50,820 nucleotides of DNA, from positions 1,124,988-1,175,807 of the forward strand of contig NZ_JH719942.1 in assembly GCF_000275825.1 (NCBI RefSeq). Direction: 5' to 3'. The position numbers were made by a program, and so were the translations under genes. Positions 1 to 50,820 of this stretch are shown here, piece after piece (the stretch's first letter is position 1; the number at the start of each line of letters is the position of its first letter). The notes under the pieces were generated by a model, which made no database searches, was not told the origin of the DNA, and saw only the letters and a list, made by a program, of their open reading frames with translations. The DNA is from Saprospira grandis DSM 2844. GTDB lineage: Bacteria > Bacteroidota > Bacteroidia > Chitinophagales > Saprospiraceae.

Positions 1-124
1 GGCTGAGGGATGGATAGCAGTGGCCCAAAGGGCCAGACCCAGCCGCCTTCGGCGGCGCAGGGCCGAGCAGACCTGCGAGCTGCGACACAGCCCGACCCGC
101 CCGAAGGGCGGGGCAGCCCCAAAA
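1..124 (-). repeat. GC-rich modular intergenic repeat (family A), copy 1, truncated at the window edge, reverse orientation, CATCCCTCAGCC subtype
   Basis: Shares cores gctgagggatgg...ggccgagcagacctgcgagc...cccgacccgcccgaagggcggggcagccccaaaa with the other copies. Confidence 0.8.
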
Positions 125-160
125 TAAAATGCTAAATAAGTCGCTAATTTTCAGTTTATT

Positions 161-1972
161 ATGAACAAAGAGGATTATAAAAAGCTTTTGCCCAGCCTGC
201 CGACTGATCCGGGGGTTTATCGATTTATTGGGGCCGATGAGGAGATTTTGTACATTGGAAAAGCCAAAAATCTCAAGAAGCGGATTGCCTCCTATTTTAC
301 GAGCCGCAAGGATATGCGCCTTAAGACGAAGCGGATGGTTATGTCCGCCAAAAAGCTAAATTATACGCTGGTAGAGACGGAGCAGGATGCCCTTTTGCTA
401 GAGGCTACGCTGATTAAAAAGCATCAGCCGCGTTATAATGTGGCCCTAAAACACAGTCGGCCCTACCCTTATATTTGCATTAAAAAAGAGCGTTTTCCGA
501 GGATTATGATTAGCCGAAAAGTGGTGCAGGATGGCTCTAAATATTATGGTCCTTATGTATCTAAAAAGCGGATGTATACGCTCTTAGAGCTAATTAAAGA
601 GTTGTTTCAGCTGCGTAGTTGTGCCCTCAATTTATCGGAGGAAAGCATTGCGGCGGGCAAGCATAAAGTTTGTCTTGAGTACCATATTAAAAATTGCAAG
701 GCGCCCTGTGTGGGTTTTGAGTTGGAGGCCAATTATATGGATAAAATTGAGCAGGTTCAAAATATGCTAAAAGGCCAATTGGGAGCGGTGCGCAAATACC
801 TCAAATCGGAAATGGGCCGCTATGCCGAGGAGCTCAATTTTGAGCAGGCGCAGCGCACGAAGGTCCAGTTGGCTTTGCTTGAAAACTATCAGGGAAAATC
901 GACGGTGGTGAATGCCAATATCCGTGATTTGGATGTTTTTACTTTGGCCCAAGATGAAAAAGGAGAGATGGCCTATATTAACTACCTTAAAGTGGTAGAA
1001 GGGGCGATTATTAACACCTTTATGCTAGAGCTCAAGCAGAATTTGGATACTGAAGGGGAGGATTTGTTGCTTTTTGGGATTCGAGAATTGCGGGAGAAAT
1101 TCCAGAGTATTGCGCCTGAAATTGTTGTCCCCTTCGAGCTTCAGCTGCCTTGGTCCGAGATCCAACTGACGGTCCCAAAAATTGGCGATAAGAAAAAGCT
1201 GCTAGAGCTTTCTGAGAAAAATGCCAAGTATTTCATCCTTCAAAAGCAAAAACAAGCCTTGGCCAAGGCCAACAAAATGGGCAAGGCCGAGCAGCTGTTG
1301 GAGATCATGAAAAAAGACCTACAAATTGATGATTTGCCTATTCATATTGAGTGTTTTGACAACTCCAATTTGCAGGGAAACCAGCCTGTTTCGGCCATGG
1401 TGGTTTTTAAAAATGGGCGGCCTGCCAAAAAAGAATATCGGCATTATCATGTCAAAACGGTAGTTGGTCCAGATGATTTTGCCTCTATGGAAGAGGTCGT
1501 TTTTCGCCGATACAAGCGCCTTTTGGAAGAGAAAAAGCCCCTCCCCCAGCTAATTGTCATTGATGGGGGCAAGGGACAACTTTCTGCGGCGGTCAAAAGC
1601 CTCAAAGCCCTAGGTATTTTTGAGCGTTTGGCCATTATTGGCATTGCAAAAAGGCTAGAGGAAATCTTTTTTCCCAATGATCCCGTTCCGCTTTTGCTCT
1701 CTAAAAAATCGCCGACGCTCAGGGTTATTCAGCAAGCTCGAGACGAGGCCCACCGCTTTGCTATTAGCTTCCACAGAGATGTTCGTTCTAAGCAATTTTT
1801 GCAAAATGAGCTGCGGCAAATTCCGGGGGTTGGCGAAAAAACCCAGGAGAAATTATTGTTGGCCTTGGGCTCCGTCAAAGAGGTCAAGAAGGCCAATTTA
1901 AGCCAATTGGAGGCCATTGTTGGACCAAATTTGGCTCAAAAAATCCGTACTTACTTCGATGCCAAAAGCTGA
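161..1972 (+). CDS. uvrC: Excinuclease ABC subunit C (UvrC)
   Basis: 603 aa. The N-terminal GIY-YIG motif (VYRFIGADEEILYIGKAKNLKKRIASYF) and the overall length and order are typical of UvrC, including the C-terminal HhH region. Confidence 0.9.
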   Translation: MNKEDYKKLLPSLPTDPGVYRFIGADEEILYIGKAKNLKKRIASYFTSRKDMRLKTKRMVMSAKKLNYTLVETEQDALLLEATLIKKHQPRYNVALKHSRPYPYICIKKERFPRIMISRKVVQDGSKYYGPYVSKKRMYTLLELIKELFQLRSCALNLSEESIAAGKHKVCLEYHIKNCKAPCVGFELEANYMDKIEQVQNMLKGQLGAVRKYLKSEMGRYAEELNFEQAQRTKVQLALLENYQGKSTVVNANIRDLDVFTLAQDEKGEMAYINYLKVVEGAIINTFMLELKQNLDTEGEDLLLFGIRELREKFQSIAPEIVVPFELQLPWSEIQLTVPKIGDKKKLLELSEKNAKYFILQKQKQALAKANKMGKAEQLLEIMKKDLQIDDLPIHIECFDNSNLQGNQPVSAMVVFKNGRPAKKEYRHYHVKTVVGPDDFASMEEVVFRRYKRLLEEKKPLPQLIVIDGGKGQLSAAVKSLKALGIFERLAIIGIAKRLEEIFFPNDPVPLLLSKKSPTLRVIQQARDEAHRFAISFHRDVRSKQFLQNELRQIPGVGEKTQEKLLLALGSVKEVKKANLSQLEAIVGPNLAQKIRTYFDAKS

Positions 1973-2451
1973 GTACTGGCCGTCTGCATCAAAATGCCAA
2001 AACTGACAGCTACGTTCAGACAAGAGGTTTGTCCATGCCCTTGAATATAAATTTTCTGATCGATCAAGGGCGCAATTTTTTCGGGCAAGCCCGTTTTTTC
2101 ATTGCCCACAATTAGCAAATCTTGGGCTTCAAACTGGACCTCATGCAGCATTTTGGCGCTAGGGTCCACCCAAGTGGCCATTTTTCGGCCTGGATAATTG
2201 GCCAGAAAATCGGCTACATCTAGAACGGGAATCACTTCAATGTGCTCAATGGCGCCAGCCGTCCAAACCCTGGCCATTTTCTCCATTTCGGCTCTGGCAA
2301 ATTTGCTTTTGCCTGGCGGTAGCAACAAGTCGTTTTGGTCGTAGATATAGATTTTCTTCAAGCCATAAAACTCTGCGGTCCGAATCATCGAGGATAAGTT
2401 CGGGCGATATTGAGGCGCATGTAATAAGGCGGCAAGTTGAGGTACTGACAT
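1951..2451 (-). CDS. TrmH/SpoU-family RNA 2'-O-methyltransferase
   Basis: SpoU-type motifs are present (LIVGNEKTGL; SCLNVAVSFGIL). The track ORF extends to 2562 but that N-terminal extension runs through a GC-rich repeat element. I place the start at the internal ATG (MSVPQ...) at 2451. Confidence 0.7.
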   Translation of the reverse strand: MSVPQLAALLHAPQYRPNLSSMIRTAEFYGLKKIYIYDQNDLLLPPGKSKFARAEMEKMARVWTAGAIEHIEVIPVLDVADFLANYPGRKMATWVDPSAKMLHEVQFEAQDLLIVGNEKTGLPEKIAPLIDQKIYIQGHGQTSCLNVAVSFGILMQTASTQLLASK

Positions 2452-2463
2452 ATTTATTTTTGT

Positions 2464-2583
2464 TTTTTGGGGCCTCCCGCCTTTGGCGGGCGCTACGTTT
2501 CGGGGCTCGCTGTTCGCTCGGCCCTGCGCGGGCTGCGCCCGCTTGGTCTGGCCTTCGGCCACCCCTGCACATCGCTAGGCCAA
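2464..2583 (+). repeat. Family A repeat, copy 2 (forward, CATCGCTAGGCC subtype)
   Basis: ttttggggcc...cgctacgtttcggggctcgctgttcgctcggccc...ggtctggccttcggccacc...catcgctaggcc. Confidence 0.8.
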
Positions 2584-2584
2584 A

Positions 2585-2623
2585 AAAGAGAGCCCCCAGC
2601 TAGCTGCGCTGGCTGGGGGCTCT
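2585..2623 (-). terminator. Rho-independent terminator downstream of the PfkB kinase gene
   Basis: Minus-strand hairpin gagcccccagccagcgcagctagctgggggctc followed by tcttttttt. It lies immediately 3' of the stop at 2642. Confidence 0.6.
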
Positions 2624-2641
2624 TGTGTAATAGAGCAAAGT

Positions 2642-3556
2642 CTAGAGCTTCACTTCCATCAAGTTTTGGAAAGCTTTCTTACGAGCGTCCAAAGCAGCCT
2701 CATCAATTTCTTTGAGGCGGTTAGGACCAAAAGCTTCTACACAGAAAGAAGCGACTACAGAACCGTAGACCAAAGCACGCTTCATGCTCTCCAAAGAGTG
2801 GTCGTCTTCTTGGGCCAAGTAGCCCATAAAGCCACCGGCAAAGCTATCACCAGCTCCAGTAGGATCAAATACTTCTTCCAAAGGCAAAGCAGGAACAAAG
2901 AAAGTAGATTCGCCATGGAACAACAAAGCGCCATGCTCCCCCTTCTTAATTACCAAATATTTTGGGCCCATCTCACGGATTACACGAGCCGCCTTTACTA
3001 GAGAGTACTCCCCAGACAACTGACGAGCTTCCTCATCATTGATAATTAGAATATCTACCTGCTTCAATACCACCTTGAGCTCCTGCATGGCAATATCCAT
3101 CCAGAAGTTCATGGTATCCATAGCAACCAATTTAGGGCGCTTTTCTAGTTGCTCCAACACCTGCATTTGTACAGCAGGAGCAAAGTTCCCCAACAAAAGG
3201 TATTCAGGGTTTTTATAGCCTTCGGGCAATTTGGGGCTATAGTTCTCCAATACATTGAGCTCTGTGGCCAAAGTATCCCGAGCATTCATATTCATGTGAT
3301 AGCGACCGGCCCAAAAGAAAGACTTTTCGCCTTCGCGCTTCTCCAATCCATCCAAATTAACGCCTCTGGCTTCCAAAGCAGCCAACTCCTCTGCAGGAAA
3401 ATCCTCGCCAATTACAGATAGCAATTGCAAGTCTTTGTGAAAATGAGAAGCCGCCCAAGCAATATAAGTACCAGCACCACCAATGATGCGGTCTGCCTTG
3501 CCAAAAGGAGTTTCAATGGTATCAAAGGCAACAGTGCCCAATGTCAATAAGCTCAT
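2642..3556 (-). CDS. PfkB-family carbohydrate/nucleoside kinase (ribokinase-like)
   Basis: Ribokinase-fold signatures are present (GGAGTYIAWAAS; the C-terminal DPTGAGDSFAGGF motif). The start is chosen as MSLLTLG; the alternative upstream ATG at 3583 adds 9 aa. Confidence 0.8.
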   Translation of the reverse strand: MSLLTLGTVAFDTIETPFGKADRIIGGAGTYIAWAASHFHKDLQLLSVIGEDFPAEELAALEARGVNLDGLEKREGEKSFFWAGRYHMNMNARDTLATELNVLENYSPKLPEGYKNPEYLLLGNFAPAVQMQVLEQLEKRPKLVAMDTMNFWMDIAMQELKVVLKQVDILIINDEEARQLSGEYSLVKAARVIREMGPKYLVIKKGEHGALLFHGESTFFVPALPLEEVFDPTGAGDSFAGGFMGYLAQEDDHSLESMKRALVYGSVVASFCVEAFGPNRLKEIDEAALDARKKAFQNLMEVKL

Positions 3557-3753
3557 AGTAAAATTGATTTTTTTTCTGGGCACAAAAAAACAGAAAAAGG
3601 CCGAAAAAACGGCAGCCTAGCCCCCTTTTTTGTCTAGCCCAAAAGAAACTCCATTTTTTTTATGTCTTTTTTTGCAAAAAGTTTGGCAAAACCAAAAAGG
3701 GCTCCTATATTTGCATACGCAAAGAGGGAACAGCCCTCTAAAAGCAAACACAC

Positions 3754-3827
3754 GCTTCCATAGCTCAGTTGGTTAGAGCATCTGACTGTTAATCAGAGGG
3801 TCCCTGGTTCGAGCCCAGGTGGGAGCG
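3754..3827 (+). tRNA. tRNA-Asn (GTT)
   Basis: Cloverleaf read by eye: acceptor gcttcca/tgggagc, D-arm gctc-agttggtta-gagc, anticodon loop ctGTTaa, T-arm cctgg-ttcgagc-ccagg. CCA is not encoded. Confidence 0.85.
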
Positions 3828-3852
3828 CTACTCATACACAACAATATATTTT

Positions 3853-3926
3853 GCTTCCATAGCTCAGTTGGTTAGAGCATCTGACTGTTAATCAGAGGGT
3901 CCCTGGTTCGAGCCCAGGTGGGAGCG
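3853..3926 (+). tRNA. tRNA-Asn (GTT), identical second copy
   Basis: Exact duplicate of the 3754-3827 sequence, 25 nt downstream. Confidence 0.85.
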
Positions 3927-3930
3927 CAAA

Positions 3931-3963
3931 AGCCCGACTTCATTTGAAGTTGGGCTTTTTTTA
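3931..3963 (+). terminator. Rho-independent terminator after the tRNA-Asn pair
   Basis: Hairpin agcccgacttca/tgaagttgggct followed by ttttttt. It can serve as a bidirectional terminator with the convergent minus-strand gene that ends at 3961. Confidence 0.7.
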
Positions 3964-4809
3964 TTCCTGCAAGCGCTTTAAGGCCTTAGGCCGCAAGCGC
4001 CACAGCTTGGCCCCCGATAAAATCGAGCGCTCTGTGGTTAAATACAACTGTGCATCTGGCCCAAAACAAAGGGCCTCTTGCTGCCGCAAAGGTAAACCTA
4101 TGCGCTGCTCTAATGGTCCAAAACGGCCTCCCTCAAAAGAAAAGCGGTACAAATGCCGCATACTTAATAAATAAAGGCTTTGCTCTTCTTCTCGATAAGC
4201 CGCAGCCGTAACCGATTGCCATAAACCGCCTCTTTTTAGCTCTACGCTATCGCAGAGGCGGGCCGCCTGCGGCCCCGCCTCTTTGCCCAAGGCATAGAGA
4301 TAATGCCAGCCATCATGCGGACGATGCCTATTTTTAGTCACTATATACAAGCTATCGCCTTGGGCAAAAAGGGCCTCGGCATCAAAGTGGCGCTGCCAAG
4401 AGGCGGCGGGAAAAGCAATTTGCTCTGGATAATAAAAGCTAATTTTTTGAGGCTGAATTTCTTTTTGGTCCAAAGCCGTTTTGGGAAAAAAATAGATGCA
4501 AAGATCTTGGCGCTGATTTAAATTATTGCCCATATCGGCCAAATAGATATATGCGCTATCAGTACAAAGTGCCTCCCAGTCTATATTGGGCGCTAAAATG
4601 TTGATGCTGCGCTGCAAACGCCCCCTTTGGTCCAACTCATAGAGCAAAGGAGAATTTCCACCATCATTATGGGTATAAAAACTGCCGCTGCGGTCTGCCC
4701 AAAGTCCAGAACTTTCCGAAATAGGCAGGCGGCCCAAAGAGCTCAAGCGACAAGCCGATAAACTTAGGCAAAGGAGCAAAATACCAATACAGCTTTTCAT
4801 GGACAGCAA
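3961..4809 (-). CDS. Hypothetical lipoprotein/secreted protein (possible beta-propeller, SdiA-regulated/YjiK-like)
   Basis: 282 aa. The N-terminal signal peptide carries a lipobox-like Cys (LLLCLSLSAC). There is no catalytic motif. The family assignment is a weak impression based only on an ESSGL motif. Confidence 0.55.
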   Translation of the reverse strand: MLSMKSCIGILLLCLSLSACRLSSLGRLPISESSGLWADRSGSFYTHNDGGNSPLLYELDQRGRLQRSINILAPNIDWEALCTDSAYIYLADMGNNLNQRQDLCIYFFPKTALDQKEIQPQKISFYYPEQIAFPAASWQRHFDAEALFAQGDSLYIVTKNRHRPHDGWHYLYALGKEAGPQAARLCDSVELKRGGLWQSVTAAAYREEEQSLYLLSMRHLYRFSFEGGRFGPLEQRIGLPLRQQEALCFGPDAQLYLTTERSILSGAKLWRLRPKALKRLQE

Positions 4810-4817
4810 TTTTTGCG

Positions 4818-5060
4818 GTGGACAGGCGGCGAAGCCGCCGCAGGCCTAGCGATGCGGAGGGGTGGCCGAAGGCCAGACCGAGCCGCTCTAAGCGGCGAAG
4901 GGCCGAGCAGACCTGCGAGCCCCATAGCGTAGCGCCTGCCGAAGGCAGGAGGCCCCAAAACAGCAGCGAGCCCCATAGCGACAACAAGCCCTTTAGGGCG
5001 CAGTTCGACGACCGCAGGGAGTAACCGCCGACGAGCGAAGCGAGGCAGGAGGCCCCAAAT
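4818..5060 (-). repeat. Family A repeat, copy 3 (reverse; composite/dimeric with optional module X)
   Basis: There are two ggaggccccaaa ends, at 4950-4964 and 5047-5060. It contains gacaacaagccctttagggcgcagttcgacgaccgcagggagtaacc (module X). Confidence 0.8.
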
Positions 5061-5097
5061 AAAAAGGCATCTAGCCGAAGCCAAATGCCTTTATCTC

Positions 5098-6240
5098 TTA
5101 ATCGACAATCATGGTATTTTTATCCAATTCTTGTTGACGAATATTTTCGGGAAGTTCTAAATACTCATATTCTTGATTGCGCAATTGCGGGCGGAAACCG
5201 GCCTCACGGATGGCGTCTTGAATCCCTTGGGCTGTAAATCGGAAGGCCGCACCGGCGGCAGAAACCACATTTTCCTCAATCATGATGCTTCCAAAATCGT
5301 TGGCGCCGGCATGTAGGCAAGCCTGGGCCACCTCCTTCCCAACGGTCAGCCAAGAAGCCTGAATATTGGTCACATTGGGCAACATAATGCGGCTGAGGGC
5401 AATCATGCGGATATATTCATCGCCGCTCACATCTCGGCGTTTGATTTTCAGGCGAGACAAAATCGTGTCTTCATCCATAAACGGCCAGGGAATAAAGGCC
5501 AAAAAGCCCTTAGCCTCCTTGGGTTTTTCGTTTTGCACCTCTCGGAGCCAGACCAAATGCTCCATGCGTTCATAATTGGTTTCGATATGGCCAAACATCA
5601 TGGTTCCGCTGGTGGTCAGATGCAATTGATGGGCGGCCCGCATCACGTCTAGCCACTCTTGGCCCCCGCATTTTCCGCGAGAAATACGGCGACGCACCCG
5701 ATCGTTGAGAATTTCGGCACCTGCCCCAGGCAAAGAATCTAGGCCTGCTTCTTTGAGGCGGCTGAGCACCTCGGTATGAGAAAGCTGATCAATTTTGGCG
5801 ATATGCGCAATTTCGGGTGGCCCCAAAGCGTGTAATTTGAGGTTAGGGTAAAGCGATTTGAGCTCCTTAAACAGATCACAATAGTAATCGATGCCCAAAT
5901 CGGGATGGTGTCCGCCTTGCAAAAGCAACTGCTGGCCGCCATACTCCATCAGCTCGTCAATTTTGCGCTTGTAGGTATCAATAGAGGTAATATAAGACTC
6001 CTCATGGCCGGGGCGGCGGAAGAAATTACAGAACTTACAGTTGGCAATACAGACATTGGTGGTATTCGAGTTGCGGTCGATAATCCAAGTCACCACATCA
6101 TTAGGGACATGATGTTGGCGCAGGCGGTTGCCCACATACATCAACTCGGCGGTGCTTGCCTCTTCGAGCAAAAAAACACCCTCCTCAATACTGAGCTCTT
6201 CTAGTTGCAGGGCTCTATGCAATAAATCGCTTACATTCAT
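5098..6240 (-). CDS. Radical SAM enzyme, MqnC/MqnE/CofH family (futalosine-pathway-type)
   Basis: The CxxxCxxC motif (CIANCKFC) and overall similarity are consistent with cyclic dehypoxanthine-futalosine / aminofutalosine synthases. The start is set at MNVSDLL (6240) rather than the upstream ATG at 6306. Confidence 0.7.
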   Translation of the reverse strand: MNVSDLLHRALQLEELSIEEGVFLLEEASTAELMYVGNRLRQHHVPNDVVTWIIDRNSNTTNVCIANCKFCNFFRRPGHEESYITSIDTYKRKIDELMEYGGQQLLLQGGHHPDLGIDYYCDLFKELKSLYPNLKLHALGPPEIAHIAKIDQLSHTEVLSRLKEAGLDSLPGAGAEILNDRVRRRISRGKCGGQEWLDVMRAAHQLHLTTSGTMMFGHIETNYERMEHLVWLREVQNEKPKEAKGFLAFIPWPFMDEDTILSRLKIKRRDVSGDEYIRMIALSRIMLPNVTNIQASWLTVGKEVAQACLHAGANDFGSIMIEENVVSAAGAAFRFTAQGIQDAIREAGFRPQLRNQEYEYLELPENIRQQELDKNTMIVD

Positions 6241-6336
6241 AGCTTTTTGTTTCCAGATTCTCTCATTTAACAGCCCTTTGGGGCTATGGTTGCCGCAAAG
6301 GTACAACTTTTTTCATCTGTTATTGAAAGTAGGAAT

Positions 6337-6485
6337 CTTTTGGGGCTTCCCCTGCGGCCTTCGGCCTTGGGTCGGGCTCTGTCGCAGCTCGCAAGTTTGC
6401 TCGGCCCTGCAGCGCTTTCAGCGCTTTGGTCTGGCCCTTCGGGCCCCTGCTATCCATCCCTAAGCCGAGTCGCTTCGCTCCTTTT
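6337..6485 (+). repeat. Family A repeat, copy 4 (forward, CATCCCTAAGCC subtype)
   Basis: ttttggggcttcccc...gggtcgggctctgtcgcagctcgcaagtttgctcggccc...ggtctggccc. Confidence 0.8.
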
Positions 6486-6510
6486 TATCGCTTGGACCAA
6501 AGCGGTAGGG

Positions 6511-6552
6511 GCAAAAAAAAGTGAGCAGCTACTTTCCCCAAAGTAGCTGCTC
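6511..6552 (-). terminator. Rho-independent terminator downstream of the 1056-aa gene
   Basis: Minus strand: gagcagctactttggggaaagtagctgctc followed by acttttttttg. Confidence 0.6.
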
Positions 6553-6692
6553 TGTAATCCCCATGATTTACCCCAAACTTAATTGAAGTTAGAGCAAGAA
6601 TTTCCTTTTGCTCTATTGCAAATTTAAGGGGGCAAACAATTAGTTTTCTAGGCCATTTAGGCAAAAGAAAAAATTAGGTATTTTACTTAGGC

Positions 6693-9600
6693 TTAATTTT
6701 GCTCTAATTTTTGGAGTTCGGCCACTACTTCCATGGCCATATTGTCTAGTTCGGGTTGCTGTGCCTCTACGGCATTGCGTTCTTCTAGCCAAGCAAAGTA
6801 TTTCTCCTCAAAAGCCTTCATCTCGTTAATATCCAAATAATAGAAATTGATATTGATATGCGCTGGGGCATTGATAGTAAAGACGGCATGCATAAGATCT
6901 TGGAAATCTTCATTTTGAAAACGAGAGGGCCAAGCGGGTAAAATGATGCTCATATCAAGGGAGTAGAAATCATGGCGAACGTCTAGGTTGGGGCGTTCCT
7001 CCAAAAAGAACTGAATATTGCTTTGCAAGGGAATAGCTCCTGATTTAAAGCTATAGACATAGGCCACAATATCGTCGATTTGTTCTTTGGCTCCTTCTTG
7101 GGTATAAAAGATTTCTGGGCAGCGGGCAATTTTGCGGTTATACTCCTGCAAAACGACCTGATAGCTTTCGCCATCCTCTAGGGTTTCAATAATGAAATTA
7201 TCTTTTTTACTGGCCAACAAATCTAGTTGGTTACTGAGGTTGCGTTGCTCATCAAAAGCGCCAAATTCATAGCTTTCGAGCAAGGGACGATCTTGGTCAT
7301 TCACGAGGCGGAAAGCGTGGCGGTCTTGGGCCTGTGGGCGAAGCAAAATGTGCTCTACCACATGCATTCCCTCTGTTTGGTGGTTAATGCGGGCAAAAAA
7401 CTTAATCAGCTTTTCGAGCTCCACCTGAGCGGCCAAAATACTGCTGTACTCTCTAATTTTCACGCAGCCCAAATCGAGATTCCCCTTATAGTAAACACTA
7501 TAGATTTCCTCCCCATCACGCTCTTCCAAAAGGGCCAGATAGTTATAGCTAAAAATACCGTTGGCCAAAAGGTCTTGTATGAGCTCGTCCATATCCTGCG
7601 CTCTAAAGATAAACTTAGAGCGGTAGTCTAGGGTTTCGGGCAGACGCTCAGGAGCGGGACCAGGATCCTCTCCCTTCTCAATTTTCTCCAAACGCTCCAA
7701 TTCTACATCTAGGTCTATGTAGCCCTCGGGCAACATAGGCGACTCTAGCTGAATCAGGTCATGGAAATTATCTACCTCTTCCAAATGAGTTTCTTCATCA
7801 AAAATACGGACCAAAGATTCATTGCCTCCTTGGTTGAGGTTAAGCAACAAACACACCCGACGTTCTAGGCCAGCAACCTCCGTTTCTAAGAGCTCCAACA
7901 TCTTTTTGGTAAACTTGAGGTTGGTTTCTGCTATCGCTTCGGTCAAGGTTTCGGGCAAATCTAGATCTTTGAGCATCTTTTTGGTCTGCTCCTTGGCCAC
8001 ATCCGCCGGATCACGGTAATTGAGGGCCATAGAAAAGGCATCTCGCTGATGCTGACGAAGCGGGTAGTTCTCCCGCAGCTGCTTATACTGCTGGCGAATC
8101 AAATCTCTTTCTGCCTCTTCTTTATATTGCTTAATGAGCGGCTCAAAGAGCTCGGCCCATTCTAGCTCTTGCTCATAAATGACATTATAGAGAGCCATGT
8201 AGTTAAATCCACGGCTACGGTTTCGACTAATGTCGACATAGTTGCGCAAAAACTCCAATTTGGCATTGACCAATTCGTGCTCTGGGCTTTTGGCCTCTCC
8301 TTCCGACATATCATAGCCCACATACTGGCTTACCTTCAACAAAAAGTCAGTGGTAAAACGCTCGCCAAAACGAGCCAGTAAATGGTCCAATAAACGGTTG
8401 CGACGCTCCACAAAAGGATCAAATTCCGCTACCGTTTCTTCTAGCTTTTTCAAACGAGCCTCATTGTCCTTGCCCTTCAAGATGTATTGCATCTCTGGCA
8501 TGTTCTCTGGCAACTGAGAAAAATAACTGCGGTCCAAATCACTATCCAATGAAAAGAATTTCTTCACATTGCCCAATTGGGCCAAGTAGTTGGCCATCAT
8601 CTGCTCAAAAAAGGACAAATACCCTCTGAGCTGCTTTATCATGCCCAAACGCTCCCGAGTCGGACGCACACTATTGGGCAATCCAAAAGGACTCAACCCA
8701 TAGGTCACCGGAAAGGTATTCTGTACCGAATAATAACGCTTGATGTCATCCTCCTTCAATACCGAGGGATAATCCTTCTCATTATAGAGCATCTTCATCT
8801 GATAGCCCTTCTTATAACGAGCATAAAGCGAATACAACAACTGACTAGCCGTATTGAGGTCCAAATCATAGTTCAAACTCCCCCGCTGAAAACGAATCGG
8901 ATAAGCATCGGTTTTCCAACGCGCATCAATAGTGTCCATATCCAAAACAGGATAGGTCTTTTCCGCAATCCGAATCACATCGCCCTCTACAGGAAACCCA
9001 TCTTTCTCTACCCGAAAATAATTGATGCGGCGAACCCCCTCAATATCCGAGATGATTTCAATAATCTTAGAAATATAAACCTCCCGCTTCATCGCCTTGA
9101 GGTCCTCTTTCTTGATGATGCCATGCACCGGCACCGGCCCATCAAAAATCTCTTCAATGGCATAGCCCTCTTCCAAAAGTTCATCTATAGTATGGTACTG
9201 AATAGATGGCGTGAGATGCTCCTCCAACTTAAAGAGAATTTCAGCCAATACTTCCTCCGCCACCACATCCGAACTAATGTCCAAATCAGTATAAATAATA
9301 ATCTTGTCTACATCCAAGACCTCAATAGCCTCCAAATCCTCACAAAGATTTCGATGCGCAGCAAATAAAGCATACACCTCTCGCTTAATCGCCTGCAAAC
9401 GCTGCGGCTGACGAGCACTATCACTCACCTGCAACAAAATCCGATACAAGCCCTTAATGCCTTGCAAATGGTCCCGCACCGGCTCCACCCAAGCATTCTT
9501 CACCCCATTCACCCGATCAATAATCAAGCGGCGATAATCCTCAATGGTTACCGGATTCGTCGGCAAAATCTCCGAAGCATCATAAAAGGTGTTGTTCAAA

Positions 9601-9851
9601 GCCTGCCGACGGCCCTTCCCTCTAGCATTCAATAAATCCTGTATGCTAAAATCCGTGCGAAAGCCCAAATCGGCCAAAGCATAACAAAGTTGCTCCAATA
9701 TCGTCACCCCAGGATCATGGGTGTTGTAATCGGTCCAAACTTTACCCGATAGTTCTTGCACCATCTGCAAGCCCTCTTCCTTCAAAAAGAAGAAGTCCAT
9801 ACTCTTGTGCGGCGGGGTTTCGCGGAAAATCTGAATTGGTTTCTGCGCCAT
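6693..9851 (-). CDS. Large conserved hypothetical protein (about 1050 aa), function unknown
   Basis: Long uninterrupted ORF with coding-like composition. It has no P-loop, no signal peptide and no catalytic motif I can recognise. The start is taken at MAQKPIQ (9851). Confidence 0.7.
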   Translation of the reverse strand: MAQKPIQIFRETPPHKSMDFFFLKEEGLQMVQELSGKVWTDYNTHDPGVTILEQLCYALADLGFRTDFSIQDLLNARGKGRRQALNNTFYDASEILPTNPVTIEDYRRLIIDRVNGVKNAWVEPVRDHLQGIKGLYRILLQVSDSARQPQRLQAIKREVYALFAAHRNLCEDLEAIEVLDVDKIIIYTDLDISSDVVAEEVLAEILFKLEEHLTPSIQYHTIDELLEEGYAIEEIFDGPVPVHGIIKKEDLKAMKREVYISKIIEIISDIEGVRRINYFRVEKDGFPVEGDVIRIAEKTYPVLDMDTIDARWKTDAYPIRFQRGSLNYDLDLNTASQLLYSLYARYKKGYQMKMLYNEKDYPSVLKEDDIKRYYSVQNTFPVTYGLSPFGLPNSVRPTRERLGMIKQLRGYLSFFEQMMANYLAQLGNVKKFFSLDSDLDRSYFSQLPENMPEMQYILKGKDNEARLKKLEETVAEFDPFVERRNRLLDHLLARFGERFTTDFLLKVSQYVGYDMSEGEAKSPEHELVNAKLEFLRNYVDISRNRSRGFNYMALYNVIYEQELEWAELFEPLIKQYKEEAERDLIRQQYKQLRENYPLRQHQRDAFSMALNYRDPADVAKEQTKKMLKDLDLPETLTEAIAETNLKFTKKMLELLETEVAGLERRVCLLLNLNQGGNESLVRIFDEETHLEEVDNFHDLIQLESPMLPEGYIDLDVELERLEKIEKGEDPGPAPERLPETLDYRSKFIFRAQDMDELIQDLLANGIFSYNYLALLEERDGEEIYSVYYKGNLDLGCVKIREYSSILAAQVELEKLIKFFARINHQTEGMHVVEHILLRPQAQDRHAFRLVNDQDRPLLESYEFGAFDEQRNLSNQLDLLASKKDNFIIETLEDGESYQVVLQEYNRKIARCPEIFYTQEGAKEQIDDIVAYVYSFKSGAIPLQSNIQFFLEERPNLDVRHDFYSLDMSIILPAWPSRFQNEDFQDLMHAVFTINAPAHININFYYLDINEMKAFEEKYFAWLEERNAVEAQQPELDNMAMEVVAELQKLEQN

Positions 9852-9933
9852 AGGTCTTATCAATCTAAACAGGGCTCTGCCCTTGGGGTTCTGTTCCGTT
9901 CTAAAATATCTTGCGGTAGTGTGTGCTTGTCTC

Positions 9934-10116
9934 CTATTTGTCTAGCTGCTGGGGAGGGGGCTCTGCATGCATCTGGGCATTGGCCTGCTCATGAATCTTT
10001 CCAATCAACTCATAAACCTCATTAAATGGCCGCTGGCCCAAGGCCTGCAATATCTTATTGATTTCTTGCATGTCTAGCTGCAATAGCAGGGGTTTCTCTT
10101 CTTTTGTCTTGCCCAT
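9934..10116 (-). CDS. Small hypothetical protein (about 60-82 aa) directly upstream of the 1056-aa gene
   Basis: Small ORF on the same strand, 70 nt upstream of the large gene, so possibly co-transcribed. The start is ambiguous (10116 or 10182). There are no recognisable motifs. Confidence 0.35.
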   Translation of the reverse strand: MGKTKEEKPLLLQLDMQEINKILQALGQRPFNEVYELIGKIHEQANAQMHAEPPPQQLDK

Positions 10117-10220
10117 CAGTCTCTTTTTTTGTAAAAGCCTAGCGAATTTAAGAAAAAAAGCGCTTTGTGCCAATTTATACAAATTTGATTACAGATATAC
10201 GGATTCTTTTCACCTTTTTA

Positions 10221-10390
10221 TTTTTTTGGGGCTGCCCCGCCCTGCAGGCGGGTCGGGCTGTCTCAGGGCTCGCAAGCCTGCTCGGCCCTTCGCAAAAAAG
10301 CTGCGCTTTTTTGCTCGGTCTGGCCCTGCGGGCCACCCTTGCCCATCCCTCAGCCATTAAAAGCTGGCTGCGCCAGCCCCGCCCCAACAA
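10221..10390 (+). repeat. Family A repeat, copy 5 (forward, CATCCCTCAGCC subtype)
   Basis: tttttttggggctgccccgccctgcaggcgggtcgggctg...ctcgcaagcctgctcggccc...ggtctggccctgcgggccacc. Confidence 0.8.
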
Positions 10391-10391
10391 A

Positions 10392-10430
10392 AAAAAGCCG
10401 CAGTTGAATACTCAACTGCGGCTTTTTGCG
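10392..10430. terminator. Bidirectional rho-independent terminator
   Basis: Hairpin gccgcagttga-atact-caactgcggc flanked by an A-run on one side and a T-run on the other. It lies 3' of the minus-strand Fe-S protein gene, whose stop is at 10445. Confidence 0.65.
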
Positions 10431-10444
10431 CCAATCCACTCCGC

Positions 10445-11818
10445 TTATTCTGCATTGTTGATCTCCATGGCCCATTTGTCCCGGTCATCCGGAGAAAAGG
10501 CCCAAGGCGCTCCATTGTTTTCTATGGTGTTAAACATACCGTTCCACTCTTCCGGAGAATCAGATTGCTCCAAAATGAGGTTGCGACGCAACTCAACAAT
10601 GATATCTAAAGGGTTAATCAAAACCGGACAAGCCTCTACACAAGCATTACAAGAGGTGCAAGCCCGCAATTCTTCTGTACTGATGTAGTCAAATAGGCTT
10701 TTACCATCGTCATAGTTCTCTACCGTCAATTTAGAGGTCTCCGATTTCTGCTCCTCATTGATGAACTCGGTCTTGTTGAGGTCCAAATTATGCCCCACCT
10801 CATCAGCACGATCCCGAACATCCATCATGATTTTACGTGGCGATAGTTTCTTGCCCGTCAAGTTGGCCGGACACATAGAAGTACAACGACCACATTCCGT
10901 ACAAGTATATGCACTCATGATCTGCTGACGATTAAGGTCAAAAACATCACTTACGCCAAATTTGGGAATCTCCTCCGATACAGGCGCATCAAAGGCAGCA
11001 TTGGGGTCCATCATAGAAGCTACTTCTTCCTGAACCTCTTTCATGTTGGCCATCTCCCCCTTTTTGTTCAATCTGGCCCAAAAAGTATTCGGAAAGGCAA
11101 AAATGATGTGCAAATGCTTGGAATAAGGCAAATAACCTAAAAAGGCAAAGACGATCAAAATGTGGCCCCACCAACCAATGCGCTCCAAAACATGTAGGGT
11201 TTCATTGCTTGCCCCCATTTCTTCCCAAAATGGAGAAATTAACCCACTGACCAAAAAGCCATATTCATTGCGATGAATGGCCATGTCTGTACTGTTCATC
11301 AAAAAGATGCAGAAAACCAAGATGATCTCCGCAAAGAGAATGAGGTTTGCATCCAATTTGGGCCAACCGTTCATCTCGGACTTAACAAAACGGGGCAGCT
11401 TGAGCAAGTTACGTCTGGCCAAAAAGGCAAAGGTTGCCACCAAAGCCATTACCGACAAGACCTCAATGAAGCTCACCAAGAAAGTATAAAAGCCACGGAG
11501 AAAGTCGCTGCCTTCCCACCAAGCCCAAAATAAACGATGCTGGCCCGTCAAGCCATCAATGACAATCTCAATGAGCTCGATTTGCGTAACTAAGAAAGCA
11601 AGGTATACACAAAGGTGCAGACCCGCCGCCAAAGGCCGCTTAAACATTTTTTGCTGGCCCAAGGCAACCATAATGGTATTGCGCCAACGCTCTGGACTAG
11701 GCTTGGCTTCCTCATCTACTTTACCCAGCTGTATATTGCGAACCACAAAGCTGTATTTTTTGTAGGAAAAGGCCGCCGTCCCTAGCAGTACTAAGGCAAA
11801 AAGGATAGGTCCTATCAT
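10445..11818 (-). CDS. Membrane-anchored (Fe-S)-binding protein (N-terminal polytopic membrane domain plus 2x[4Fe-4S] ferredoxin-like domain)
   Basis: There are several predicted TM helices in the first 240 aa or so. Two CxxCxxCxxxCP motifs are present (CTECGRCTSMCP; CTSCNACVEACP). Confidence 0.7.
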   Translation of the reverse strand: MIGPILFALVLLGTAAFSYKKYSFVVRNIQLGKVDEEAKPSPERWRNTIMVALGQQKMFKRPLAAGLHLCVYLAFLVTQIELIEIVIDGLTGQHRLFWAWWEGSDFLRGFYTFLVSFIEVLSVMALVATFAFLARRNLLKLPRFVKSEMNGWPKLDANLILFAEIILVFCIFLMNSTDMAIHRNEYGFLVSGLISPFWEEMGASNETLHVLERIGWWGHILIVFAFLGYLPYSKHLHIIFAFPNTFWARLNKKGEMANMKEVQEEVASMMDPNAAFDAPVSEEIPKFGVSDVFDLNRQQIMSAYTCTECGRCTSMCPANLTGKKLSPRKIMMDVRDRADEVGHNLDLNKTEFINEEQKSETSKLTVENYDDGKSLFDYISTEELRACTSCNACVEACPVLINPLDIIVELRRNLILEQSDSPEEWNGMFNTIENNGAPWAFSPDDRDKWAMEINNAE

Positions 11819-12019
11819 CTTAAACTATTATTTTAATTGATTAATGGTGTCAGTGATTTAGAGACTGCAGCTAAAACCAAATCTTGACTTTAGACAGTTT
11901 GCTCCAAAGACAAAATTAAATTTTTTATACTAATTTTATAATTCCCCTCTCAGAACTTTCTTCCGATTTGCTTATTTCTCTCCTCTAGCTTAACCAAAAG
12001 CGCCCTTTCTCCCCCCCTT

Positions 12020-12215
12020 GTGGCCCCGCCGTATTGGCCCAGCGCTGCGAAGGGGTGGCGCAAAGCGCCAGACCCAGGCGCTGAAAGCGCCGCAGGGCCG
12101 AGCAGACCTGCGAGCCCCGACAACAAGGACTTTAGTCCGCAGTTCGACGACCGAAGGGAGTAACCATAGCGGCGGCCGACCTAGGCAAAGCCTAGCCGGC
12201 CGCGGGCCCCAAAAC
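12020..12215 (-). repeat. Family A repeat, copy 6 (reverse; with module X)
   Basis: ggccgagcagacctgcgagccccgacaacaaggactttagtccgcagttcgacgaccgaagggagtaacc...gggccccaaaacc. It ends 10 nt before the protease start codon. Confidence 0.8.
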
Positions 12216-12224
12216 CATCTAATT

Positions 12225-14411
12225 ATGAAAGCGATTTATTTCCTTATTTTTCTGCTGCCTAGCGGCCTCTATGCTCAAAATACGAAGCTAAATATTGACC
12301 TTTTTCGCCTTTGGCAAGAGGGCGGAACCCAAAATGTGGAGCTGATCGTCCAGGGCGAGCCGCAAGCGATAAAAGAACTGGCCCAACAAACCGATAGCCA
12401 GTATAAATATGGCCTAAATGATTTGGCCGCCCTCTCTATTCCCTTGCAAAAACTGCCCATTTGGTGGGAACATCCCGCTATTCTGGGCCTGCAAGCCCAG
12501 CGCCTTAGCCCCCAGTATTTTTTTGAACAAGATAGCCTGATGCTGGCCAATAATAACGCCCGAGCCGCTCATGAAGGCTGGGGATTACCCCAATCTTTTA
12601 AGGGCCAAGGCGTGCTTGTCGGCATTATTGACGACGGCTACGAATGGCAGCATCCCGATTTCTGGCAGCCCAATGATAGCAGCAGCCGATTTCTCAGTAT
12701 TTGGGACCAAGATTATTTTTCGCCCAACTTTTTTATGGGCCAATATGGCTATGGCAGCTACTGGAATAAAGCCCAAATTGATTCGGGCCTGATCGCTCAC
12801 CCCCCAGGCGAACATGGCTCGCATGTGCTAGGTACCGCCGCCGGCAATGGCCTAGCCGCCCAAAAATATAAGGGCATTGCCCCCAAAGCCGAGCTGTTGG
12901 CCGTGGCCCTGAGCGAAGATGGACAGTTTTTGCCCCGCTTTGTGGATGCCGTCCACCATATTTTTCAAGAAGCTAAGCGATTGGGAAAAGCCTGCGCCAT
13001 TAACTCTAGTGTGGGGGCCTATTATGGCTCCCATGATGGTCAAGACTTGTATACGGCTATGATTGAAGCGATGCTAGAGGAGGAAAACGGTCGGGCTTTG
13101 ATTCAAGCAGGCGGCAATGCGCGGCAGGCAAAAATGCACTGGCAAAAGGCCCAAGCAGATAGCGGCTGTCTGGCCTTTTTGCCCCTCAATGGCCAACTAT
13201 TTCGCAGCTCGGCCTTTATTGATAGCAGCGACTGGCCACAGCTGCATTGGCAATTTGAGCTCAAGGGGAGTCAGGGACAAAGGCTGGTTCTTAGTCGCCC
13301 TTTTTCCCCTGCCGATCTGCCGCCGCATAGCCCCCTACCTGCCCAAAGAATAGACACTATATATATAGGTCCACAAGGGGCCCTGATTTTAGTACAATAT
13401 TTGGCCGAATGGCAGGGCTGCCTAGAGTGGTCCTTTCAGCTGCAGGGAAACAATTTGCAAAATCAGCAGCTTTTTTTGCATTGGAGCGGGGCGGGCAAGG
13501 TGGATATTTGGAGCCATGAGCGCAATATGGGCCTTTCGGATATTATTCTGCAGGCCAATGTTCCTCATTACATTGCGCCCGACAACCAACAAACCCTAGC
13601 CGCTTATTGGACCTGCTCGCCCAAGGTCATCACGGTGGCGGCCTACCAAAACCGAGACCAACTGCAGAATTATGCTGGCGATACGGTTTCTTTGGCCTAT
13701 GCGGGCTTTCCGATCTTTGGCATTGCCGATTTTTCTAGCCTCGGCCCTAGTCGAACGGGTCTACAAAAGCCCGATTTAACAGCCCCCGGGGGGCAGGTCC
13801 TTTCGGCAGGCAGCCTGGCCGCCCTACAAAACGCCAGAGCCAACAACTCCCCTTATTTGGACCAAGGCGGTTGGCATGTTTCGGCTAAAGGGACCTCTAT
13901 GGCGGCGCCTATGGTTACGGGGGCCGCTGCCCTCTATTTTCAATGCCAACCGCAGGCCAATTGGGCCGAACTCAAGGCCGCCCTGCTACAATCGGCCCGC
14001 AAAGATGCTTGGGTATATAGTGCTGGCGCTCCGCCCAATATAGATTGGGGAGCGGGTAAGTTAGATGTGCAGGCGCTTTTGCAAAACTGCCTAAAGCCTG
14101 GCTGTCTAGACAGCAACGCCCTCAACTTTATGCCCAACGCTTGGGTAGAAGACGGCTCTTGCTACTACCCTAGTTCCACAAATTATCTGGCCGAGCAAGG
14201 GCCAACGCTCTGGCCCAATCCCTTTAATGGCCAACTACAAATAGAATTGCCTCAGGCGGGCCAGCTTTGCTTTTATAATGTTTTGGGCCAAGAAATGGCT
14301 CGCTATATTTTGCCTGCTGGTCCAAAAACAATTTCTACCGAAGATTGGCCCAAGGGTAGCTACATCTGGAGATGGGAAGATGGACCAAGCGGAAAGCTCA
14401 TTAAGCAGTAA
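12225..14411 (+). CDS. Subtilisin-like S8 serine peptidase with T9SS C-terminal sorting domain
   Basis: Asp/His/Ser catalytic motifs are present (GIIDDGYEW; HGSHVLGTAAG; GTSMAAPMVTGAAAL). The signal peptide is MKAIYFLIFLLPSGLYAQ. The C-terminal region (about 70 aa) is of Por_Secre_tail type. The track ORF start at 12018 runs through a repeat element, so the start is set at 12225. Confidence 0.85.
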   Translation: MKAIYFLIFLLPSGLYAQNTKLNIDLFRLWQEGGTQNVELIVQGEPQAIKELAQQTDSQYKYGLNDLAALSIPLQKLPIWWEHPAILGLQAQRLSPQYFFEQDSLMLANNNARAAHEGWGLPQSFKGQGVLVGIIDDGYEWQHPDFWQPNDSSSRFLSIWDQDYFSPNFFMGQYGYGSYWNKAQIDSGLIAHPPGEHGSHVLGTAAGNGLAAQKYKGIAPKAELLAVALSEDGQFLPRFVDAVHHIFQEAKRLGKACAINSSVGAYYGSHDGQDLYTAMIEAMLEEENGRALIQAGGNARQAKMHWQKAQADSGCLAFLPLNGQLFRSSAFIDSSDWPQLHWQFELKGSQGQRLVLSRPFSPADLPPHSPLPAQRIDTIYIGPQGALILVQYLAEWQGCLEWSFQLQGNNLQNQQLFLHWSGAGKVDIWSHERNMGLSDIILQANVPHYIAPDNQQTLAAYWTCSPKVITVAAYQNRDQLQNYAGDTVSLAYAGFPIFGIADFSSLGPSRTGLQKPDLTAPGGQVLSAGSLAALQNARANNSPYLDQGGWHVSAKGTSMAAPMVTGAAALYFQCQPQANWAELKAALLQSARKDAWVYSAGAPPNIDWGAGKLDVQALLQNCLKPGCLDSNALNFMPNAWVEDGSCYYPSSTNYLAEQGPTLWPNPFNGQLQIELPQAGQLCFYNVLGQEMARYILPAGPKTISTEDWPKGSYIWRWEDGPSGKLIKQ

Positions 14412-14486
14412 ACAACGCTCAAAAAGGGGCATAAAAAAGGCCGCAGTTCCTTTTTAGGAACTGCGGCCAAGGTCTTGGCCAAGGAT

Positions 14487-15563
14487 TTAGGCGGGGGCCA
14501 AGCGTTTTTCGATATATTTAGAATTCATGATGCGGAGGATCGCCATATAATCGAGTTTAAACTCGATCAGGTCGCCAACGCCCAGTCCTTCCTCATTGCT
14601 TCCTAGGTCGATGACCACCATATCGGAGGAGGCGCCCAGCATTTTCTGTTTGGGGTCGGCCAATTGCAGATGGGCTTCATCTACATCTAGCAGGCCGAGG
14701 TCGATAATGGCGCGGACCGCTGTTTTTTGTCGAAGTTCATCTTTAAAGGTTACGGCTTCGCCCTTGAGATTAAGGCCCATCTTGCCATCGGGCACCAGGG
14801 GTTTTTCGTTCAGCTCGATAATTTGTGCATAAAGCTTAAACACATCTTGGTGCATCCGTTCGTAGGTCTGATTATTATAGACATCAGTTCCTAAATAAAG
14901 GGTTTCACCTACTCTAAAGTGGTTGATTCCTGCGGGCAGTAGATTCTGAAAAATGAGGGGGATCGTCACAGAGGAGCCGCCAGACACTAGGGGAATTTCT
15001 CGGTTAAACTTGGCCTCTACTAGTTGTTCATAGAGGCAAAGTTGGATCAATTTATCTTGGCTGGGCAAAACGCCATACATACAAGTGAGGTTGGTCCCAA
15101 TGCCCACCACTTGGATATTGGGCAATTTGAAGACCTGCTCATAAAAGTCCATAAATTCCTCTCGCATCACGCCCTCTCTAAGTTCGCCCATTTCGATCAT
15201 GATGATCACTTTATGCAATTTATTTTGGCGGGCGGCCTCTTCGGAGAGCAGGCGAATGCTTTCGATCTCCGTATTAAAGGAGATATCGGCATATTGGACA
15301 ATTTCGGGAATAATTTCTTGGGGGGGTGGCTTAATATAGATCGTCTCCACCTCTTCCGAGATAGATTTGATCATTTTGAGGTTGCTCAGGCGGGAGTCGC
15401 AGAGTTGTTTGGCGCCCAATTTAATGAGTTCCTCTAGGTAGAGGCGGTGGCCACAAAGCATTTTGGAGACCACGGCCCATTGGATATTTTTTTCTTGAAA
15501 AAGCTCCTCTAAGCGTTGGTAATTTTCGGCTAATTTTTGACTATCTAAGGTGATAAATGCCAT
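14487..15563 (-). CDS. Alanine-racemase-domain PLP enzyme (YhfX-like putative amino-acid racemase)
   Basis: An N-terminal alanine-racemase TIM-barrel-like region contains a candidate PLP lysine (AVVSKMLCGH). The family call is approximate. Confidence 0.6.
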   Translation of the reverse strand: MAFITLDSQKLAENYQRLEELFQEKNIQWAVVSKMLCGHRLYLEELIKLGAKQLCDSRLSNLKMIKSISEEVETIYIKPPPQEIIPEIVQYADISFNTEIESIRLLSEEAARQNKLHKVIIMIEMGELREGVMREEFMDFYEQVFKLPNIQVVGIGTNLTCMYGVLPSQDKLIQLCLYEQLVEAKFNREIPLVSGGSSVTIPLIFQNLLPAGINHFRVGETLYLGTDVYNNQTYERMHQDVFKLYAQIIELNEKPLVPDGKMGLNLKGEAVTFKDELRQKTAVRAIIDLGLLDVDEAHLQLADPKQKMLGASSDMVVIDLGSNEEGLGVGDLIEFKLDYMAILRIMNSKYIEKRLAPA

Positions 15564-15610
15564 TACAAATGGTTTACTGAAAAAATAGGTATGTATTTAT
15601 CTAGGAGGGT

Positions 15611-15765
15611 TTTGGGGCTGCCCCTGCGGCCTTCGGCCTGGGGTCGGGCTGTGTCGCAGCTCGCAGGTCTGCTCGGCCCTGCGGCGGCTTTGCCGCCTGG
15701 GTCTGGCCTGCGGCCACTGCTGTCCATCCCTCAGCCTGCGGCCCTTTGGGCCTGTAGGAGGCCGA
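15611..15765 (+). repeat. Family A repeat, copy 7 (forward, CATCCCTCAGCC subtype)
   Basis: Near-consensus copy: ttttggggctgcccctgcggccttcggcctggggtcgggctgtgtcgcagctcgcaggtctgctcggccctgcggcggctttgccgcctgggtctggcctgcggccac. Confidence 0.85.
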
Positions 15766-15770
15766 GAGGT

Positions 15771-16214
15771 TTATTTTTTCAGTCGCATTTCGAGATAAGG
15801 ATTAGTAAATCCTAATTTTTCATAAAGATGTTTGGCGGGATTATCTTTTTCTACATGCAGAGCGATATCTCCGGGGGTTTGCTCAATTGCTGCCTGCATT
15901 AGTTGTTTTCCTAGGCCTTTTCCTCTAAATTGCGCATCTACGGCAATATAGACCAGGATATTTTCGGGGATATAGCCCGTCATACCTGTGCGATTTAGCA
16001 CTGTAGCGCCGGCCAATTGTCCTTGATGATAGATGCTAAAAATCTGGCCCCCAGCGGCTTGTTTTGTCTGGCCTAGGGAATAATCCATAGCGGCAAGAAT
16101 TTGCTCTTTGGGGTCTCCGTATTGTTCTAGATGTTTAAATAAAAAGTTGGCTATTTCTTCTTTCTCCGTTTCAGTTGGTTGATTATCAGGAGAGTAAGAT
16201 TTGATCGTTGCCAT
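15771..16214 (-). CDS. GNAT family N-acetyltransferase
   Basis: Acetyl-CoA-binding motif A (VDAQFRGKGLGKQLMQAA); 147 aa. Confidence 0.8.
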   Translation of the reverse strand: MATIKSYSPDNQPTETEKEEIANFLFKHLEQYGDPKEQILAAMDYSLGQTKQAAGGQIFSIYHQGQLAGATVLNRTGMTGYIPENILVYIAVDAQFRGKGLGKQLMQAAIEQTPGDIALHVEKDNPAKHLYEKLGFTNPYLEMRLKK

Positions 16215-16250
16215 TTTGAAAATAAGTATTTGAAGATTAGAAAATTCAAA

Positions 16251-16275
16251 AACAATAACTGTATAGGTTATTGTT
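16251..16275. promoter_or_regulatory. Perfect 9-bp inverted repeat (aacaataac-N7-gttattgtt) in the divergent GNAT/Smr intergenic region
   Basis: Seen directly in the sequence. It lies in an AT-rich 250-bp region between the divergent starts at 16214 and 16634, and is a candidate operator. Confidence 0.3.
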
Positions 16276-16462
16276 TGTTTTCTACAAAGGTACGCTTTTC
16301 TGTCTGCAAAGCCAGTGAGCTAAAATACAGGGGCAGAAAAACAGTTGCCTTTAGGGGAGTTGAACTAAATTATTGTTCAATAAACAACTAATTGTCAAAC
16401 AGACAATTAAGCAAACAAGCAAAAGCTTAAAATATAATTTGGGTTAAATTTTCTTGAGTTTT

Positions 16463-16617
16463 GCAGGGCCGAAGGCCCGCAAAGGAGCGCAGCGACGCGG
16501 CTGAGGGATGGACAAGGGGGGCCGCAGGCCAGACCAAGGCGGCAAAGCCGCCGCAGGGCCGAGCAGACCTGCGAGCCCTGAAACAGCCCGACCCGCCTGA
16601 AAGGCGGGGCAGCCCCA
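16463..16617 (-). repeat. Family A repeat, copy 8 (reverse, CATCCCTCAGCC subtype)
   Basis: Reverse complement of the consensus. It ends gggcggggcagccccaacaaaaaaa, 17 nt before the Smr gene start. Confidence 0.85.
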
Positions 16618-16633
16618 ACAAAAAAATAAAAAG

Positions 16634-17731
16634 ATGAAAGCAGGAGAAATTATACGATTTATCTATTCGGGTCAGCGGGCCGAGATTTTGGAAGATTATT
16701 TAGATGGCAGCTACCGGGTGTGGTTGTTGGAGGAAGATGAGGAGAGTGTTGCCTTTGGGGATGATGTGGTGCCGGAGGCCCATTATACGGGTCCGCAGAT
16801 TTCTGATATTCAGCGGGAGTTTGGCAAAAAGAGGCCAAAAAAAGCACCCAAGGGCTTATCTACGGAAGAATTATTTTATACCAAGGAAGAGATTGACCTA
16901 CGAAAATCGGGGCGGCCATTGCCAAAAAAAGAGGCCCCTATTCCGGTTTATCAGGCCCCAAAAATTGAGGGCAAGGCGGCAGAAAACAAAGGGATTTACC
17001 TCGCGTTTTATCCTTATGCGCAGGGGCAGTACAGCATTTATTTGGTCAATGATACGCCTTATGGATTTAACTTTGAGTTTGAGTTGCGGATTTTGCAGGA
17101 GCGGGCGCAGGCGCTCAAGCAGCATATTGGGCCACATGATTACTTTCCGATTGCAGAATTTGCGCATGCCAACTTGAATGATTCGCCTCAGCTTATTTTG
17201 CGTTTGCCTATATTTGAGTTGGAGCACAGCTTTAAGCTCAAGTACAAGAAGTGGATCAAATTGCAGCAGCCTATACCTTTGTTGGGTTTGGAGCTAGAGG
17301 GTTATCCTTGCTTTAGTTTGGCGGAATTGGAAGCTCGCAGAGAGCAGCCCAAAACCAATTTAAAAAAGTACACCTTAGAACAGCGCAAAACGCAGATGCA
17401 CAAGGAAATACACCGTCGGTATTACAACAAGCAGGATGCGCAGCGACTGGCTCATTTTGATTCTCGTTTAGATTTGCACATTGAGCTAATTTTCCCAGAA
17501 GACTACAAAGACCTACAGCCCTTTGAGTGTTTAGAATTTCAGGTAGAGGCCTTAGAAGACTACCTTAACCAGGCCTTAGAGATTGGGTTTTCGGGGCAGT
17601 TAGAGATTATACATGGGGTGGGCAAGGGTCGTTTGATGAAAGAGACTCATCGGCGTTTGGACCTTTTGAAGCGCAAAAAGATGATTCGGGGCTATCAGTG
17701 TGAGGGCGGCAACACCTTTGTAAAATTCTAG
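16634..17731 (+). CDS. Smr-domain protein
   Basis: C-terminal Smr motif (LEIIHGVGKGRLMKETHRRL). The N-terminal 280 aa or so are unassigned. Confidence 0.65.
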   Translation: MKAGEIIRFIYSGQRAEILEDYLDGSYRVWLLEEDEESVAFGDDVVPEAHYTGPQISDIQREFGKKRPKKAPKGLSTEELFYTKEEIDLRKSGRPLPKKEAPIPVYQAPKIEGKAAENKGIYLAFYPYAQGQYSIYLVNDTPYGFNFEFELRILQERAQALKQHIGPHDYFPIAEFAHANLNDSPQLILRLPIFELEHSFKLKYKKWIKLQQPIPLLGLELEGYPCFSLAELEARREQPKTNLKKYTLEQRKTQMHKEIHRRYYNKQDAQRLAHFDSRLDLHIELIFPEDYKDLQPFECLEFQVEALEDYLNQALEIGFSGQLEIIHGVGKGRLMKETHRRLDLLKRKKMIRGYQCEGGNTFVKF

Positions 17732-17788
17732 GCAATTTAGAATCAGGAAATTGGGGCAGAAAAGTTTTTGAAATTAGAAAAATAAGCT

Positions 17789-17796
17789 TAAGTTTG
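17789..17796 (+). promoter_or_regulatory. Candidate Bacteroidota -7 promoter element (TAAGTTTG) upstream of rpmI
   Basis: It matches the TAnnTTTG consensus about 40 nt upstream of the rpmI ATG. A TTTG lies about 20 bp further upstream as a possible -33 element. Confidence 0.3.
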
Positions 17797-17836
17797 CAGT
17801 CGATTTTCAAAAATCTGTTTAAAAAAACGTATTACC

Positions 17837-18031
17837 ATGCCTAAAGTAAAAACGCATTCAGGTGCTAAAAAACGCTTTTCGGTGACGGGTAGCGGCAAGA
17901 TCAAGCGTCGTCGTAGTGGAAAGAGCCACATTTTGACAAAAATGTCAAAGAAGCGTAAGCTTCGTCTACGTCACGCAGGTCTTTGTGCTCCTGGCGATGC
18001 CAAGCGCGTGAAGAAGATGCTTAACATCTAG
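17837..18031 (+). CDS. rpmI: 50S ribosomal protein L35
   Basis: [14 protein letters not shown]... is the classic L35 N-terminus. Confidence 0.9.
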
Positions 18032-18140
18032 TATTAGCATCTCGGAACAATCAAGAGGCGCCTTAGTGGACAAGTTGTGGGTCCCTTCTCACCTGCACCC
18101 CAGGCCCTTATTTTATCTATCTATTTTAAACTATTAAGCT

Positions 18141-18488
18141 ATGCCACGTTCGGTAAATTCTGTAGCTTCAAGAAGAAGAAAGAAGAAAATTTTGAAGCAG
18201 GCCCGCGGTTACTTTGGAGCAAGATCTAAAGTATATACCGTTGCCAAAAATGCGGTAGAAAAAGGTATGCAGTATGCATACATTGGCCGTAAATTGAAAA
18301 AGCGCAGCTATCGTGCTCTTTGGATTCAGCGTATCAACGCTGCTGTTCGTCAAGAGGGCCTCAGCTACTCTCGCTTTATGCACCTTTTGTCTCAGAGCGG
18401 TATCGAGCTCAACCGTAAAGTGTTGGCCGATCTAGCGATGAACGAGCCTGCTGCTTTTAAAGCTATCGTGAATGCGGTAAAGAAATAG
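18141..18488 (+). CDS. rplT: 50S ribosomal protein L20
   Basis: The sequence is typical of L20 ([12 protein letters not shown]...; 115 aa). Confidence 0.9.
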
Positions 18489-18527
18489 GCAATATTTCTT
18501 TGAGATGAATACCTTGAGTATTCTGCA

Positions 18528-18568
18528 GAAAAAAAGACCTCTATGCTTGGCGTAGAGGTCTTTTTTTT
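18528..18568. terminator. Bidirectional rho-independent terminator between rplT and the convergent GHMP kinase gene
   Basis: An A-run, then the hairpin gacctctatgcttggcgtagaggtc, then ttttttttg. Confidence 0.7.
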
Positions 18569-18587
18569 GTGTTTTGAACTTGAGTGT

Positions 18588-19520
18588 TTAGCTCAGCACC
18601 ATATCCTCATAGCGGATAAACTGCTCAAAGCCTTTTTTGGCAAAATAGGCTTTGGTTTCGGCTTCGCTACGTTGGCTACTGATGAGGACGAAATCGCCGC
18701 CCCAAGCGCCTAGGGGTTTAACGGTTCCCCAGAAATCCTCAAAGAACTGGGCCTTTGGTCCTTCTTGGCCCAAAATGGGTTGCAAAAGGGCCTGATGTTC
18801 TTCGAGCAGCTCTTCAAAATCTTCCAGATCCTTACAATATTGGGCTACATTATGCGTAATCTGGCTAATTCTGGGAATGGGCGCTTCTCTTTCTTCTGCG
18901 GGCTTCACTTTATAGTGGACCAAGGCTTCGCGGCTGCTCTGCTTCTTATTGAGGTGCACAAAATAAAGCTGATCTTTAAACTTAGGGGCAAAGGGGGCGG
19001 GATAAGCCTGCGGTTGCCCATTAAACAAACGATAAAGAATAGGGCCTTTGGCTTTGGCTGCGGCCAAATCATAGCCTGAGCCGCCAAAGCTTTCGGCTAG
19101 AAGTTGGTGGGCATCTACCTCTGCCCAATCGGCTAGCAGACTAACTAAGGTAGAAGAAGACCCTAGTCCCCAATCTCTAGGAAACTCTAGTTTTGTGGTT
19201 ACTTCTAGTCCTTGGCCATCCGCTAAAAAGTTGGCATTATGTTCTTGGGCAATTTGGAGCAAGATGAGCAGACGCTCGGCCTCTTCGGCCTCGCCTTCAA
19301 ACTTAATCAGTTCCAAATTGGGCAGGCTAACCCAAATCTCTAGCCAGCAATGGCCATTTTCTTCTAGGCTGCGCCAGTGCAATTGTCCGGCTTTCTCGCC
19401 TTTTTCAACCTGCATACTTTGGCCCTTTTGTGTGGGCAATGCCAGAGCGGTAGCGCCCTCGGTCACAAAATACTCGGCCGTGAGCAAGAGCTTGCCTTTG
19501 GCATGTTGTGAAAAAATCAT
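18588..19520 (-). CDS. GHMP-family kinase (GYDIA-type)
   Basis: GHMP ATP-binding motif (WGLGSSSTLVSLLADW) and a GYDLA motif that resembles the GYDIA signature. Confidence 0.65.
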   Translation of the reverse strand: MIFSQHAKGKLLLTAEYFVTEGATALALPTQKGQSMQVEKGEKAGQLHWRSLEENGHCWLEIWVSLPNLELIKFEGEAEEAERLLILLQIAQEHNANFLADGQGLEVTTKLEFPRDWGLGSSSTLVSLLADWAEVDAHQLLAESFGGSGYDLAAAKAKGPILYRLFNGQPQAYPAPFAPKFKDQLYFVHLNKKQSSREALVHYKVKPAEEREAPIPRISQITHNVAQYCKDLEDFEELLEEHQALLQPILGQEGPKAQFFEDFWGTVKPLGAWGGDFVLISSQRSEAETKAYFAKKGFEQFIRYEDMVLS

Positions 19521-19542
19521 AGAGTTTAATTTATTTAGTGTA

Positions 19543-20352
19543 CTATTTTTCTTTCTTCAATTTGGCCTTGCTATAATAGCTTTGGCCTCTACTATAATAC
19601 TGCTCTTCCCAAGAGCGGATAGGATGCGGGAATTTGGTTTCAAACTGAATTTTTAGGCTGCCCTTTCCCTGCGCATAAGTCAGCTGATAACTGGCCAACT
19701 CCCCTTCTTCGCTGAGGCTTGCCTCTGCTGTTTTAGGGACCAAAAGGCTGTGGTACAATTGCGACAACAAGCTAGAAGGCAAAAACTCAAAGCGGCCCAA
19801 AGGCAGCTTTTCTGGAGAAATTCGAATGAGCGCAAACAACTCATCTTGCAAAAGCACTTTAGGCAAATCTCGTTGCTGATCGCCCTCCTTACTAGCATAA
19901 GAAAACTGCTGCTGCCGATAATTATAGGCCCTGAGGTTAATCTGATCAAAACGATGTCCCTCCCAGTTTTGTAAGCTATTGCTCACTTTATAACAAAAAG
20001 GCTCCGCCACCAAATCAATAGGGCGAAAAACGGACTGCATCAAACGATATTCCCCCTCCTTAAAACTCCGCAATTGATTGAGCTCCAAAACGGGTATAGC
20101 CCCTTCATCCTCGGCCTGTACTTCATGTTGTTTGGAGCGAGAAAAATACTCTGCCTTGAAAATAAGCTGGGCTTGGCCCTCATATTTTTGCCCATCCAGC
20201 TCCTGGACCAAATCATAATGATTGACCTCCCGCTTGCCCGTTAACCAATAGGCTTTAAATTCTTTAGACGGCTGCCAATTAGGCCCAGCCAAAAAGGCAA
20301 AACCCAAGCAACTAGATAGTAAGAAAACGGCTAAAACGGAAAACTGTCTCAT
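19543..20352 (-). CDS. Hypothetical secreted protein
   Basis: N-terminal signal peptide (MRQFSVLAVFLLSSCLGFAFLA). There is no catalytic motif. Confidence 0.55.
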   Translation of the reverse strand: MRQFSVLAVFLLSSCLGFAFLAGPNWQPSKEFKAYWLTGKREVNHYDLVQELDGQKYEGQAQLIFKAEYFSRSKQHEVQAEDEGAIPVLELNQLRSFKEGEYRLMQSVFRPIDLVAEPFCYKVSNSLQNWEGHRFDQINLRAYNYRQQQFSYASKEGDQQRDLPKVLLQDELFALIRISPEKLPLGRFEFLPSSLLSQLYHSLLVPKTAEASLSEEGELASYQLTYAQGKGSLKIQFETKFPHPIRSWEEQYYSRGQSYYSKAKLKKEK

Positions 20353-20470
20353 ATTTTGTGCTTGAAAAAGGATGAGCGAGCAAAAAAAGCAGAATATCTC
20401 TTATCTTCCCTTTAGTATGAAGTAGATTAGGGTGTTAAGACTCTCTAAATATAGCAAAAAATCAAAACTT

Positions 20471-21001
20471 ATGGCGAATTTCTCTTGGCTTCTTCTCTTG
20501 GGCTTTCTGACTTTTTCTCTATCCTATGCCAGTGCTCAAGAACTCATTAGCGACCCGGTCAGCTATGATGTTTTAGTTTTTGAACATTTCGAAAAAGGCA
20601 AAACTTACTTTATCCGAAAAGGCGGACGCATTAAGTACCGCCTCTACAACAACCCCAAAACCACCTATAAAGGAGAGCTCCAAAAGGTCAATCGAGAAAG
20701 CATGATTGTAGATGGCCGAGAAATCCCCTTTAAAGACTGTAGCCTCATTGCAGGCCGAGTACGCAGCCCCAAAGAGTTTCAAGGCGCTATTCTCCTAGGT
20801 ATGGGCGCTGGAATCATCCCCCTATCCGCTGCCCTTTTGGGCGTCAATACTATTGCCGGACCTATTGTTATTGTGGGCGGCATAGTCGTGCTTAGCGTAG
20901 GAATCATCCGGTCTATGTCGGCCCGAAAGTTTAAAATGAGCAAGGGCTGGGCTGCTTATGGTGGCCAACTACAATTTGACAGAAGCTATCAAAAACAATA
21001 A
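20471..21001 (+). CDS. Small membrane protein (signal peptide plus C-terminal glycine-rich TM segment)
   Basis: The start is taken at MANFSWLLLLGFL. The C-terminal stretch GMGAGIIPLSAALLGVNTIAGPIVIVGGIVVLSVGII is hydrophobic. Confidence 0.5.
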   Translation: MANFSWLLLLGFLTFSLSYASAQELISDPVSYDVLVFEHFEKGKTYFIRKGGRIKYRLYNNPKTTYKGELQKVNRESMIVDGREIPFKDCSLIAGRVRSPKEFQGAILLGMGAGIIPLSAALLGVNTIAGPIVIVGGIVVLSVGIIRSMSARKFKMSKGWAAYGGQLQFDRSYQKQ

Positions 21002-21002
21002 A

Positions 21003-21818
21003 ATGCTAAAATCCTGGACCTATAAAGAGCAAGGCCTCGATGCCAAAGTAGAACTCTTTTACGATCATGTTCTCTGGACCAAAACGACCGAACAACTTTA
21101 TTTTTCGCTAGAAGAGGCCCTTTGCCGACCGCTTCCCATTGGGCCAAACTGGATTGATGCCGAGCTGATCGACTACCTTCAACAACTACTAAGCGAAAAG
21201 GAACTATCAGAAACAGGCCAACTTATTTTTGCCTTCTATAAGGGCTTGCAAAGCCATAAACTAATAGAACAAAGCTTCTTTTGGCCCAAGGTAGAGGAAA
21301 AACAACTACAGGCCCATTTTTCGGCCCAAGGGCTACTGCTCCTAGAAGAAACCCCCTACCAAATTCTGCCCCTGCAAGCACAAAGACTCTGGCATTTTTA
21401 TCTGCATGGAAGCAATATTCCCGGCCTGCCCTTTAAGGAAAGAAGACTTTGGAGCGACCAAATTAAACAACAGCTCCGCTGGCCCCAACTGGCCGCCCCT
21501 TTTGCCTTGCTCGACTATAGCCGCCTGCCCAAAAAACGCTACGAGGCCCAAGACGAAAATAATGAGCTCCATTTCCTTTGGCTAGAAGATGATTTTGCCC
21601 GAATTGGACAAGGACGAGGCAGCCAAAGCCGTAGCCAAAAACGAAGCTACGAACAGTTGCTCCGAGAAGGCACAAATGGCCTGCCCAACTGCCTAGCCGC
21701 CTATTGGCCCATGCTCTACAAACTGCTCCAAAGGATGTATATTCGAGGCCAAATGCCTAGCTATAAAGAATCAACTCCCTATGAAGGTCCCGCCCCCGGA
21801 CAAGCCCCTCCTGCCTGA
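21003..21818 (+). CDS. Hypothetical protein
   Basis: This ORF begins right after the previous stop, at MLKSWTYKEQ. It has no recognisable domain. Confidence 0.5.
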   Translation: MLKSWTYKEQGLDAKVELFYDHVLWTKTTEQLYFSLEEALCRPLPIGPNWIDAELIDYLQQLLSEKELSETGQLIFAFYKGLQSHKLIEQSFFWPKVEEKQLQAHFSAQGLLLLEETPYQILPLQAQRLWHFYLHGSNIPGLPFKERRLWSDQIKQQLRWPQLAAPFALLDYSRLPKKRYEAQDENNELHFLWLEDDFARIGQGRGSQSRSQKRSYEQLLREGTNGLPNCLAAYWPMLYKLLQRMYIRGQMPSYKESTPYEGPAPGQAPPA

Positions 21819-21832
21819 TTTTTTCTAGGCGT

Positions 21833-21990
21833 TTTTTTGGGGCTGCCCCTTCGCTTCGCTGCGGGTCGGGCCATTTCGCAGCTCGCAGGTCTGCTCGGCC
21901 CTTCGGCGCTTGCAGCGCCTCGGTCTGCCGCCTGCGGCGGCCCTGCTACAGCCCCTCAGCCGATAGGCTGGGGCTCCGCCCCAGCCCCAT
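21833..21990 (+). repeat. Family A repeat, copy 9 (forward)
   Basis: tttttttggggctgcccc...gggtcgggccatttcgcagctcgcaggtctgctcggccc...ggtctgccgcctgcggcggccc. Confidence 0.8.
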
Positions 21991-22069
21991 AAGGTATATG
22001 GCTGCGCCATATCGCTATAAAATAATTTGTAGCCCCCAATTGCCCCCCCAATCAAATTTATTTGCCAAC

Positions 22070-23137
22070 ATGAAATGGTTCCAACGTATCCGAAAAGCCT
22101 TTGAGGCCCTCCTTGAAGAAGATATCGAAAATGATTATGCAGATGATGGCCACCCTTTCCGAATCTTAAGCCAAGAACGCTCCTTTCTGCCCAATTCGGC
22201 AAAAGGAGACTTTAGACTCTACCGCCTCCACCAAAGCTTTTGCGCCTGCTGGTACGAACTACTGCTCGTCCGCTCCGATGATGGCAACCTCCGCTATGAA
22301 TTGCCCGGCTGGGGCCGTGCCGTAGCCATTAGCCCCGATAAAAGCAAACTCCTAGCCGCCCGAAATAAACAATTGGCCATCTTTAATGCCGCTACAGGCC
22401 AAATGATTGGCCAAGAAAAAACCCTAGACGCCTTTATTGATTTTCTGCTCTGGCTCCCCAATGAACAAATTGCCGCCACCGATGGAGAAAAAATCTACCT
22501 GCTCGACCAAGAGCTAGAACTTAAGGCCATTATTCATGACCCCATAGAAAAAGGAGGATTTATTGCCGGTATGCAACTGGGCCAACATCCCCATGAAATT
22601 ATTATCCTTGATTTTAATCAGCAAAAATTAAGATGCATAGACCTGCGCTCAGGCGCCCTAATTAAAGAAACCGAGGCCCAATATGCCGAACAACTGTTTC
22701 GGCAAAATAACCGCCTCTGGACCGCCGTGGTCAATGGGACCCAACTCCAAGAAATTCGCTTTTATGGCTTAGAAAAATTAGAAGAAAAATATGCCCTGCC
22801 CTTTAGAGGCAAAAAAGGCATCCGCTTCGCCAACCAGCCCCCTTCCGATATTAGTTATCATCATTGGACCTCTTTGCCGGCCCTCTCTCCAGAAGAACAA
22901 TTTCTACTAGTTAATGATAATGCAGGCCTGCTCTGGCTGCTCGATGCCCATACCGGAGACCACCGCCGGACCTTCTCGCCAAAATTATTGCCCTATGTCT
23001 ATGCCTGCCTCTGGCTCAATGAAGAAGAATTTGTGGCCCTTTTAGAAGACGGATTTCTGGCCAAGATGAATATCCGATCTAAATCCCTTATGTTTAAACA
23101 ACAAGATTTTGACCCGCAGCAAAATCGCTTCTTCTAA
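22070..23137 (+). CDS. Hypothetical protein (possibly beta-propeller-like)
   Basis: The start is taken at MKWFQRIRKAF. There are repetitive hydrophobic/Gly patterns and no catalytic motif. Confidence 0.55.
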   Translation: MKWFQRIRKAFEALLEEDIENDYADDGHPFRILSQERSFLPNSAKGDFRLYRLHQSFCACWYELLLVRSDDGNLRYELPGWGRAVAISPDKSKLLAARNKQLAIFNAATGQMIGQEKTLDAFIDFLLWLPNEQIAATDGEKIYLLDQELELKAIIHDPIEKGGFIAGMQLGQHPHEIIILDFNQQKLRCIDLRSGALIKETEAQYAEQLFRQNNRLWTAVVNGTQLQEIRFYGLEKLEEKYALPFRGKKGIRFANQPPSDISYHHWTSLPALSPEEQFLLVNDNAGLLWLLDAHTGDHRRTFSPKLLPYVYACLWLNEEEFVALLEDGFLAKMNIRSKSLMFKQQDFDPQQNRFF

Positions 23138-23280
23138 AGGCGCGAAGCGCCTGGCCTAGCGATGCGGCGGGGTGGCCCGAAGGGCCAGACCAAGCAGGCT
23201 TTGCCTGCGAAGGGCCGAGCAGACCTGCGAGCCCCAAAGCGTAGCGCAGCAAGGCGAAGCCGCAGCTGAGGCCCCAAAAC
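23138..23280 (-). repeat. Family A repeat, copy 10 (reverse, CATCGCTAGGCC subtype)
   Basis: ggcctagcgatgcggcggggtggcccgaagggccagacc...gggccgagcagacctgcgagcccc...gaggccccaaaac. Confidence 0.8.
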
Positions 23281-23318
23281 AGACAGACAAAAAAACCTAA
23301 CCCAACAATTATATTTTT

Positions 23319-26300
23319 ATGCAAAAAAAAGCAACAGAAGCGCAGTTCTTCTTTTCTCAACTGCTCAAGCTACAGCAAGTAGACCAACCTTTGGGGGCCA
23401 AATATCAGGCATTAGATGCCCTTTTGGTCCAGTTATTTTTACAATTGACCGAAAAAGAGCGCCTACATTTTAGTGATCGCTCGGCTCGAATTGCCTTTTT
23501 GTCTCATAAAGAAGACCTCAGCCGATCGGTCCAATGGCGCATTTACCAAATTATTAAGCGGGCCAAATGGATCCGCAGAAAAGAGCTAGAGCCTACGACT
23601 GGCCAATACGCCTCGGCCCTAAAAACCGTGACCTTTGCCATTGCGGCCCTTTGTCATGTTCCTTTACCCGAAGAATTGCGGGCCTTTTTGCCCAGCGATG
23701 AGGAAGAAGAGCAAGAAGATCGCAACCCCTTCCCCATCAAAGAAGGCATTATTGAGCAGCTAAAAGTGGTGGTTTTGCAAATTGATGCCGAGCAAGAACT
23801 CATCATCTGCCAACCTTATGGAGAGGGCTATACCGACCAGCTCAGGCTGCGTTATAATGTGCCCGAAATCAATGCGCAGTTTAACAGTACTATTGAGCTG
23901 ATGCAAGATCATTTCCCTGCTGGGGCCATTTTGCAATTGCTGCATGTCTTGGTAGAAGAATCGGGAATTTTGCTGCCCAAGCGCATCATCTTAGAGCCCG
24001 ACTACTTAGTAGATGTGACCAGCATTGCCGAATGTTTTCAGCCACAGGGCGCCTCGCCCTATCTCTTCCTACTCAAAAAGTTTTCGGTCTATGAAAATAG
24101 CTTGCCGCTGATGCTAGGAAATATTGCCAACCGCTTTTTGGACCTCTTGAGCAAGAACCCCAAGCTGGGCTTTCAGGAAGAATTTAAGAAGCTGTTTAGC
24201 CTCAATCCATTGGGCTTTGCCGACTTTAAGGACACCGATATTCGCAAGACCTATCATGAGGCCAAAAACCACTTTATCAACCTCCAGCATATTATCCTCA
24301 ATGAGTTTCCCAAACAGGGGATCGAGCGAGAGCGGATTTTGCTAGAGCCCTCTTTTTACTCTGCCCTTTATGGGATTCAGGGACGTTTGGACCTCTGGCA
24401 GCCGCCAGCAGAAGGCGACGATAAGGCCTTGATTGTGGAATTGAAGAGTGGCAAAACCTTTATGCCCAATAAGTACAACCTCAATCATAATCACTATGTG
24501 CAGACCTTGCTCTATGGCTTGCTGACCAAATCGGTTTATCCTAGCTATAAGAGTTTGGCCCATATTCTTTACTCTAAATTGCAAGAAAAACCGCTGCGTC
24601 TAGCCCCTAGCACGCAGTTTAAGGAAGATGAAGCCTTGGCCCTTCGCAACCAGATGGTGATGATGGAGCGACAGCTGGCCCAATTGGACCAAAGCTCCCT
24701 GGAGGAATATGGCCTTTTGCATCAGTTGGGGCCAGCTATTCTGCCCAAAGCTAGCGGCTATACCGCTAGAGGACTGGAAGAATTTGAAGCCTGCTTTTCT
24801 AATTTGAGCGAGCTAGAACGCCGCTACTTTATTGCCTTTTGTAGCTTTATTGCCAAAGAACAAATTTTGGCTAAAACAGGGGTAGAAGGAAATGATCGCG
24901 CCAATGGACAAGCGGGGCTCTGGCTTAGCGAAAGAGCCGATAAAGACGAACATTTTGAGCTTTTGGCCGGCCTAGAACTACTAGAAAACAATAGCGAGCA
25001 AGAACCGCCTATTCTCCGCTTTAAGCGAACGGAAAATACCAACCCCCTGGCCAATTTCAGACAGGGCGATATTGCTATTTTATACCCCGAAATGGGCCAG
25101 GATGACAATGTCTTGAAGCATCAGATTTTTAAGGGCTCTATTTCTCAAATCAATGCCGAAGAGCTTTGCTTCAAGCTCTACTCTCCCCAATGTAGCGGAA
25201 GCGTTTTTGAGGCGGCCAAAAGCTGGAGCTTAGAACACGATATGCTCGATAAGGGCTTTACGGTCCAGTATCAATCGCTCTTCAAATTCATGAATTTCCA
25301 TCCGGCCAAGCGACAGCTTTTATTGGGCCAAAGGGCCCCGCAAAAAAGCAGCGCTCCCCAAAATCGGAGCTTTATGCAGCCCTATTTGGGCGAAGACCAA
25401 AAGAGGATCCTCAACAAGGCCTTGGATGCCCAAGACTACTTTTTGTTGGTGGGCCCTCCAGGTACAGGCAAAACCAAGTTTATGCTGGCCCAAATGGTCG
25501 AATATCTGCACCGAAATAGCCAAGAAAACATCTTGCTTTTGGCCTATACCAACCGAGCTGTAGATGAAATTTGCGAAGCGATTGAGGAAGTGGGTATTGA
25601 TGATTATCTGCGCATGGGCAGCCGCTATTCTTGCGATCCTCGCTTTGAACATCGGATGTTTTCGGTGCAAACAGAAGCCCTAGCTAGCCGCAAAGATCTG
25701 CGAGCGACCATCGAGAAACATCGGGTATTTGTCTCTACGGTTTCTAGCATGCTCAACCGCCCGCTTTTGCTCAAGCTCAAGCAATTTAACACGGTCATTA
25801 TTGATGAGGCATCACAGATTTTGGAGCCCATGTTGCTCGGTTTGCTTCCGCATTTTCAGCGCTTTGTGCTGATTGGCGACCATAAGCAGTTGCCAGCGGT
25901 GGTGTTGCAGGACAAAGAGCAGTCGGCGGTTAAAGATGAGTTACTCCAAAGCATTGGTTTGCGCAATCGCCGCAACTCCCTCTTTGAGCGCTTGTTTGAG
26001 CAGGCCCAAAAAGAAGGCTGGACCCATTGCTACGATCAATTGCAGCATCAGGGGCGGATGCATGCCGAAATTGCCCGCTTTCCCAGCCAATTTTTCTACG
26101 ATAACAAGTTGTTGGAACTGCCCAAAGACAACCCAATTGGAGACTGGCAGCAGCAGCCCCTCCCCTTCCGTCCGATGCCCCAGGCCTCTGCTTTGGAGCA
26201 GCTTTTGGCCCAGCATCGCCTGCTCTTTATTCCCAGTCAATCGGATTATCAGGGGAACAGCAAAACCAATGAGGAAGAAGCCATTCGGGTGGGCGAATTG

Positions 26301-26702
26301 GTCCATGCTTTCAGAAACTTATACGAGCAGCAGGGCGGCGGTTTTGCTCCTGAGGACCTTGGCATCATCACGCCTTTTCGGGCGCAGATTGCCCAGATTC
26401 GCCATGTTTTGGCCCAATATAATATGGGCTATGAGCAGTGCAGCATTGATACGGTGGAGCGTTATCAGGGTGGGGCGCGCAAAATCATTCTCTTATCTTT
26501 GGCCATCAATATGAGTCATCAATTGCCGGCCATTGTCTCGCTTTCCGATGATGAGCAGGTAGACCGCAAGCTCAATGTGGCCCTTACTCGGGCTCGGCAG
26601 CAGTTGGTGGTTTTGGGCAATCCCAAGCTATTGGCCAATGATCCTCGTTATGCGGCCCTAATGGCATGGATTAAGGAGCGGGGCGGCTACTTTACCCCTT
26701 AG
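23319..26702 (+). CDS. PD-(D/E)xK nuclease - SF1B (Upf1/DNA2-like) helicase fusion protein, candidate Nhi-like defense enzyme
   Basis: Central nuclease motifs: GRLDLW, then IVELKSGK (ExK), then QTLLYGLL (QxxxY). C-terminal helicase motifs: I GPPGTGKT; Ia LAYTNRAVDE; II IIDEASQ; III LIGDHKQLPAV; IV QGRMHAEIARFPS; V GIITPFRAQ; VI ERYQGGARKIILLS ... NVALTRARQQLVVLGN. Confidence 0.85.
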   Translation: MQKKATEAQFFFSQLLKLQQVDQPLGAKYQALDALLVQLFLQLTEKERLHFSDRSARIAFLSHKEDLSRSVQWRIYQIIKRAKWIRRKELEPTTGQYASALKTVTFAIAALCHVPLPEELRAFLPSDEEEEQEDRNPFPIKEGIIEQLKVVVLQIDAEQELIICQPYGEGYTDQLRLRYNVPEINAQFNSTIELMQDHFPAGAILQLLHVLVEESGILLPKRIILEPDYLVDVTSIAECFQPQGASPYLFLLKKFSVYENSLPLMLGNIANRFLDLLSKNPKLGFQEEFKKLFSLNPLGFADFKDTDIRKTYHEAKNHFINLQHIILNEFPKQGIERERILLEPSFYSALYGIQGRLDLWQPPAEGDDKALIVELKSGKTFMPNKYNLNHNHYVQTLLYGLLTKSVYPSYKSLAHILYSKLQEKPLRLAPSTQFKEDEALALRNQMVMMERQLAQLDQSSLEEYGLLHQLGPAILPKASGYTARGLEEFEACFSNLSELERRYFIAFCSFIAKEQILAKTGVEGNDRANGQAGLWLSERADKDEHFELLAGLELLENNSEQEPPILRFKRTENTNPLANFRQGDIAILYPEMGQDDNVLKHQIFKGSISQINAEELCFKLYSPQCSGSVFEAAKSWSLEHDMLDKGFTVQYQSLFKFMNFHPAKRQLLLGQRAPQKSSAPQNRSFMQPYLGEDQKRILNKALDAQDYFLLVGPPGTGKTKFMLAQMVEYLHRNSQENILLLAYTNRAVDEICEAIEEVGIDDYLRMGSRYSCDPRFEHRMFSVQTEALASRKDLRATIEKHRVFVSTVSSMLNRPLLLKLKQFNTVIIDEASQILEPMLLGLLPHFQRFVLIGDHKQLPAVVLQDKEQSAVKDELLQSIGLRNRRNSLFERLFEQAQKEGWTHCYDQLQHQGRMHAEIARFPSQFFYDNKLLELPKDNPIGDWQQQPLPFRPMPQASALEQLLAQHRLLFIPSQSDYQGNSKTNEEEAIRVGELVHAFRNLYEQQGGGFAPEDLGIITPFRAQIAQIRHVLAQYNMGYEQCSIDTVERYQGGARKIILLSLAINMSHQLPAIVSLSDDEQVDRKLNVALTRARQQLVVLGNPKLLANDPRYAALMAWIKERGGYFTP

Positions 26703-26726
26703 TTTTCTCCTTTTTGATCTTGATTT

Positions 26727-26762
26727 ATCCCGCTAGTCATCATGACTAGGGGGATATTTTTT
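26727..26762 (+). terminator. Rho-independent terminator of the nuclease-helicase gene
   Basis: The hairpin cccgctagtcat/catgactaggggg is followed by atattttttt, which runs directly into the TTTTTGGGGCC start of a repeat element. Confidence 0.65.
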
Positions 26763-26905
26763 TGGGGCCTGCCGCCTTTGGCGGCCGGGCCCTTACAGGG
26801 CTCGCAGTTCTGCTCGGCCCTGCGTCGCCTTCGGCTCCTTGGTCTGGCCTGCGGCCACCCTTACAGGCCCCTAGGCCGTTTGGCCTTCGGCCATAGGGCG
26901 GCTTA
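26754..26905 (+). repeat. Family A repeat, copy 11 (forward, CATCGCTAGGCC-like subtype)
   Basis: tttttttggggcctgccgcctttggcggcc...ctcgcagttctgctcggccc...ggtctggcctgcggccaccc...ggccgtttggccttcggcc. Confidence 0.8.
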
Positions 26906-26939
26906 GCTATGCTATTCGGTCTTTGTAGAACAATCGAGA

Positions 26940-27088
26940 CTGTTTAAAGTTTTCTGTTTCTCCTTTTTGCTGCCTAGAAACAAGCCCCTAGACTCGCTTT
27001 TTTAGACAGCCCTCTAAAGAGGGCCTTTGGAGAAGGTTCTTCTCTGCGATAACAACTGAACAAGGCCCAGTATATCAACAGTTGAGGC
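26940..27088. repeat. Second repeat family (element B), copy 1
   Basis: About 85% identical to 38858..39008: gtttaaagttttctgtttctcctttttgctgcctagaaacaagcccctagactcgc...cagacagccctctaaagagggcctttgga...aacaactgaacaaggcc...tatatcaacagttgaggc. Confidence 0.7.
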
Positions 27089-27093
27089 TAAGT

Positions 27094-27160
27094 AGTTTAC
27101 TTCCAGACCGAACTAGTTTACCCCCAGACCGAACTAGTTTACCCCCAGACAGAACTTTTG
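27094..27160. repeat. Short tandem repeat (about 22 bp x 3; agtttaccYccagaccgaact)
   Basis: Seen directly: two perfect units and one degenerate unit, immediately after element B copy 1. Confidence 0.7.
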
Positions 27161-27297
27161 CCTTTTTTCATTTTGTTGCGTTATTTTTATTTTTAACAAA
27201 GCTCTAACAATTAGGCATAAAAAAAGGCGCAAAACCTAGGTTTTACGCCTTTTTCGGTGGCCGAAGCGGGAGGTCTAGCTTAGAACTAGCTGTTGAT

Positions 27298-27420
27298 CGG
27301 CCTAGCGATGCGGAAGGGGGCGGCGAAGCCGCAGACCAAGGCCGTCAGGCCGCAGGGCCGAGCAGCCTTGCGAGCCCTGCAGCGTAGCGCCTGCCGCAGG
27401 CAGGAGGCCCCAAAACAAAA
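27298..27420 (-). repeat. Family A repeat, copy 12 (reverse, CATCGCTAGGCC subtype, short)
   Basis: ggcctagcgatgcggaagggggcggcgaagccgcagaccaaggccgtcaggccgcagggccgagcagccttgcgagccc...ggaggccccaaaac. Confidence 0.8.
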
Positions 27421-27472
27421 AAGGCCAGCCCCAGAGGAGCTGACCTTCGTCAGTAGTTAGTTAGCTAAGTCA

Positions 27473-30400
27473 TTAAGGCTTAACGACTTCAAAGTTCAGT
27501 TGGCTTTGCACGGCCTCGATATGAACATTGAGGTAATAAGTACCTGCGGGTAGGTTTTGGATAGCATCTAGGGTAATGAGGTCGCCGGGGCGGACTGTTT
27601 GGCTGCTGCTAAAGACCTGGCGGCCAAGCACATCTAGGAGTTTGAAATTCACTTTACTGCTAGTTTTGAGCTGGCTAAAGCGGATATTCACAAAATCGCT
27701 AGCGGGATTCGGGAAGACTGAAATATCGACACTTTCGGCTTCTGTATTATTTACTGCGCGGACTTCAGAGTACTCAAAGTCTCCGTTGAAATCGACTTGT
27801 CGTAGGCGGTAGTAAGTAGTATTCTCGTAGCTATTGTTATCGGTATAGCTATAGTAATTGGTTGTAGTGCTATTACCTTGACCTTGGACAAAATCGATTT
27901 GGCTAAAGTCGGTTTCATAGTCAAACATGCGTTCTACCTCAAAGCCTTGGTTATCTCTTTCTGTTTCGCTGGCCCAAGAGAGGAGCACTGTAGAAGAAGA
28001 CTGGCGTTCGGCATTGAAGAAGAGCCATTCGATGGGGAAATCGACATAAGTATTGGCATCGCGCCAGTCATTATCGTCGAGTCCGTCATTGTTGGGAGTT
28101 GGAGCGGTAGTACCGAGAGCGCTACCATTCACATTATCGTCGAAGATATCGGCGAGGCCATCATTATCGGCATCGATCCAGAAAGGAGAGTTAGGATCGA
28201 GGAAAGGAGGTGTTTGGTTATTGGTATAGCCATTTCCGTTGAGGTTATCTAGCCAATCGGGTAGGCCATCTCCATCGCTATCGGGATTGGGATAGTGAGC
28301 GGGATTACCGCCGTTGGCGACATAGGCTGCGGCCATTTGGATAATTTCGTCGGCGGCATTGCCATCGCCGGCGGTGGCGGTACCGAAGCCATTATCGAAG
28401 CCTTCGGCCCAGTCATAGCCGCTATCATTATCAGCATCGAGATCTAGATAATCTGCGGGAGCGCTGCCGTCATTATTATCCTCATTGGGCGTAGCGCCGA
28501 TATTTGCGCCTGTAGTTTGGTTAGCGGCATCTAGGCCTTCGTAGATATCGAGTACTCCGTTACCGTTAGCATCGGTGCCAGAAGGCGTCATGCCGAAGGT
28601 GGGGCAAGTAGAGCAAACGGCTTCTAGATAATCTGGAATACCGTCATTATCGGCATCGATATCATAGAGGTCGGCAATACCGTCGGCATCTGTATCCAAG
28701 AGATTGATAGTTCCATTTTGGAGGTCAGACCAGCCGTCGCCATTAGCGTCGGTAATGGGACCATCTTCAATTTGGCCATCGAGGGTACCGTTGCTGGGAG
28801 AATCGGTATTAGCGGCTCCGGTTACTGCGCCTGCTGCGGCTTCGACTACATCTGTAATTCCGTCATTATCGCTATCGAGATCGAGGAAATTGGGAGTAGC
28901 GTCGGCATCTGCGTTAGCATTTGGATAGCTATCGGGAGTGCCATCATTGTTATTGTCGGCGCCAGTCAAGATGAGTACGGCAGCGCTATTATCGGCGGTA
29001 CCATCATTATTGGGGTCACCGTCTAGGGCATCGGCAAAGCCATCGCCATCGGCATCGGTAAATGTATCTACGCGGCCATTGCCATCGGCATCGGTTCCAG
29101 CAGCTTCCAAGATATCTTGGATTCCATCGTTATCGCTATCGAGGTCATAGATATTGAGGAGGCCATCGGCATCGAAATCGCCATTGGGGTAAGTATCGGC
29201 TTGGCCGTCGTTGTTACTATCGGTTCCGGTAAGGATAAGAGCTTGAGCGCTATTCTCGGCGGTACCGTCATTTCCGACATCGCCATCGAGGATATCATGC
29301 AGGCCGTCGTTATCGGTATCGACAAAGTCGTCGGCAAAACCGTCTCCGTTGGTATCGGTTCCGCCAGCTTCTACCACATCGGCGATACCATCATTATCGC
29401 TATCGAGGTCATAGATATTGAGGAGACCGTCGTTATCTGCGTCGCCATTGGGATAATTATCGGGGGCACCGTCATTATTGACATCATTGCCTGTAAGGAT
29501 AAGAGCTTGAGCGCTATTCTCGGTGGTACCGTCGTTTCCGACATCGCCATCGAGGACATCATGCAGGCCGTCATTATCGGTATCGCTGAAATTATCGGCT
29601 AGGCCATCTCCGTTCGTATCGGTTCCGCCGGCTTCTACCAGATCGGTAATACCGTCATTATCGCTATCGAGGTCTAGTTGGTTGGGGATACCGTCACCAT
29701 CGACATCATTGTTAGGATAGCTATCAGCTAGGCCATCATTATTATTATCGGCGCCAGTAAGTTGGAGCGCATTAGCGGTATTTTCGGCGGTACCATCGTT
29801 TCCGACATCGCCATCAACAGCATCATGAAAACCATCGCCATCGGTATCGACAAAGTTATCGATTCGGCCATCGCCATCGGCATCAGTTCCGCCGGCTTCT
29901 ACGGCATCAGGAATACCGTCATTATCGCTATCGAGGTCATAGATATCTAAGATACCGTCAGCGTCAGAATCACCATTAAGATAACTATCGGCTAGGCCAT
30001 CATTATTATTATCGGCGCCAGTAAGTTGGAGCGCATTAGCGGTATTTTCTGCTGTGCCATCATTTCCTACATCCCCATCGACGACATCATGAAAGCCATC
30101 GCCATCGGTATCTGTAAAAGCATCTATTTGGCCATTACCGTCAGTATCTTCACCTCCAATTTCTACTAAATCAGGAATACCATCATTATCAGAATCTAGA
30201 TCTAAGCTATTCGGAATACCATCATTATCAGAATCTAAACCAGTAATTAAATTCCCGGCAGTACCGGTACCAATATAACTAACCTCCATATTAGAGATAC
30301 AAGAGGCCACTCCAGAGCAAAGAGATGGGTCTACATCTGTAGTTGTATTCATAATTATAACAACAACACCGTCGTCATTAGCGGTATTCCAAGAAGCAGT

Positions 30401-32491
30401 AGGAATACTAATAGGATTCATATCCATAGCAGGACTACCACAATTTGCATAAGCAGTATTGCTAGAATTTTGACGATTAAAAGGGCCTAAGATAGTTCCA
30501 TCCTCTAACTCTAGCGTAAAACTAGCGGCATCTGTGCCATAAGCACCCGACAAAGAAAAGGACAAAGAGGGAGCTACTGCTACATCTAAAGTATTGACAC
30601 TAAAACTAAGTGTATGGCTAGGCCCAACAGTATTCCGGCATTCATCTGAATAAGTTGCAGTAGATGCTCCACCAATCTCATCATCATAGATATCAACTAA
30701 ACCATCGCCATCTATATCTAGATCAGAGTCAACTTGGCCATCACCATCAGTATCAACTCCGCCAGCCTCTACAATATCTGGAATACCATCATTATCGGCA
30801 TCTAAGTCTACATGATCGGGAGAACCATCACCATCGGCATCAAAATTAGCACAAACACTATTAGAGATACCAGAGCAATAAGGAAAATCTACATCAGAAT
30901 AATTTGGGACACCATCGCCATCTAAGTCTCCAGAAGGATCTGGCAGACCATCTGCACAGTCCCAACCATTTACTCCCGCAAAAACATCTGCGCAGAAATT
31001 GGGATCAGCATAATCTGGTGTACCATCGCCATCATGATCTCCATTATAGATTTCTACAATATCCAGAACGCCATCATTGTCATCATCAATATCACAGGCA
31101 CTCAAAAGGTTATCTTCATCAATTTCTGTAGTATAGTTGGGGTTCTGAATAGGTACATATAAAGAAACAGATCCACCAGCAGTTCCATCAACTGATCCAT
31201 TTCTAGCACCATTAGTATGTTCACCTCCAGCACCACCATCAGAAATAAAAGTAAGATTGGTAGGTATAGAAGCCAGAGAGTATAACAAGGCTCCGCCACC
31301 GCCGCCACCACCTGGTCCATGCTCATTCGTGGTATTCAAATTTTGACCATCTCCTCCAGATACATTTACACTTAACAAGCCTTCATAAACTTGTGTTTTA
31401 AGAACAACGCTACCTCCAGCGCCTCCTCCGCCACCACCATCTGGGGCACCCACAGGATTTACAGCCACAGGAGTGGTCCCTCGAACATTGATAGTGTAGC
31501 CGTTTCCAACAATCGTATCCGCAAAAACAATTACAATTCCACCACCATCAGCAGCAGAAGAAGGGTTATTTGTAGATACCCAACCAGGTCCACCAGCACC
31601 ACCCAAGAACACTTTATCTTGAGCAAGATAGCTGTTTAAAGCAGCTCCACCTATACCTCCAGCAGGATCAACTTTATTGCACCAACGATTACCTCCATTT
31701 CCACCTTCACCATAGTTACTTCCGCCTCCTCCTCCAGAGTCACCAGAAGCACCAGAACCACCACCATTGGCCCGCTTTCCACGTCCATGGTTGGTAGCTG
31801 GATCATCTACAACAATACCACTCCCTTTTTCCCATGCTTCAATAGCTGTATTTGGTAGCGTATATTGAAGAGTTGGATCAATGGTACAGTTGTCTGGGCT
31901 TCCATTAACCGTCATTTGAATACCTTGATACCCCTTTCCTAAAAGATCAATATCCGCATTCAATACCAATTTATCCGTCACCAAGGCCAAAACCCCACCA
32001 ACACCATTCGTCTCACTCCAATCTTGAGCCGTCAAAGTAGAGTTGACCTCCACTACATTGTTTCCATAATCTGGAATCCGCACAACTTGCACCACTCCAG
32101 TTACATCATAATTCCGAATCAATGAATATTTAGGCGTCAATACATTTCCGGTAATACTCCCAATTTCAAAAAATTCATAGTTACCCGCCTCGTTAATATT
32201 CAAAATATCTCCTGAAGCAGATGTATTCGTCACATCTATATCCGCTCCCTTCATCTGAATAATCAAGGCCTTATCCCCAGCTGCAAAAGCCGAAGGGTCT
32301 TGCACCGTAATAGTATGCGCACAGGCCTGATCACAGGGATCGCATACGGGTAAATTTAACGATGTTACTGCCGTATAGTCATTGATAATCCCCCCAATGC
32401 TCACCTGAGCAATGGCAGAGCCCCCATACAACAAACAGAAAGCAAGGACAAAAACTGCCCTCCTTAAGTAGTTTGTAATTTTCACGTTCAT
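27473..32491 (-). CDS. Giant secreted calcium-binding repeat adhesin (thrombospondin type-3 repeats) with T9SS C-terminal sorting domain
   Basis: 1672 aa. It has a signal peptide, Gly-rich segments, more than 20 DxDxDGxxDxxD/DNDGIPD repeats and a C-terminal Por_Secre_tail (VFPNPASDFVNIRF...). The internal DNA units of about 270 bp are near-identical. Confidence 0.85.
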   Translation of the reverse strand: MNVKITNYLRRAVFVLAFCLLYGGSAIAQVSIGGIINDYTAVTSLNLPVCDPCDQACAHTITVQDPSAFAAGDKALIIQMKGADIDVTNTSASGDILNINEAGNYEFFEIGSITGNVLTPKYSLIRNYDVTGVVQVVRIPDYGNNVVEVNSTLTAQDWSETNGVGGVLALVTDKLVLNADIDLLGKGYQGIQMTVNGSPDNCTIDPTLQYTLPNTAIEAWEKGSGIVVDDPATNHGRGKRANGGGSGASGDSGGGGGSNYGEGGNGGNRWCNKVDPAGGIGGAALNSYLAQDKVFLGGAGGPGWVSTNNPSSAADGGGIVIVFADTIVGNGYTINVRGTTPVAVNPVGAPDGGGGGGAGGSVVLKTQVYEGLLSVNVSGGDGQNLNTTNEHGPGGGGGGGALLYSLASIPTNLTFISDGGAGGEHTNGARNGSVDGTAGGSVSLYVPIQNPNYTTEIDEDNLLSACDIDDDNDGVLDIVEIYNGDHDGDGTPDYADPNFCADVFAGVNGWDCADGLPDPSGDLDGDGVPNYSDVDFPYCSGISNSVCANFDADGDGSPDHVDLDADNDGIPDIVEAGGVDTDGDGQVDSDLDIDGDGLVDIYDDEIGGASTATYSDECRNTVGPSHTLSFSVNTLDVAVAPSLSFSLSGAYGTDAASFTLELEDGTILGPFNRQNSSNTAYANCGSPAMDMNPISIPTASWNTANDDGVVVIIMNTTTDVDPSLCSGVASCISNMEVSYIGTGTAGNLITGLDSDNDGIPNSLDLDSDNDGIPDLVEIGGEDTDGNGQIDAFTDTDGDGFHDVVDGDVGNDGTAENTANALQLTGADNNNDGLADSYLNGDSDADGILDIYDLDSDNDGIPDAVEAGGTDADGDGRIDNFVDTDGDGFHDAVDGDVGNDGTAENTANALQLTGADNNNDGLADSYPNNDVDGDGIPNQLDLDSDNDGITDLVEAGGTDTNGDGLADNFSDTDNDGLHDVLDGDVGNDGTTENSAQALILTGNDVNNDGAPDNYPNGDADNDGLLNIYDLDSDNDGIADVVEAGGTDTNGDGFADDFVDTDNDGLHDILDGDVGNDGTAENSAQALILTGTDSNNDGQADTYPNGDFDADGLLNIYDLDSDNDGIQDILEAAGTDADGNGRVDTFTDADGDGFADALDGDPNNDGTADNSAAVLILTGADNNNDGTPDSYPNANADADATPNFLDLDSDNDGITDVVEAAAGAVTGAANTDSPSNGTLDGQIEDGPITDANGDGWSDLQNGTINLLDTDADGIADLYDIDADNDGIPDYLEAVCSTCPTFGMTPSGTDANGNGVLDIYEGLDAANQTTGANIGATPNEDNNDGSAPADYLDLDADNDSGYDWAEGFDNGFGTATAGDGNAADEIIQMAAAYVANGGNPAHYPNPDSDGDGLPDWLDNLNGNGYTNNQTPPFLDPNSPFWIDADNDGLADIFDDNVNGSALGTTAPTPNNDGLDDNDWRDANTYVDFPIEWLFFNAERQSSSTVLLSWASETERDNQGFEVERMFDYETDFSQIDFVQGQGNSTTTNYYSYTDNNSYENTTYYRLRQVDFNGDFEYSEVRAVNNTEAESVDISVFPNPASDFVNIRFSQLKTSSKVNFKLLDVLGRQVFSSSQTVRPGDLITLDAIQNLPAGTYYLNVHIEAVQSQLNFEVVKP

Positions 32492-32536
32492 CTAAATGCT
32501 GTTAAAATGTGTTTGATAAAATGCTTATGTAATTTA

Positions 32537-32690
32537 TTTTTGGGGCTGCCCCGCCCTGCGGGCGGGTCGGGCTGTGTCGCAGCTCGCTACTCGCTCGGCC
32601 CTGCAGCAGCAAAGCTGCTTGGGTCTGCCGCCTTCGGCGGCCCTGCTTTCCATCCCTCAGCCAGTCGCTTCGCTCCTTAAAGAATAACTC
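32537..32690 (+). repeat. Family A repeat, copy 13 (forward, CATCCCTCAGCC subtype)
   Basis: ttttggggctgccccgccctgcgggcgggtcgggctgtgtcgcagctcgctactcgctcggccc... It lies 46 nt upstream of the adhesin start codon. Confidence 0.85.
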
Positions 32691-33149
32691 CTAGCTTTTT
32701 ACTCCATCCAATCTGTATGCGCCCTAAAAAGAGCACAAATATATACTTCTTTATTAGCTCTAGTCAATATAAAAATTAAACTCATTGCGTAATAAAATTA
32801 TTTTGACGGCAAAAAAAAACCAATATCTCCAAATAAAAAATCAAACAACCTCTATTTTACAGTTTTTTATACTACCTTAAGCTAGAACCTAAATTTATTT
32901 CAGTAATAAATTCAACTCATACAAGAGATCACTTTGCTCTGAAAAGTCACTTTTTTTAGCTCTTATTTTTATATATTTTTTTCTTAAAGCTTAATTCTTG
33001 TCAAGGATAAGTCGCTATACCGTTTATTGCCCATATTTCTACGGTAAAATTACTAGACACTTTGCCTCTTTTATTGCCCTCTCTGCCCTTACGACTATTT
33101 TGTACCTACGGACTTCAAAACAGAAATAAAAACCTGATAATCAAAAAAA

Positions 33150-33195
33150 AAGGGTGGACAGCTATTTAAATAGCTTGCCCCAAGCGGCTTCTTTT
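33150..33195 (-). terminator. Probable terminator downstream of the OmpA-family gene
   Basis: The palindrome agctatttaaatagct is followed on the minus strand by gtccaccctttttttttg. Confidence 0.4.
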
Positions 33196-33200
33196 GGTCC

Positions 33201-35141
33201 CTAACGATTAAGGATAATGATTTCTACCTTTCGCTTTTGGTGTTTGGCCATATTGCTTTCTATTACGCCTCGGCCATCGGTAGTAATTTGGGCGCTTGTA
33301 ATGCCCAGTTCTTTCATAAACTTGGTGACATAACCCGCCCGCTTCTGCGAAAGGGATAAATTGAACTCCTTATCCCCCACATCATCGGCAAAGCCTGTTA
33401 CCTGAATTTTTAGATTTTCAGGATCTTCAAATTGCTCTAGTAGTTTTTGTATTTGCTCCTTTTGCAGCTCGCTCAAATCATATTTTCCCGTCTCAAAGTA
33501 GACCGATAGGTTTTTGCGCAAACGAGGCTTTGGCGGCTCGGCCATTACGGGCTCTTCTTCAGGGAGTTTTCCGTTGGGGCTTAGTTGTACATCTATTCGC
33601 TTGATCGCTTCTCCAGCCGCTCGCTCAAAATAGTCGGCCCCAATAAAGTTATCATAGCCCTCTTTAGAAATAATATAGGAGTAAGAAGCTCCACTAGGCA
33701 AACAAAGAAAAAACCGGCCCGCCTTATCTGTTTCAAAGATGCCAATATTTTCGCCTTCATTTCTCAGGCGAACTCTGGCTCCTGCCAAAGGTTCGGAGCT
33801 GGCTTCATCATAGAGGTAGCCATCCAAAAATACATGTTCTACGGCAGGGGCCATAGCGGCGGGGATATGGCAGCTATAAAGGTCCAAACCGCCTTTTCCT
33901 TCAGGTCGATCAGAAGAAAAGTAGGCATACTCGCCATCAGGAGAGACCACAATGCCCGCTTCTCGGAAGGGAGAGTTGACGCCCTCGCCCATATTTACTG
34001 GTCTAGACCATTCTCCATTTTCTAATAATAAGGTCCGAAAAGCATCGGCTTCGCCCAATCCCGGATGTCCATCAGACACAAAGTAAAGGGTTTGGCCATC
34101 TGGAGCAATAAAAGGGGCTTCTTCATCTCCTTCCGTATTGATTTTTGGTCCAAGATTTTCGGGAACGCCCCAGCGGCCATTGGCCATTAGGTCAGAAACC
34201 CAGATATCGCTACCGCCAAATCCTCCTTCTCTAGTAGAGACAAAGTACATTTTATAGCCATCGCAACTAATAGAGGGTTGAGAGTCCCAGGCTTCGCTAT
34301 TGAGGCCTACTGCTGGCCCCACGCTATCTACAATTTCATTTTCGCTATCATATTCGGCCACATAAATATCGCAGCCACCCTGCACATTTTCCCAGGCACA
34401 GGCGGCAAAGAAAATCCGTCGACCACAAACCGTAAACTTGGCCATACCTTCATTATAAGGCGTATTGATGGCTGGTCCAATAGATTTTGGCGATTTCCAT
34501 TCGCCTTTATCGTTTTTGCGCAGCATCAGAATATCTTCATCTCCCGAGCGGTTAGAGGTATAGAGGAGCATATCGCCATTGGCCCTCAAGGTGGGCAAAA
34601 ACTCATCAAATTTGGAGTTGGCCATGCCGGGCAAAAGCTCGGCCTTGCCCGTAGAGCCGGTATATTCCATTTCTATAGCATATTCGCAGCTCTTAATATT
34701 TCGGTCCAAATACGCATCGTAATTTCGGGCGGCACCTTCTTCCTTGATGCTATAGTTTTTGGGGTCTGCATATTTATAGAGCTCAAAGTACTCTAAGGCT
34801 TTGATATAGTTATAGGCTTTCATCTGTAGTTCGGCGGCCTCAAAATAGGCGGCTCTAGACAAGAGTGGATTTTGCTTAAAGAGCCGTTCATAGGCCATTC
34901 TGGCCGTTTCATAATCGCCTGTTTCTTTGGCCACCACCCCTAGCAAGCGCTGAGCCGCAGCAAAGTTGGGCTTTTGCTTAACCGCCTGTTTTAGACTAGC
35001 TGTTGCTGCCTCATATTTGGCATTATTAAAATAGTATTCGGCATCTTCCATATGTTCTTTGGCCGATTTGCGCAGGGGCTGGCCCCTAAGACTGAGGCTA
35101 CAGAAGAGCAGCAAAAAAAGGAGGTGTATAGCTTTCATCAT
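33201..35141 (-). CDS. OmpA-family protein with TPR repeats and TolB-like beta-propeller region
   Basis: Signal peptide, then N-terminal TPR-like helices, then a C-terminal OmpA/MotB peptidoglycan-binding domain (FADDVGDKEFNLSLSQKRAGYV). Confidence 0.8.
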   Translation of the reverse strand: MMKAIHLLFLLLFCSLSLRGQPLRKSAKEHMEDAEYYFNNAKYEAATASLKQAVKQKPNFAAAQRLLGVVAKETGDYETARMAYERLFKQNPLLSRAAYFEAAELQMKAYNYIKALEYFELYKYADPKNYSIKEEGAARNYDAYLDRNIKSCEYAIEMEYTGSTGKAELLPGMANSKFDEFLPTLRANGDMLLYTSNRSGDEDILMLRKNDKGEWKSPKSIGPAINTPYNEGMAKFTVCGRRIFFAACAWENVQGGCDIYVAEYDSENEIVDSVGPAVGLNSEAWDSQPSISCDGYKMYFVSTREGGFGGSDIWVSDLMANGRWGVPENLGPKINTEGDEEAPFIAPDGQTLYFVSDGHPGLGEADAFRTLLLENGEWSRPVNMGEGVNSPFREAGIVVSPDGEYAYFSSDRPEGKGGLDLYSCHIPAAMAPAVEHVFLDGYLYDEASSEPLAGARVRLRNEGENIGIFETDKAGRFFLCLPSGASYSYIISKEGYDNFIGADYFERAAGEAIKRIDVQLSPNGKLPEEEPVMAEPPKPRLRKNLSVYFETGKYDLSELQKEQIQKLLEQFEDPENLKIQVTGFADDVGDKEFNLSLSQKRAGYVTKFMKELGITSAQITTDGRGVIESNMAKHQKRKVEIIILNR

Positions 35142-35171
35142 GATTATTGTTTGCCTTAGTTTGTTTGGCGG

Positions 35172-35358
35172 TCAGGGCGGGCCGAAGGCCCGCCGGCCTA
35201 GCGATGTGCAGCAGTGCGGCGCAGCCGCAGACCAAGGCCGTCAGGCCGCAGGGCCGAGCGAGTAGCGAGCTGCGAAACGACAACAAGGTCTTTAGACCGC
35301 AGTTCGACGACCGAAGGGAGTAACCGCCGACGACCGAAGGGAGGCGGAGGCCCCAAAT
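35172..35358 (-). repeat. Family A repeat, copy 14 (reverse; with module X)
   Basis: ggcctagcgatgtgcagc...gggccgagcgagtagcgagctgcgaaacgacaacaaggtctttagaccgcagttcgacgaccgaagggagtaaccgcc...ggaggccccaaat. Confidence 0.8.
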
Positions 35359-35431
35359 CTCCTACAGCATTTTATAATAAACGCTTCTGCCATAAAAAAA
35401 AGGGCCAAAAGGCCCTAAAGTTCTCTTAAAA

Positions 35432-35989
35432 TCAGCCTCTTGGCTTCCAAAGTACTTCTTCTGCCTGATGGCAATGGGCGGCAAAGCGGCCAAAAATAAA
35501 GAGATAATCGGATAGGCGATTGAGGTATTGCAAGACCACCGCAGGCAGGGCTTGTTCTTCATTTAGGGCCACGGCTAGGCGCTCGGCACGGCGGCAAACC
35601 GTGCGGGCAATATTGGCCCGAGACACCTGAGGGTGGCCGCCTGGCAAAACAAAATTTTTGAGTGGGGCCAAATGTTCATCCATGGCATCCATCCAGTTTT
35701 CGAGCTGCAAGACATCCTCGGGCAAAACATCGGGTTGCTTGACCTTATCGGCCTTTTCGGGGCTGGTGGCCATGATGGTCCCTAGGCTAAACAAACGCTC
35801 CTGAATCTTCAAAAGCTGCTGCCGCTGTTCTTCCTGCTCGCAAAAATCTCTTAATAGGCCTAAGTTCGCATTTAGCTCATCTAGGCTGCCATAGGCCTCA
35901 ATTCTCAAATGGTATTTGGGTAGGCGCCCCCCGCCCCAAAGTGCGGTAGTTCCCTTATCTCCAGTTTTGGTATAAATCTTAAACGACAT
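35432..35989 (-). CDS. PduO-type ATP:cob(I)alamin adenosyltransferase
   Basis: KIYTKTGDKGTTAL is the N-terminal signature of PduO-type adenosyltransferases; 185 aa. Confidence 0.85.
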   Translation of the reverse strand: MSFKIYTKTGDKGTTALWGGGRLPKYHLRIEAYGSLDELNANLGLLRDFCEQEEQRQQLLKIQERLFSLGTIMATSPEKADKVKQPDVLPEDVLQLENWMDAMDEHLAPLKNFVLPGGHPQVSRANIARTVCRRAERLAVALNEEQALPAVVLQYLNRLSDYLFIFGRFAAHCHQAEEVLWKPRG

Positions 35990-35995
35990 AATTTA

Positions 35996-36562
35996 CTATA
36001 CTTCTCCCTTTTGCTCTCGATAGCGCTTATAGGCCTTAATGCCCATCATCAGGCTTATTCCAAAGGCAATCAAACTCAAAAAGGCAATCAAAAAATCAGT
36101 TCTACTTTTATAAACGGCCAACAAAACAATGGCCAAGAGCAAGAGGGTGGCAATCTCATTGTACATCCGAAATTTGGCCGAACTCATCACAAATTCATTG
36201 CGGGCCAAACGCTGCATAATGCCCTTACTATAATAATGATACCCAACCAAAAGCACAATAAACCCCAGCTTCCAGTGCATCCAAATATTGGCCACAAACC
36301 AATCCCAACCATAATAAAAGAGCATCATACTGCCCCCCAAAAAGGTAATAAACATGGCTGGCGTCATAATAATATGATACAATCGGCGCTGCATAATGGC
36401 GTATTGCTCTGTCAAAATTCCCCGCTCCGCCTCGGGCCGCTCCAAAGCCTCGGTATGATAAATAAATAGACGAGGCAGGTAAAATAGGGCCGCAAACCAG
36501 CTAATGAGCCCAATAAAGTGAATAACTTTACCCAAGTTATAAAGCCATGGCGTATCAAACAT
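35996..36562 (-). CDS. hemJ: Protoporphyrinogen IX oxidase HemJ
   Basis: WFAALFYLPRLFIYH is characteristic of HemJ (UPF0093). The protein is a 188-aa polytopic membrane protein. Confidence 0.75.
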   Translation of the reverse strand: MFDTPWLYNLGKVIHFIGLISWFAALFYLPRLFIYHTEALERPEAERGILTEQYAIMQRRLYHIIMTPAMFITFLGGSMMLFYYGWDWFVANIWMHWKLGFIVLLVGYHYYSKGIMQRLARNEFVMSSAKFRMYNEIATLLLLAIVLLAVYKSRTDFLIAFLSLIAFGISLMMGIKAYKRYREQKGEV

Positions 36563-36629
36563 ATTGCTTAGTTATTTTTTTTTCAAGGGCGAAGATAAGG
36601 ATTATTAACGCTCAAAATTGTGATTTTCT

Positions 36630-37043
36630 ATGTCTATTCAACATCATTCTATTGCTCTTCAGGCCAAAAACCGAGGATTCCACCTCATTACCACAGAGGT
36701 TTTGCAGCAATTGCCCAAACTTCCCCAAAATGGCCTTTTTCAACTCTTTATTCAACATACTTCGGCTGGCCTGACGATCAACGAGAATGCCGACCCCGAT
36801 GTCCGTATGGATTTTGAAACGATTTTCAACCGCCTGGTCCCCGAAAACCAACAAGGCCTCTTGCATACCCTAGAAGGCCCCGACGATATGCCCGCCCACA
36901 TTAAAACCGCTTTCACAGGCACAAGTTTAAGTATTCCCATTATTCAAGGCCAACTCGCCCTAGGAACTTGGCAGGGGCTCTATCTTTGCGAGTTTAGAAA
37001 CTATGGTGGCCGCCGAAAACTGATCGCTACAATTATAGATTAG
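36630..37043 (+). CDS. YjbQ-family protein (UPF0047, secondary thiamine-phosphate synthase-like)
   Basis: 137 aa, typical of YjbQ family members (TSAGLTINENADPDVRMDFE...). Confidence 0.8.
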   Translation: MSIQHHSIALQAKNRGFHLITTEVLQQLPKLPQNGLFQLFIQHTSAGLTINENADPDVRMDFETIFNRLVPENQQGLLHTLEGPDDMPAHIKTAFTGTSLSIPIIQGQLALGTWQGLYLCEFRNYGGRRKLIATIID

Positions 37044-37045
37044 GA

Positions 37046-37190
37046 TTTGGGGCCTCCGCCTCGCTGCGCTCGTCGGCGCTACGCTTTGGGGCTCGCAGGT
37101 CTGCTCGGCCCTTCGCCAGCAAGCTGGCTCGGTCTGGCCTAACGGCCACCCCACCGCATCGCTAGGCCAGGCTGGCCTTCGGCCAGCCTT
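37046..37190 (+). repeat. Family A repeat, copy 15 (forward, CATCGCTAGGCC subtype)
   Basis: ttggggcctccgcc...cgctacgctttggggctcgcaggtctgctcggccc...ggtctggcctaacggccacc...catcgctaggccaggctggccttcggccagcc. Confidence 0.8.
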
Positions 37191-37320
37191 CTAGATCCAA
37201 ACAGATTTGGCCCTTTCTACAGACTTTTGTAATTTTTTAGGCCCTTTGGGCTAACCATCATCCCCTTTGGGGTATTATTCATTGAGCTCACAAGCTTGCC
37301 CCCCCAGAAACCTCTTTTTT

Positions 37321-37893
37321 ATGGATATTTCAATTGCGGCCCTTCGGGCTGGAGACCAAAGCGCCTACAAAGCCCTCTATGAACAGGCCTATTGGTATTG
37401 TGCTAGTTATTTGCTCCAACAGGGCGCCCAAGAAACCGATGCCAAAGCTACTTTTAATCGGGCCCTAGAGATTTTTTGGACCAAAATGCAAACGCCCGAT
37501 TTCGAGCTCAGTTGCCAACCCAAAACTTATCTCTATGCCGTTTGCCGAAACCTCTGGCTCAAACAGCTCCGCAAACGAAAGAAAAACCCCATCCTCCAAG
37601 ATGAGGAACGCCTGCTGCAAGAGCCCCTCCCCCATTTGGTCCAAGAAGAGGTCTATTTTTTAGAGGAAGAAGAGGCCGACCCCCTACTTATGACCGCCAT
37701 GAAAGCCCTAAGTAGCATGAAGAATACCGATTGCCAAAAAGTGCTGGAGCTCTACTATTTTGAGAAGAAGTCGCATCGAGAAATTGAGCAAATTATGGGC
37801 TTTGCCGATAATTACTCTAAGGTCAAGAAAAATAGCTGTATCAAACAGCTCAAAAAACAATTGCTGCGCCTACTGGGCCAGCCCAAAGCTTAA
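37321..37893 (+). CDS. ECF-type RNA polymerase sigma-70 family factor
   Basis: A region-2-like segment (YLYAVCRNLWLKQLRK) and a region-4 HTH (KSHREIEQIMGFADNYSKVKKNSCIKQLK). The start is taken at MDISIAAL. Confidence 0.8.
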   Translation: MDISIAALRAGDQSAYKALYEQAYWYCASYLLQQGAQETDAKATFNRALEIFWTKMQTPDFELSCQPKTYLYAVCRNLWLKQLRKRKKNPILQDEERLLQEPLPHLVQEEVYFLEEEEADPLLMTAMKALSSMKNTDCQKVLELYYFEKKSHREIEQIMGFADNYSKVKKNSCIKQLKKQLLRLLGQPKA

Positions 37894-37897
37894 ACTT

Positions 37898-38788
37898 ATG
37901 GATTTTCATAGCCCCGAATGGCTGGATGCTTTCCAGCAAAACCAACTCTCTGCCGAAGAGCGAGCCGCTACCCTTGCCTTGGCCCAAAAAGATGCCGCCT
38001 ATGCCGCCGAGCTGCAGGCGCATGGCATCGCTATCCAAGCTATTCAGGATTTTAGCCGCCAAAGCGCTGTAGAAAAAATGGCCCAAGAACTAGATGAGGA
38101 AGGCCTTTTTGAACGCCCCATAGAACAAGCCCTACAGACTCAAGCCGCCCAAAAACAAATTGGCCAAATTGCCCAAGAATTAGAAGCAGAAGGCTTTTTT
38201 GCCCAAAAGGAAGAAAAAGAAAAAGAGGTTAAGGTTCGCCCCCTCCCCCGCTGGCGCCCAATTATGGGTATTGCCGCTAGCCTAATTTTATTAGTGAGTC
38301 TGGGCTATTGGTGGCAGAAGTCGCAAAGCCTACCCAGCTGGTCTCAAGAATACGCTATCGCCAGTGCAGAGTCTACCCAAAAGGAGTTACAACTGCTTTT
38401 AGGCGCCCAAGGCTTTGGCCAAAATGAAGAAGCCCTCAGACAGTTGCAGCTCGGCCTCAATGCTTATGAGAAAAAGGATTGGACCAAAGCTAAAACAGAA
38501 TTGCTGGCCTACCAAAAGGCCAATTCTATCTTTGCCCAAGAAGAAACCCAGTTTTATCTGGGCCATATCGCTTTTGAGCAAGGAGAGCTAGGCAGCGCAA
38601 AATCCTACTGGCAAGAGCTGGCCCAATTGCCTAGCCTGCCCCCCCATATTTCCGAAAAACTCCCTTGGTATCAGGCGCTCTTGGCCCTACGCGAAAACCA
38701 AAAAGAACTGGCCAAAAGCTACCTGAAAAAGGTGCCCCAAGGCCCCTATCAAGAAAAAGCAAAAGAGCTCTTGCAAACACTAGAGTAA
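37898..38788 (+). CDS. Putative anti-sigma factor (single-pass membrane protein with TPR-like C-terminus)
   Basis: It sits immediately downstream of the ECF sigma gene (4-nt gap), has one TM helix (IMGIAASLILLVSLGYWW) and a periplasmic TPR-like C-terminal region. The start is taken at MDFHSPEW rather than the overlapping upstream frame. Confidence 0.6.
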   Translation: MDFHSPEWLDAFQQNQLSAEERAATLALAQKDAAYAAELQAHGIAIQAIQDFSRQSAVEKMAQELDEEGLFERPIEQALQTQAAQKQIGQIAQELEAEGFFAQKEEKEKEVKVRPLPRWRPIMGIAASLILLVSLGYWWQKSQSLPSWSQEYAIASAESTQKELQLLLGAQGFGQNEEALRQLQLGLNAYEKKDWTKAKTELLAYQKANSIFAQEETQFYLGHIAFEQGELGSAKSYWQELAQLPSLPPHISEKLPWYQALLALRENQKELAKSYLKKVPQGPYQEKAKELLQTLE

Positions 38789-38857
38789 TATAAGGCCTTG
38801 CTCCTTAGTAGAATATTAGATGATCCCCTCCTCGGAGGGGATTTGAGCCTGTTTAAA

Positions 38858-39050
38858 ATTTTGTGTTTCTCCTTTTTGCTGCCTAGGGACAAGCCCCTAG
38901 GCTAGCTTTTTCAGACAGCCCTCTAAAGAGGGCCTTTGGATGAGGTTTTTCTCTGTGACAACAACTGAACAAGGCCTTGTATATCAATAGTTGAGGCCCT
39001 CGCAGAGGGCTGACTCCATTGGATTAGCCTAGGGGCTTGTCCCTGGGCGA
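38858..39050. repeat. Second repeat family (element B), copy 2, with 21-bp terminal inverted repeats
   Basis: About 85% identical to 26940..27088. The internal inverted repeat is ctgcctagggacaagcccctaggct ... agcctaggggcttgtccctgg. There are internal hairpins (gccctctaaagagggc; gccctcgcagagggc). Confidence 0.7.
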
Positions 39051-39137
39051 CTATTGGCCAAATCCCAACAAGCTAAAGGCCCAAATTTTATTCTAATACA
39101 CAAAATCCTGAACAGTCCCAGGGATTTTTTTTGTGCC

Positions 39138-39484
39138 CTATTCGACAGAGATCAAACAGCTCATCAAAGTCTTGATGCCCTATTCGACAGAGATCTAATA
39201 CCCCATCAAAGGCTTGATGCCCTATTCGACAGAGATCTAATACCCCATCAAAGGCTTGATGCCCTAGTTGACAGAGATCAAACAGCCCATCAAAGGCTTG
39301 ATGCCCTAGTTGACAGAGATCTAATACCCCATAAAAGGCTTGATGCCCTAGTTGACAGAGATCAAATACCCTATAAAAGGCTTGATGCCCTAGTTGACAG
39401 AGATCAAATACCCCATCAAAGGCTTGATGCCCTATTCGACAGAGATCTAACAGCTCATCAAAGGCTTGATGCCCTAGTTGGTCC
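39138..39484. repeat. 42-bp tandem repeat array (8 full units plus a partial unit), frame-preserving
   Basis: The units begin at 39138, 39180, 39222, 39264, 39306, 39348, 39390 and 39432. Consensus: ctaKtYgacagagatcWaaYaSCYcatMaaaGKcttgatgcc. There are no interspersed unique spacers. Confidence 0.9.
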
Positions 39485-39520
39485 AAAAACAAAAGGGGCT
39501 GCTCGATATCGAGCAGCCCC
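39480..39520 (-). terminator. Rho-independent terminator downstream of the outer-membrane protein gene
   Basis: The perfect palindrome ggggctgctcgatatcgagcagcccc is followed on the minus strand by ttttgtttttgg. Confidence 0.7.
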
Positions 39521-39543
39521 TTTGCAGCAGGTCCTAAGTCATC

Positions 39544-41226
39544 TTAGAACTTAGCCATTACACCAATTTTTCCATTGATGCCCAATTGCTGATAGAGGTA
39601 CCAGCGTTGGTATTTATTATTGAGCAAATTATTGCCTTCTACAAAGAAAGCAAAGCGTTGTTGCTCTCCTTTTCCGAGCCAGTAAGTAGCATTGAGGTTA
39701 AGGTCAAACAAGCCGCCAAGAGTTTCGCTTTCGGTGCCCAAGGCAGGGAGATAAGGCACGCCCGCATTGACAAAGAGGTCGGCCCCAACTTCTAGATTGC
39801 CTTTTTTGTATGTCAGGCCAAAGCTAGACTCCAAAACAGGCAGATGATAAGCCACTTCAGCCGTTCCGCCACTATAGTTATTAAAGGCCAAAGCGCCTTT
39901 AAAGTAGAGTTCCTCCATAATTTGGAGTTCTACATCTGCGGCCAGGGTTAGGCGGCTGAGCGTATCATAGGCCAGACCAAATTTCAGATAATTGCTTTCT
40001 GTGGTATTATAGAAAAGGGGTTGTTGGCTCAAATTGGCATAAGAGACATTAAAGTCGTAGCCTAGGCGCTTAATCTTCCCTTTGAGTCCCCCATAAAAGC
40101 GGCTTTCTTGCGTATGTTCCCAATGCAGGCGCTCTGTATCTAAGAAAGGATTATAAGTAGAGAGCTGCATGAGGGTATTTTCACGGATGCTGCCCGACCA
40201 ACCTGCATAGGGAATAAATTGGCCCCCTAAAACGGCATAGCTCAACTCAATATCGGGCAAAACGAAAAACTGTCCGGCATTGCTTCCTAAGCGGGCGCCT
40301 AGACGGCTCTTAAAGTTGCCAAAATTGAGGTCGGCTCCAGCATGCAATTGGGCCAGGCTGCGGCTTTGGCTGCTATCGGTGGTGGTATAGCGGCTATACA
40401 GCAGCTCGGCATTGGCAAAGAGGCGATGTTGAGGGCTGCGGCTATTGCCCAACCATTTTTCAAAAACAAGGCGGGGGCGGATATTGAGCTCGCCAACGCC
40501 ATGATAAGAAGTGGTGTTATAGAGGTCCAGATCGGCTCTATAGTTCATCTCTTGTTTATTACTTTTGGCATTGAAGAGATGAATATTGGCCCCTATTGTA
40601 AGGTAGCGTTGTTTGAGGCTATCTTCGGCTAGGCCAGAGCTATCTTGGGCAAAGGGATAGAGGCTATCGCCTAGGTTTTCGAGGAGTTGGTGGTAGCCAT
40701 AGTAGCGATAATTATTGAGGTCCATATTTAGGGCGCCGCCAATGGCTAGGCCATTAGGCAGAAAATAATCGCCTTGTAGATTTACTGAGGTTTCGCCAAA
40801 AACTTGGTCCTCTAAGTTACCTTGGCTACTATGGTGTTTGGCTGTAGCTCCAAAGCTAAACTTATCGCTATTGCTATTGTGGTAAGAGAGTTCTAGCAAA
40901 GGGGAAAGAGGGAAACCAATGCCCGCCTTTGTATAAAAGTGGAGACTTTTGGGGGGCTTAGGCACCGGCATAGCCAGTGGGCGGATATTAGGTTCTGGAT
41001 AATTGACCGAGACGATCCGTTCGGGGACCAGATAGGTCAATTTTTGGCCAGCGGTGGTATCCAAATCGGCTAAAAGAGGCTGAGCCTCCTGCTTTTTACT
41101 TTCGGCCAATTGGGCCTTAAAGGGTTTGACTAGCTCGGTCCCTACATCATTGATTTGGGCCTTTAGGTTGGGGGCAAAAAGCCCAACAGCCAAAGCTAAA
41201 CAAAGAGATTTACTATATTTTATCAT
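39544..41226 (-). CDS. Outer-membrane beta-barrel protein (hypothetical)
   Basis: Signal peptide (MIKYSKSLCLALAVGLFAPNLKAQ), alternating amphipathic beta-strand pattern and a C-terminal aromatic residue (…GVMAKF). Confidence 0.6.
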   Translation of the reverse strand: MIKYSKSLCLALAVGLFAPNLKAQINDVGTELVKPFKAQLAESKKQEAQPLLADLDTTAGQKLTYLVPERIVSVNYPEPNIRPLAMPVPKPPKSLHFYTKAGIGFPLSPLLELSYHNSNSDKFSFGATAKHHSSQGNLEDQVFGETSVNLQGDYFLPNGLAIGGALNMDLNNYRYYGYHQLLENLGDSLYPFAQDSSGLAEDSLKQRYLTIGANIHLFNAKSNKQEMNYRADLDLYNTTSYHGVGELNIRPRLVFEKWLGNSRSPQHRLFANAELLYSRYTTTDSSQSRSLAQLHAGADLNFGNFKSRLGARLGSNAGQFFVLPDIELSYAVLGGQFIPYAGWSGSIRENTLMQLSTYNPFLDTERLHWEHTQESRFYGGLKGKIKRLGYDFNVSYANLSQQPLFYNTTESNYLKFGLAYDTLSRLTLAADVELQIMEELYFKGALAFNNYSGGTAEVAYHLPVLESSFGLTYKKGNLEVGADLFVNAGVPYLPALGTESETLGGLFDLNLNATYWLGKGEQQRFAFFVEGNNLLNNKYQRWYLYQQLGINGKIGVMAKF

Positions 41227-41258
41227 TTGATTTTTCTTTAGACGATCTATTTTGGAGA

Positions 41259-41420
41259 GGACAGGCGGCGAAGCCGCCGCAAAGGAGCGCAGCGACGCGG
41301 CTGAGGGATGGAGAGGGTGGCCCGCAGGGCCAGACCGAAGCGCTTTAGCGCTGAAGGGCCGAGCAGACCTGCGAGCCCGGAACAGCCCGACCCGCCCGCA
41401 GGGCGGGGCAGCCCCAAAAA
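41259..41420 (-). repeat. Family A repeat, copy 16 (reverse, CATCCCTCAGCC subtype)
   Basis: gacaggcggcgaagccgccgc...gctgagggatgg...gggccgagcagacctgcgagcccgg...gggcggggcagccccaaaaaaa. Confidence 0.85.
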
Positions 41421-41429
41421 AAGAAAGAT

Positions 41430-44400
41430 TTAATCAATCATTTCCAGTTCGCCACTGCCATCATTTCGGCGCAGGCGGCTATTAGAAGAAATAGCTTGCT
41501 TGACTTGGGCCAGTTTATCTTGGGCCTCCTTCACAATTTCGGCTTCGCCGTTGAAGTTGCCCAATAGGCTTTCTAGGGTACCTTTGGCTGCATCTAATTT
41601 GCCTTGTTCGGCATAGATATCGGCGATGAGGATAAAGTTGCGCGCCAACCAATTGAGGTGTTGGCCCAGCAGCTTATTATTTTGGAAAGCCAGTTCTAGG
41701 GCGCCATCCAAATCGCGTTGGATATAAGTAATTTTGGCCAGTTGGTAATGGGCTTCGGAGGCGTTGATATCGTCATCGACTAGTTTGAGGCTCTCCTTAT
41801 AAGACTGCATCGCCTTGGCATTATTGCCAGCGGCTTGTTGGGCCTTAGCGAGGTAAAAATGGGCCTCGGCCTTGTTGGCGGCGCTAGCATTGGGTTCTTT
41901 GAGGAAATTGGTGGCCAGTCCTTTTAGGGCCTGATAATTTTGGCCATAATAGGCCGAGCGCATACCAAACAGGCGGGCTTCTGAGCGGTTTTCGGGGCTA
42001 GAGGCGAATTGTTCTAGGCCTTGAAAATAAGTAAGGGCCTTGGCATAATCCTCGGTAATGTGGTAGCAAATTCGGCCTGCCAAGAGATTGGCTTCCTCGG
42101 CCATAGCGGGGGGAGCTTTGGGGTCTTTGGCCTCGGCCACATAAGAGAAATCGCTAAGGGCCTTGGGGTATTCCTTGAGGTTATAGTAGGCGATTCCTCG
42201 GTTGAGGTGGGCCGACATACTATTGAGTCCCTTGGGAAAGCGATCGAGGTATTTGCTATAATTATCGGCAGCGGCGGGCCAATTTTCCTGATCGAAAGAA
42301 GAGGCGGCCGATTCATAAAGGAGCGAATCTGCGGCCATATCGGAGAAATTATAGCCTTGTAAGGTAGAGGCATAAGCCATAAAGCCATCGGGATCGCCTT
42401 GATCGATATAGATTTTTCGGATAAAGTTGAGGGCGGCTTTAGCTTCCTCTGTTTGGACATTATTGCTCACCACCGTCTTAAAATAGTCGAGGGCTTCGCG
42501 GTTCATATCGCGGCTATAAGAGAGCACGCCTAATTTGTATAGGGCTTTGGCGGTATACTCGCTATCGGGATATTTTACGATCAGTTGGTCAAAGCTTCCT
42601 TTGGCCTGATCGAATTCATTTTGGTTAATCTGGGTACTTCCCATAGCATAAAGCGCATCATCGGCATAGATAGAACTGGGGTGTTGGCCCACCAAATCGG
42701 CTAGGGTACGCAGTTGCTTTTGGGCTTGGTTCGTCAAGCTATAGATCAGGCTTAGCTGATACATCGCATAATCCTCATTGGGGAAATTATTGGCCACAAT
42801 CCGCTCATAATAGCCAGCGGCGGCGGTATAATTATTTGTTCCGCCCAAATAGAGATAGCAATCGCCGGCACGGCCAAGGGCATCGGGATAGACAAAATTA
42901 GAGACATGTCGATCATTGATTTTGCTTAGGCGGGGCTCAATATACTTGACCGCCTTCACAAATTGGCCTACGGCATTATCATAGCTATTTTTGCGAAGAT
43001 AATTGTAGCCTAGGCCATAATGGGCCGTTCCTTTAGAGGAATTGGCGGGCAATTGGGGAGCGGCAGCTGCTACGGTAGTAAAGCGGTTATACTCATCAAT
43101 ACTTTTATCAAATTGGTCCAATTGGAAGAGCGCCTCGGCTTTCCAGAAATGGGCCAGTGCGGTGGTTTCGGTATGTACGGCAGAGCCCAAAGACTCATTA
43201 AAGCGCTCTACGGCCTTGGTAAAATTGCTAGCCTTATAGTGCTGTACGCCACGGAAATAAGCCACTTTTTGGAAAGCTTCTTTGAGAGAGGGCTCGCTAC
43301 GGTCAATTGTTCTCAGGATGCTCAGGGCTTTTTCGTAGTCTCGAGTATTGAGAAAGAGCTGGCTCATCAAGTTTTGCGATTCGTTGCTATATTTGGTATT
43401 GAGTAGCTCCATAAAGGCCGAAATAGCGTCATTGTCAAGGCCCAATTCATAAGACAACTTGGCATAATTCATTTTGGCGTCAATCTGCAGTTCTTTGTCC
43501 TGCTTCATTTCTGCGGCCTGCTTAAAGGAAAGGCGGGCCTCCTCTTTGCGGCCTAATTTGAGTTGGCAATCGGCCAGATTGTAGCGGGCATTTTGGCCCA
43601 ATTTATTATCTAGTCGAGCAATTTGCTCAAAGTTACCGGCGGCATCTTCATATTTTCCAGCTCGATATTGGGTATAGGCCAATTGATAGAAGATATCTTC
43701 TGTCATTTTGGGTGTCTTGCTGGCGTATTCTTCCATAAAAGGAAGCGCTTTTTTATAATTTTTCTTTTCGTAATAGGCTTGGCCCACTGCCTGCACAATG
43801 GTCATACGTTCCCGCACCGTATTGCTTTTGGTGTAGGGTTCTCCGTAGGCAATTGTTTTATCATAATCCTTTTTCATGAAATGGATCTGGGTAATATAGG
43901 TAGGGACCACTTTTTCGTATCGGCTCGACTTATTGGCGACTTCAAAGCTGGCTAGGGCCGCATCAAAGTCTTTGAGGAAGAAAGAGCAGAGTCCGTAGTA
44001 GTAGTTGGCGGGAAAAGTATACTCGCTTTTGGTCCCTTTGATTTGGGCAAAAACGGGTTGGGCTTTCTTAAAGTCTTTAGACACAAAATAGCAATAGGCC
44101 AGTTGGAACTTGGCCTCGATAAGGTCCTCATTGCTTAGGTCATTGAGGTCTTTAAAGTTGATGCTACTGAGGTACTTGATCGCCTTTTTATAATCTCTTT
44201 GGGCATAATAATAACGGCCCACTTCCAATTTGGCCTGAGCGGCCACCGATAGGGGTTCATATTTTTTAATTAGGACCAAAAGTTTGTTTTCGGCATCGGG
44301 ACGTTCCAAGCGCAGGGCGGCCAGAGCGGCATAAAGTTCTGCTTTTTGGCGGTACAATTCGGGCAATTCCCAGTCATTATAAAGGGCCTGATCGGGGGCG

Positions 44401-44579
44401 AGCAATTGGCCCAATTCATCTTCGGCCTTGCCATAAAGGGCTTGTTCATAAAATTCGATAGCGGCATGATATGCGGCCTGGGGGTCTTTATAGACGGCTG
44501 TTTGCTGTGCTTGTATGCCCTGCAAACTTGCAAGACTCAGCAGTCCGCCATAGACCAATTTTTTCAGCTTTGGTTGCAT
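41430..44579 (-). CDS. Large secreted tetratricopeptide-repeat (TPR) protein
   Basis: 1049 aa. Signal peptide, then many TPR-like 34-aa helical repeats (recurring A/Y/L patterns). Confidence 0.8.
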   Translation of the reverse strand: MQPKLKKLVYGGLLSLASLQGIQAQQTAVYKDPQAAYHAAIEFYEQALYGKAEDELGQLLAPDQALYNDWELPELYRQKAELYAALAALRLERPDAENKLLVLIKKYEPLSVAAQAKLEVGRYYYAQRDYKKAIKYLSSINFKDLNDLSNEDLIEAKFQLAYCYFVSKDFKKAQPVFAQIKGTKSEYTFPANYYYGLCSFFLKDFDAALASFEVANKSSRYEKVVPTYITQIHFMKKDYDKTIAYGEPYTKSNTVRERMTIVQAVGQAYYEKKNYKKALPFMEEYASKTPKMTEDIFYQLAYTQYRAGKYEDAAGNFEQIARLDNKLGQNARYNLADCQLKLGRKEEARLSFKQAAEMKQDKELQIDAKMNYAKLSYELGLDNDAISAFMELLNTKYSNESQNLMSQLFLNTRDYEKALSILRTIDRSEPSLKEAFQKVAYFRGVQHYKASNFTKAVERFNESLGSAVHTETTALAHFWKAEALFQLDQFDKSIDEYNRFTTVAAAAPQLPANSSKGTAHYGLGYNYLRKNSYDNAVGQFVKAVKYIEPRLSKINDRHVSNFVYPDALGRAGDCYLYLGGTNNYTAAAGYYERIVANNFPNEDYAMYQLSLIYSLTNQAQKQLRTLADLVGQHPSSIYADDALYAMGSTQINQNEFDQAKGSFDQLIVKYPDSEYTAKALYKLGVLSYSRDMNREALDYFKTVVSNNVQTEEAKAALNFIRKIYIDQGDPDGFMAYASTLQGYNFSDMAADSLLYESAASSFDQENWPAAADNYSKYLDRFPKGLNSMSAHLNRGIAYYNLKEYPKALSDFSYVAEAKDPKAPPAMAEEANLLAGRICYHITEDYAKALTYFQGLEQFASSPENRSEARLFGMRSAYYGQNYQALKGLATNFLKEPNASAANKAEAHFYLAKAQQAAGNNAKAMQSYKESLKLVDDDINASEAHYQLAKITYIQRDLDGALELAFQNNKLLGQHLNWLARNFILIADIYAEQGKLDAAKGTLESLLGNFNGEAEIVKEAQDKLAQVKQAISSNSRLRRNDGSGELEMID

Positions 44580-44669
44580 GAAGTTCTATTTAATTTTAAA
44601 GGAGTCTTTCCTAGAGAATCATTCTAATAAGTTCTTAGCTCAAGATACAGTTTTTTAACTGTTTTATGA

Positions 44670-44832
44670 TTTTGGGGCCTCCGCAGCAAAGCTGCGGCGC
44701 TACGCTTTGGGGCTCGCAAGTCTGCTCGGCCCTTCGTTTTTCGCTACGCTCAAAAACTCGGTCTGGCCTTCGGCCACCCCGCCGCATCGCTAGGCCAGAT
44801 GGCCTACGGCCAAGGCGGCTTTGCCGCCTTCT
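44670..44832 (+). repeat. Family A repeat, copy 17 (forward, CATCGCTAGGCC subtype)
   Basis: ttttggggcctccgcagcaaagctgcggcgctacgctttggggctcgcaagtctgctcggccc...ggtctggccttcggccacc...catcgctaggccagatggcctacggcc. Confidence 0.8.
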
Positions 44833-44884
44833 GCTCCAAGAAAGCAGTTTAGTAATTTAGGCCCAAAAATAATGCCTTGAGCGC

Positions 44885-44918
44885 ATAAAAAAGCGGCCCG
44901 ACGAATAATCGTCGGGCC
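44885..44918 (-). terminator. Rho-independent terminator downstream of tsaB
   Basis: Minus strand: gggcccgacgattattcgtcgggcc followed by gcttttttatg. Confidence 0.65.
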
Positions 44919-45004
44919 CTTTAGTGGATCTGTAATTGTCTTAGCTATTAAAAATTTTTAATGGCAGAGGGGCAAAGCTTTTTGGTGGTCCAGAGAAAGT
45001 CAGG

Positions 45005-45715
45005 CTATTTTTTGCTAAAAAACTTATTCTTTTTTGGCTTAGTCAGCTGAGGGGCCCTTAAATAGAAGGGTTCGGAGTAGGCGAGTTCGGCAAATTCTTG
45101 TTTTTCGTAGGCATTTTGGGCCAATTGTTCAAAAAAGCGGGCGGAGGCGGTTTTTAGGGGCAACAATTCTAATTTACTTTCTGGCATCAGTTCTTGGTAA
45201 CTCCTAGCGGCAGAGCCTAGGAGGTAGAGGCTATACTCTTGTTGATAAATACTCAGGTTTAGATCTTTTAGAGACACAAAAAAGGGCGATTTAATAATTT
45301 CCAGTTGGCAATTATAGATAGCGGCATAGGCATTTCCTCTTCGGGCATCTTCTAGGCAGATCAGCAGGCTATTTTTGGGCAGGCTTTGGTTCCATTTTGC
45401 GCCATAGGCCAAGGCGGCTAGGGTATCGAGGGCCAGGAGGGGGAGTTGCCAGGCAAAGGCTAGGCCTTTGGCGGTAGAATAGGCAATGCGCAGGCCGGTA
45501 TAAGAGCCGGGGCCTTTGCTCAGGGCAATGGCGGCCAGATCTTCTCCTTTGAGTTTGGCTCGCGTTAAGATTTTTTGGACAAAAAGCGTAAGTTCTGCGG
45601 CGGGGTCGCCAGTATCAAGGGTACTTTCTTCTACTAGCCAGCAGAGGCCATTTTTAATGAGTGCGACCGAAGTTTTTCGGCTGCTACTTTCTAAAACGAG
45701 AATTAATTGGTCCAT
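45005..45715 (-). CDS. tsaB: tRNA threonylcarbamoyladenosine biosynthesis protein TsaB (YeaZ)
   Basis: Motifs LVLESSSRKTSVALI and GPGSYTGLRIAYSTAKGLA are typical of TsaB. The start is taken at MDQLILV (45715). Confidence 0.8.
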   Translation of the reverse strand: MDQLILVLESSSRKTSVALIKNGLCWLVEESTLDTGDPAAELTLFVQKILTRAKLKGEDLAAIALSKGPGSYTGLRIAYSTAKGLAFAWQLPLLALDTLAALAYGAKWNQSLPKNSLLICLEDARRGNAYAAIYNCQLEIIKSPFFVSLKDLNLSIYQQEYSLYLLGSAARSYQELMPESKLELLPLKTASARFFEQLAQNAYEKQEFAELAYSEPFYLRAPQLTKPKKNKFFSKK

Positions 45716-45772
45716 AACAAATATAGATTCTAGGGTAGTGGGCAAAAATAAGGGCTGGGCTGGGGAGCAAAT

Positions 45773-45889
45773 GGCCTAGCGATGTGCAAGGGTGGCCGTC
45801 AGGCCAGACCGAGGCGCAAAGCGCCGAAGGGCCGAGCAGGCCTGCGAGCCCTGGAACGTAGCGCCTGCCGAAGGCAGGAGGCCCCAAAA
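45773..45889 (-). repeat. Family A repeat, copy 18 (reverse, short, CATCGCTAGGCC subtype)
   Basis: ggcctagcgatgtgcaagggtggccgtcaggccagacc...gggccgagcaggcctgcgagccc...ggaggccccaaaaa. Confidence 0.8.
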
Positions 45890-45903
45890 ATAACAGCAGT
45901 AAG

Positions 45904-45943
45904 TTAAAAAACAAAATAGCCTCTCAATTTGCATTGAGAGGCT
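45904..45943 (-). terminator. Rho-independent terminator downstream of rpsA
   Basis: Minus strand: agcctctcaatgcaaattgagaggct followed by attttgtttttt. Confidence 0.6.
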
Positions 45944-45980
45944 AAGGGCTTTATTATGAATCGGAATGAGGAGTTAGATC

Positions 45981-47840
45981 TTACTCTTCGTCCTGATTAT
46001 CTTTCTCTTGATTTTCGATTTGCTCGCGCAATTGGGCAAAAACGTTGAGGTCACCCATAGTGCTACGCTCTACTTTATCTTGCTGCTTACGCATTTCATC
46101 TTGAGATTCGCGGTTTTGGCGACGTTTGTCATCGCGTTCTTGGCGGTCTGCATCTTTCTTGCTATCGTTATAATAGCGAGAGTGAGATACGAGGATACGC
46201 TTATCATCGCGGTTAAACTCGATTACTTTGAAGAGCAAAGTTTCCTCTACTTCTGCGAGGCTACCATCTTCTTTCTTCACGTGGCGGAGAGGCGCGAAAG
46301 CTTCTAGGCCGTAAGGAAGTTGAACGATAGCACCACGGTCGTCGCGGCGGAGGACAGTAGCTTCATGCACAGAGCCTACAGGGAAAACGTTCTCGAAAGT
46401 ATCCCAAGGGTTTTCTTCGAGTTGTTTGTGGCCCAAAGAGAGCTTGCGGCTATCTACATCGACATCAAGGATCATGATATCTAGGATTTCGCCTACTTTG
46501 GTAAACTCGGCAGGGTGGCCATAGCGCTTAGTCCAAGAGAGGTCAGAGATATGGATCATACCGCCGATACCTTCTTCGAGCTCCAAGAATACGCCATAAG
46601 GAGTAAGGTTTTTGACCTCGCCTTTGTGCGTACTATTTTTGGGGTAGCGTTCTTCGATAGTTGCCCAAGGATCATCGCTAAGCTGCTTAAGGCTTAGAGA
46701 CATCTTGCGCTCTTCGCGGTCGATAGTCACCACTTTAGCTTCGTGGATAGTCCCTTCTTTGAAGTAATCGCGAGAGTTGATAGGCTGGCTGCTCCAAGAC
46801 ACCTCAGAAACGTGGATAAGACCTTCTACACCGGGAGTGATTTCTAGGAAAGCACCATAATCCTCGATGTTTACGATACGGCCTTTAACGGTAGAACCGG
46901 GCTGCACGTCTTCAGGCAATACGTCCCATGGGTGGGGTTGTAGTTGCTTGAGGCCCAAAGAGATACGTTTTTTGTCATCATTGAAGTCAAGAACAACAAC
47001 GTTAAGTTTCTGGCCATTCTCTAGCACATCGCTGGGGTGCTTAATACGTCCCCAAGAGATATCTGTGATATAAAGAAGACCATCTACGCCACCCAAATCG
47101 AGGAATGCGCCAAAGTCGGTAAGGTTCTTTACAGTACCTTCTAGGACCTGACCGCGTTCCAATTTAGAGATGATTTCTTGACGTTGAGCTTCCAAGTCGC
47201 TTTCGATAAGCGCTTTGTGAGAAACAACAGCGTTTTTGATCGCTTCGTTGATTTTCACTACCTTGAACTCCATAGTTTTACCTACGTATGCATCATAATC
47301 AACGATAGGTTTGATGTCGATTTGAGAACCGGGCAAGAAAGTTTCTAGGCCCTGAACGTCTACGATCATACCACCTTTTGTCTTGCTGATGATATGTCCT
47401 TTAACGACAGTACCTTCGTTGTAAGCGTTAACGATGCTTTCCCAAGCGCGAAGCAATTTTGCTTTGCGGCGAGACAAAACAAGCTGTCCACGCTTATCCT
47501 CTTGAGTTTCTACGTATACCTCAACAACATCGCCTACGGCTAGTTCGGGCATATCGCGGAATTCTGAAGTGGGCACCAATCCGTCAGACTTGTAGTTCAA
47601 GTCGATAACTACATCGCCATCTTGGATAGCGACTACGCGACCACCAACGATTTCGTACTCTTTTACAGAGCTCAAAGTTTCGTCGTACTCGGCAGTTAGT
47701 TTGGCCATTTCTTCAGCAGAGTAAGCTGACTCACCAGATCTGCTAGAGGTCCAATCAAAATCGTCGTGAGCAACTACTACTTGCTCTTGCTCTTGCTCTT
47801 GCTGGTTCTCCAGCTCCTGATTATTAGTTTCGTTTTCCAT
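45981..47840 (-). CDS. rpsA: 30S ribosomal protein S1
   Basis: Six tandem S1 domains (a recurring GxVxGxV...GAFV pattern). The N- and C-terminal acidic/basic extensions are common in Bacteroidota S1. Confidence 0.9.
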   Translation of the reverse strand: MENETNNQELENQQEQEQEQVVVAHDDFDWTSSRSGESAYSAEEMAKLTAEYDETLSSVKEYEIVGGRVVAIQDGDVVIDLNYKSDGLVPTSEFRDMPELAVGDVVEVYVETQEDKRGQLVLSRRKAKLLRAWESIVNAYNEGTVVKGHIISKTKGGMIVDVQGLETFLPGSQIDIKPIVDYDAYVGKTMEFKVVKINEAIKNAVVSHKALIESDLEAQRQEIISKLERGQVLEGTVKNLTDFGAFLDLGGVDGLLYITDISWGRIKHPSDVLENGQKLNVVVLDFNDDKKRISLGLKQLQPHPWDVLPEDVQPGSTVKGRIVNIEDYGAFLEITPGVEGLIHVSEVSWSSQPINSRDYFKEGTIHEAKVVTIDREERKMSLSLKQLSDDPWATIEERYPKNSTHKGEVKNLTPYGVFLELEEGIGGMIHISDLSWTKRYGHPAEFTKVGEILDIMILDVDVDSRKLSLGHKQLEENPWDTFENVFPVGSVHEATVLRRDDRGAIVQLPYGLEAFAPLRHVKKEDGSLAEVEETLLFKVIEFNRDDKRILVSHSRYYNDSKKDADRQERDDKRRQNRESQDEMRKQQDKVERSTMGDLNVFAQLREQIENQEKDNQDEE

Positions 47841-47971
47841 AATTATGGAAGTTTCCCTTCCGGGACGGTTTAAAAATGTGAATAAATTAATGTTTGCATT
47901 TCCTAAAAAAGAAAAATGCTTGCAAAAGTAAGCTTTTGGGGCTTCTTTTACAAGCTATTATAGGTTTATTT

Positions 47972-49912
47972 TTACTCCTCTTCCCAAAAGGCTTCTAGGG
48001 CCAATTCGGCGGCTTCCCATTTTTCCATGGCTTCTTCTGTAGCCGCTTCATTTTCTTGATGTTTGGCTAAGGCTTTTTCATAATTGGGGGTTCCAAATTT
48101 GCTGCTATCGCCCAAGGTTTTTTCCAGTTTATTTTTCTCTTCTTCTAGTCGTTGCAGTTGTCGTTCTGCATTCTGGATATTTCTTTTGAGTTGTTTGAGG
48201 GCTTGCTTGACCGCTGGGTCGTTTTCATCTTTTTTGGGCTTGGCTTTTTTGCTGCTGCCGCTGTTGTTGGCCGTTTTGCCCAAAGAAACATCTCGCAGGC
48301 TGCCGTATTGGCGTTTTTTAAGGAAGTATTCAGAGTCGCCCAAATAGGTTTTGAGCTTCTTTTGGTCAAATTCAATAACTTTATCGGTCAAGCTATCCAA
48401 AAAGTCTCTATCGTGAGAAACCACCACCAAGGTCCCATCATAATGCAAAAGGGCCTCTTTCAAAATGGCCTTAGAAAGCATATCGAGGTGGTTGGTGGGT
48501 TCATCCAGTACCAATAAGTTGATGGGGTGCAAAAGCAAGCAGGCCATAGCTAGGCGGGCCCGTTCTCCTCCCGATAAAACCGATACTTTTTTGTCTACAT
48601 CCTCCCCCTTAAAGAGAAAGGAGCCCAAAATAGCCCGTAGTCGGGGACGCAGCTCGAAGGGGGCATCTTGTTCTATAGTTTCTAAAACGGTCTTTTTGGG
48701 GTCTAGGGCTTCGGCCTGATTCTGTGCATAGTAGCCCAAATGGACATTATGGCCCAATTCGCTTGTTCCGCCGGTGGGCAGCTGTTGGCCCACCATTATT
48801 TTCACTAAGGTCGATTTTCCCTCTCCGTTTTTGCCCATAAAGGCTAGGCGTTCGCCTCGGATGATGGTCAAATCTACCTCATTCAAGATCAAATTATCGC
48901 CATAGCTTTTGCTCAGCCCCTTAACAATGGCTACTCTTTCGCCAGAGCGAGGTGCTGGCGGAAACTCCAAACGCATCCGGCTGCTATCGCCATCTTCTAG
49001 CTCGATCCGCTGCATGCGGTCCAATTCCTTGATGAGCGATTGGGCCATTTTGGCCTTATTGGCCTTGGCTCTAAACTTATCGACTAGGGCTTCTTTGCGG
49101 GCAATTTCTTTTTGCTGCTGCTGAAAAGCCGACTGCATTTGGGCCTGCCGCTCTTCTCGCAATTCTAAATATCGAGAGTAGTTGGCTTTATAATCATGCA
49201 CTTTGCCCAACTCAATCTCAATGGTGCGCTGCGTCACCTTGTCCAAAAAGGCTTTATCGTGAGAAATTACAATCACGGCCCCTTCATAAGGCTGTAAAAA
49301 CTGCTCGAGCCAAATGATAGATTCAATATCCAAATGGTTGGTGGGCTCATCCAAAAGCAAAAGCTGTGGCCGCTGCAAGAGGATTTTGGCCAACTCGATC
49401 CGCATTTGCCAGCCCCCACTAAAAGTAGTGGTTTGTCGATCAAAATCACTGACCGAAAAGCCCAAGCCCATCAAGATTTTCTCGGCTTCGGCTTGCAAGC
49501 TTTGGCCACCAATCAAGGCCAGACGGTCGTTTAATTCCGATAATTCATGAATCAGCTCCATATAGCCATCGCTGCTATAATCGGTCCGCTCCTCCATTTC
49601 TTGCTGAATCTCTTCTAGGCGTTTTTCCATGGCCTGCGCCTTGGCAAAAGCCGTCATGGCCTCTTCCAACACCGTTTTGCCCTTGGGCAAGAGCATATCT
49701 TGATGCAAAAACCCGATGCTGAGGTCTTTAGGAGCGGCAATATTGCCTTGCATGGGCGCAATTTGTCCCGCAATAATCTTAAGCATAGTCGATTTCCCCG
49801 CCCCATTTCGGCCCGTCAGACCAATGCGGTCTTTTTCTCGCACCGTAAAGGAAACCTGGTCCAATAATCGGCGATCGCCATATTGTACATATATATTCTG
49901 AAGGTTCAGCAT
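47972..49912 (-). CDS. ABC-F family ATPase (tandem ABC domains, no TMD; Uup/YheS/EttA-like)
   Basis: Two sets of Walker A (GRNGAGKST; GKNGEGKST), signature (LSGGWQMR; LSGGERAR) and Walker B motifs, separated by a linker. There is a C-terminal coiled-coil. Confidence 0.9.
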   Translation of the reverse strand: MLNLQNIYVQYGDRRLLDQVSFTVREKDRIGLTGRNGAGKSTMLKIIAGQIAPMQGNIAAPKDLSIGFLHQDMLLPKGKTVLEEAMTAFAKAQAMEKRLEEIQQEMEERTDYSSDGYMELIHELSELNDRLALIGGQSLQAEAEKILMGLGFSVSDFDRQTTTFSGGWQMRIELAKILLQRPQLLLLDEPTNHLDIESIIWLEQFLQPYEGAVIVISHDKAFLDKVTQRTIEIELGKVHDYKANYSRYLELREERQAQMQSAFQQQQKEIARKEALVDKFRAKANKAKMAQSLIKELDRMQRIELEDGDSSRMRLEFPPAPRSGERVAIVKGLSKSYGDNLILNEVDLTIIRGERLAFMGKNGEGKSTLVKIMVGQQLPTGGTSELGHNVHLGYYAQNQAEALDPKKTVLETIEQDAPFELRPRLRAILGSFLFKGEDVDKKVSVLSGGERARLAMACLLLHPINLLVLDEPTNHLDMLSKAILKEALLHYDGTLVVVSHDRDFLDSLTDKVIEFDQKKLKTYLGDSEYFLKKRQYGSLRDVSLGKTANNSGSSKKAKPKKDENDPAVKQALKQLKRNIQNAERQLQRLEEEKNKLEKTLGDSSKFGTPNYEKALAKHQENEAATEEAMEKWEAAELALEAFWEEE

Positions 49913-49965
49913 GATTATTTTCTTTTAGTCGCCGCAAAAATAGCCTTTTTCTTTGAAATAATAAT

Positions 49966-50212
49966 TTTTTGGGGCCTCCGCTGCGGCCTGCGGCCTTGCG
50001 GCGGTTACTCCCTTTGGTCGTCGAACTGCGCCCTAAAGGGCTTGTTGTCGCTTTGCAGCTCGCTGAGGTTTTGGGGCCTCCGCTGCGGCCTGCGGCCTTG
50101 CGGCGCTACGTTTCGCAGCTCGCTACTCGCTCGGCCCTGCGGCCTGACGGCCTGGGTCTGCGGCTGCGCCGCACTGCTGCACATCGCTAGGCCGAATGGC
50201 CTTCGGCCATTT
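49966..50212 (+). repeat. Family A repeat, copy 19 (forward dimer; first unit carries module X, second is the CATCGCTAGGCC subtype)
   Basis: Two ttttggggcctccgctgcggcctgcggccttgcggcg heads, at about 49968 and 50079. The first is followed by the complement of module X (ggttactccctttggtcgtcgaactgcgccctaaagggcttgttgtcg). Confidence 0.8.
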
Positions 50213-50288
50213 TTTGATGAAAATTTCAGGCTAATTTTGCGTTTATAAATAAAAGTTACTACTTTTAGATAAACACAAAAACAAAGCA

Positions 50289-50820
50289 ATGAAAGCATTA
50301 GCCATTTTTCTATTTCACAGCTTCTTATTTATTAGCCCATTCAATACTATAAAAATGGATAATCATCAACTTTTTTTGGCAAAGCAGCAGCAGTATCAAG
50401 AAGATACAGCCCTTTATGAAGAAACCTTGGCCCAATATCAAGAGCTCTATGCGCTTTATCAGGAGCTTCCTGCAGAGGATCCCGATCGCCCGAGTCTGAA
50501 GGCGGCTTTACTCAAGACCAAAGCGGGCCTAAAGGCCTTTAAGCCGCAGCTCAAAATGGAAAAGGCCAATTTGGAGCAGCTATTTTTGGCCCTTAAGGAA
50601 GAGGATATACCCAAAACTGACTTTTTGGTACAATTTGCCCAAAACGCTCAAAAAGTTGCGTTAAAAGCACGAAAGCTGCAAGGCAACATTCAAAAGAACC
50701 AGTGGGAGGAAATCTTATACCTAAATGATCTTCACATCAGCTTTTCTGAAGGTAAAAAGCTCAAAGTTTGCCGTCTAATTGCAGCAGATATTAAGGCTTT
50801 AGTAGAGCAGGCAGACAACA
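50289..50820 (+). CDS. Hypothetical protein (5' partial at the window end; secreted or coiled-coil)
   Basis: Open frame from the ATG at 50289 to the window edge with no stop (177 codons). It begins with a hydrophobic N-terminus (MKALAIFLFHSFLFISPF). It is missing from the supplied track because it has no in-window stop. Confidence 0.4.
   Translation, partial: MKALAIFLFHSFLFISPFNTIKMDNHQLFLAKQQQYQEDTALYEETLAQYQELYALYQELPAEDPDRPSLKAALLKTKAGLKAFKPQLKMEKANLEQLFLALKEEDIPKTDFLVQFAQNAQKVALKARKLQGNIQKNQWEEILYLNDLHISFSEGKKLKVCRLIAADIKALVEQADN

Follow-up and report, generated by a model that had tools for sequence, protein, structure and literature searches.

A 50,820-nt stretch of Saprospira grandis DSM 2844 DNA (the window) carries many copies of a GC-rich repeat between its genes, and the question raised by this locus is what kind of element these copies represent, which form of it is selected, and how the copies came to occupy their present sites. 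Our preferred reading, to which we give about half of our confidence, is an order-wide, REP/BIME/ERIC-like intergenic repeat family that was spread by a trans-acting enzyme and is now stable in position.

Census and distribution of the repeat

With 15 simple copies as the basis of an HMM, we recovered 19 repeat loci in the window by nhmmer (E-values of 2e-27 to 1e-10) and nothing else above noise, and all 19 scored 68-131 bits with a covariance model. Both searches matched every one of the 19 copies placed by the first-pass annotation, which had also described them, correctly, as a dispersed, modular, hairpin-dense family present in both orientations (10:9 within one 50-kb stretch). The GC content of the repeat intervals, 0.64-0.73 vs ~0.47 for the window, is far above background as had been claimed, and their summed length of 3,063 nt, i.e., 6.0% of the window, agrees with the earlier estimate. 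The unit is ~125 nt, GC-rich and non-coding, with no coding capacity found in the window copies, and its head motif TTGGGGCNNCC occurs 19 times in the window vs 1.06 expected. The claim that nearly every intergenic region is filled did not hold: 17 of 33 internal intergenic regions, about half, are occupied. Most intergenic regions longer than ~150 nt contain a copy, and it is the copy itself that makes them long.

The repeat is not limited to a few local copies. Three Saprospira plasmids carry 21-22 copies per 50 kb, a density equal to that of the window, an independent S. grandis chromosomal region (20.8 kb of strain WH, with 7 full copies and a partial head cut at the locus end) shows a like density, and extrapolation gives ~1,500 copies per 4.25-Mb genome. 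The exact core is present in at least two Lewinellaceae and at least two Saprospiraceae MAGs (GC 36% to 63% among the matches listed), and the covariance model finds full-length matches in Lewinellaceae and Saprospiraceae MAGs and in a genus-level relative. Diverged variants occur in other Saprospiraceae and in Lewinellaceae, and the family extends across the order Saprospirales; neither a 21-kb locus from Aureispira nor one of 22 kb from another relative held a copy, and there were no matches in viral contigs. No named family matching the repeat was found in Rfam 15, the plasmid record annotations or full-text literature searches, in line with the earlier failure to recognize it, and as far as these sources show the family is previously undescribed. 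The comparison drawn earlier with BOX and ERIC elements is apt.

The first-pass annotation had proposed an ordered set of shared cores. These cores exist, with only some of them family-wide (TTTTGGGGC, GCTCGC(N5-6)GCTCGGCCC and GGTCTG) and others specific to a subtype, in the order GGGGCTGCCC ... GGGTCGGGCTGTGTCGCAG ... CCATCCCTCAGCC in type I and GGGGCCTCC ... GGCGCTACG ... GCATCGCTAGGCC in type II. On the head strand, a T-run followed by GGGGC opens the unit, with an A/T run of 3 to 9 nt that varies among copies, and the 3' end reads ...CATC(C/G)CT(C/A)(A/G)GCC; the invariant 22-nt core GCTCGCARGYCTGCTCGGCCCT is mostly unpaired and contains two direct GCTCG boxes. Optional tail hairpin modules fall inside several of the intervals first reported.

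Type I is represented by copy 1 (1-128, - strand, 126.3 bits, nhmmer 3e-27, left side cut by the window edge), copy 4 (6334-6485, +, 123 bits, tail module GAGTCGCTTCGCTCC), copy 7 (15606-15765, +, 110.7 bits, tail hairpin), copies 8 (16463-16624, -, 122.4 bits) and 16 (41259-41423, -, 114.8 bits), both with tail modules, copy 13 (32534-32690, +, 114.3 bits) and the type I-like copy 9 (21831-21990, +, 99.2 bits). Copy 5 (10220-10392, +, 121.3 bits) joins a type I unit (10220-10358) to an inverted solo head with a hairpin (~10345-10392, - strand) directly after an Fe-S gene terminator. Type II copies are copy 2 (2461-2584, +, 122.7 bits), 10 (23138-23283, -, 119.5 bits), 12 (27296-27420, -, 109.3 bits), 15 (37041-37190, +, 119 bits), 17 (44666-44832, +, 113.5 bits) and 18 (45770-45893, -, 131.2 bits); copy 11 lies at 26756-26905 (+, 109.5 bits). 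In the single units 6 (12020-12218, -, 83.1 bits, X module at 12118-12165) and 14 (35172-35362, -, 68.2 bits), an X module stands in place of the GCTACG segment. The two composite loci contain a second, partial unit with this extra ~45-nt module, and TTTT is kept at their internal junction: copy 3 (4818-5060, -, 126.9 bits, two heads) consists of a full type II unit (4840-4964), a partial X-module unit (4965-5060) and a tail hairpin (4818-4839), and copy 19 (49963-50212, +, 98.8 and 21.9 bits) of a partial X-module unit (49963-50064), a full type II unit (50065-50196) and a terminator-like tail hairpin.

A covarying fold with strand-biased loops

RNAalifold predicted 31 pairs, 18 of them with compensatory changes. 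In an alignment of 48 sequences, pairing holds in 95.4% of cells, both sides have changed in 26 of the 31 pairs, a level of pairing and covariation that none of 500 shuffles matched, and slid controls pair at 39-55%. The fold consists of a 5-bp stem that closes the unit against its 3' end (P1, which reads GGCTG:CAGCC, GGCCT:AGGCC or GCGTG:CACGC by lineage), the long-range helices P1b and P3, the variable hairpins P2 and P6, and P4, which encloses a third variable hairpin, P5. The hairpins are perfect palindromes with 3-nt loops, and these loops are strongly biased by strand (P ~2e-11): on the head strand of the window copies, TTC occurs 23 times vs 1 for GAA, and TGC 17 times vs 0 for GCA, and on the plasmids TTC (38) and TGC (31) are common, with GAA and GCA not among the top 25. 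Watson-Crick pairs number 485, variable wobble pairs only 5 (2 vs 3 by strand), and P4 holds an invariant G.U-type pair on the head strand. Strand-biased loops together with near-pure Watson-Crick pairing point to one strand folding as a single-stranded nucleic acid, probably DNA, and we infer single-stranded DNA as the selected form. When 3 copies were folded as DNA, all 3 reached the covariation structure on the reverse strand and 1 did so on the head strand.

The long-range structure and strand-biased loops described here were absent from the first-pass annotation, as were the head-to-gene rule, alternating orientation and in-place mosaic turnover described below.

Placement, orientation and stability of copies

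The TTTTGGGGC head points to the nearest gene end, being nearer to the gene than the tail is in 31 of 39 copies, and heads adjoin terminator T-runs or A-rich leaders. In the window, 11 heads face gene 5' ends and 8 face 3' ends. For example, heads lie 36 nt before the start of uvrC (copy 1, GCCCCAAAA on the + strand), 38 nt upstream of a helicase start (copy 10), and 12, 16 and 9 nt from the starts of SpoU-like (copy 2, tail toward the pfkB terminator), Smr-domain (copy 8) and S8 peptidase (copy 6) genes. Others lie 2 nt past the YjbQ stop codon (copy 15), 9 nt past a TPR gene stop (copy 16) and 14 nt past the upstream gene's stop codon (copy 9), or after the terminators of a radical-SAM gene (5092-5063; copy 3), the helicase (copy 11) and a 1672-aa surface-protein gene (copy 12). 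Copy 13 separates the start of the surface-protein gene from a Bacteroidetes-type promoter motif (32736-32767, - strand) and is therefore probably within the 5' UTR of this gene; a promoter -7 box (44864-44871, - strand) beyond the copy 17 tail likewise probably places that copy in a TPR gene 5' UTR. Copy 18 is flanked by the terminator of rpsA and the promoter of tsaB, and the same gap in a genus-level relative also holds a diverged copy (L018:11995-12136).

Neighboring copies are opposite in orientation in 44 of 46 pairs (P about 1.5e-11), copies 4 and 5 being the sole exception in the window, and all six doublets that share one intergenic region, such as copies 11 and 12, are tail-to-tail. 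This alternation persists where neighboring genes converge or diverge and have no possible shared transcript; in the few copies from other genera, where detection is incomplete, it is not significant. Because of the alternation, adjacent copies are always mutually complementary; neighbors are no more complementary than random pairs. Copies 7 and 8 are 91% complementary across a GNAT gene, and copies 14 and 19 form an inverted repeat with 96% identity over 100 nt.

Comparison of strains that are 5-14% diverged, at about 20 plasmid and 7 chromosomal sites, showed whole copies at identical positions and no single-copy presence/absence polymorphism. Copies 12 and 13 and the 1672-aa surface-protein gene are missing as a single block in S. 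grandis WH. No target-site duplication was found, and the 5 bp of P1 are the only inverted repeat at the termini. Within these stable sites the interiors are mosaic: P3-to-P3 cassettes are replaced between strains (one site changing from type I to type II), the X module and an 18-nt hairpin are inserted or deleted, likely donor sequences are found elsewhere at 92-97% identity, and 8 of 37 changed loops are flipped to their exact reverse complement. AAA and TTT loops flip freely, whereas the TTC/TGC orientation is kept in old, immobile copies, which suggests ongoing selection on resident copies.

Origin of the family and competing explanations

The same observations could be read as cis-acting RNA elements used by the host in UTRs and intercistronic regions, as REP/BIME or ERIC act in enterobacterial operons, where stable GC-rich folds would shield upstream mRNA from 3' exonucleases, dampen read-through or serve as processing sites, and where RNase III or the orphan Cas6 of S. 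grandis (no cas neighbors within 10 kb) could act at paired inverted copies, even if their origin was mobile DNA. We consider this unlikely. In its favor, many copies lie 0-4 nt past stop codons within the pur and paa operons, or have a promoter motif on one side and a start codon on the other, their positions are kept from strain to strain and, for one copy, between genera, and the covarying fold, its G.U-type pair and the mutual complementarity of adjacent copies would all suit RNA. However, copies occur in both senses relative to flanking transcription while the loop bias is strand-specific, so selection in every copy cannot be on a single RNA strand. The near absence of G-U pairs from the variable helices, the alternation across gene pairs without a shared transcript, the random level of neighbor complementarity and the lack of an Rfam match also argue against RNA, as does the lack of an evident promoter of its own (only 2 of 19 heads complete a TAnnTTTG box). 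The seven Cas6 homologues found are all from Saprospira, whereas the repeat family is order-wide.

Somewhat less probable still are architectural DNA sites, in which the 22-nt core would bind a host protein and inverted pairs would act as oriented boundary or looping elements bracketing gene blocks. Such paired elements would explain the alternation, and the tail-to-tail doublets also fit; the two GCTCG boxes are about one helical turn apart, the core is constant between genomes of 36% and 63% GC as hairpins vary, positions are conserved, and the surface-protein gene and its two head-inward copies differ between strains as one unit, all there or all missing. BIMEs, which bind IHF and gyrase, provide a precedent. 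Against this, there is no known binding protein, a double-stranded site needs neither elaborate covarying hairpins nor strand-specific loops, blocks between heads and between tails both hold ordinary genes without visible functional distinction, and the alternation does not reach significance in the few, incompletely detected copies from other genera.

Retroposed SINE-like copies, i.e., a 5'-GGC...GCCCC-AAAA(n)-3' RNA that is compactly folded like a tRNA and ends in an A-rich 3' tail, on which a reverse transcriptase would prime from gene-boundary T-runs, would fit the variable head run, the oriented placement beside T-runs and the compact closed fold with loops optimized on the proposed strand, but are very improbable given the missing target-site duplications, pairing without the G-U tolerance expected of RNA, the TTTT at composite junctions (which therefore looks like part of the unit), no reverse transcriptase in the sequence examined and, to our knowledge, no bacterial precedent.

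Spread in trans of a REP/BIME/ERIC-like family remains our preferred reading; the Saprospira repeat is intergenic and has no encoded enzyme of its own. The earlier observation that the window lacks a transposase, integrase or RAYT-like gene stands, as no transposase, integrase or HUH gene was found there: Pfam gave no such match for the ten window ORFs scanned (nine without obvious function and a 147-aa ORF at 15771-16214, a GNAT acetyltransferase), the translations of the other window ORFs look like those of ordinary genes, and no HUH-Y1 signature turned up when 368 kb of sequence were scanned for the motif. The copies had accordingly been called non-autonomous; as no single copy is gained or lost among the strains compared, we infer mobility only as a historical event. 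The literature offers one lead: subclass 2.6 of TnpA-Y1, which is specific to Bacteroidetes, has "atypical secondary structures" on its flanks, and these structures recur at other places in the genome (PMC6006769). Insertion of IS200/IS605 elements is biased by replication, in contrast to the 10:9 orientation seen here.

Under this preferred reading, one specific strand, probably 5'-GGC...GCCCCAAAA-3' with GAA/GCA triloops closed by C:G, would fold as a single-stranded nucleic acid, most likely DNA. An enzyme encoded elsewhere, with an HUH/RAYT-type enzyme as the candidate, would have recognized the fold and core and once spread the copies, setting them in an oriented fashion beside T-runs at gene boundaries (the tails of terminators or, on the complementary strand, A-rich leaders). 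A selfish-copy lineage model does not easily explain the retained TTC/TGC orientation in old immobile copies, and independent insertions do not predict near-perfect alternation. The present copies would be positionally stable residents that evolve by inter-copy exchange (gene conversion of cassettes or whole units), hairpin inversion and indels of small modules, and they would be co-transcribed, in either sense, into UTRs and intercistronic RNA.

Copies, subtypes and distribution of the repeat family

The GC-rich copies in the window most likely belong to an order-wide, undescribed family of REP/BIME/ERIC-like structured intergenic repeats. Using an HMM built from 15 simple copies, we recovered exactly 19 loci in the window (E values of 2e-27 to 1e-10) and nothing else notable, and a covariance model found all 19 copies at 68-131 bits. 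Since both models regain all 19 loci and the GC peaks match them (0.58-0.68 at these loci vs ~0.47 elsewhere in a 200-nt composition profile), the dispersed 19-copy family proposed by the first-pass annotation is real. The motif TTGGGGCNNCC occurs 19 times in the window against 1.06 expected, and the model scores together with motif shuffles rule out chance or low complexity as the source of the copies, whose summed intervals come to 3,063 nt, or 6.0% of the window. All copies in the window and on the related plasmids described below are intergenic, with one copy per 2.3-2.8 kb; the earlier statement that they fill nearly every intergenic region was too strong, as a gene map drawn from the ORF list shows 17 of 33 internal intergenic regions to be occupied. 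ORFs that overlap the repeats were rejected as real genes, being repeat-encoded low-complexity translations in several frames.

Aligned with their TTGGGGC ends in the same direction, the 19 intervals show ordered common blocks, which form a unit of ~125 nt with a T-run/GGGGC end (the head) and an opposite end (the tail); we refer to the strand that reads from the head as the head strand. Two types of unit are present, type I reading GGGGCTGCCC ... GGGTCGGGCTGTGTCGCAG ... CCATCCCTCAGCC and type II reading GGGGCCTCC ... GGCGCTACG ... GCATCGCTAGGCC. An extra segment of ~45 nt (the X module) is found in 4 loci, two of which are composites with a second partial unit and two of which have the GCTACG segment replaced, and many tails are followed by optional hairpin modules.

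We found no name for the family in Rfam or in the record annotations, and neither a name for its core nor Saprospiraceae repeats in the searchable literature; a brief earlier mention may exist outside it. The Rfam match that had been sought is lacking: a scan of the whole window at the gathering threshold returned two tRNAs only, and two copies searched at E<=10 gave noise, so that a known RNA family in Rfam 15 is rejected at both levels. The absence of a transposase from the window also held, with a Pfam scan of 10 ORFs (nine of unclear function and a 147-aa ORF at 15771-16214) returning nothing relevant, and with the other ORFs reading as ordinary genes by translation. The 147-aa ORF, which lies between two inverted copies and was considered as an IS200-like transposase, encodes a GNAT acetyltransferase.

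A BLAST search of one copy against plasmids identified three Saprospira plasmids, those of S. grandis WH, S. grandis Lewin and Saprospira sp. CCB-QB6 (QB6), each with 17-18 matching places, all without annotation, and HMM and covariance-model scans located 21-22 copies per 50 kb on each. An independent 20.8-kb region of the S. grandis WH chromosome contains 7 full copies and a partial head cut at the locus end. Extrapolated, this comes to ~1,500 copies per genome; at that number (~6% of DNA), few bacterial families of non-coding repeats known to us would be as dense. The L20 protein of the window is encoded identically in the complete chromosomes of WH, Lewin and QB6, to which the window aligns at 94% (WH, Lewin) and 86-88% (QB6), and the GC content of S. 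grandis, 46.6% (PMC10508125), is in line with that of the window.

Our scan for the exact 22-nt core of the unit, with one genome per species and at least 14 loci among the matches listed, placed it in at least two Lewinellaceae and at least two Saprospiraceae MAGs. In the Lewinellaceae, which are assigned to Saprospirales, the copies retain head and core within the same general layout but have ends of their own (GGGCGTG ... CTCACGC). A genus-level relative (S1 protein 84% identical, 40% GC) contains three diverged copies in 22 kb, one of them in the rpsA-tsaB gap, the same gap that holds copy 18 of the window; this copy has the core variant of its own genome, unlike the variant of copy 18. 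No copies were detected in the locus of a more distant relative, in a 21-kb Aureispira anguillae locus or in viral contigs, and the lack of a match in the last of these led us to reject phage origin or carriage. The family is present in Saprospira and Lewinellaceae and apparently absent from Aureispira. In the genus-level relative we also observed an apparently structured 180-nt intergenic stretch of 62% GC (L018:20690-20870), which is not of the repeat family and matches no Rfam family at E<=0.01.

Predicted fold and strand bias of the hairpin loops

RNAalifold on 17 copies predicts a fold in which helix P1 pairs the two ends, P2 forms a side hairpin, P1b and P3 are long-range helices, and P4 encloses hairpin P5 and is followed by hairpin P6. 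The 22-nt core, GCTCGCARGYCTGCTCGGCCCT, is invariant, mostly unpaired in this predicted fold, and carries two direct GCTCG boxes. Compensatory changes are present in 18 of the 31 predicted pairs. In an alignment of 48 sequences, drawn from all genomes and fitted to the model, 95.4% of cells are paired and both sides change in 26 of the 31 pairs; none of 500 shuffles reached these values and slid controls pair at 39-55%, but the fitting makes these figures lean towards structure. Helix P1 differs by lineage (GGCTG:CAGCC, GGCCT:AGGCC or GCGTG:CACGC), and P3 reads GCAG:CTGC, GGGG:CCCC or AGGG:CCCT irrespective of subtype. Since interiors are exchanged among copies, swaps of entire modules could account for some of the apparently compensatory changes in the variable hairpins, an explanation that fits less easily for the long-range helices, whose covariation extends across subtypes and genera.

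Examination of the paired positions counted 485 Watson-Crick cells and 5 variable wobble cells, the latter split between the strands, plus an invariant G.T in P4. Each variable hairpin is a perfect palindrome centered on a 3-nt loop, so a tetraloop register would break its stem, which disposes of UUCG/UNCG RNA tetraloops. The loops are strongly biased by strand. On the head strand of the window copies, TTC occurs 23 times vs once for GAA, and TGC 17 times vs none for GCA; on the plasmids the same strand has 38 TTC and 31 TGC loops, with GAA and GCA outside the 25 commonest, and AAA (25) and TTT (19) are balanced. Read on the opposite strand, TTC and TGC become GAA and GCA triloops with a C:G closing pair, a motif characteristic of DNA mini-hairpins of exceptional stability. 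When copies were folded as DNA, the covariation structure was the minimum-energy fold in three of three for the opposite strand and in one of three for the head strand, with z-scores that are modest because GC-rich shuffles fold well too.

An element-borne Bacteroidetes promoter at the head was rejected, the TAnnTTTG box being completed at only 2 of the 19 heads in the window. As we found no promoter belonging to the copies themselves and they lie in both senses relative to flanking genes, the strand-specific constraint fits single-stranded DNA more easily than RNA, and we infer that a single-stranded DNA form lies behind it. More broadly, the multi-helix fold and the strand-specific loop code imply a single-stranded DNA or RNA form that is recognized by an enzyme or a binding protein, possibly a Bacteroidetes RAYT subclass that is itself poorly understood.

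Placement, alternating orientation and turnover in place

In all 19 window copies the head lies no more than 100 nt from a gene end, with 11 heads facing 5′ ends and 8 facing 3′ ends, and many heads directly follow the T-run of a terminator or precede an A-rich leader. In 31 of 39 copies the tail is farther from a gene than the head is, and doublets within a single intergenic region are tail-to-tail in six of six cases. A run of T3-9 precedes every head, and TTTT is also present at the internal junction of composites.

Neighboring copies alternate in orientation at 17 of 18 junctions in the window (10 "+" and 9 "-" copies in 50.8 kb), at 21 of 21 on the WH plasmid, and at 6 of 7 in the independent WH chromosomal region (pooled, 44 of 46 neighbor pairs; P = 1.5e-11). 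We take this as equivalent to every inter-copy stretch being bracketed by two heads or by two tails; head-bracketed stretches always contain genes and tail-bracketed stretches may be empty, and alternation holds also across convergent and divergent gene pairs. Targeting to T-runs does not yield such a pattern, as either orientation is available in a gap between tandem genes. Local inverted duplication or co-evolution of neighbors was rejected as the cause, since neighbors are no more alike than non-neighbors (permutation p 0.5-0.7), a comparison in which gene conversion could hide a signal. We found no report of kilobase-scale alternation of dispersed bacterial repeats.

Copies are stable at their sites. 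Around 20 plasmid sites are occupied in all three strains (5-9% diverged overall), seven chromosomal sites are occupied in all four to five strains compared (6-14% diverged), and we observed no gain or loss of a single copy at either set. The sole indel involving copies that we found is window 26,890-33,178, a block consisting of a 1,672-aa surface-protein gene and two copies with heads facing it, which is missing in S. grandis WH and in one metagenomic strain. The surface protein itself (27473-32491, - strand) is secreted and contains many 264-nt (88-aa) repeats of calcium-binding type (DxDxDGxxD), and a longer homologue (2,386-2,451 aa) replaces it in Lewin and QB6.

Other strain-variable intergenic DNA proved not to consist of new family copies. 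For example, a strain-specific insertion of 198 nt beside a family copy on the QB6 plasmid (L024:21208-21405) is a distinct, MITE-like element bounded by a target duplication that reads ATTT(A/C)AT. An insert of ~290 nt in the glycosyltransferase/OmpA gap of the Lewin plasmid (L023:21790-22085) is AT-rich, unrelated and Lewin-specific. The ~470 nt found in other strains in the convergent S8-peptidase/racemase gap is a tandem array of ~7 hairpin units of 42 nt, GCAAATGCAGATTAGCTCTGGCGCCACGCCAGAGGCGTTTT (L034:5830-6290 in WH, and likewise in Lewin, QB6 and L032, a further comparison locus); the same gap in the window (14412-14486) holds a 75-nt terminator only, with no 42-nt array.

Alternation survives inversion between inverted copies and deletion between direct copies, and any single-copy addition breaks it. 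Three readings follow: gains and losses involve pairs or blocks of copies, as the sole indel seen did; selection removes arrangements in which direct repeats lie close together; or the copies work as inverted pairs. On the second reading, alternation would be favored since it puts direct repeats as far apart as possible and thereby keeps the load of lethal deletions lowest. Near-perfect alternation over kilobases points either to strong selection on repeat geometry, such as deletion avoidance, or to pairwise function. In its most specific form, the latter would make the repeats oriented boundary elements that act in inverted pairs and split the chromosome and plasmids into head- or tail-bracketed blocks, a proposal that we regard as improbable, and that could operate by a core-binding protein or by a duplex between adjacent complementary copies. 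Were it true, such a function would have left its footprint in the alternation at 44 of 46 pairs and in the joint gain or loss of a gene and the two copies flanking it, and would be a bacterial analogue of a "convergent-site" rule or of genome-wide processing stems.

Fixed as the sites are, their contents turn over. Orthologous copies diverge ~1.5 times more than their own flanks, and 8 of 37 changed loops are the exact reverse complement with the stems unchanged (AAA/TTT, AGA/TCT, GCA/TGC, CAAA/TTTG). Replacement of the entire P3-to-P3 cassette also distinguishes orthologous copies, at one site a type II unit has been replaced by a type I unit, the X module and an 18-nt hairpin have been gained or lost among orthologues, and one strain has a copy in which head and tail enclose nothing but the X module. 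For such replacements, candidate donors with nearly identical interiors are present elsewhere in the small sample compared. We read these changes as frequent gene conversion among copies and hairpin-mediated inversion, and interior replacement at fixed sites offers a natural system in which to study ectopic gene conversion and hairpin inversion.

Known repeat systems, candidate enzymes and other features

In kind, these are bacterial intergenic palindromic repeats; what is unusual is the multi-helix fold, the loop code, the in-place cassette swaps and the kilobase alternation. Like the REP/BIME elements of enterobacteria and pseudomonads, which go with RAYT (TnpA-REP) enzymes, the copies are numerous, GC-rich, modular extragenic palindromes in both orientations, inside operons and after genes, with positions kept between strains and no transposase nearby. 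The REP element is a single hairpin of 20-40 nt with a 5′ GTAG/CGTC tag, whereas the Saprospira unit has ~125 nt, 5-6 helices, long-range pairing and a 22-nt unpaired core; a GTAG does lie four bases ahead of P2 on the reverse strand in type II copies, but it is absent from type I. The density of REP in E. coli is several times below the ~6% of DNA seen here. Units within BIMEs also alternate in orientation (PMC2817692), but over tens of bases rather than kilobases and genes.

The ERIC (IRU) elements of Enterobacteriaceae and Vibrio are imperfect palindromes of ~127 bp found in either orientation in transcribed intergenic regions, and their larger variants, formed by insertions at fixed internal sites, compare with the X module; no transposase is known for them. 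They differ in being essentially one long hairpin, in having far fewer copies, and in not being known outside Gammaproteobacteria. The BOX element of Streptococcus pneumoniae is intergenic, structured and modular (boxA-boxB(n)-boxC, with variable module number), again with no known mobilizing enzyme, but BOX modules keep their sequence whereas the Saprospira hairpin modules keep structure and not sequence. By eye, the Saprospira cores do not look like ERIC, BOX or Correia sequences. Integron attC sites also conserve structure over sequence, with one folded DNA strand functional and a site after each gene cassette; they are arrayed in the same orientation beside an integrase and flank accessory cassettes, whereas the Saprospira copies alternate and flank housekeeping genes, and we found no integron integrase with them. 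MITE-like terminal inverted repeats are absent, the ends sharing only the 5-bp complementarity of P1 and being otherwise unrelated, and no direct repeats flank the simple copies starting at 2464, 27298 and 45773; the unrelated 198-nt QB6 element shows that a target duplication would have been visible.

The lack of inverted terminal repeats and of target duplication, the subterminal hairpins and strand-specific features that fit a single-stranded DNA substrate are shared with the PATE/REPtron elements of IS200/IS605; an oriented position 3′ of a short conserved flank (TTTT here, which may instead belong to the unit) is a possible further parallel. Relative to PATEs, the hairpin sequences are not conserved, and orientation shows no replication bias (10:9) and is alternating, not uniform. 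Copies were probably dispersed by a trans-acting enzyme recognizing one folded strand and the invariant core; today they are probably for the most part sessile, with recombination homogenizing and reshuffling them and passive transcription carrying them into UTRs and operon spacers. Less likely readings are a host RNA function, architectural DNA sites acting in pairs, and retroposition, any of which may be a present-day role on top of a mobile origin.

The most concrete lead to the candidate enzyme is TnpA-Y1 subclass 2.6, which is Bacteroidetes-specific. Saprospira is absent from the supplementary files of the paper on this group (PMC6006769), and the 368 kb that we scanned (window, plasmids and loci) contain no HUH-Y1 motif of the RAYT/TnpA kind. 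A hairpin-RNA endonuclease in a hairpin-repeat-rich genome is a separate lead: the S. grandis WH chromosome (CP110854.1) carries an orphan cas6 (L029:10001-10822; TIGR01877, 67.8 bits, above cutoff) flanked by an OmpA-family gene and a 2-oxoacid dehydrogenase E2 gene, with no other cas gene within 10 kb. Among 5.8 billion proteins it has 7 homologues, confined to Saprospira and of high identity, and we rejected it as a co-distributed partner of the family on these grounds.

The repeats also bear on assemblies. Saprospira Logan contigs (L001-L003, L019, L026-L028) are 2-5 kb long and several begin or end inside a copy; the uvrC product, for example, was found only in short Logan contigs ending inside repeats. 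Short-read assemblies break at the repeats, so public drafts of the Saprospira clade would be systematically fragmented at gene boundaries. Throughout Saprospirales, annotation, assembly and operon prediction would benefit from a covariance model of the family.

Our analysis also identified other repeats in the window. A second, unrelated repeat of 153 nt is present at 26936-27088 and 38845-38997 (90% identical) and in a Saprospira contig (L030:11902-12034, 81%); it is AT-richer, has its own hairpins and no Rfam match at the gathering threshold, and may represent a small RNA gene or a mobile element of a different kind. The convergent helicase/surface-protein gap contains three tandem 23-nt units at 27105-27180 (TAGTTTAC(C/T)(C/T)CCAGAC(C/A)GAAC). 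At 39050-39553 there are ~12 units of a 42-nt tandem repeat, the central ones 77-92% identical, detected as nine overlapping 168-nt frames at 42-nt steps; ORFs on both strands would, if translated, give a peptide with a 14-aa period, DALFDRDLIPHQRL. An intergenic region without a repeat copy holds two tRNA-Asn(GTT) genes in tandem (3754-3828 and 3853-3927; Rfam 70.2 bits each), with a textbook Bacteroidetes promoter, TTG-N19-TATATTTG (3683-3713), upstream and a terminator downstream.

Follow-up and report, generated by a model that had tools for sequence, protein, structure and literature searches.

Why copies of a single intergenic repeat end in different ways is the question raised by a 50,820-nucleotide stretch of Saprospira grandis DSM 2844 DNA (here called the window). 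In S. grandis, a structured repeat of 113 to 175 bases occupies most intergenic gaps. The preliminary description gave it two 3' ends and proposed at least two master lineages or, alternatively, module shuffling between lineages.

Copies of the repeat in the window

A profile derived from the copies, run in nhmmer, found exactly 19 full copies of the 113- to 175-nt intergenic repeat in the window, each delimited by GGGGC at its first base and GCC at its last. Nine of the 19 end in CATCGCTAGGCC, eight end in CCCT(C/A)AGCC (with CCATCCC in seven of the eight), and two are seemingly intermediate. Both reported ends are real and far above chance, as the window contains 6 matches to the CATCGCTAGGCC-type pattern and, at no more than 2 mismatches, 4 to TGCTRTCCATCCCTCAGCC, each against 0.01 expected. 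The pair of ends was incomplete, however, and more types exist. The unit begins with TTT(T), GGGGCNN (the 5' arm of helix P1), hairpin 1, and the 5' core (the 5' arm of helix P2). It continues with the invariant GCTCGC-N5-6-GCTCGGCCC, hairpin 2, GGTCTG, and hairpin 3, and it closes with the 3' module (the 3' arm of P2), a single T, and NNGCC (the 3' arm of P1).

End I was confirmed in seven of the copies listed for it. Six share CCATCCCTCAGCC: 1-120(-), which has 5' GGGGCTG and core GGTCGGGCTGTGTCGCA and whose 3' flank is truncated by the window start; 10228-10355(+); 15614-15736(+); 16499-16616(-) and 41299-41415(-), both followed by the 3' extension GCGTCGCTGCGCTCCTTT; and 32542-32662(+), with the short linker TACTC. 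The seventh, 6342-6466(+), carries CCATCCCTAAGCC and the terminal pair variant GGCTT/AAGCC, and its ortholog in Saprospira sp. CCB-QB6 has GGCTG/CAGCC. The remaining listed copy, 21839-21961(+), has core GGTCGGGCCATTTCGCA and ends in ACAGCCCCTCAGCC, which makes it a separate type, Ib. The leading TGCT(A/G)T once counted as part of end I lies outside the conserved end: it pairs, in variable form, with the 3 nt preceding GCTCGC, and just 2 copies have it exactly.

End II, CATCGCTAGGCC, is exact in nine copies. Copy 2469-2581(+) has 5' GGGGCCT, core GGCGCTACG, and the short linker TGTTC, and it has orthologs in strain Lewin and CCB-QB6. The CCB-QB6 ortholog of 4843-4956(-) is a II/I hybrid. In 35195-35354(-), whose CCB-QB6 ortholog is a dimer, a V insert at 35279-35324 replaces CTAC of the 5' core; 50073-50193(+), with the short linker TACTC, is 96% identical to this copy over 100 nt. 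Copy 44674-44796(+) is followed by an extra hairpin at 44797-44812 that is missing from two sister genomes, and 45773-45885(-) lies between the terminator hairpin of the S1 gene and the start of TsaB. The others are 23153-23275(-), 27299-27411(-), and 37049-37168(+). A tenth listed copy, 26764-26877(+), does not belong: with 5' GGGGCCTG, core GGCCGGGCCCTT, and end CAGGCCCCTAGGCC, it represents type IV.

Three units had been overlooked. Copy 12036-12210(-) is type III (5' GGGGCCC, core CCGCCGCTATG, end CAGCGCTGGGCC) and contains a 46-nt V insert at 12119-12164 that its Lewin and CCB-QB6 orthologs lack. The other two are 5' half units. The first, at 4961-5056(-), consists of GGGGCCTCC, a hairpin, a V insert (4980-5025), and GCTCGC-TGCTG; TTTT links it to copy 4843-4956, and strain Lewin lacks a half unit here. 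The second, at 49971-50068(+), has a V insert at 50004-50049 and is linked by TTTT to copy 50073-50193; CCB-QB6 has only a monomer at this site. Moreover, the starts previously given for reverse copies at 16463, 41259, 4818, 23138, and 35172 take in 3' flank. The GGCCTTCGGCC-type hairpin does follow 7 of the 10 copies listed for end II but also follows type I copies and is therefore not subfamily specific. Finally, types I and II did not differ in their position relative to neighboring gene starts or ends (Fisher P = 0.22 and 0.17).

Discrete types and the pairing of their ends

The association between 5' core and 3' end held in the window, with GGCGCTACG present in 8 of the 9 copies that have end II and GGTCGGGC in every copy with end I, but the part of the core quoted for it, GGGGCTCGC versus GCAGCTCGC, varies independently of type. 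In a comparison set of about 260 copies from the window and 915 kb of related metagenome DNA, a biased sample because its loci were retrieved by the exact core 22-mer and mostly from one metagenome, at least five types were found (I, Ib, II, III, and IV), and the two "intermediate" window copies belong to further discrete types. Combinations of 5' core and 3' module were I/I in 106 copies, II/II in 106, III/III in 34, Ib in 19, and IV in 13, with about 7 cross combinations. Core class equals module class about 97% of the time, and a strict hybrid of 5' terminus and 3' module was seen in 2 of 247 copies. Thus, the subfamilies are discrete, with no continuum between them, and two classes are too few.

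The discrete types exist because each copy's two ends, both type specific, pair with one another; a well-formed copy needs both ends of the same type, and discrete classes follow. P1 is formed by the terminal pentamers, which show full complementarity in 257 of 276 copies and come in four covarying versions: GGCCT/AGGCC (111 copies), GGCTG/CAGCC (101), GGCCC/GGGCC (34), and GGCTT/AAGCC (11). P2 is the helix between 5' core and 3' module. Across alignment columns that were anchored and not fitted to any structure, the pair C518-E36 is GC in 150 copies and AT in 85, C517-E37 is GC in 110, CG in 106, and TA in 25, and C57-E317 is CG in 142 and GC in 121. The inner 4 bp of P2 (P2b) are 97% canonical, compared to an average of 77% across 500 within-subfamily shuffles, none of which exceeded 80%, while the middle 8 positions are not significantly paired (48% versus 44%). 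In 233 of 274 copies, the triplets that precede GCTCGC and follow hairpin 3 are complementary to each other; this holds within every subfamily, and at least nine triplet versions occur. RNAalifold, given a plain MAFFT alignment, recovered the same long-range helix with compensatory changes.

The pairing is also maintained over evolutionary distance. A copy was present at the same site in CCB-QB6 for 13 of 13 window copies checked, and in strain Lewin for 7 of 7; given the retention in CCB-QB6, the elements are old and vertically inherited. One locus has T-A at a P1 pair in one species and G-C in the other, and orthologs also differ at a P2 pair, which is either T-A or C-G. Metagenome-assembled genomes of Lewinellaceae and Saprospiraceae (40 to 60% GC) have the same architecture and the exact 22-nt core, with arms that are different yet complementary (GCGTG/CACGC and GGTGCCT/AGGCACC). 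We consider it probable that the repeat is an undescribed REP/BIME/REPIN-like family of structured, mosaic, extragenic repeats whose subfamilies are matched arm pairs and whose center is swapped.

That the repeat is instead a multicopy structured noncoding RNA, either a cis-acting module or an sRNA, transcribed from the strand running from TTTTGGGGC to GCC, seems unlikely. Here, P1, P2, and hairpins 1 to 3 would hold an invariant junction (CUCGC..GCUCGGCCC and GGUCUG) to which a protein or a further RNA binds, and each subfamily would be a variant of a single RNA whose helices covary. The family indeed bears the classic signature of a functional RNA, with an invariant, unpaired junction and helices that keep their pairing as their sequences vary, and the exact core with covarying arms across genera and the retention of orthologous sites are consistent with one. 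Moreover, some copies are 94 to 98% identical where 4-fold sites are 60 to 79% identical between Saprospira genomes, in the RNAalifold prediction the GGCC/GGUC helix contains an invariant G:U pair, and a Bacteroidetes-type TTTG-N19-TAnnTTTG motif lies just upstream of one copy. The hairpin loops are strongly strand biased (66 C-TNC-G versus 5 C-GNA-G), a bias that no purely duplex-symmetric explanation at the DNA level would predict. The stems, however, show none of the wobble enrichment usual for RNA families: 516 distinct hairpin stems contain 2,706 Watson-Crick pairs and, among 14 mismatches inside the stems, 3 G:T and 6 A:C. Loops of 3 nt, closed by C:G, make up 76% of distinct hairpins, and DNA folding slightly favors the opposite strand. 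In addition, none of 4,227 Rfam families matched at E values up to 10, upstream conservation is limited to TTT with no conserved promoter, no conserved T-run terminator lies downstream, and orientation relative to the neighboring gene is about 50/50. On the REP-like reading, it is single-stranded DNA, and not RNA, that would fold in this way. Against that reading, the energies of individually folded copies improve only modestly on those of shuffled sequences (z of -0.5 to -3.3).

Exchange of the central block and inheritance

Module shuffling is real but spares the ends: it is confined to the middle of the element (linker, hairpin 2, and hairpin 3) and is almost independent of type. Subfamily is strongly associated with the 5' terminus (Cramer's V of 0.69) and 5' core (0.67) and hardly with the linker (0.17; P = 0.12) or TKC state (0.18). 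Copies with identical hairpin 1 cassettes belong to the same subfamily in 90% of pairs; for identical hairpin 2 or hairpin 3 cassettes the figure is 44%, against a random expectation of 30%. In one genome, copies of different type (L129 14451, type I, and L129 18238, type II) have an identical central block, and orthologous copies across three Saprospira genomes differ by whole-block replacements.

How classes and exchange coexist can be outlined. The type-specific 5' terminus and 5' core are complementary to the type-specific 3' module, and the block between them comprises the 3 nt before GCTCGC, the linker, hairpins 2 and 3, and the partner triplet. Whatever their class, copies probably exchange this block through homologous recombination or gene conversion, which gives the family its mosaic look. 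Mismatched hybrids are perhaps removed or corrected because end pairing matters to whatever recognizes the element. The family may have originated as a nonautonomous REP/REPIN-like element recognized via its invariant core and may now be inherited mainly vertically.

It is very improbable that the classes are simply two or more amplified master sequences whose 5' and 3' modules are co-inherited without structural coupling. The 5' terminus, 5' core, hairpin 1, and 3' module are all class linked, and within-subfamily shuffling removes most of the P1 and P2a signal, both as descent from masters would have it. All four P1 variants, however, differ in exactly Watson-Crick-compensating fashion, P2b covaries inside subfamilies, single orthologous loci have changed on both arms, and the arms of distant relatives are entirely different but still complementary. 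Moreover, central blocks recombine across classes, and linkage alone would therefore not keep more than 97% of outer arms matched. Least probable of all is an ordinary MITE family, with one internally deleted master copy per subfamily from two or more DDE-type insertion sequences and the terminal complementarity as a transposase-bound inverted repeat: the inverted termini differ between subfamilies, copies are many and intergenic, and short-read assemblies break at them, but the complementarity spans just 5 bp, or as many as 8 in types Ib and IV, no target-site duplication was found (longest common flank substring of 4.68 versus 4.77 in shuffled pairs), no transposase was found in the window or in about 1 Mb, the species showed no difference in presence or absence of the whole element at 13 of 13 sites even though about 21 to 40% of 4-fold sites differ, and descent from master copies leaves long-range covariation within subfamilies unexplained. 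Searches of about 1 Mb of related DNA likewise found no multicopy open reading frame and, by a crude regular expression for Y1, no HUH/Y1-like one, and no enzyme or binding partner of the repeat was found there or in the window.

Comparison with known repeat families

REP sequences and REPINs, with their RAYT transposases, are found in Pseudomonas and Enterobacteria (PMC3116915, PMC3337134). Like the Saprospira element, REPINs are extragenic and high in copy number, form several distinct families per genome, have conserved arms around a variable middle with pairing kept by compensatory changes, are predicted to fold in single-stranded DNA or mRNA, and persist vertically for long periods without target duplication (PMC3116915, PMC3337134). 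A REPIN, however, consists of two inverted REPs of 20 to 40 nt that form one long hairpin (PMC3116915, PMC3337134), whereas the Saprospira element is a multibranched fold of 113 to 175 nt, with two long-range helices, three hairpins, and an invariant unpaired core of 21 to 22 nt. Moreover, its types do not have a common GTAG/CTAC-hairpin unit, and no cognate RAYT was found for it; the RayT-like genes of relatives are flanked by a different, simple REP. MITEs such as Correia/NEMIS and RUP are also small, noncoding, abundant, and intergenic, with inverted termini. The Saprospira element differs from them in having neither target-site duplication nor a parent insertion sequence, terminal complementarity of about 5 bp, and no whole-unit insertion polymorphism between species.

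The bacterial interspersed mosaic elements (BIMEs) of Escherichia coli combine palindromic units with other conserved motifs in varying combinations. They are strictly extragenic and often occupy the same intergenic sites in related species, and in all of this the Saprospira element resembles them. BIMEs, however, string alternating REP units together in tandem and have no helix that closes the whole, while the Saprospira unit pairs its own ends and keeps a fixed module order. The BOX elements of Streptococcus pneumoniae are similar in design: modular (A-B-C), with type-defining terminal modules, a variable middle, predicted stable secondary structures, and more than 100 intergenic copies, all features shared with the Saprospira repeat. 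The sequences are unrelated, and BOX elements are AT richer and thought to be mobilized like MITEs. BOX elements vary in the number of boxB units, whereas in Saprospira the hairpin slots are fixed and interchangeable cassettes fill them.

Subfamilies and their paired arms

The family is an undescribed, ancient, and very dense structured repeat of Saprospira. A profile search of the window found exactly 19 full copies of 113 to 175 nt in 50.8 kb, all of them intergenic. Two 5' half units are present besides; copies and half units together cover about 2.56 kb (5%) of the window, and the density is about one copy per 2.7 kb. The genes of the window are ordinary chromosomal ones, encoding UvrC, a SpoU methylase, a PfkB kinase, MqnC, ribosomal proteins L20 and S1, TsaB, an ABC-F protein, and a type IX secretion cargo, and no transposase was found among them. 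Logan short-read contigs that carry the window's UvrC reach only 2.2 to 2.4 kb and end beside repeats.

Every copy has the same order of parts. From the 5' side these are TTT(T), GGGGCNN, hairpin 1, the 5' core, GCTCGC, a linker of 5 to 6 nt, and GCTCGGCCC, followed by T(G/T)C, hairpin 2, YK-GGTCTG, hairpin 3, and a 3' module ending T-NNGCC. The 3' end reads CCATCCCT(C/A)AGCC in seven window copies and CATCGCTAGGCC in nine, and the others, named by their start in the window, have ACAGCCCCTCAGCC (copy 21839), CAGGCCCCTAGGCC (copy 26764), and CAGCGCTGGGCC (copy 12036, missing from the lists of the preliminary description). That description divided the family in two by 3' module; its observation is essentially right, and its interpretation is half right. 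Both 3' motifs exist far above chance (0.01 matches expected for each), and the claimed tie between 3' module and 5' core is correct. The stretches TGCT(A/G)T and CCACCCC, offered as consensus, are both variable, and the downstream hairpin taken to mark one subfamily is not subfamily specific.

With the exact core 22-mer as the query, matches were found in Lewinellaceae and Saprospiraceae MAGs and in 120 metagenome contigs (915 kb), which come from related organisms and not from the DSM 2844 genome. In the window and the metagenome contigs together, 373 cores were counted, and both ends could be parsed in about 270 copies. The terminal pentamers, which form helix P1, were perfectly complementary in 257 of 276 copies and came in four versions, GGCCT/AGGCC (111 copies), GGCTG/CAGCC (101 copies), GGCCC/GGGCC (34 copies), and GGCTT/AAGCC (11 copies); mixtures of the GGCTG/AGGCC type did not occur among the 276. 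When 5' core class was set beside 3' module class, copies fell into at least five discrete groups: I (106 copies), II (106), III (34), Ib (19), and IV (13). Only about seven cross combinations were found, and strict hybrids numbered 2 of 247. Thus, two window copies that looked intermediate belong to types of their own. Discreteness held up, the proposed number of two did not, and no continuum of 3' forms was seen in the window or the related metagenome copies.

The matched ends pair with one another. Whole-copy MAFFT alignment misregisters the 5' end, and covariation was therefore measured as mutual information on columns set by invariant anchors alone, with no structure assumed. The analysis revealed that the 5' core and the 3' module form a long-range helix, P2, whose outer pairs flip between G-C and C-G among classes; in types II and III, one inner position is occupied by either T-A or C-G. 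The inner part of the helix, P2b, consists of the three bases before GCTCGC and the G of that motif, paired with a C and the three bases right after hairpin 3. The triplet before GCTCGC was complementary in 233 of 274 copies, a share that rises to about 92% with type Ib read at its 1-nt offset, and at least nine triplet pairs occurred inside single subfamilies (GCA/TGC, GTG/CAC, AGG/CCT, GGG/CCC, GCC/GGC, GCG/CGC, ATG/CAT, ACC/GGT, and CTG/CAG). P2b was 97% canonical, whereas 500 within-subfamily shuffles averaged 77% and never exceeded 80%, and sliding the partner gave 34 to 80%; the variable P1 pairs were 98% canonical against 61% shuffled. Pairing of the middle eight positions of P2 was not significant (48% against 44%), and these positions are an internal loop. 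RNAalifold on a plain MAFFT alignment independently predicted the outer helix P2a, P2b, hairpin 2, and, at the base of that hairpin, a GGCC/GGTC helix, with compensatory changes. Because P1 and P2 pair and covary, the "3' module" and the "variant 5' core" are the two strands of the same helices. We conclude that each of the at least five subfamilies is defined by a matched, base-pairing pair of 5' and 3' arms.

Exchange and insertion within the element

The central part of the element is shuffled by gene conversion. Association with subfamily, given as Cramer's V, was 0.69 for the 5' terminus, 0.67 for the 5' core, 0.49 for the triplet before GCTCGC, 0.18 for the T(G/T)C (TKC) state, and 0.17 for linker form (p = 0.12). 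Identical hairpin-2 or hairpin-3 cassettes were spread almost at random across subfamilies (44% of pairs in the same class versus 30% expected), and hairpin 1 went with the 5' arm (90% of identical-cassette pairs in the same class). The module shuffling raised earlier thus applies to the central part and not to the 5' and 3' arms, which are matched in about 97 to 99% of copies.

Syntenic regions were compared in Saprospira sp. CCB-QB6 (CP116808), S. grandis strain Lewin (CP002831), and one metagenome relative. The same intergenic site was occupied for 13 of 13 covered window copies in CCB-QB6 and 7 of 7 in Lewin, and 4-fold degenerate sites of the flanking genes were 60 to 79% identical between the window and CCB-QB6. 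Thus, the insertions are older than the split. Differences in presence or absence at the compared sites were confined to half units, a nested 46-nt sequence (the V insert), and one extra unit in Lewin, and four aligned orthologous element pairs were 78 to 98% identical. Orthologs kept their subfamily arms and differed in blocks: hairpin 1 was swapped in the S1-TsaB copy, and in the TPR-560 and UPF0047 copies the swap took in the entire central block, which is bounded by the triplet and its partner and includes the linker (long to short), TKC, and hairpin 2. Such replacement of the central block was also seen within the species, at copy 2469. In CCB-QB6, type I and type II copies 4 kb apart have the same central block, which is direct evidence of conversion between classes. 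Single loci also had paired substitutions, T-A versus G-C between the species in P1 and T-A versus C-G in P2. True hybrids were rare; in CCB-QB6 one joins a type IV 5' arm to a type Ib 3' end, and another, at the site of window copy 4843, joins a type II 5' arm to a type I 3' end.

Hairpins 1 to 3 are wholly different in sequence between copies, yet they are near-perfect palindromes. The 516 distinct stems contain 2706 Watson-Crick pairs (99.5%) and 14 internal mismatches, among which G:T is not favoured (3, versus 6 A:C). Loops are 3 nt long in 76% of distinct hairpins, the closing pair is nearly always C:G, and the loops have a strong strand bias (66 C-TNC-G versus 5 C-GNA-G). The flanks of hairpin 2 are strongly coupled (V = 0.56; for example, at window 15680 to 15705): of 177 copies with CCCTGC, 171 have T(G/T/A)GGTCTG, and of 83 with CCCTTC, 66 have TCGGTCTG. 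The coupling shifts in concert between orthologs. A base pair between these flanks was rejected, as the combinations (TGC with TG, TT, or TA; TTC with TC) are not Watson-Crick. The coupling is probably linkage inside the converted central block, or it may be a tertiary contact.

The V insert, GTTACTCCCTTCGGTCGTCGAACTGCGG-n-CTAAAG-n-CCTTGTTGTC, has a small covarying hairpin of its own and is nested in elements. It lies at window positions 12119 to 12164, 35279 to 35324, and 4980 to 5025 on the minus strand and 50004 to 50049 on the plus strand, and it also occurs in three comparison loci (L129, L131, and L132) and many metagenome loci. Its orientation is that of the host element in 38 of 43 cases. 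It takes the place of 4 nt, namely, CTAC in the 5' core, CTAG in the 3' module, CTTC, or, in some copies, TTTC, and it possibly replaces CTCC at the 5' end. DSM 2844 copy 12036 has the insert, and the Lewin and CCB-QB6 orthologs lack it. The V insert looks like a separate mini mobile insert. The two 5' half units (4961 to 5056, minus strand; 49971 to 50068, plus strand) are each joined via TTTT to a full copy as a "dimer," and Lewin lacks the half unit at 4961. A dimer also stands in CCB-QB6 at the Cob(I)alamin adenosyltransferase site, where the window has a single unit that looks like the product of a deletion between two TCGCAGCTCGC repeats.

An extra conserved module, (G/A)NGTCGCT(T/G)CGCTCCTT, follows the 3' end of four of eight type I/Ib copies (6467 to 6484, 32663 to 32680, and, on the minus strand, 16481 to 16498 and 41281 to 41298), and thus some copies may in reality extend further on the 3' side. 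A similar GCGTCGCTCCTT is found inside Lewinellaceae versions of the element. Orthologs also differ by gain or loss of small GC hairpins by their 3' ends (44797 to 44812 and 37169 to 37189). Two sister genomes lack AGATGGCCTACGGCCA, and where the window has AGGCTGGCCTTCGGCCAGCCT, CCB-QB6 has AGGCGGGCCT, as would be expected from slippage between GCCTTC repeats.

The window holds other repeats as well. A distinct intergenic sequence of 153 nt occurs twice (26936 to 27088 and 38845 to 38997; 90% identical), had no Rfam match at the gathering threshold, and could be another repeat family or a pair of small RNA genes. A short tandem repeat, CCAGACCGAACTAGTTTACCC, is repeated about 2.5 times at about 27100 to 27150, intergenic between two element copies. 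A tandem array of about 12 units of 42 nt (39050 to 39553; 60 to 100% identity) lies at the end of, or beside, a 560-aa ORF (39544 to 41226, minus strand). Tandem repeats of 264 nt at 28618 to 31043 encode aspartate-rich, calcium-binding-like units inside a 1672-aa protein with a Por_Secre_tail (type IX secretion) domain, and two identical tRNA-Asn(GTT) genes stand in tandem at 3754 to 3927, 25 nt apart.

Genomic setting, strand, and search for a partner

The T-rich 5' end of the element lies near genes. Among 245 copies, its median distance to the nearest ORF boundary was 45 nt, or 27 nt where that boundary was a stop codon, and the median for the 3' end was 154 nt. On the 5' side, 53% of copies faced the end of a gene and 47% the start of a divergent one, and orientation relative to genes was about 50/50. 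The notion that subfamilies differ in context found no support, as types I and II are alike in neighbouring gene start or end. In the upstream flank TTT alone is invariant, within a T run of 3 to 8. Target-site duplications were not detected: the longest common flank substring was 4.68, versus 4.77 for shuffled pairs, and junction identity of at least 4 nt occurred in only 3 of 264 copies. A retroposon-like reading, with an A tail of variable length on the reverse strand, was rejected because the flanks lack duplications. TAnnTTTG overlaps TTTTG at one copy, but positions -7 and -6 are not conserved across copies, and a promoter was rejected as a general feature; no conserved promoter or terminator was found across copies.

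Strict Watson-Crick stems, triloops, 50/50 orientation, and the lack of a conserved promoter or terminator argue for a DNA-level constraint, or for the copying of already well-formed donors, rather than for a typical RNA family. Whole-element RNA folds had 1111 G:U pairs on the forward strand versus 394 on the reverse, which was slightly more stable, but this wobble-pair test was judged uninformative, and mismatch counts in the defined stems, used instead, gave no bias. The loop bias indicates that the two strands are not equivalent. Read on the reverse strand, the common loops are C-GNA-G, a very stable DNA mini-hairpin motif. Folding with DNA parameters gave modest z scores of -1.2 to -3.3 for the reverse strand versus -0.5 to -2.6 for the forward strand. 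The minimum-energy fold of the reverse strand contained P1, hairpins 1 to 3, and outer P2 in two of four copies (41299 and 15614) and most of P1, hairpins 1 to 3, and outer P2 in copy 44674.

The core is older than the genus. Lewinellaceae MAGs have the exact core and the same architecture with other arms (P1 GCGTG/CACGC and P2a GGTGCCT/AGGCACC), and in two Saprospiraceae MAGs P2b is GTA/TAC. Thus, an invariant core in a covarying scaffold predates Saprospira. Among the plasmids searched, only three Saprospira plasmids had copies, which were unannotated, and no transposase was found on them. These plasmids (NC_016936.1, NZ_CP110855.1, and NZ_CP116809.1; 53 to 55 kb) have the element at 10 to 14 places each, and on the Lewin plasmid, which has purine biosynthesis and paa genes, one element lies between purH and the next pur-cluster gene.

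Viral contigs and phage genomes contained no copy. In Rfam 15, two tRNAs alone passed the gathering threshold in the window, and at E values up to 10 the elements were overlapped only by chance-level matches (E = 3.1 and 5.9). All-against-all clustering of ORFs from about 1 Mb of related loci gave no multicopy transposase, and a regular expression for HUH...Y motifs, a crude test, had no match there. No cognate RAYT was seen in the window or in the related loci. Relatives do have RayT-like Y1 transposase genes. One, at 9910 to 10748 of locus L136 (Saprospiraceae MAG JADJTQ010000001.1), is flanked by classic REP hairpins GACGGGTTTYRAACCCGTC, and another, at 3823 to 4477 of locus L134, is frameshifted. 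Both loci are without the Saprospira element, and no core occurs within 20 kb of the L136 gene. The REP beside these genes is a different 22-nt REP, unrelated to the element, and that of L136 is absent from the window; a relative's RayT-like ORF used as the query had no match in Saprospira grandis. Finally, we found no description of the element, its core, or Saprospira repeats in the literature searched, and the WH genome announcement is silent on repeats.

Possible role and likeness to known repeats

We hold it conceivable but rather doubtful that the element is a host-maintained, vertically inherited structured RNA or single-stranded DNA, and not decaying selfish DNA, with the core GCTCGCAGGTCTGCTCGGCCCT as a binding or active site. 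The invariant 22-nt junction core is conserved from Saprospira to Lewinellaceae, and on this view the covarying P1 and P2 arms and interchangeable hairpin cassettes would serve only to hold it in shape. The element would then be a new class of genome-wide element with a function at gene boundaries, at roughly 1,600 copies per 4.4-Mb genome, or about 5% of the DNA, as extrapolated from window density. Should the core bind protein, or the element be transcribed, several hundred natural variants would provide a ready-made mutational map of the requirements. The family is also a clean natural example of pairing constraints that create discrete repeat "species" in one genome while recombination mixes the unconstrained parts, and it breaks short-read assemblies of the genomes that carry it.

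As a derivative of a DDE transposon, a MITE is expected to have a target-site duplication, terminal inverted repeats at least about 10 bp long that match a parent insertion sequence, and whole-unit presence/absence polymorphism among close relatives. The element, however, lacks the duplication, has termini that are complementary over 5 bases, or 8 in types Ib and IV, with no parent element found, and occupied all 13 sites in CCB-QB6 and all 7 in Lewin. PATEs of the IS200/IS605 kind have no terminal inverted repeats or target-site duplications, carry subterminal hairpins, insert 3' of a fixed short target, and go with a genomic TnpA (Y1). The element lacks the duplication and has an invariant TTT at its 5' flank, but its termini pair together, and neither TnpA nor TnpB turned up in about 1 Mb of related loci. 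BIMEs are arrays of palindromic units in alternating orientation with linker motifs, bound by IHF, gyrase, or Pol I, and they share with the element a mosaic, extragenic character alone. A REPIN is a doublet of short (about 20 to 40 nt) inverted REP palindromes that forms one long hairpin (PMC3116915). The element, in contrast, has a multibranched fold (P1, hairpin 1, P2, and hairpins 2 and 3) of 113 to 175 nt, and where REP-RAYT systems have a single-copy RAYT (Y1/HUH) flanked by repeats, none was seen in the window and about 1 Mb of related loci. Like REPINs, it is overrepresented and extragenic, and compensatory changes keep its hairpins. The element falls outside the structural definitions of the REP/REPIN and BIME/BOX kinds and of MITEs, and it behaves most like REP/REPIN and BIME/BOX-type extragenic repeats.

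Follow-up and report, generated by a model that had tools for sequence, protein, structure and literature searches.

REP sequences and the BIMEs that they form are GC-rich extragenic palindromes of very high copy number and mosaic, modular arrangement, in which pairing survives sequence change and strains keep the copies at the same places. Within BIMEs, successive REPs point in alternate directions (PMC2817692). Recognition of the single-stranded hairpin is the accepted mechanism for REPs, and the system includes RAYT (TnpA-REP, HUH Y1) and the 'atypical secondary structures' flanking the Bacteroidetes RAYT subclass 2.6. The element analysed here is a structured interspersed repeat of about 120 bases of Saprospira grandis, whose stem sequences are exchanged freely under a constant six-helix fold. 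It resembles REPs and BIMEs in copy number, modular make-up, persistent pairing, stable positions and alternating orientation. It differs from them in its size and in its six helices (three of them long-range) with an invariant unpaired core of 22-27 nt, and no RAYT gene has been linked to it; its orientation alternates over kilobases and across genes, while that of BIMEs alternates within one cluster.

Other described repeats share fewer features. The REPINs of Pseudomonas, inverted REP doublets, also consist of inverted units with a single-strand fold as the proposed mobile form, but their partners lie about 70 nt apart in one long hairpin, while the inverted partners of our element lie 0.2-5 kb apart and bracket genes. 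Pneumococcal BOX, Neisseria Correia/NEMIS and enterobacterial ERIC sequences are likewise intergenic, 100-150 nt long, often co-transcribed and predicted to fold stably, and BOX is modular (A-B-C) as our element is in its optional parts. Unlike these, our element is without the usual terminal inverted repeats or target duplication and its conserved parts are unpaired cores with hypervariable stems; strict alternation is not reported for BOX, Correia or ERIC. Integron attC sites are similar in size, conserve structure over sequence and are active as folded, strand-specific single-stranded DNA. However, the alignment of our element contains no R''/L'' and L'/R' core sites (RYYYAAC / GTTRRRY), no integrase was found, and attC sites are co-oriented in cassette arrays while our element alternates and flanks housekeeping genes. 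No paper describing the element was found in the literature searched.

Copies and distribution of the element

Analysis of the window, that is the whole stretch of 50,820 nucleotides, revealed 19 copies of an element of 117-179 nt, or about one per 2.7 kb. A 54.9-kb plasmid of Saprospira carries 23 copies at the same density, and all copies in the window (19 in 50.8 kb) and on the plasmid are intergenic, so that on both replicons the element occurs, like REPs and BIMEs, as GC-rich extragenic palindromes at high copy number. The core GCTCGGCCCT has 19 exact occurrences in the window and 29 with at most one mismatch, against 5.0 +/- 2.5 in shuffles. A covariance model run on the window with filters off returned the same 19 copies and no others, each of them on a single strand. 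The sequence-only reading had let the family begin at position 2464 and had missed the copy at 1-124; the family begins at base 1. The copies and their parts are as follows (bits are covariance-model scores; helices and types are defined in the next section).

1..124, + strand: e1, type A (P1 GGCUG/CAGCC), 78.2 bits; CCCCAAAA end 36 nt upstream of the uvrC start
2465..2581, - strand: e2, type B (P1 GGCCU/AGGCC), 123.3 bits; CCCCAAAA end 14 nt upstream of the SpoU-methylase start at 2451
4843..4960, + strand: e3, type B, reference copy, 138.1 bits; the DNA fold gives all six helices
4843-4847/4950-4954, 4849-4855/4927-4933 and 4859-4862/4920-4923, + strand: long-range helices P1, P2 and P3 of e3
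4825-4839, 4863-4875, 4882-4896 and 4935-4949, + strand: hairpins P0, P4, P5 and P6 of e3
4897-4919 and 4955-4960, + strand: unpaired core and tail CCAAAA of e3
4961..5060, + strand: tandem partial copy, 3' half of a long-type element with module X at 4981-5025 (sequence reading, regex)
6338..6466, - strand: e4, type A, P1 GGCUU/AAGCC (fifth pair G-C to U-A), 63 bits
10224..10355, - strand: e5, type A, P5 a 10-bp A/T-containing hairpin at 10292-10314, 75.5 bits
12036..12214, + strand: e6, long variant, P1 GGCCC/GGGCC (covariance model)
12120-12164, + strand: module X of e6, inserted between P3 and P2
15610..15736, - strand: e7, type A, 72.6 bits and fold
16499..16622, + strand: e8, type A, 83.5 bits; CCCCAA.. 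end 12 nt from the start codon at 16634
21835..21961, - strand: e9, type A, P2 degenerate, 59.3 bits
23153..23279, + strand: e10, type B, 98.1 bits
26760..26877, - strand: e11, P2 variant GGGGCCU/AGGGCCC, 124.5 bits
27299..27415, + strand: e12, type B, 101.3 bits
32538..32662, - strand: e13, type A, core variant GAGUAG, 56 bits
35195..35358, + strand: e14, long variant, module X at 35280-35324 (covariance model); one difference from e19 in the 5' 85 nt, read by eye
37045..37168, - strand: e15, type B, 97.6 bits; T-end 4 nt past the stop codon of the gene at 36630-37043
41299..41419, + strand: e16, type A, P3 cut to 3 bp (one base lost per strand), 70.2 bits
44670..44796, - strand: e17, type B, 104.1 bits
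45773..45889, + strand: e18, type B, in the rpsA-tsaB spacer, 123.6 bits
49965..50068, - strand: tandem partial long-type copy, module X at 50004-50048 (sequence reading, regex)
50069..50193, - strand: e19, type B, 67.9 bits

A genome scan located the element in Saprospiraceae and Lewinellaceae genomes. Among 72,556 plasmids it was present in Saprospira only, and none of the viral contigs searched contained it. With Rfam 15, only two tRNA-Asn genes of the window reached the gathering score, and no copy of the element did. When matches with E up to 5 were considered for positions 1-17000 (8 copies), the single overlap with the element was a weak match of Giardia U2 to e1 (26-152; 24.8 bits where the gathering score is 100, E 0.045), taken to be chance.

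Structure of the element

The R strand is defined as the strand reading 5'-GGCYK...CCCCAAAA-3'. On this strand six helices, P1-P6, are arranged around the invariant unpaired core AGGGCCGAGC..GCGAG, and the junctions are likewise invariant. P1, P2 and P3 are long-range helices that close the element, with arms 55-105 nt apart, and P4, P5 and P6 are local GC-rich hairpins, mostly with 3-nt loops. An additional 5' hairpin, P0, belongs to the element; P0, P5 and a module X of 45 nt are optional. The minimum-energy folds of e1, both as RNA and as DNA, correspond to the six-helix structure, and RNAalifold recovered P1, P3, P4, P5 and P6 unaided. The ten hairpins quoted in the sequence-only reading are all present, within 0-5 nt of the positions given there, and the three local GC hairpins that it described are P4, P5 and P6; it had overlooked P0 and the long-range helices.

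Conservation concerns the core sequence and the complementarity of the arms, whose own sequences are not conserved. P1 is GGCUG/CAGCC (also GGCUU/AAGCC) in type A, GGCCU/AGGCC in type B and GGCCC/GGGCC in the long variant e6; it is GCGUG/CACGC in Lewinellaceae MAGs and GGCGU/GUGCC in L020, a relative with 40% GC. P3 is GCAG/CUGC, GGGG/CCCC, AGGG/CCCU or GCGG/CCGC in Saprospira and GGAG/CUCC in L020. In P1 and P2 there are G·U pairs and fixed G·A pairs, valid on the R strand only, and P1 of the L020 ortholog has two wobble pairs. In type B, GCGUAGCG stands directly 5' of P6, with GTAG 2 nt 5' of P6, which may be compared with the GT[AG]G (or equivalent) tetranucleotide at the 5' hairpin foot of REPs; type A and the Lewinellaceae copies have CCGA in its place, and in both forms the motif belongs to helix P2 as well. 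A T-run abuts the element on one side in every copy, and the other flank is variable or a hairpin. P6 starts 9-10 nt inside the T-run end, and contiguous complementarity of the two ends is limited to the 5 bp of P1. A T-run at one end with a hairpin 9-10 nt inside may be compared with the subterminal hairpins and the fixed short target 5' of the left end in IS200/IS605-derived PATE; for the copies studied no TnpA was seen, nor the orientation bias expected for insertion into the lagging-strand template.

Covariation of the helices

Among 18 window copies, 92.4% of cells were paired against 71.7% after shuffling, and 22 of the 33 pairs showed double-sided change. The 109 double-sided cells compare with 33.9 in shuffled data, where none of 500 shuffles reached that number, and with no more than 19 when partners were slid. 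For 40 copies from the window and the plasmid, the corresponding values were 93.3% against 72.9% of cells paired, and 251 double-sided changes against 84.3 shuffled (0 of 500) and at most 28 slid. Since the stems vary and remain complementary beyond both controls, something preserves pairing, and to this extent the interpretation given in the sequence-only reading holds.

P3, P4 and P5 showed no one-sided (G·U) state in about 600 cells, an unusual result for an RNA that changes by compensation step by step. The hairpins are palindromes of odd length whose 3-nt loops are TTC/GAA, TGC/GCA and TTT/AAA, and not of the UUCG or GNRA type that a description of the loops as tetraloop-like had implied. 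On the R strand the triloops GAA, GCA and AAA closed by C-G dominate, and 30 P4 loops are purine-rich against 3 that are pyrimidine-rich. In DNA, d(C-GNA-G) is the classic mini-hairpin of very high stability. When DNA energy parameters were used, the R strand was the more stable one in 19/19 copies (p = 1.3e-4), and with RNA parameters in 12/19, which is not significant. RNA folds of the R strand in the four copies compared with shuffles gave z values of -1.7 to -3.4, against +0.5 to -1.7 for the opposite strand.

Orthologous copies

Comparison of orthologous copies in other S. grandis strains indicated that most differences are replacements of a whole hairpin or of blocks spanning both arms of a helix, and not the mutations arising in pairs that had been proposed. 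Between orthologs whose flanks agree, the P3, P4, P5 and core blocks differ and are combined reticulately. Loops flip on identical stems (CCGCAGC-AAA/TTT-GCTGCGG and GCGGCCAGC-AAA/TTT-GCTGGCCGC), in P2 of the e10 orthologs a C-G pair is replaced by U-A, a double change, and module X of e6 is missing from the orthologous copy in four other strains. Much of the covariation has therefore moved as blocks, through conversion or template switching, and independent compensatory events are much fewer than copies. Stem diversity spreads between copies through exchange of short tracts, for which the conserved cores serve as anchors, through flipping of hairpins and loops and through nested insertion of the 45-nt module.

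The sites themselves are stable among the strains compared, which are 86-96% identical (about 5-14% diverged). All seven chromosomal sites (7/7) correspond in order and strand to the Lewin copies, as does each of the 20 copies that the first 50 kb of the CCB-QB6 plasmid yielded, and no presence/absence polymorphism was found at 27 compared sites. A strain-specific indel takes out an even number of copies. One site is common to S. grandis and another genus: the ortholog of e18 in L020 (L020:11999-12133) occupies the same site in the same orientation.

Orientation and gene context

Neighbouring copies are inverted in 17/18 pairs in the window (p = 7e-5) and in 21/22 linear pairs on the plasmid (p = 5e-6; 22/23 on the circle). 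The alternation of units is that of REPs in BIMEs, yet with a spacing of kilobases and not tens of bases, and no precedent for near-perfect alternation on the kilobase scale was found in the literature searched. It persists inside the co-directional pur and paa clusters, where the copies are probably transcribed, and orientation relative to flanking co-directional genes is 14:14. The CCCCAAAA/TTTTGGGG end follows stop codons by 1-4 nt or precedes start codons by 10-38 nt, and 11/19 copies are located 12-107 nt upstream of a same-strand start codon. The flanks of the window copies contain no conserved promoter or terminator. Alternation is seen on two replicons and is conserved between species, and it gives a way of testing either how ectopic recombination moulds the arrangement of repeats or whether gene boundaries are marked in a new way.

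Discussion

A DNA-level repeat with frequent gene conversion fits these data better than a strand-specific RNA gene does, and we favour, at slightly better than even confidence, a REP/BIME-like structured interspersed repeat that acts mainly at the DNA level, with a putative protein reader and palindrome-templated repair. The signs that point to DNA are the 14:14 orientation, P3-P5 without G·U, the C-G-closed triloops and the greater R-strand stability under DNA parameters in every copy. Pairing would be retained because a protein reads the element in a folded single-stranded or extruded form, the likeliest candidates being a HUH/Y1 (RAYT-type) enzyme that once spread the element or a host DNA-binding factor, with the conserved core as its presumed sequence-specific site. 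Palindrome-templated repair (template switching) would help local stems to stay perfectly Watson-Crick, and alternation may stem from the purging of close direct repeats where ectopic exchange is active or from a need for inverted pairs. Of the two options in the sequence-only reading, DNA hairpins that an enzyme recognises are the best match to the data, with the enzyme as a candidate. Counting against it, a scan of the window and 21 loci for ORFs with HUH plus Y motifs returned no transposase or RAYT, the plasmid annotation lists neither, and neither an empty site nor a target duplication nor a recent insertion came to light.

Against action at the DNA level stand a six-helix fold with unpaired core that exceeds any described REP and resembles functional RNA, the strand-restricted pairs of P1 and P2, and probable transcription within the pur and paa clusters; against a selfish element of this kind stand sites conserved across genera, which suggest host function. 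The same observations would be explained if RNA folding were selected and the R-strand transcript functioned, either in cis within a UTR or between cistrons or as a small RNA, a reading that we consider unlikely. The two wobbles of the L020 P1, its identical site, the R-strand RNA folds that beat both shuffles and the opposite strand in four copies, and the 11/19 copies ahead of same-strand starts agree with it. But half of the copies are antisense to flanking transcription and alternation continues even within co-directional clusters, which are hard to reconcile with the strand-specific RNA family proposed earlier; flanks without promoter or terminator, P3-P5 without G·U, triloops in place of UNCG or GNRA, the lack of an overall strand preference under RNA parameters and of any Rfam family match weigh in the same direction. 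Purely neutral palindrome dynamics, in which template switching and block conversion copy arm to arm with no selection on structure, would account for the loop flips, the swapping of whole modules between orthologs and the near-perfect Watson-Crick local stems with no one-sided G·U in P4 and P5. We regard this as improbable, since it leaves unexplained the covarying P1-P3 with their distant arms and fixed mismatches, which persist in other families with different sequences, the intact copies kept at the same sites across diverged strains and another genus, and the strand bias of the purine-rich P4 loops.

Strict alternation could itself be functional if neighbouring inverted copies jointly bracketed each transcription unit, the 5' R copy pairing in RNA with the complementary 3' copy for processing or stabilisation, or both serving in DNA as oriented protein-bound boundaries. 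The inverted neighbours on both replicons, alternation within pur and paa, the fixed end near stop and start codons and the removal of an even copy number by an indel are consistent with this, but same-subtype neighbours are no more frequent than by chance (9/18 against about 7.7 expected, P1 motifs classified by hand), complementarity between copies is broken by the variable hairpins, and avoidance of close direct repeats could give alternation without function; such joint action is distinctly doubtful. It is rather unlikely, too, that almost every Saprospira transcription unit is bracketed by an inverted pair as genome-wide punctuation, beyond merely selfish repeats. If so, one fixed end of the element would be docked at stop or start codons, each pair would act through 5'/3' RNA pairing and processing or as oriented protein-bound DNA boundaries, and it is this function that would have left strict alternation as its footprint. 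Derivation as a classical MITE from a DDE-transposase insertion sequence, with P1 and P2 as terminal inverted repeats, matches the size, the intergenic location and 5-13 nt of terminal complementarity, but it is highly improbable: none of the 19 copies is flanked by a direct duplication, the ends are contiguously complementary over 5 bp where terminal inverted repeats of at least 10 bp would be expected, P6 breaks up the terminal complementarity, which accommodates wobble and G·A pairs, the 27 compared sites show no polymorphism, and no parent IS was seen.

For the favoured DNA-level repeat, the element is a clean natural case in which strong helix covariation alone does not prove a functional RNA; that block conversion and palindrome-templated repair can give such a signal matters for covariation-based ncRNA discovery. 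If the density on the two replicons holds genome-wide, an extrapolation and not a count, there would be about 1,600 copies making up roughly 5% of the S. grandis genome, which would rank it with the bacterial genomes richest in repeats, on account of an element absent from Rfam and from the literature searched. The conserved cores are also break points of short-read assemblies.

Census of the repeated element

The window is a housekeeping segment of a Saprospira grandis chromosome, and its genes include uvrC, a SpoU methylase gene, mqnC, rpsA, an ABC-F ATPase gene, tsaB and genes for type-9-secretion cargo proteins. Its L20 protein is identical in three complete Saprospira genomes, to which its DNA is 86-96% identical, and its GC content of about 47% is close to the published value of 46.6% (PMC10508125). 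Searches with the ten-base core GCTCGGCCCT revealed 19 exact matches in the window, and 29 when one mismatch or fewer was allowed, versus 5.0 +/- 2.5 in shuffled sequences. All core occurrences were found inside intergenic elements 117-179 nt long. A covariance model run without filters recovered exactly the same 19 copies, e1 (1-124) to e19 (50069-50193), each on one strand only. The seed of this model consisted of five copies with a hand-written structure; MAFFT alignments of all copies placed the hairpins out of register and the seed alignment was substituted for model building.

The ten hairpins quoted in the sequence-only reading were all present, at most a few bases from where it had placed them, while the family start that it set at 2464 was wrong, the copy at base 1 having been overlooked. 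Exact-protein look-ups with UvrC and the ABC-F protein returned only short contigs ending at repeats, and same-species short-read contigs carrying window genes (L017-L019, L021 and L028) stop within conserved parts of the element, e.g. ...GGCGGGCGCT. Contigs stopping inside elements are consistent with a high copy number throughout the genome that breaks assemblies.

Structure of the element

The strand reading 5'-GGCYK-A-...-CCCCAAAA-3' is termed the R strand, and the end where its complement begins TTTTGGGG is termed the T-end. Minimum-energy folds of single R strands, with RNA and DNA parameters alike, gave a structure of six helices, and RNAalifold on 40 copies recovered P1, P3, P4, P5 and P6 with no structure supplied. 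On the R strand P1 (5 bp) links both termini, P2 comprises 7 positions including one fixed purine-purine mismatch and is followed by a 3x3 internal loop, and P3 has 4 bp. The junction contains hairpin P4, the linker AGACC, hairpin P5 and an invariant unpaired core, GMAGGGCCGAGC-(AGACCUG or GAGUAG/GAACAG)-CGAG. Hairpin P6 separates the 3' strand of P2 from that of P1, and an extra hairpin, P0, lies directly 5' of P1 in most copies. What had been described as hairpin 1, hairpin 2 and the terminal hairpin correspond to P6, P5 and P4, respectively, and the fold as a whole has more parts than that description gave.

Features of the reference copy e3 (4843-4960, + strand)
4843-4847/4950-4954, +, helix P1
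4849-4855/4927-4933, +, helix P2
4859-4862/4920-4923, +, helix P3
4863-4875, +, hairpin P4
4882-4896, +, hairpin P5
4897-4919, +, invariant unpaired core
4935-4949, +, hairpin P6

Pairing and covariation

Pairing of the element exceeds chance. In 18 window copies 92.4% of the cells were paired versus 71.7% after shuffling, and 109 cells showed double-sided changes versus 33.9 after shuffling (0/500 shuffles reached 109), while slid partners gave 19 at most. When the copies of the Lewin plasmid were included (40 copies) the paired cells were 93.3% versus 72.9%, and the double-sided changes 251 versus 84.3 (0/500 reached 251), with 28 at most for slid partners. In both sets changes on both sides occurred in 22 of the 33 pairs, with contributions from all six helices.

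The long-range helices weigh most, since their alignment is fixed by conserved sequence. P1 occurs as GGCUG/CAGCC, GGCUU/AAGCC, GGCCU/AGGCC and GGCCC/GGGCC, and P3 as GCAG/CUGC, GGGG/CCCC, AGGG/CCCU and GCGG/CCGC, the P3 variant being independent of the P1/P2 subtype; in one copy P3 is shortened by the loss of a base from each strand. One-sided (G·U) states were absent from about 600 cells of P3, P4 and P5.

Origin of the variation

The seven elements located in the region common to other S. grandis strains occupy the same site in the same orientation in each strain covering the site (7/7). Comparison of the orthologous copies revealed near-identical flanks and interiors that differ by blocks. 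In the e10 ortholog of one strain P3, P4, P5 and the core variant were changed while P6 and the flanks were not, and e9 in two strains joins a P5 and a P6 that come from different alleles. Hairpins reappear in different copies, and some differ by a loop flip alone (CCGCAGC-AAA-GCUGCGG and CCGCAGC-UUU-GCUGCGG). These block differences, reticulate combinations and recurring hairpins indicate that the two arms of a helix usually travel jointly, in short tracts of conversion for which the conserved cores are the anchors. Clean stepwise change was also found, as in P2 of e10, where a C-G pair became U-A with the remainder unchanged. Independent compensatory events are far fewer than the copy number implies.

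The proposal that hairpins preserving their pairing indicate selection on structure holds in part: the long-range helices, the retention of sites and the conservation across families are hard to explain without constraint, while the covariation of the local hairpins is largely block-transferred. Palindrome-templated repair may aid this local covariation. A 6.3-kb strain-specific indel near e11 was considered as a crossover between direct copies, which was rejected as its junctions are outside the element cores.

Alternating orientation and position at gene ends

Along the window the R strand reads + - + - - + - + - + - + - + - + - + -, so that neighbours are inverted in 17 of 18 pairs (p = 7e-5). 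The S. grandis Lewin plasmid (NC_016936.1, L029/L030), an independent replicon with 23 copies, showed inversion in 22 of 23 circular neighbour pairs; this is the maximum possible, since an odd copy number makes one non-inverted pair unavoidable. In a second Saprospira species (NZ_CP116809.1, L031; about 87% identical) the copies in the first 50 kb of the plasmid are arranged identically, the one exception included. Alternation is kept within the co-directional, operon-like pur and paa clusters and bears no relation to gene strand, and the 6.3-kb indel between strains takes out two copies with parity kept. Between e4 and e5, the sole non-alternating pair of the window, no degenerate copy restoring alternation was found at E values up to 10 with filters off.

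Alternation may reflect the purging of close direct repeats where copies actively exchange sequence, or else a functional need for inverted pairs. Matching of subtypes between neighbours was not above chance (same P1 type in 9 of 18 pairs versus about 7.7 expected, by hand count), which leaves direct pairing between neighbouring copies without specific support. The density of the elements and their strict alternation are features deserving further study.

In the pur and paa clusters the T-end follows a stop codon by 1-4 nt or precedes a start codon by 10-38 nt. Distances to the closest coding sequence have a median of 36 nt at the T-end and of 154 nt at the opposite end. Tight docking of the T-end was seen at e2, e8, e9, e15 and e16 of the window and at 10829, 12664, 15109, 16573, 33622, 37183 and 41688 of L029; in one case it overlaps the stop codon. 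The other end is farther from genes, usually beyond extra hairpins.

Strand and form of the structure

Several findings speak against a strand-specific RNA. Copies between co-directional genes have the R strand sense in 14 cases and antisense in 14, the copies are without a conserved flanking promoter or terminator, and most hairpins have 3-nt loops. Furthermore, DNA parameters make the R strand the more stable of the two in 19/19 copies (p = 1.3e-4); RNA parameters favour it in 12/19, which is not significant. The loops, earlier described as often tetraloop-like, are mostly of 3 nt and not UNCG or GNRA tetraloops. In the 40 copies the P4 loops were GAA (16), GCA (9) and AAA (5), closed by C-G, which we take to be d(C-GNA-G), a motif that forms DNA mini-hairpins of very high stability.

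In P1 and P2, 10 U·G pairs were counted on the R strand versus 2 that count as G·U on the other strand, mostly in one column, and mismatches of the G·A or A·G type, 35 in number, occupy fixed P2 positions. On the R strand 30 copies have purine-rich P4 loops and 3 have pyrimidine-rich ones. Together these features point to some single-stranded, strand-specific form. Our reading is that the element is a DNA-level structured repeat, which would be recognised as a folded single strand; an RNA role may apply to at least the co-transcribed copies.

Relatives and comparison with known systems

When one genome per species was scanned with the pattern, most of the matches listed were Lewinellaceae and Saprospiraceae MAGs. 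In the MAG copies core and architecture are retained and the helix sequences differ (P1 GCGUG/CACGC; P2 GGUGCCU/AGGGACC or GGGGCGU/ACGGCCC). The relative L020 (40% GC; rpsA 84% identical) carries a copy in the rpsA-tsaB spacer in the position and orientation of e18, with AT-rich stems, P1 GGCGU/GUGCC and P3 GGAG/CUCC and without P5. In Phaeodactylibacter and one other genus no copies were found in the 22 kb surrounding rpsA, so the family either has a patchy distribution or has diverged too far for the model to detect. Among 72,556 plasmids scanned, matches were found only in three Saprospira plasmids, at 18-20 places each; viral contigs scanned with the core pattern gave 0 matches, which leaves a phage origin unsupported.

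We class the element among the structured interspersed repeats (REP/BIME/MITE), with a putative protein partner, and REP/BIME is the closest known kind. Among the properties that PMC2817692 describes for REP/BIME elements are GC-rich extragenic palindromes, mosaic build, stable positions and orientation alternating within clusters. Class 3 elements carry a CnGA foot (PMC6006769); directly 5' of P6 the element has GUAG in type B copies (P1 GGCCU/AGGCC) and CCGA in type A (P1 GGCUG/CAGCC) and Lewinellaceae copies. The link that defines REP/BIME elements is to a RAYT gene with copies on both sides. The window and 21 loci, scanned in six frames, gave no HUH/Y1 motifs, and Saprospira is not mentioned in the RAYT survey supplements. 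Membership of the MITEs, of attC sites and of Rfam families was rejected on the features tested; in Rfam, neither gathering nor E-value thresholds brought up a convincing match to the elements. In the literature on Saprospira repeats, hairpins or intergenic regions and on REPIN/RAYT in Bacteroidetes we found no description of the element.

Other repeats and neighbouring genes

Four copies of the element contain a nested 45-nt module X (ACAACAAG-hairpin-CGCAGTTCGACGACCNNNGGGAGTAAC), at 4981-5025, 12120-12164, 35280-35324 and 50004-50048. It is inserted in e6 of the window and missing from the e6 orthologs of four other strains, and thus behaves as a separate insertable unit. Small hairpin families were also identified beside elements, namely CTGTGGGT-loop-ACCCACAG, ATGAGGG-loop-CCCTCAT, ATCGC-TTC-GCGAT and GGAGCG-MAG-CGAC, with sites at L022 18840-18960, in the L029 spacers and at 6467-6481, 16478-16498, 32663-32677 and 41279-41298 of the window. 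With several such families beside elements, Saprospira spacers seem to be built from multiple hairpin modules.

A second repeat system consists of a unit of about 150 nt present twice in the window (26936-27088 and 38845-38997, 90% identity), each with a tandem array behind it, of 21-nt x 3 (27093-27156) and 42-nt x 8 (39134-39480), respectively. In the window the spacer between the S8 peptidase gene and alr has just a 75-nt terminator, and in other strains (L022-L025) it holds about 540 nt of array units of about 40-45 nt with strain-specific sequence. On the Lewin plasmid four homologous AT-rich spacers of about 230-320 nt with iteron-like repeats (L029 158-386, 5428-5659 and 46295-46615; L030 1352-1642) each lie between two mutually inverted elements whose T-ends face outward; these spacers may serve as sites for plasmid maintenance, or represent a composite repeat of larger size.

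A gene on the - strand (27473-32491), whose 1672-aa product bears a C-terminal sorting domain for type-9 secretion, contains about five tandem 264-nt (88-aa) repeats (28837-30112), which appear Asp-rich judging from the repeated GATxxx codon pattern of the coding strand. This gene, e12 and e13 are missing in two other strains (L022 and L024). Tandem tRNA-Asn (GTT) genes at 3754-3828 and 3853-3927, whose starts are 99 nt apart, have equal covariance-model scores and alignments.

What the first reader, a model, noticed from the sequence alone, without database searches (positions are those of the whole stretch)
4818..5060. An optional module X with a covarying GNNC-TTTAG-GNNC stem, and dimeric repeat copies
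Four copies (4818-5060, 12020-12215, 35172-35358 and the first unit of 49966-50212) carry an extra module of about 60 bp: GACAACAAG-NN-CTTTAG-NN-CGCAGTTCGACGACCG(A/C)AGGGAGTAACC. The short stem flanking TTTAG covaries between copies: gccc/gggc at 4988, ggac/gtcc at 12127, ggtc/gacc at 35287 and gccc/gggc at 50030. Copies 4818-5060 and 49966-50212 are head-to-tail dimers with two TTTTGGGGCC heads each. This is evidence for module gain and loss and for tandem amplification, so the family appears to be evolutionarily active rather than a set of old relics.
Basis: seen in the sequence. Interest (0 to 1): 0.6.

Follow-up and report, generated by a model that had tools for sequence, protein, structure and literature searches.

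The report
Optional hairpin module in Saprospira repeats
The "module X" is a real, optional 46-base two-hairpin add-on of a very abundant, highly structured GC-rich intergenic repeat of the marine bacterium Saprospira grandis; the add-on is gained, lost and tandemly multiplied between strains, and the repeat family has unusual properties, including neighbouring copies that almost always point in opposite directions.

Summary
Module X (46 nt, GACAACAAG-GNNC-TTTA-GNNC-GCAGTTCGACGACC-NNN-GGGAGTAAC) occurs 4 times in the window (0 expected by chance). I found at least 62 full copies in Saprospira DNA, always with the same boundaries. Its GNNC stem is paired in 58 of 62 copies, in five Watson-Crick versions.

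X belongs to a repeat of about 115 nt in Saprospira grandis DSM 2844: 19 copies in 50.8 kb, about 6% of the window. The repeat has conserved linkers, three hypervariable but always-paired hairpins, and three nested long-range helices with strong covariation.

The "dimers" are one full unit plus a 5'-truncated extension. That extension carries X or its variant X' in 24 of 25 cases, and it is iterated four times in strain Lewin.

Orthologous sites in four relatives are always occupied. There are no empty sites and no target duplications. X, the extensions and whole hairpins nevertheless differ between strains whose flanks are 96-98% identical. The family is therefore old in place but turns over internally, most likely by recombination between copies.

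Strict Watson-Crick pairing, C-GNA-G loops and independence from gene direction favour a single-stranded-DNA (REP/BIME-like) reading over an RNA one. Neighbouring copies alternate in orientation (73 of 82 pairs), and this is unexplained.

I found no description in the held literature or in Rfam.

The parts
4825..4839 (+). Optional upstream accessory hairpin (hp0), GGCGGC-GAA-GCCGCC
   Evidence: Read from the sequence. Similar optional hairpins precede many copies.
4843..4956 (+). Complete repeat unit. Order: head GGCCTAGCGATG.., hairpin 1, AGACCGAG, hairpin 2, core GGGCCGAGCAGACCTGCGAGCCCC, GTAGCGCC, hairpin 3, GGAGGCCCC
   Evidence: Covariance-model hit of 115 bits. The minimum-energy fold equals the covariation-supported structure.
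4957..4979 (+). A-run of unit 1 (AAAA) followed by the truncated core (CAGCAGCGAGCCCCATAGC) that starts the X-bearing extension
   Evidence: The same junction is seen in 25 extensions, 24 of them followed by X or X'.
4980..5025 (+). Module X, 46 nt. Hairpin X1 is 4988-4999 (GCCC-TTTA-GGGC). Hairpin X2 is 5008-5022 (ACGACC-GCA-GGGAGT, with tandem G.A mismatches)
5026..5060 (+). Hairpin 3 of the extension plus the tail GGAGGCCCCAAAT
   Evidence: These 26 nt are absent at the orthologous site in the metagenome strain (L027).
12036..12214 (+). X 'monomer' of the subfamily with head GGCCCAGCGCTG and tail GCGGGCCCC. X lies at 12119-12164, between the P3 3' strand (GCCCC) and the P2 3' strand (ATAGCG). 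The element ends 10 nt before the ATG at 12225
   Evidence: The orthologous elements in the ENA strain and CCB-QB6 lack X.
35195..35358 (+). X 'monomer'. X lies at 35279-35324 with stem GGTC/GACC
   Evidence: Orthologues in CCB-QB6 and Lewin carry a unit plus extension arrays, so this form is a collapsed array.
50073..50193 (-). Complete repeat unit of the second 'dimer'
   Evidence: Covariance-model hit of 75.6 bits
49967..50072 (-). X-bearing truncated extension. X lies at 50004-50049 with stem GCCC/GGGC; tail at 49967-49976
   Evidence: The same arrangement is present in Lewin and WH; it is a monomer without X in CCB-QB6.
1..120 (+). Family copy without X (subfamily GGCTGAGGG.../...GGCAGCCCC)
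2469..2581 (-). Family copy without X
6354..6466 (-). Family copy without X
10228..10355 (-). Family copy without X. It forms the only same-orientation neighbour pair in the window, with the copy at 6354
15614..15736 (-). Family copy without X
16499..16616 (+). Family copy without X
21839..21961 (-). Family copy without X
23153..23275 (+). Family copy without X
26764..26877 (-). Family copy without X (subfamily with head GGCCTAGGGGCC)
27299..27411 (+). Family copy without X
32542..32662 (-). Family copy without X
37049..37168 (-). Family copy without X
41299..41415 (+). Family copy without X
44674..44796 (-). Family copy without X. The orthologous copy in strain WH carries an X extension
45773..45885 (+). 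Family copy without X

Best explanation
Module X is an optional accessory arm of a non-coding, intergenic, GC-rich mosaic repeat of Saprospira and other Saprospiraceae.

Shown:
- The basic unit is about 115 nt. It folds, as a single strand, into three nested long-range helices: P1 head/tail, P2 and P3. These enclose two hypervariable hairpins, with a third hairpin beside them.
- X adds two small hairpins (GNNC-TTTA-GNNC and ACGACC-NNN-GGGAGT).
- X sits in the junction between P3 and P2 on the 3' side, in the head on the 5' side, or in a 5'-truncated 'extension' appended after the A-run of a full unit.
- The copies have sat at their chromosomal sites since before these species split.
- Modules are exchanged, inserted, deleted and tandemly amplified in place.

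Inferred:
- The mechanism of this turnover is homologous recombination, gene conversion and slippage between the roughly 1,400-1,600 copies, using the conserved linkers as homology. The X 'monomers' would then arise when an extension array collapses between the two GCGAGCYSC repeats.
- The relevant folded form is single-stranded DNA of the strand that ends in CCCCAAAA. The family would therefore work like REP/BIME/REPIN-type elements.
- Stem covariation is kept up by selection for hairpin formation, by hairpin-templated (template-switch) correction, or by both.
- X, with its invariant loop and linkers, is most likely an extra sequence-specific recognition site. Its ligand is unknown.
For: Anatomy and recurrence of X.

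Structure:
- Covariance-model alignment of 118 copies: 94.9% of cells paired against 71.7% in shuffles (0/500). 25 of 32 pairs change on both sides. Covariation score 0.489 against 0.145. Slid controls give 30-51%.
- P3 on its own: 432 of 444 Watson-Crick pairs, six fully paired types, shuffle maximum 325.
- P1 changes to GCGCY/RGCGC in other Saprospiraceae genomes.

Mosaicism and in-place turnover:
- 34, 78 and at least 65 variants of hairpins 1, 2 and 3 in 116 copies. P3 and hairpin-1 types assort freely.
- At orthologous sites with 96-98% identical flanks, hairpin 2 differs in 7 of 9 comparisons with Lewin.
- X and extension polymorphisms.
- All mappable sites are occupied in all relatives, and there is no target duplication.

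DNA rather than RNA:
- There is no wobble excess: G.T 24 against A.C 30.
- Loops are C-GNA-G or C-GNNA-G on one strand: GAA 74 against TTC 2, GCA 66 against TGC 1, GTCA 19 against TGAC 0. This is the motif of extraordinarily stable DNA mini-hairpins, whose RNA version is much weaker (PMC13037366).
- In co-directional intergenic regions 6 copies are sense and 6 antisense to transcription.

REP-like traits:
- An unpaired GTAG lies directly 5' of hairpin 3.
- 16 head-to-head doublets are 39-314 nt apart.
- Orientation alternates.
- For comparison see PMC3733652 and PMC3116915.
Against: - No transposase or other partner protein was identified. A motif scan of 530 kb found no HUH/Y1 open reading frame, but this is a weak test for a single-copy gene.
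- The unit is three to five times longer and far more elaborate than a REP. Its stems are hypervariable, whereas REP stems are conserved within a family.
- The second subfamily lacks the GTAG tag.
- Several copies must be transcribed. The 12036-12214 copy ends 10 nt before a start codon. A-rich single-stranded linkers and a multi-helix junction are typical of structured RNAs.
- The CCCCAAAA strand folds better than shuffles under RNA as well as DNA parameters, with z from -1.8 to -2.4. The DNA-versus-RNA call therefore rests on indirect arguments.
- Gene conversion is inferred from patterns, not observed.
Confidence: 0.55

Rival explanations
1. The family is a cis-acting structured RNA element in untranslated regions, for example an mRNA stabiliser, a processing site or an insulator. 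X would be an extra RNA arm that binds a protein.
For: - Nested long-range helices with strong covariation.
- The unpaired regions are A-rich, seen as a strong positive AT skew of + copies.
- The minimum-energy RNA fold of the CCCCAAAA strand reproduces the covariation model with z from -1.8 to -2.4. The opposite strand gives z from +0.5 to -1.5.
- In 10 of 19 copies the tail lies 10-90 nt upstream of a start codon in the sense orientation, and at least the 12036 copy must lie in a 5' UTR.
- There is a conserved U.G pair in P2.
Against: - Orientation relative to transcription is random: 6 sense and 6 antisense in co-directional spacers.
- G.U pairs are no more frequent than A.C mismatches (24 against 30), unlike RNA families under structural selection.
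- The loops are the DNA mini-hairpin type, which is much weaker in RNA.
- No Rfam family matches.
- The X extension has no thermodynamic signal on its own (z +0.4).
Confidence: 0.2
2. The family is a currently mobile non-autonomous transposon, either REPIN- or MITE-like and moved by a RAYT/IS200-type or other transposase. X copies and 'dimers' would come from separate insertion events, for instance insertion of an X-carrying short element into the A-run of a resident copy.
For: - Very high copy number, about 0.32 copies per kb over 428 kb.
- A GTAG tag next to hairpin 3, and head-to-head doublets like REPINs (PMC3116915, PMC3733652).
- The X extension always has the same 5' end and always follows an A-run.
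- HUH-type transposition leaves no target duplication, which fits.
- The family is present in several Saprospiraceae genomes.
Against: - No empty site was found among 15 orthologous sites compared across genomes that are about 88-94% identical to the window overall.
- X appears and disappears inside resident elements as a replacement patch, with AAAG standing in its place. It is not a clean insertion.
- No transposase was found in the sample.
- An alternating array cannot grow by single insertions without breaking alternation, yet 73 of 82 neighbour pairs alternate.
Confidence: 0.15
3. The family is a retroposon-like (SINE-like) element. A structured RNA with a 3' oligo-A tail would be copied back into DNA, and the truncated second units would be 5'-truncated copies inserted into A-tails.
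For: - One strand is RNA-like.
- An A-run of variable length follows the element, 0-9 nt with a mode of 4.
- Head-to-tail appended 5'-truncated units.
Against: - The truncation point is the same in all 25 extensions rather than variable.
- There are no target-site duplications.
- Sites are conserved across species.
- There is no wobble pairing.
- No reverse transcriptase was seen in the sampled loci.
Confidence: 0.03

Closest known systems
REP / BIME elements of enterobacteria and pseudomonads (GTAG-tagged REP superfamily; PMC3733652)
   Same: Both are high-copy, extragenic and GC-rich hairpins. Hairpin 3 carries an unpaired GTAG directly at its 5' side. Both show mosaic combinations of hairpins and fixed linkers. 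Copies lie in alternating orientation and in head-to-head pairs. Both are vertically persistent.
   Different: The Saprospira unit is about 115 nt with three nested long-range helices and three hairpins, not a single 20-40 bp palindrome. Its stems are hypervariable while its linkers are conserved, which is the reverse of REPs. One subfamily lacks GTAG. Alternation extends across whole genes (kilobases), not only within clusters. No RAYT is known here.
REPINs with RAYT transposases (PMC3116915)
   Same: Inverted doublets with a short spacer occur (16 pairs, 39-314 nt apart). They are predicted to fold in single-stranded DNA. They show long-term residence in one lineage.
   Different: Most copies here are singletons separated by genes. 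Each single unit is already a closed multi-helix structure. The partner transposase has not been identified.
ERIC/IRU elements of enterobacteria (from my own knowledge, not tested here)
   Same: Both are intergenic imperfect palindromes of about 127 bp. Size variants are produced by insertions of defined extra segments at fixed internal positions, and by deletions.
   Different: There is no sequence relation. ERICs are one long hairpin, are much rarer (tens to hundreds of copies), and lack hypervariable sub-hairpins.
GC clusters and palindromic repeats of yeast and algal organelle genomes (from my own knowledge, not tested here)
   Same: Both are GC-rich hairpin modules scattered in AT-richer spacers. 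Both are thought to spread and reshuffle by recombination without a dedicated enzyme.
   Different: Those are organellar, short and have no fixed multi-helix architecture. No relation was tested.
DNA mini-hairpins GCGNAGC / GCGNNAGC and single-strand initiation signals (PMC13037366)
   Same: The loops of the variable hairpins are C-GNA-G or C-GNNA-G on one strand (GAA, GCA, GTA, GTCA, GTTA). CCGAAGG, as in ssiA, occurs in hairpin 1 and in hairpin X2.
   Different: The known examples are single sites in phage or plasmid origins and promoters, not a dispersed chromosomal family. No priming or promoter role was tested.

Membership tests
GTAG-tagged REP (PMC3733652) | Small (20-40 bp) palindromic unit | tested here: not met
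   The unit is 111-131 nt with three hairpins and three long-range helices. Only the sub-part GTAG plus hairpin 3 (about 25-30 nt) has REP dimensions.
GTAG-tagged REP (PMC3733652) | Unpaired GTAG (or CGTC) motif at one end of the palindrome | tested here: inconclusive
   GCGTAGCGCC directly precedes hairpin 3 in the GGCCTAGCG subfamily (49 of 115 parsed copies). X ends in GTAA(C/A). The GGCTGAGGG subfamily (34 copies) has CCCGACCC instead.
GTAG-tagged REP (PMC3733652) | High copy number in extragenic space | tested here: met
   19 copies in 50.8 kb, all between open reading frames. 137 copies in 428 kb.
REPIN / RAYT system (PMC3116915) | The replicative unit is an inverted REP doublet with a spacer that forms one hairpin | tested here: inconclusive
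   16 head-to-head pairs lie 39-314 nt apart and there are no tail-to-tail pairs. Most copies, including all 19 in the window, have their nearest inverted neighbour at least 422 nt away with genes in between.
REPIN / RAYT system (PMC3116915) | A single-copy RAYT (Y1/HUH transposase) gene flanked by the repeats | not testable with these tools
   Only about 12% of a genome was sampled. A motif scan of 530 kb found none. Saprospira genomes are not in the searchable genome collection.
MITE | Terminal inverted repeats plus target-site duplication, and presence/absence polymorphism | tested here: not met
   The only terminal complementarity is the 5-bp P1 helix. The longest shared flank word is 4.17 nt against 4.29 in shuffles. 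No empty site among 15 orthologous sites.
Any curated RNA family (Rfam 15) | Covariance-model match | tested here: not met
   Only two tRNA-Asn genes reach the gathering score. No hit with E-value up to 1 lies on a repeat, apart from one weak chance-level match (Giardia U2 snRNA, 24.8 bits against a gathering score of 100, E = 0.13) overlapping the copy at 1-120.
Integron attC array | Structured recombination sites in one orientation separating gene cassettes, next to an integrase | tested here: not met
   Orientation alternates in 73 of 82 neighbour pairs. No integrase was seen in the gene lists of the fetched loci.
DNA mini-hairpin motif (PMC13037366) | C-GNA-G or C-GNNA-G loop closed by G-C pairs | tested here: met
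   On the CCCCAAAA strand the counts are GAA 74, GCA 66, GTA 15, GTCA 19, against 2, 1, 1 and 0 for their complements.

The most novel reading that the evidence does not exclude
The repeats may form a genome-wide system of oriented, folded single-strand elements whose neighbours interact. The nearly perfect alternation of orientation across genes (73 of 82 pairs), together with the rule that two copies in one spacer are always head-to-head, would then reflect a function or a constraint at chromosome scale. Candidates are paired boundary or looping sites, or a layout that keeps about 1,500 recombining repeats from deleting genes. An alternating array is preserved by every recombination between its members. 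X would be an add-on recognition module in such a system. This would be a kind of bacterial repeat system not described before.
Probability: 0.2. Interest if true: 0.85.

Novelty: new variant of a known kind. Interest (0 to 1): 0.6.

Why it matters
Bacterial genomes rarely tolerate repeats, yet about 6% of this window is one structured repeat, present in nearly every second spacer.

The family combines three features:
- REP/BIME-like traits.
- Covariation of the quality seen in functional RNAs, but with DNA-type signatures.
- An orientation rule between neighbours separated by whole genes.

It offers a natural system for three questions: how hairpin complementarity is maintained (by selection or by template-switch repair), how thousands of recombining repeats coexist with essential genes, and whether such elements organise chromosomes.

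In practice, these repeats break short-read assemblies of Saprospira (contigs end inside them). The variable extension arrays could also serve as strain markers.

Tried and rejected
- Exact look-up of one flanking protein failed, probably because I chose the wrong start codon.
- The genome-collection scan for X found nothing, because Saprospira is evidently not in that collection. This is a property of the collection, not a sign that X is rare.
- Viral contigs hold neither X nor an X-like hairpin. A phage origin is not supported.
- Rfam gave nothing at gathering score or at E-value up to 1 for the repeats, apart from one weak chance-level match on the copy at 1-120. At E-value up to 10 it gave nothing credible for the X-like hairpin element in L020.
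- MAFFT alignments of units with hairpins of different lengths were not structurally consistent. I replaced them with a covariance model built from five length-matched seeds.
- A fuzzy-regex search for X timed out. I replaced it with nhmmer.
- The target-site-duplication test was negative.
- The search for empty sites was negative. One large length difference, at 14411-14487, turned out to be an unrelated 41-nt tandem array.
- An HUH/Y1 motif scan of open reading frames found nothing.
- I rejected a coding reading, because hairpin lengths vary out of frame and the open reading frames over the repeats are spurious.
- I rejected a terminator reading, because the element is followed by an A-run, not a T-run, and separate terminator hairpins lie next to several copies.
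- I rejected pairing between neighbouring elements in one transcript, because neighbours carry different P3 variants.
- Literature searches for Saprospira repeats found no description.

Full report
**Source and setting.** The window is from Saprospira grandis DSM 2844. Four window proteins match its records exactly (EJF52688, EJF52689 and others; the contig is 4.42 Mb). The host DNA is about 47% G+C. The finding lies in one of 19 GC-rich (66-72%) intergenic islands. The flanking genes are ordinary housekeeping genes: MqnC, an S8 peptidase, a PorE-like OmpA protein, ribosomal protein S1 and an ABC-F ATPase.

**The observation.**
- The X pattern matches four times and never in shuffles.
- Both long copies have two TTTTGGGGCC ends.
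- A metagenome scan for the X core returned 48 loci, all from one JGI metagenome that holds a Saprospira-like genome about 88-90% identical to the window. Viral contigs hold none.
- An nhmmer search over all Saprospira DNA fetched found 83 hits, 62 of them full-length with the same boundaries, GACAAC...GAGTAA(C/A).
- Stem X1 is paired in 58 of 62 copies, in five Watson-Crick versions. The four mispaired copies are each a left arm of one version joined to a right arm of another.
- The TTTA loop is invariant.
- Hairpin X2 (ACGACC-NNN-GGGAGT, with tandem G.A mismatches) shows one compensatory C-G to T-A change in three copies.

**The family.** All 19 window copies share the core CAGACC...AGGGCCGAGC. 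I read each unit on the strand that ends in CCCCAAAA. Its parts, in order, are:
- the head (GGCCTAGCGATGYG.. or GGCTGAGGGATGG..);
- hairpin 1;
- the linker AGACCNAG;
- hairpin 2;
- the core GNAGGGCCGAGC-N5-6-GCGAGC;
- a 4-nt word complementary to the end of the head;
- GTAGCGCC (or CAGCCCGACCC);
- hairpin 3;
- the tail GGAGGCCCC (or GGCAGCCCC) followed by an A-run.

The head and tail pair as helix P1 (GGCCT/AGGCC, GGCTG/CAGCC or GGCCC/GGGCC). GC..ATGY pairs with RCGT..GC as P2. The end of the head pairs with the word after GCGAG as P3.

*Support for the structure.*
- P3 is Watson-Crick in 432 of 444 positions, with six fully paired versions: GCAG/CTGC, GGGG/CCCC, AGGG/CCCT, GTGG/CCAC, GCGG/CCGC and GCCG/CGGC. 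Shuffles gave a mean of 288 and a maximum of 325.
- A covariance model built from five length-matched copies with this structure finds 118 copies in the window plus the metagenome loci, including all 19 window copies.
- On that alignment 94.9% of cells are paired, against 71.7% in shuffles. 25 of 32 pairs change on both sides. The covariation score is 0.489 against 0.145, and slid controls give 30-51%. The alignment is fitted to the model, which inflates these numbers somewhat. The P3 count was made independently of the model.
- In uncultured Saprospiraceae genomes the family is present with P1 changed to GCGCY/RGCGC. This is a further compensatory change, and it shows the family is older than the genus. 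The exact X core is absent outside Saprospira.

**What the 'dimers' are.** In both long copies the second unit begins right after the A-run of a full unit, with ..AGCAGCGAGCYSC. That is the 3' half of the core. It lacks the head and hairpins 1 and 2.
- Of 25 such junctions in all loci, 24 are followed by X or by its variant X', GACAACCAG-CCTC(R)AAGAGG-CGCCAGTTCGA...
- The extension can be iterated. There is a trimer in L037 and four tandem X' extensions in strain Lewin.
- X also occurs directly after the core ('monomers' at 12119 and 35279) and in the head between GGC and GATG (L026, L040, L041, L044, L057).
- In structural terms X always sits in a junction next to P2.
- Other optional modules exist. 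One is a 36-nt insert inside the core (module Y). Others are upstream hairpins.

**Comparison of orthologous sites.** I fetched the regions orthologous to most of the window from four sources:
- S. grandis Lewin;
- S. grandis WH;
- Saprospira sp. CCB-QB6;
- an ENA contig close to Lewin.

Overall identity to the window is about 93-94% for Lewin and WH and about 90% for CCB-QB6.
- Every window site that holds an element and could be mapped (15 sites) holds one in the same orientation in every relative.
- No target-site duplication is detectable.
- Inside the elements, change is rapid. With flanks 96-98% identical, the comparison with Lewin shows differences in hairpin 1 at 5 of 9 sites, hairpin 2 at 7 of 9, hairpin 3 at 6 of 9 and the P3 type at 5 of 9. 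These are often whole-stem replacements, and some are loop flips (AAA to TTT).

*X polymorphisms.*
- At the 12020 site the window has X where the ENA strain and CCB-QB6 have AAAG or GAAG.
- At the 35172 site the window has a collapsed X monomer. CCB-QB6 has a unit plus an X'-X-X'' extension. Lewin has a unit plus four X' extensions.
- At the 4818 site the metagenome strain has the same dimer and the same X, but lacks the 26-nt hairpin 3.
- Upstream of the TPR gene only WH has an extension.
- Upstream of the ABC-F gene CCB-QB6 has a plain monomer.

*Diversity across copies.* In 116 copies, hairpins 1, 2 and 3 have 34, 78 and at least 65 variants. The commonest P3 and hairpin-1 types occur in all nine combinations.

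Taken together these data show mosaic reshuffling. The conserved linkers are the obvious homology for gene conversion and unequal exchange, but that mechanism is inferred.

**Which nucleic acid folds?** Evidence for a strand-specific single-stranded form:
- Loops are GAA, GCA, GTA, AAA, GTCA and GTTA on one strand, and almost never their complements.
- G.A mismatches number 92 against 24 for their complements.
- P2 holds a conserved T.G pair.
- The minimum-energy fold of the CCCCAAAA strand reproduces the covariation model under both DNA and RNA parameters (z from -1.5 to -2.7). The other strand does so less well.

Evidence that the form is DNA rather than RNA:
- Outside the conserved T.G pair, G.T pairs (24) are no commoner than A.C mismatches (30).
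- C-GNA-G and C-GNNA-G are the motifs of extraordinarily stable DNA mini-hairpins (Tm about 76 C). The RNA version melts near 39 C. CCGAAGG occurs in a primase recognition hairpin (PMC13037366).
- Orientation is unrelated to the direction of transcription.

Evidence for RNA: some copies must be transcribed, and the architecture looks like a structured RNA. I rate DNA above RNA, but without experiment this is not settled.

**Orientation rule (found in passing).**
- Along the window the copies read + - + - - + - + - + - + - + - + - + -, so 17 of 18 neighbour pairs are inverted.
- Over all independent loci, taking the union of regex and model hits, 73 pairs alternate and 9 do not (binomial p = 1.4e-13).
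- Tail-facing neighbours are never closer than 1,372 nt (n = 29).
- Head-facing neighbours are often 39-314 nt apart (16 of 44).
- There are no tail-to-tail doublets.
- Alternation is independent of gene direction.

By simple bookkeeping (my inference), an alternating array is preserved by any homologous recombination between its members, whether deletion, inversion or excision and reintegration. A single new insertion necessarily breaks it. Alternation would therefore fit a family that now evolves by recombination and that is selected against direct neighbours. It could also reflect a pairwise function. This remains unexplained.

**Comparison with known kinds.** Nothing in Rfam matches. Three literature searches found no description of Saprospira repeats.
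- The closest kinds are REP/BIME and REPIN elements. Shared traits are the extragenic location, GC-rich hairpins, a GTAG tag next to hairpin 3, head-to-head pairs, alternating orientation and vertical persistence (PMC3733652, PMC3116915).
- Defining features are not met or could not be tested. The unit is not a 20-40 bp palindrome. One subfamily lacks the tag. The stems, not the linkers, are the variable part. No RAYT is known.
- I therefore describe the family as working like a REP/BIME-type mosaic element, but I do not file it as a member.
- MITE, integron attC and retroposon readings fail on tested features.

**Verdict.** 'Active' should be read as recombinational turnover of ancient resident copies, not as shown transposition. 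The larger result is the family itself.

Noticed in passing
whole window (copies at 1, 2469, 4843, 6354, 10228, 12036, 15614, 16499, 21839, 23153, 26764, 27299, 32542, 35195, 37049, 41299, 44674, 45773, 50073) and loci L007-L054: Neighbouring family copies almost always have opposite orientation. This holds for 17 of 18 pairs in the window and 73 of 82 overall (p = 1.4e-13), and it does not depend on gene direction.
   Followed up: partly
L009, L022, L024, L026, L030, L031, L032, L042, L046, L053, L002:2263-2528, L004:5193-5475 and 9592-9887: When two copies share one spacer they are always head-to-head: 16 pairs lie 39-314 nt apart. Tail-facing neighbours are never closer than 1,372 nt.
   Followed up: partly
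L007:880, L012, L015, L016, L019, L026, L032:6468, L034:10898: A second optional module (Y) is inserted inside the core: GAGCGA-[CCCGACCAACGGGAGCCGACGCAGCGAAGCAAGTAA]-CAGCGAGC. A variant of X (X') has the hairpin CCTC-RAA-GAGG. Optional hairpins occur upstream of the head, for example at window 4825-4839, 16467-16480 and 35166-35190.
   Followed up: partly
window 45806 region against L002/L005:14093; window 6354 copy against L057: At orthologous sites some hairpins differ only by a flipped loop, for example GGCGC-AAA-GCGCC against GGCGC-TTT-GCGCC. The whole hairpin appears to have been inverted in place.
   Followed up: no
L020:4560-4640(+) and 4680-4745(-), L011:500-575(-): A different, AT-richer element is GCGAAC-AAG-GAC-TTTA-GTC-CGYCA-GTTCGC followed by CCCTGGGC-TTCA-GCCCAGGG. 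Its first hairpin matches the 5' half of X, with an intact outer stem. It may be a relative or the source of X. There is no Rfam match.
   Followed up: partly
window 14411-14487 against L055:11077-11620, L057 and L058: The relatives carry an array of about 500 nt made of 41-nt tandem repeats between the peptidase and racemase genes. The unit differs between CCB-QB6 and Lewin. The window lacks the array, with a deletion at an AGGGGCA microhomology.
   Followed up: partly
window 26936-27088 and 38845-38997: Two copies (90% identical) of an unrelated, AT-richer repeat of about 155 nt with a CAGCCCTC-TAAA-GAGGGCC hairpin. A 21-nt tandem repeat follows the first copy, at 27093-27156.
   Followed up: no
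window 39134-39478: A 42-nt tandem repeat (8.2 copies, 91% matches) lies in the spacer or short open reading frame before the gene at 39544-41226. The length of this region differs strongly between strains: 755 nt here and 177 nt in WH.
   Followed up: no
window 28837-30112 (inside the 1672-aa gene 27473-32491, minus strand): A 264-nt repeat (4.8 copies) contains many short GAT-rich sub-repeats. It probably encodes aspartate-rich calcium-binding-type repeats of a giant secreted protein.
   Followed up: no
L001, L003, L006 (Logan short-read contigs of about 4.1 kb): Short-read assemblies of Saprospira end exactly inside the repeats on both sides of the S1/ABC-F gene pair. The family fragments such assemblies.
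   Followed up: yes
window 3754-3828 and 3853-3927: Two tandem tRNA-Asn(GTT) genes, 25 nt apart, with identical Rfam scores.
   Followed up: no
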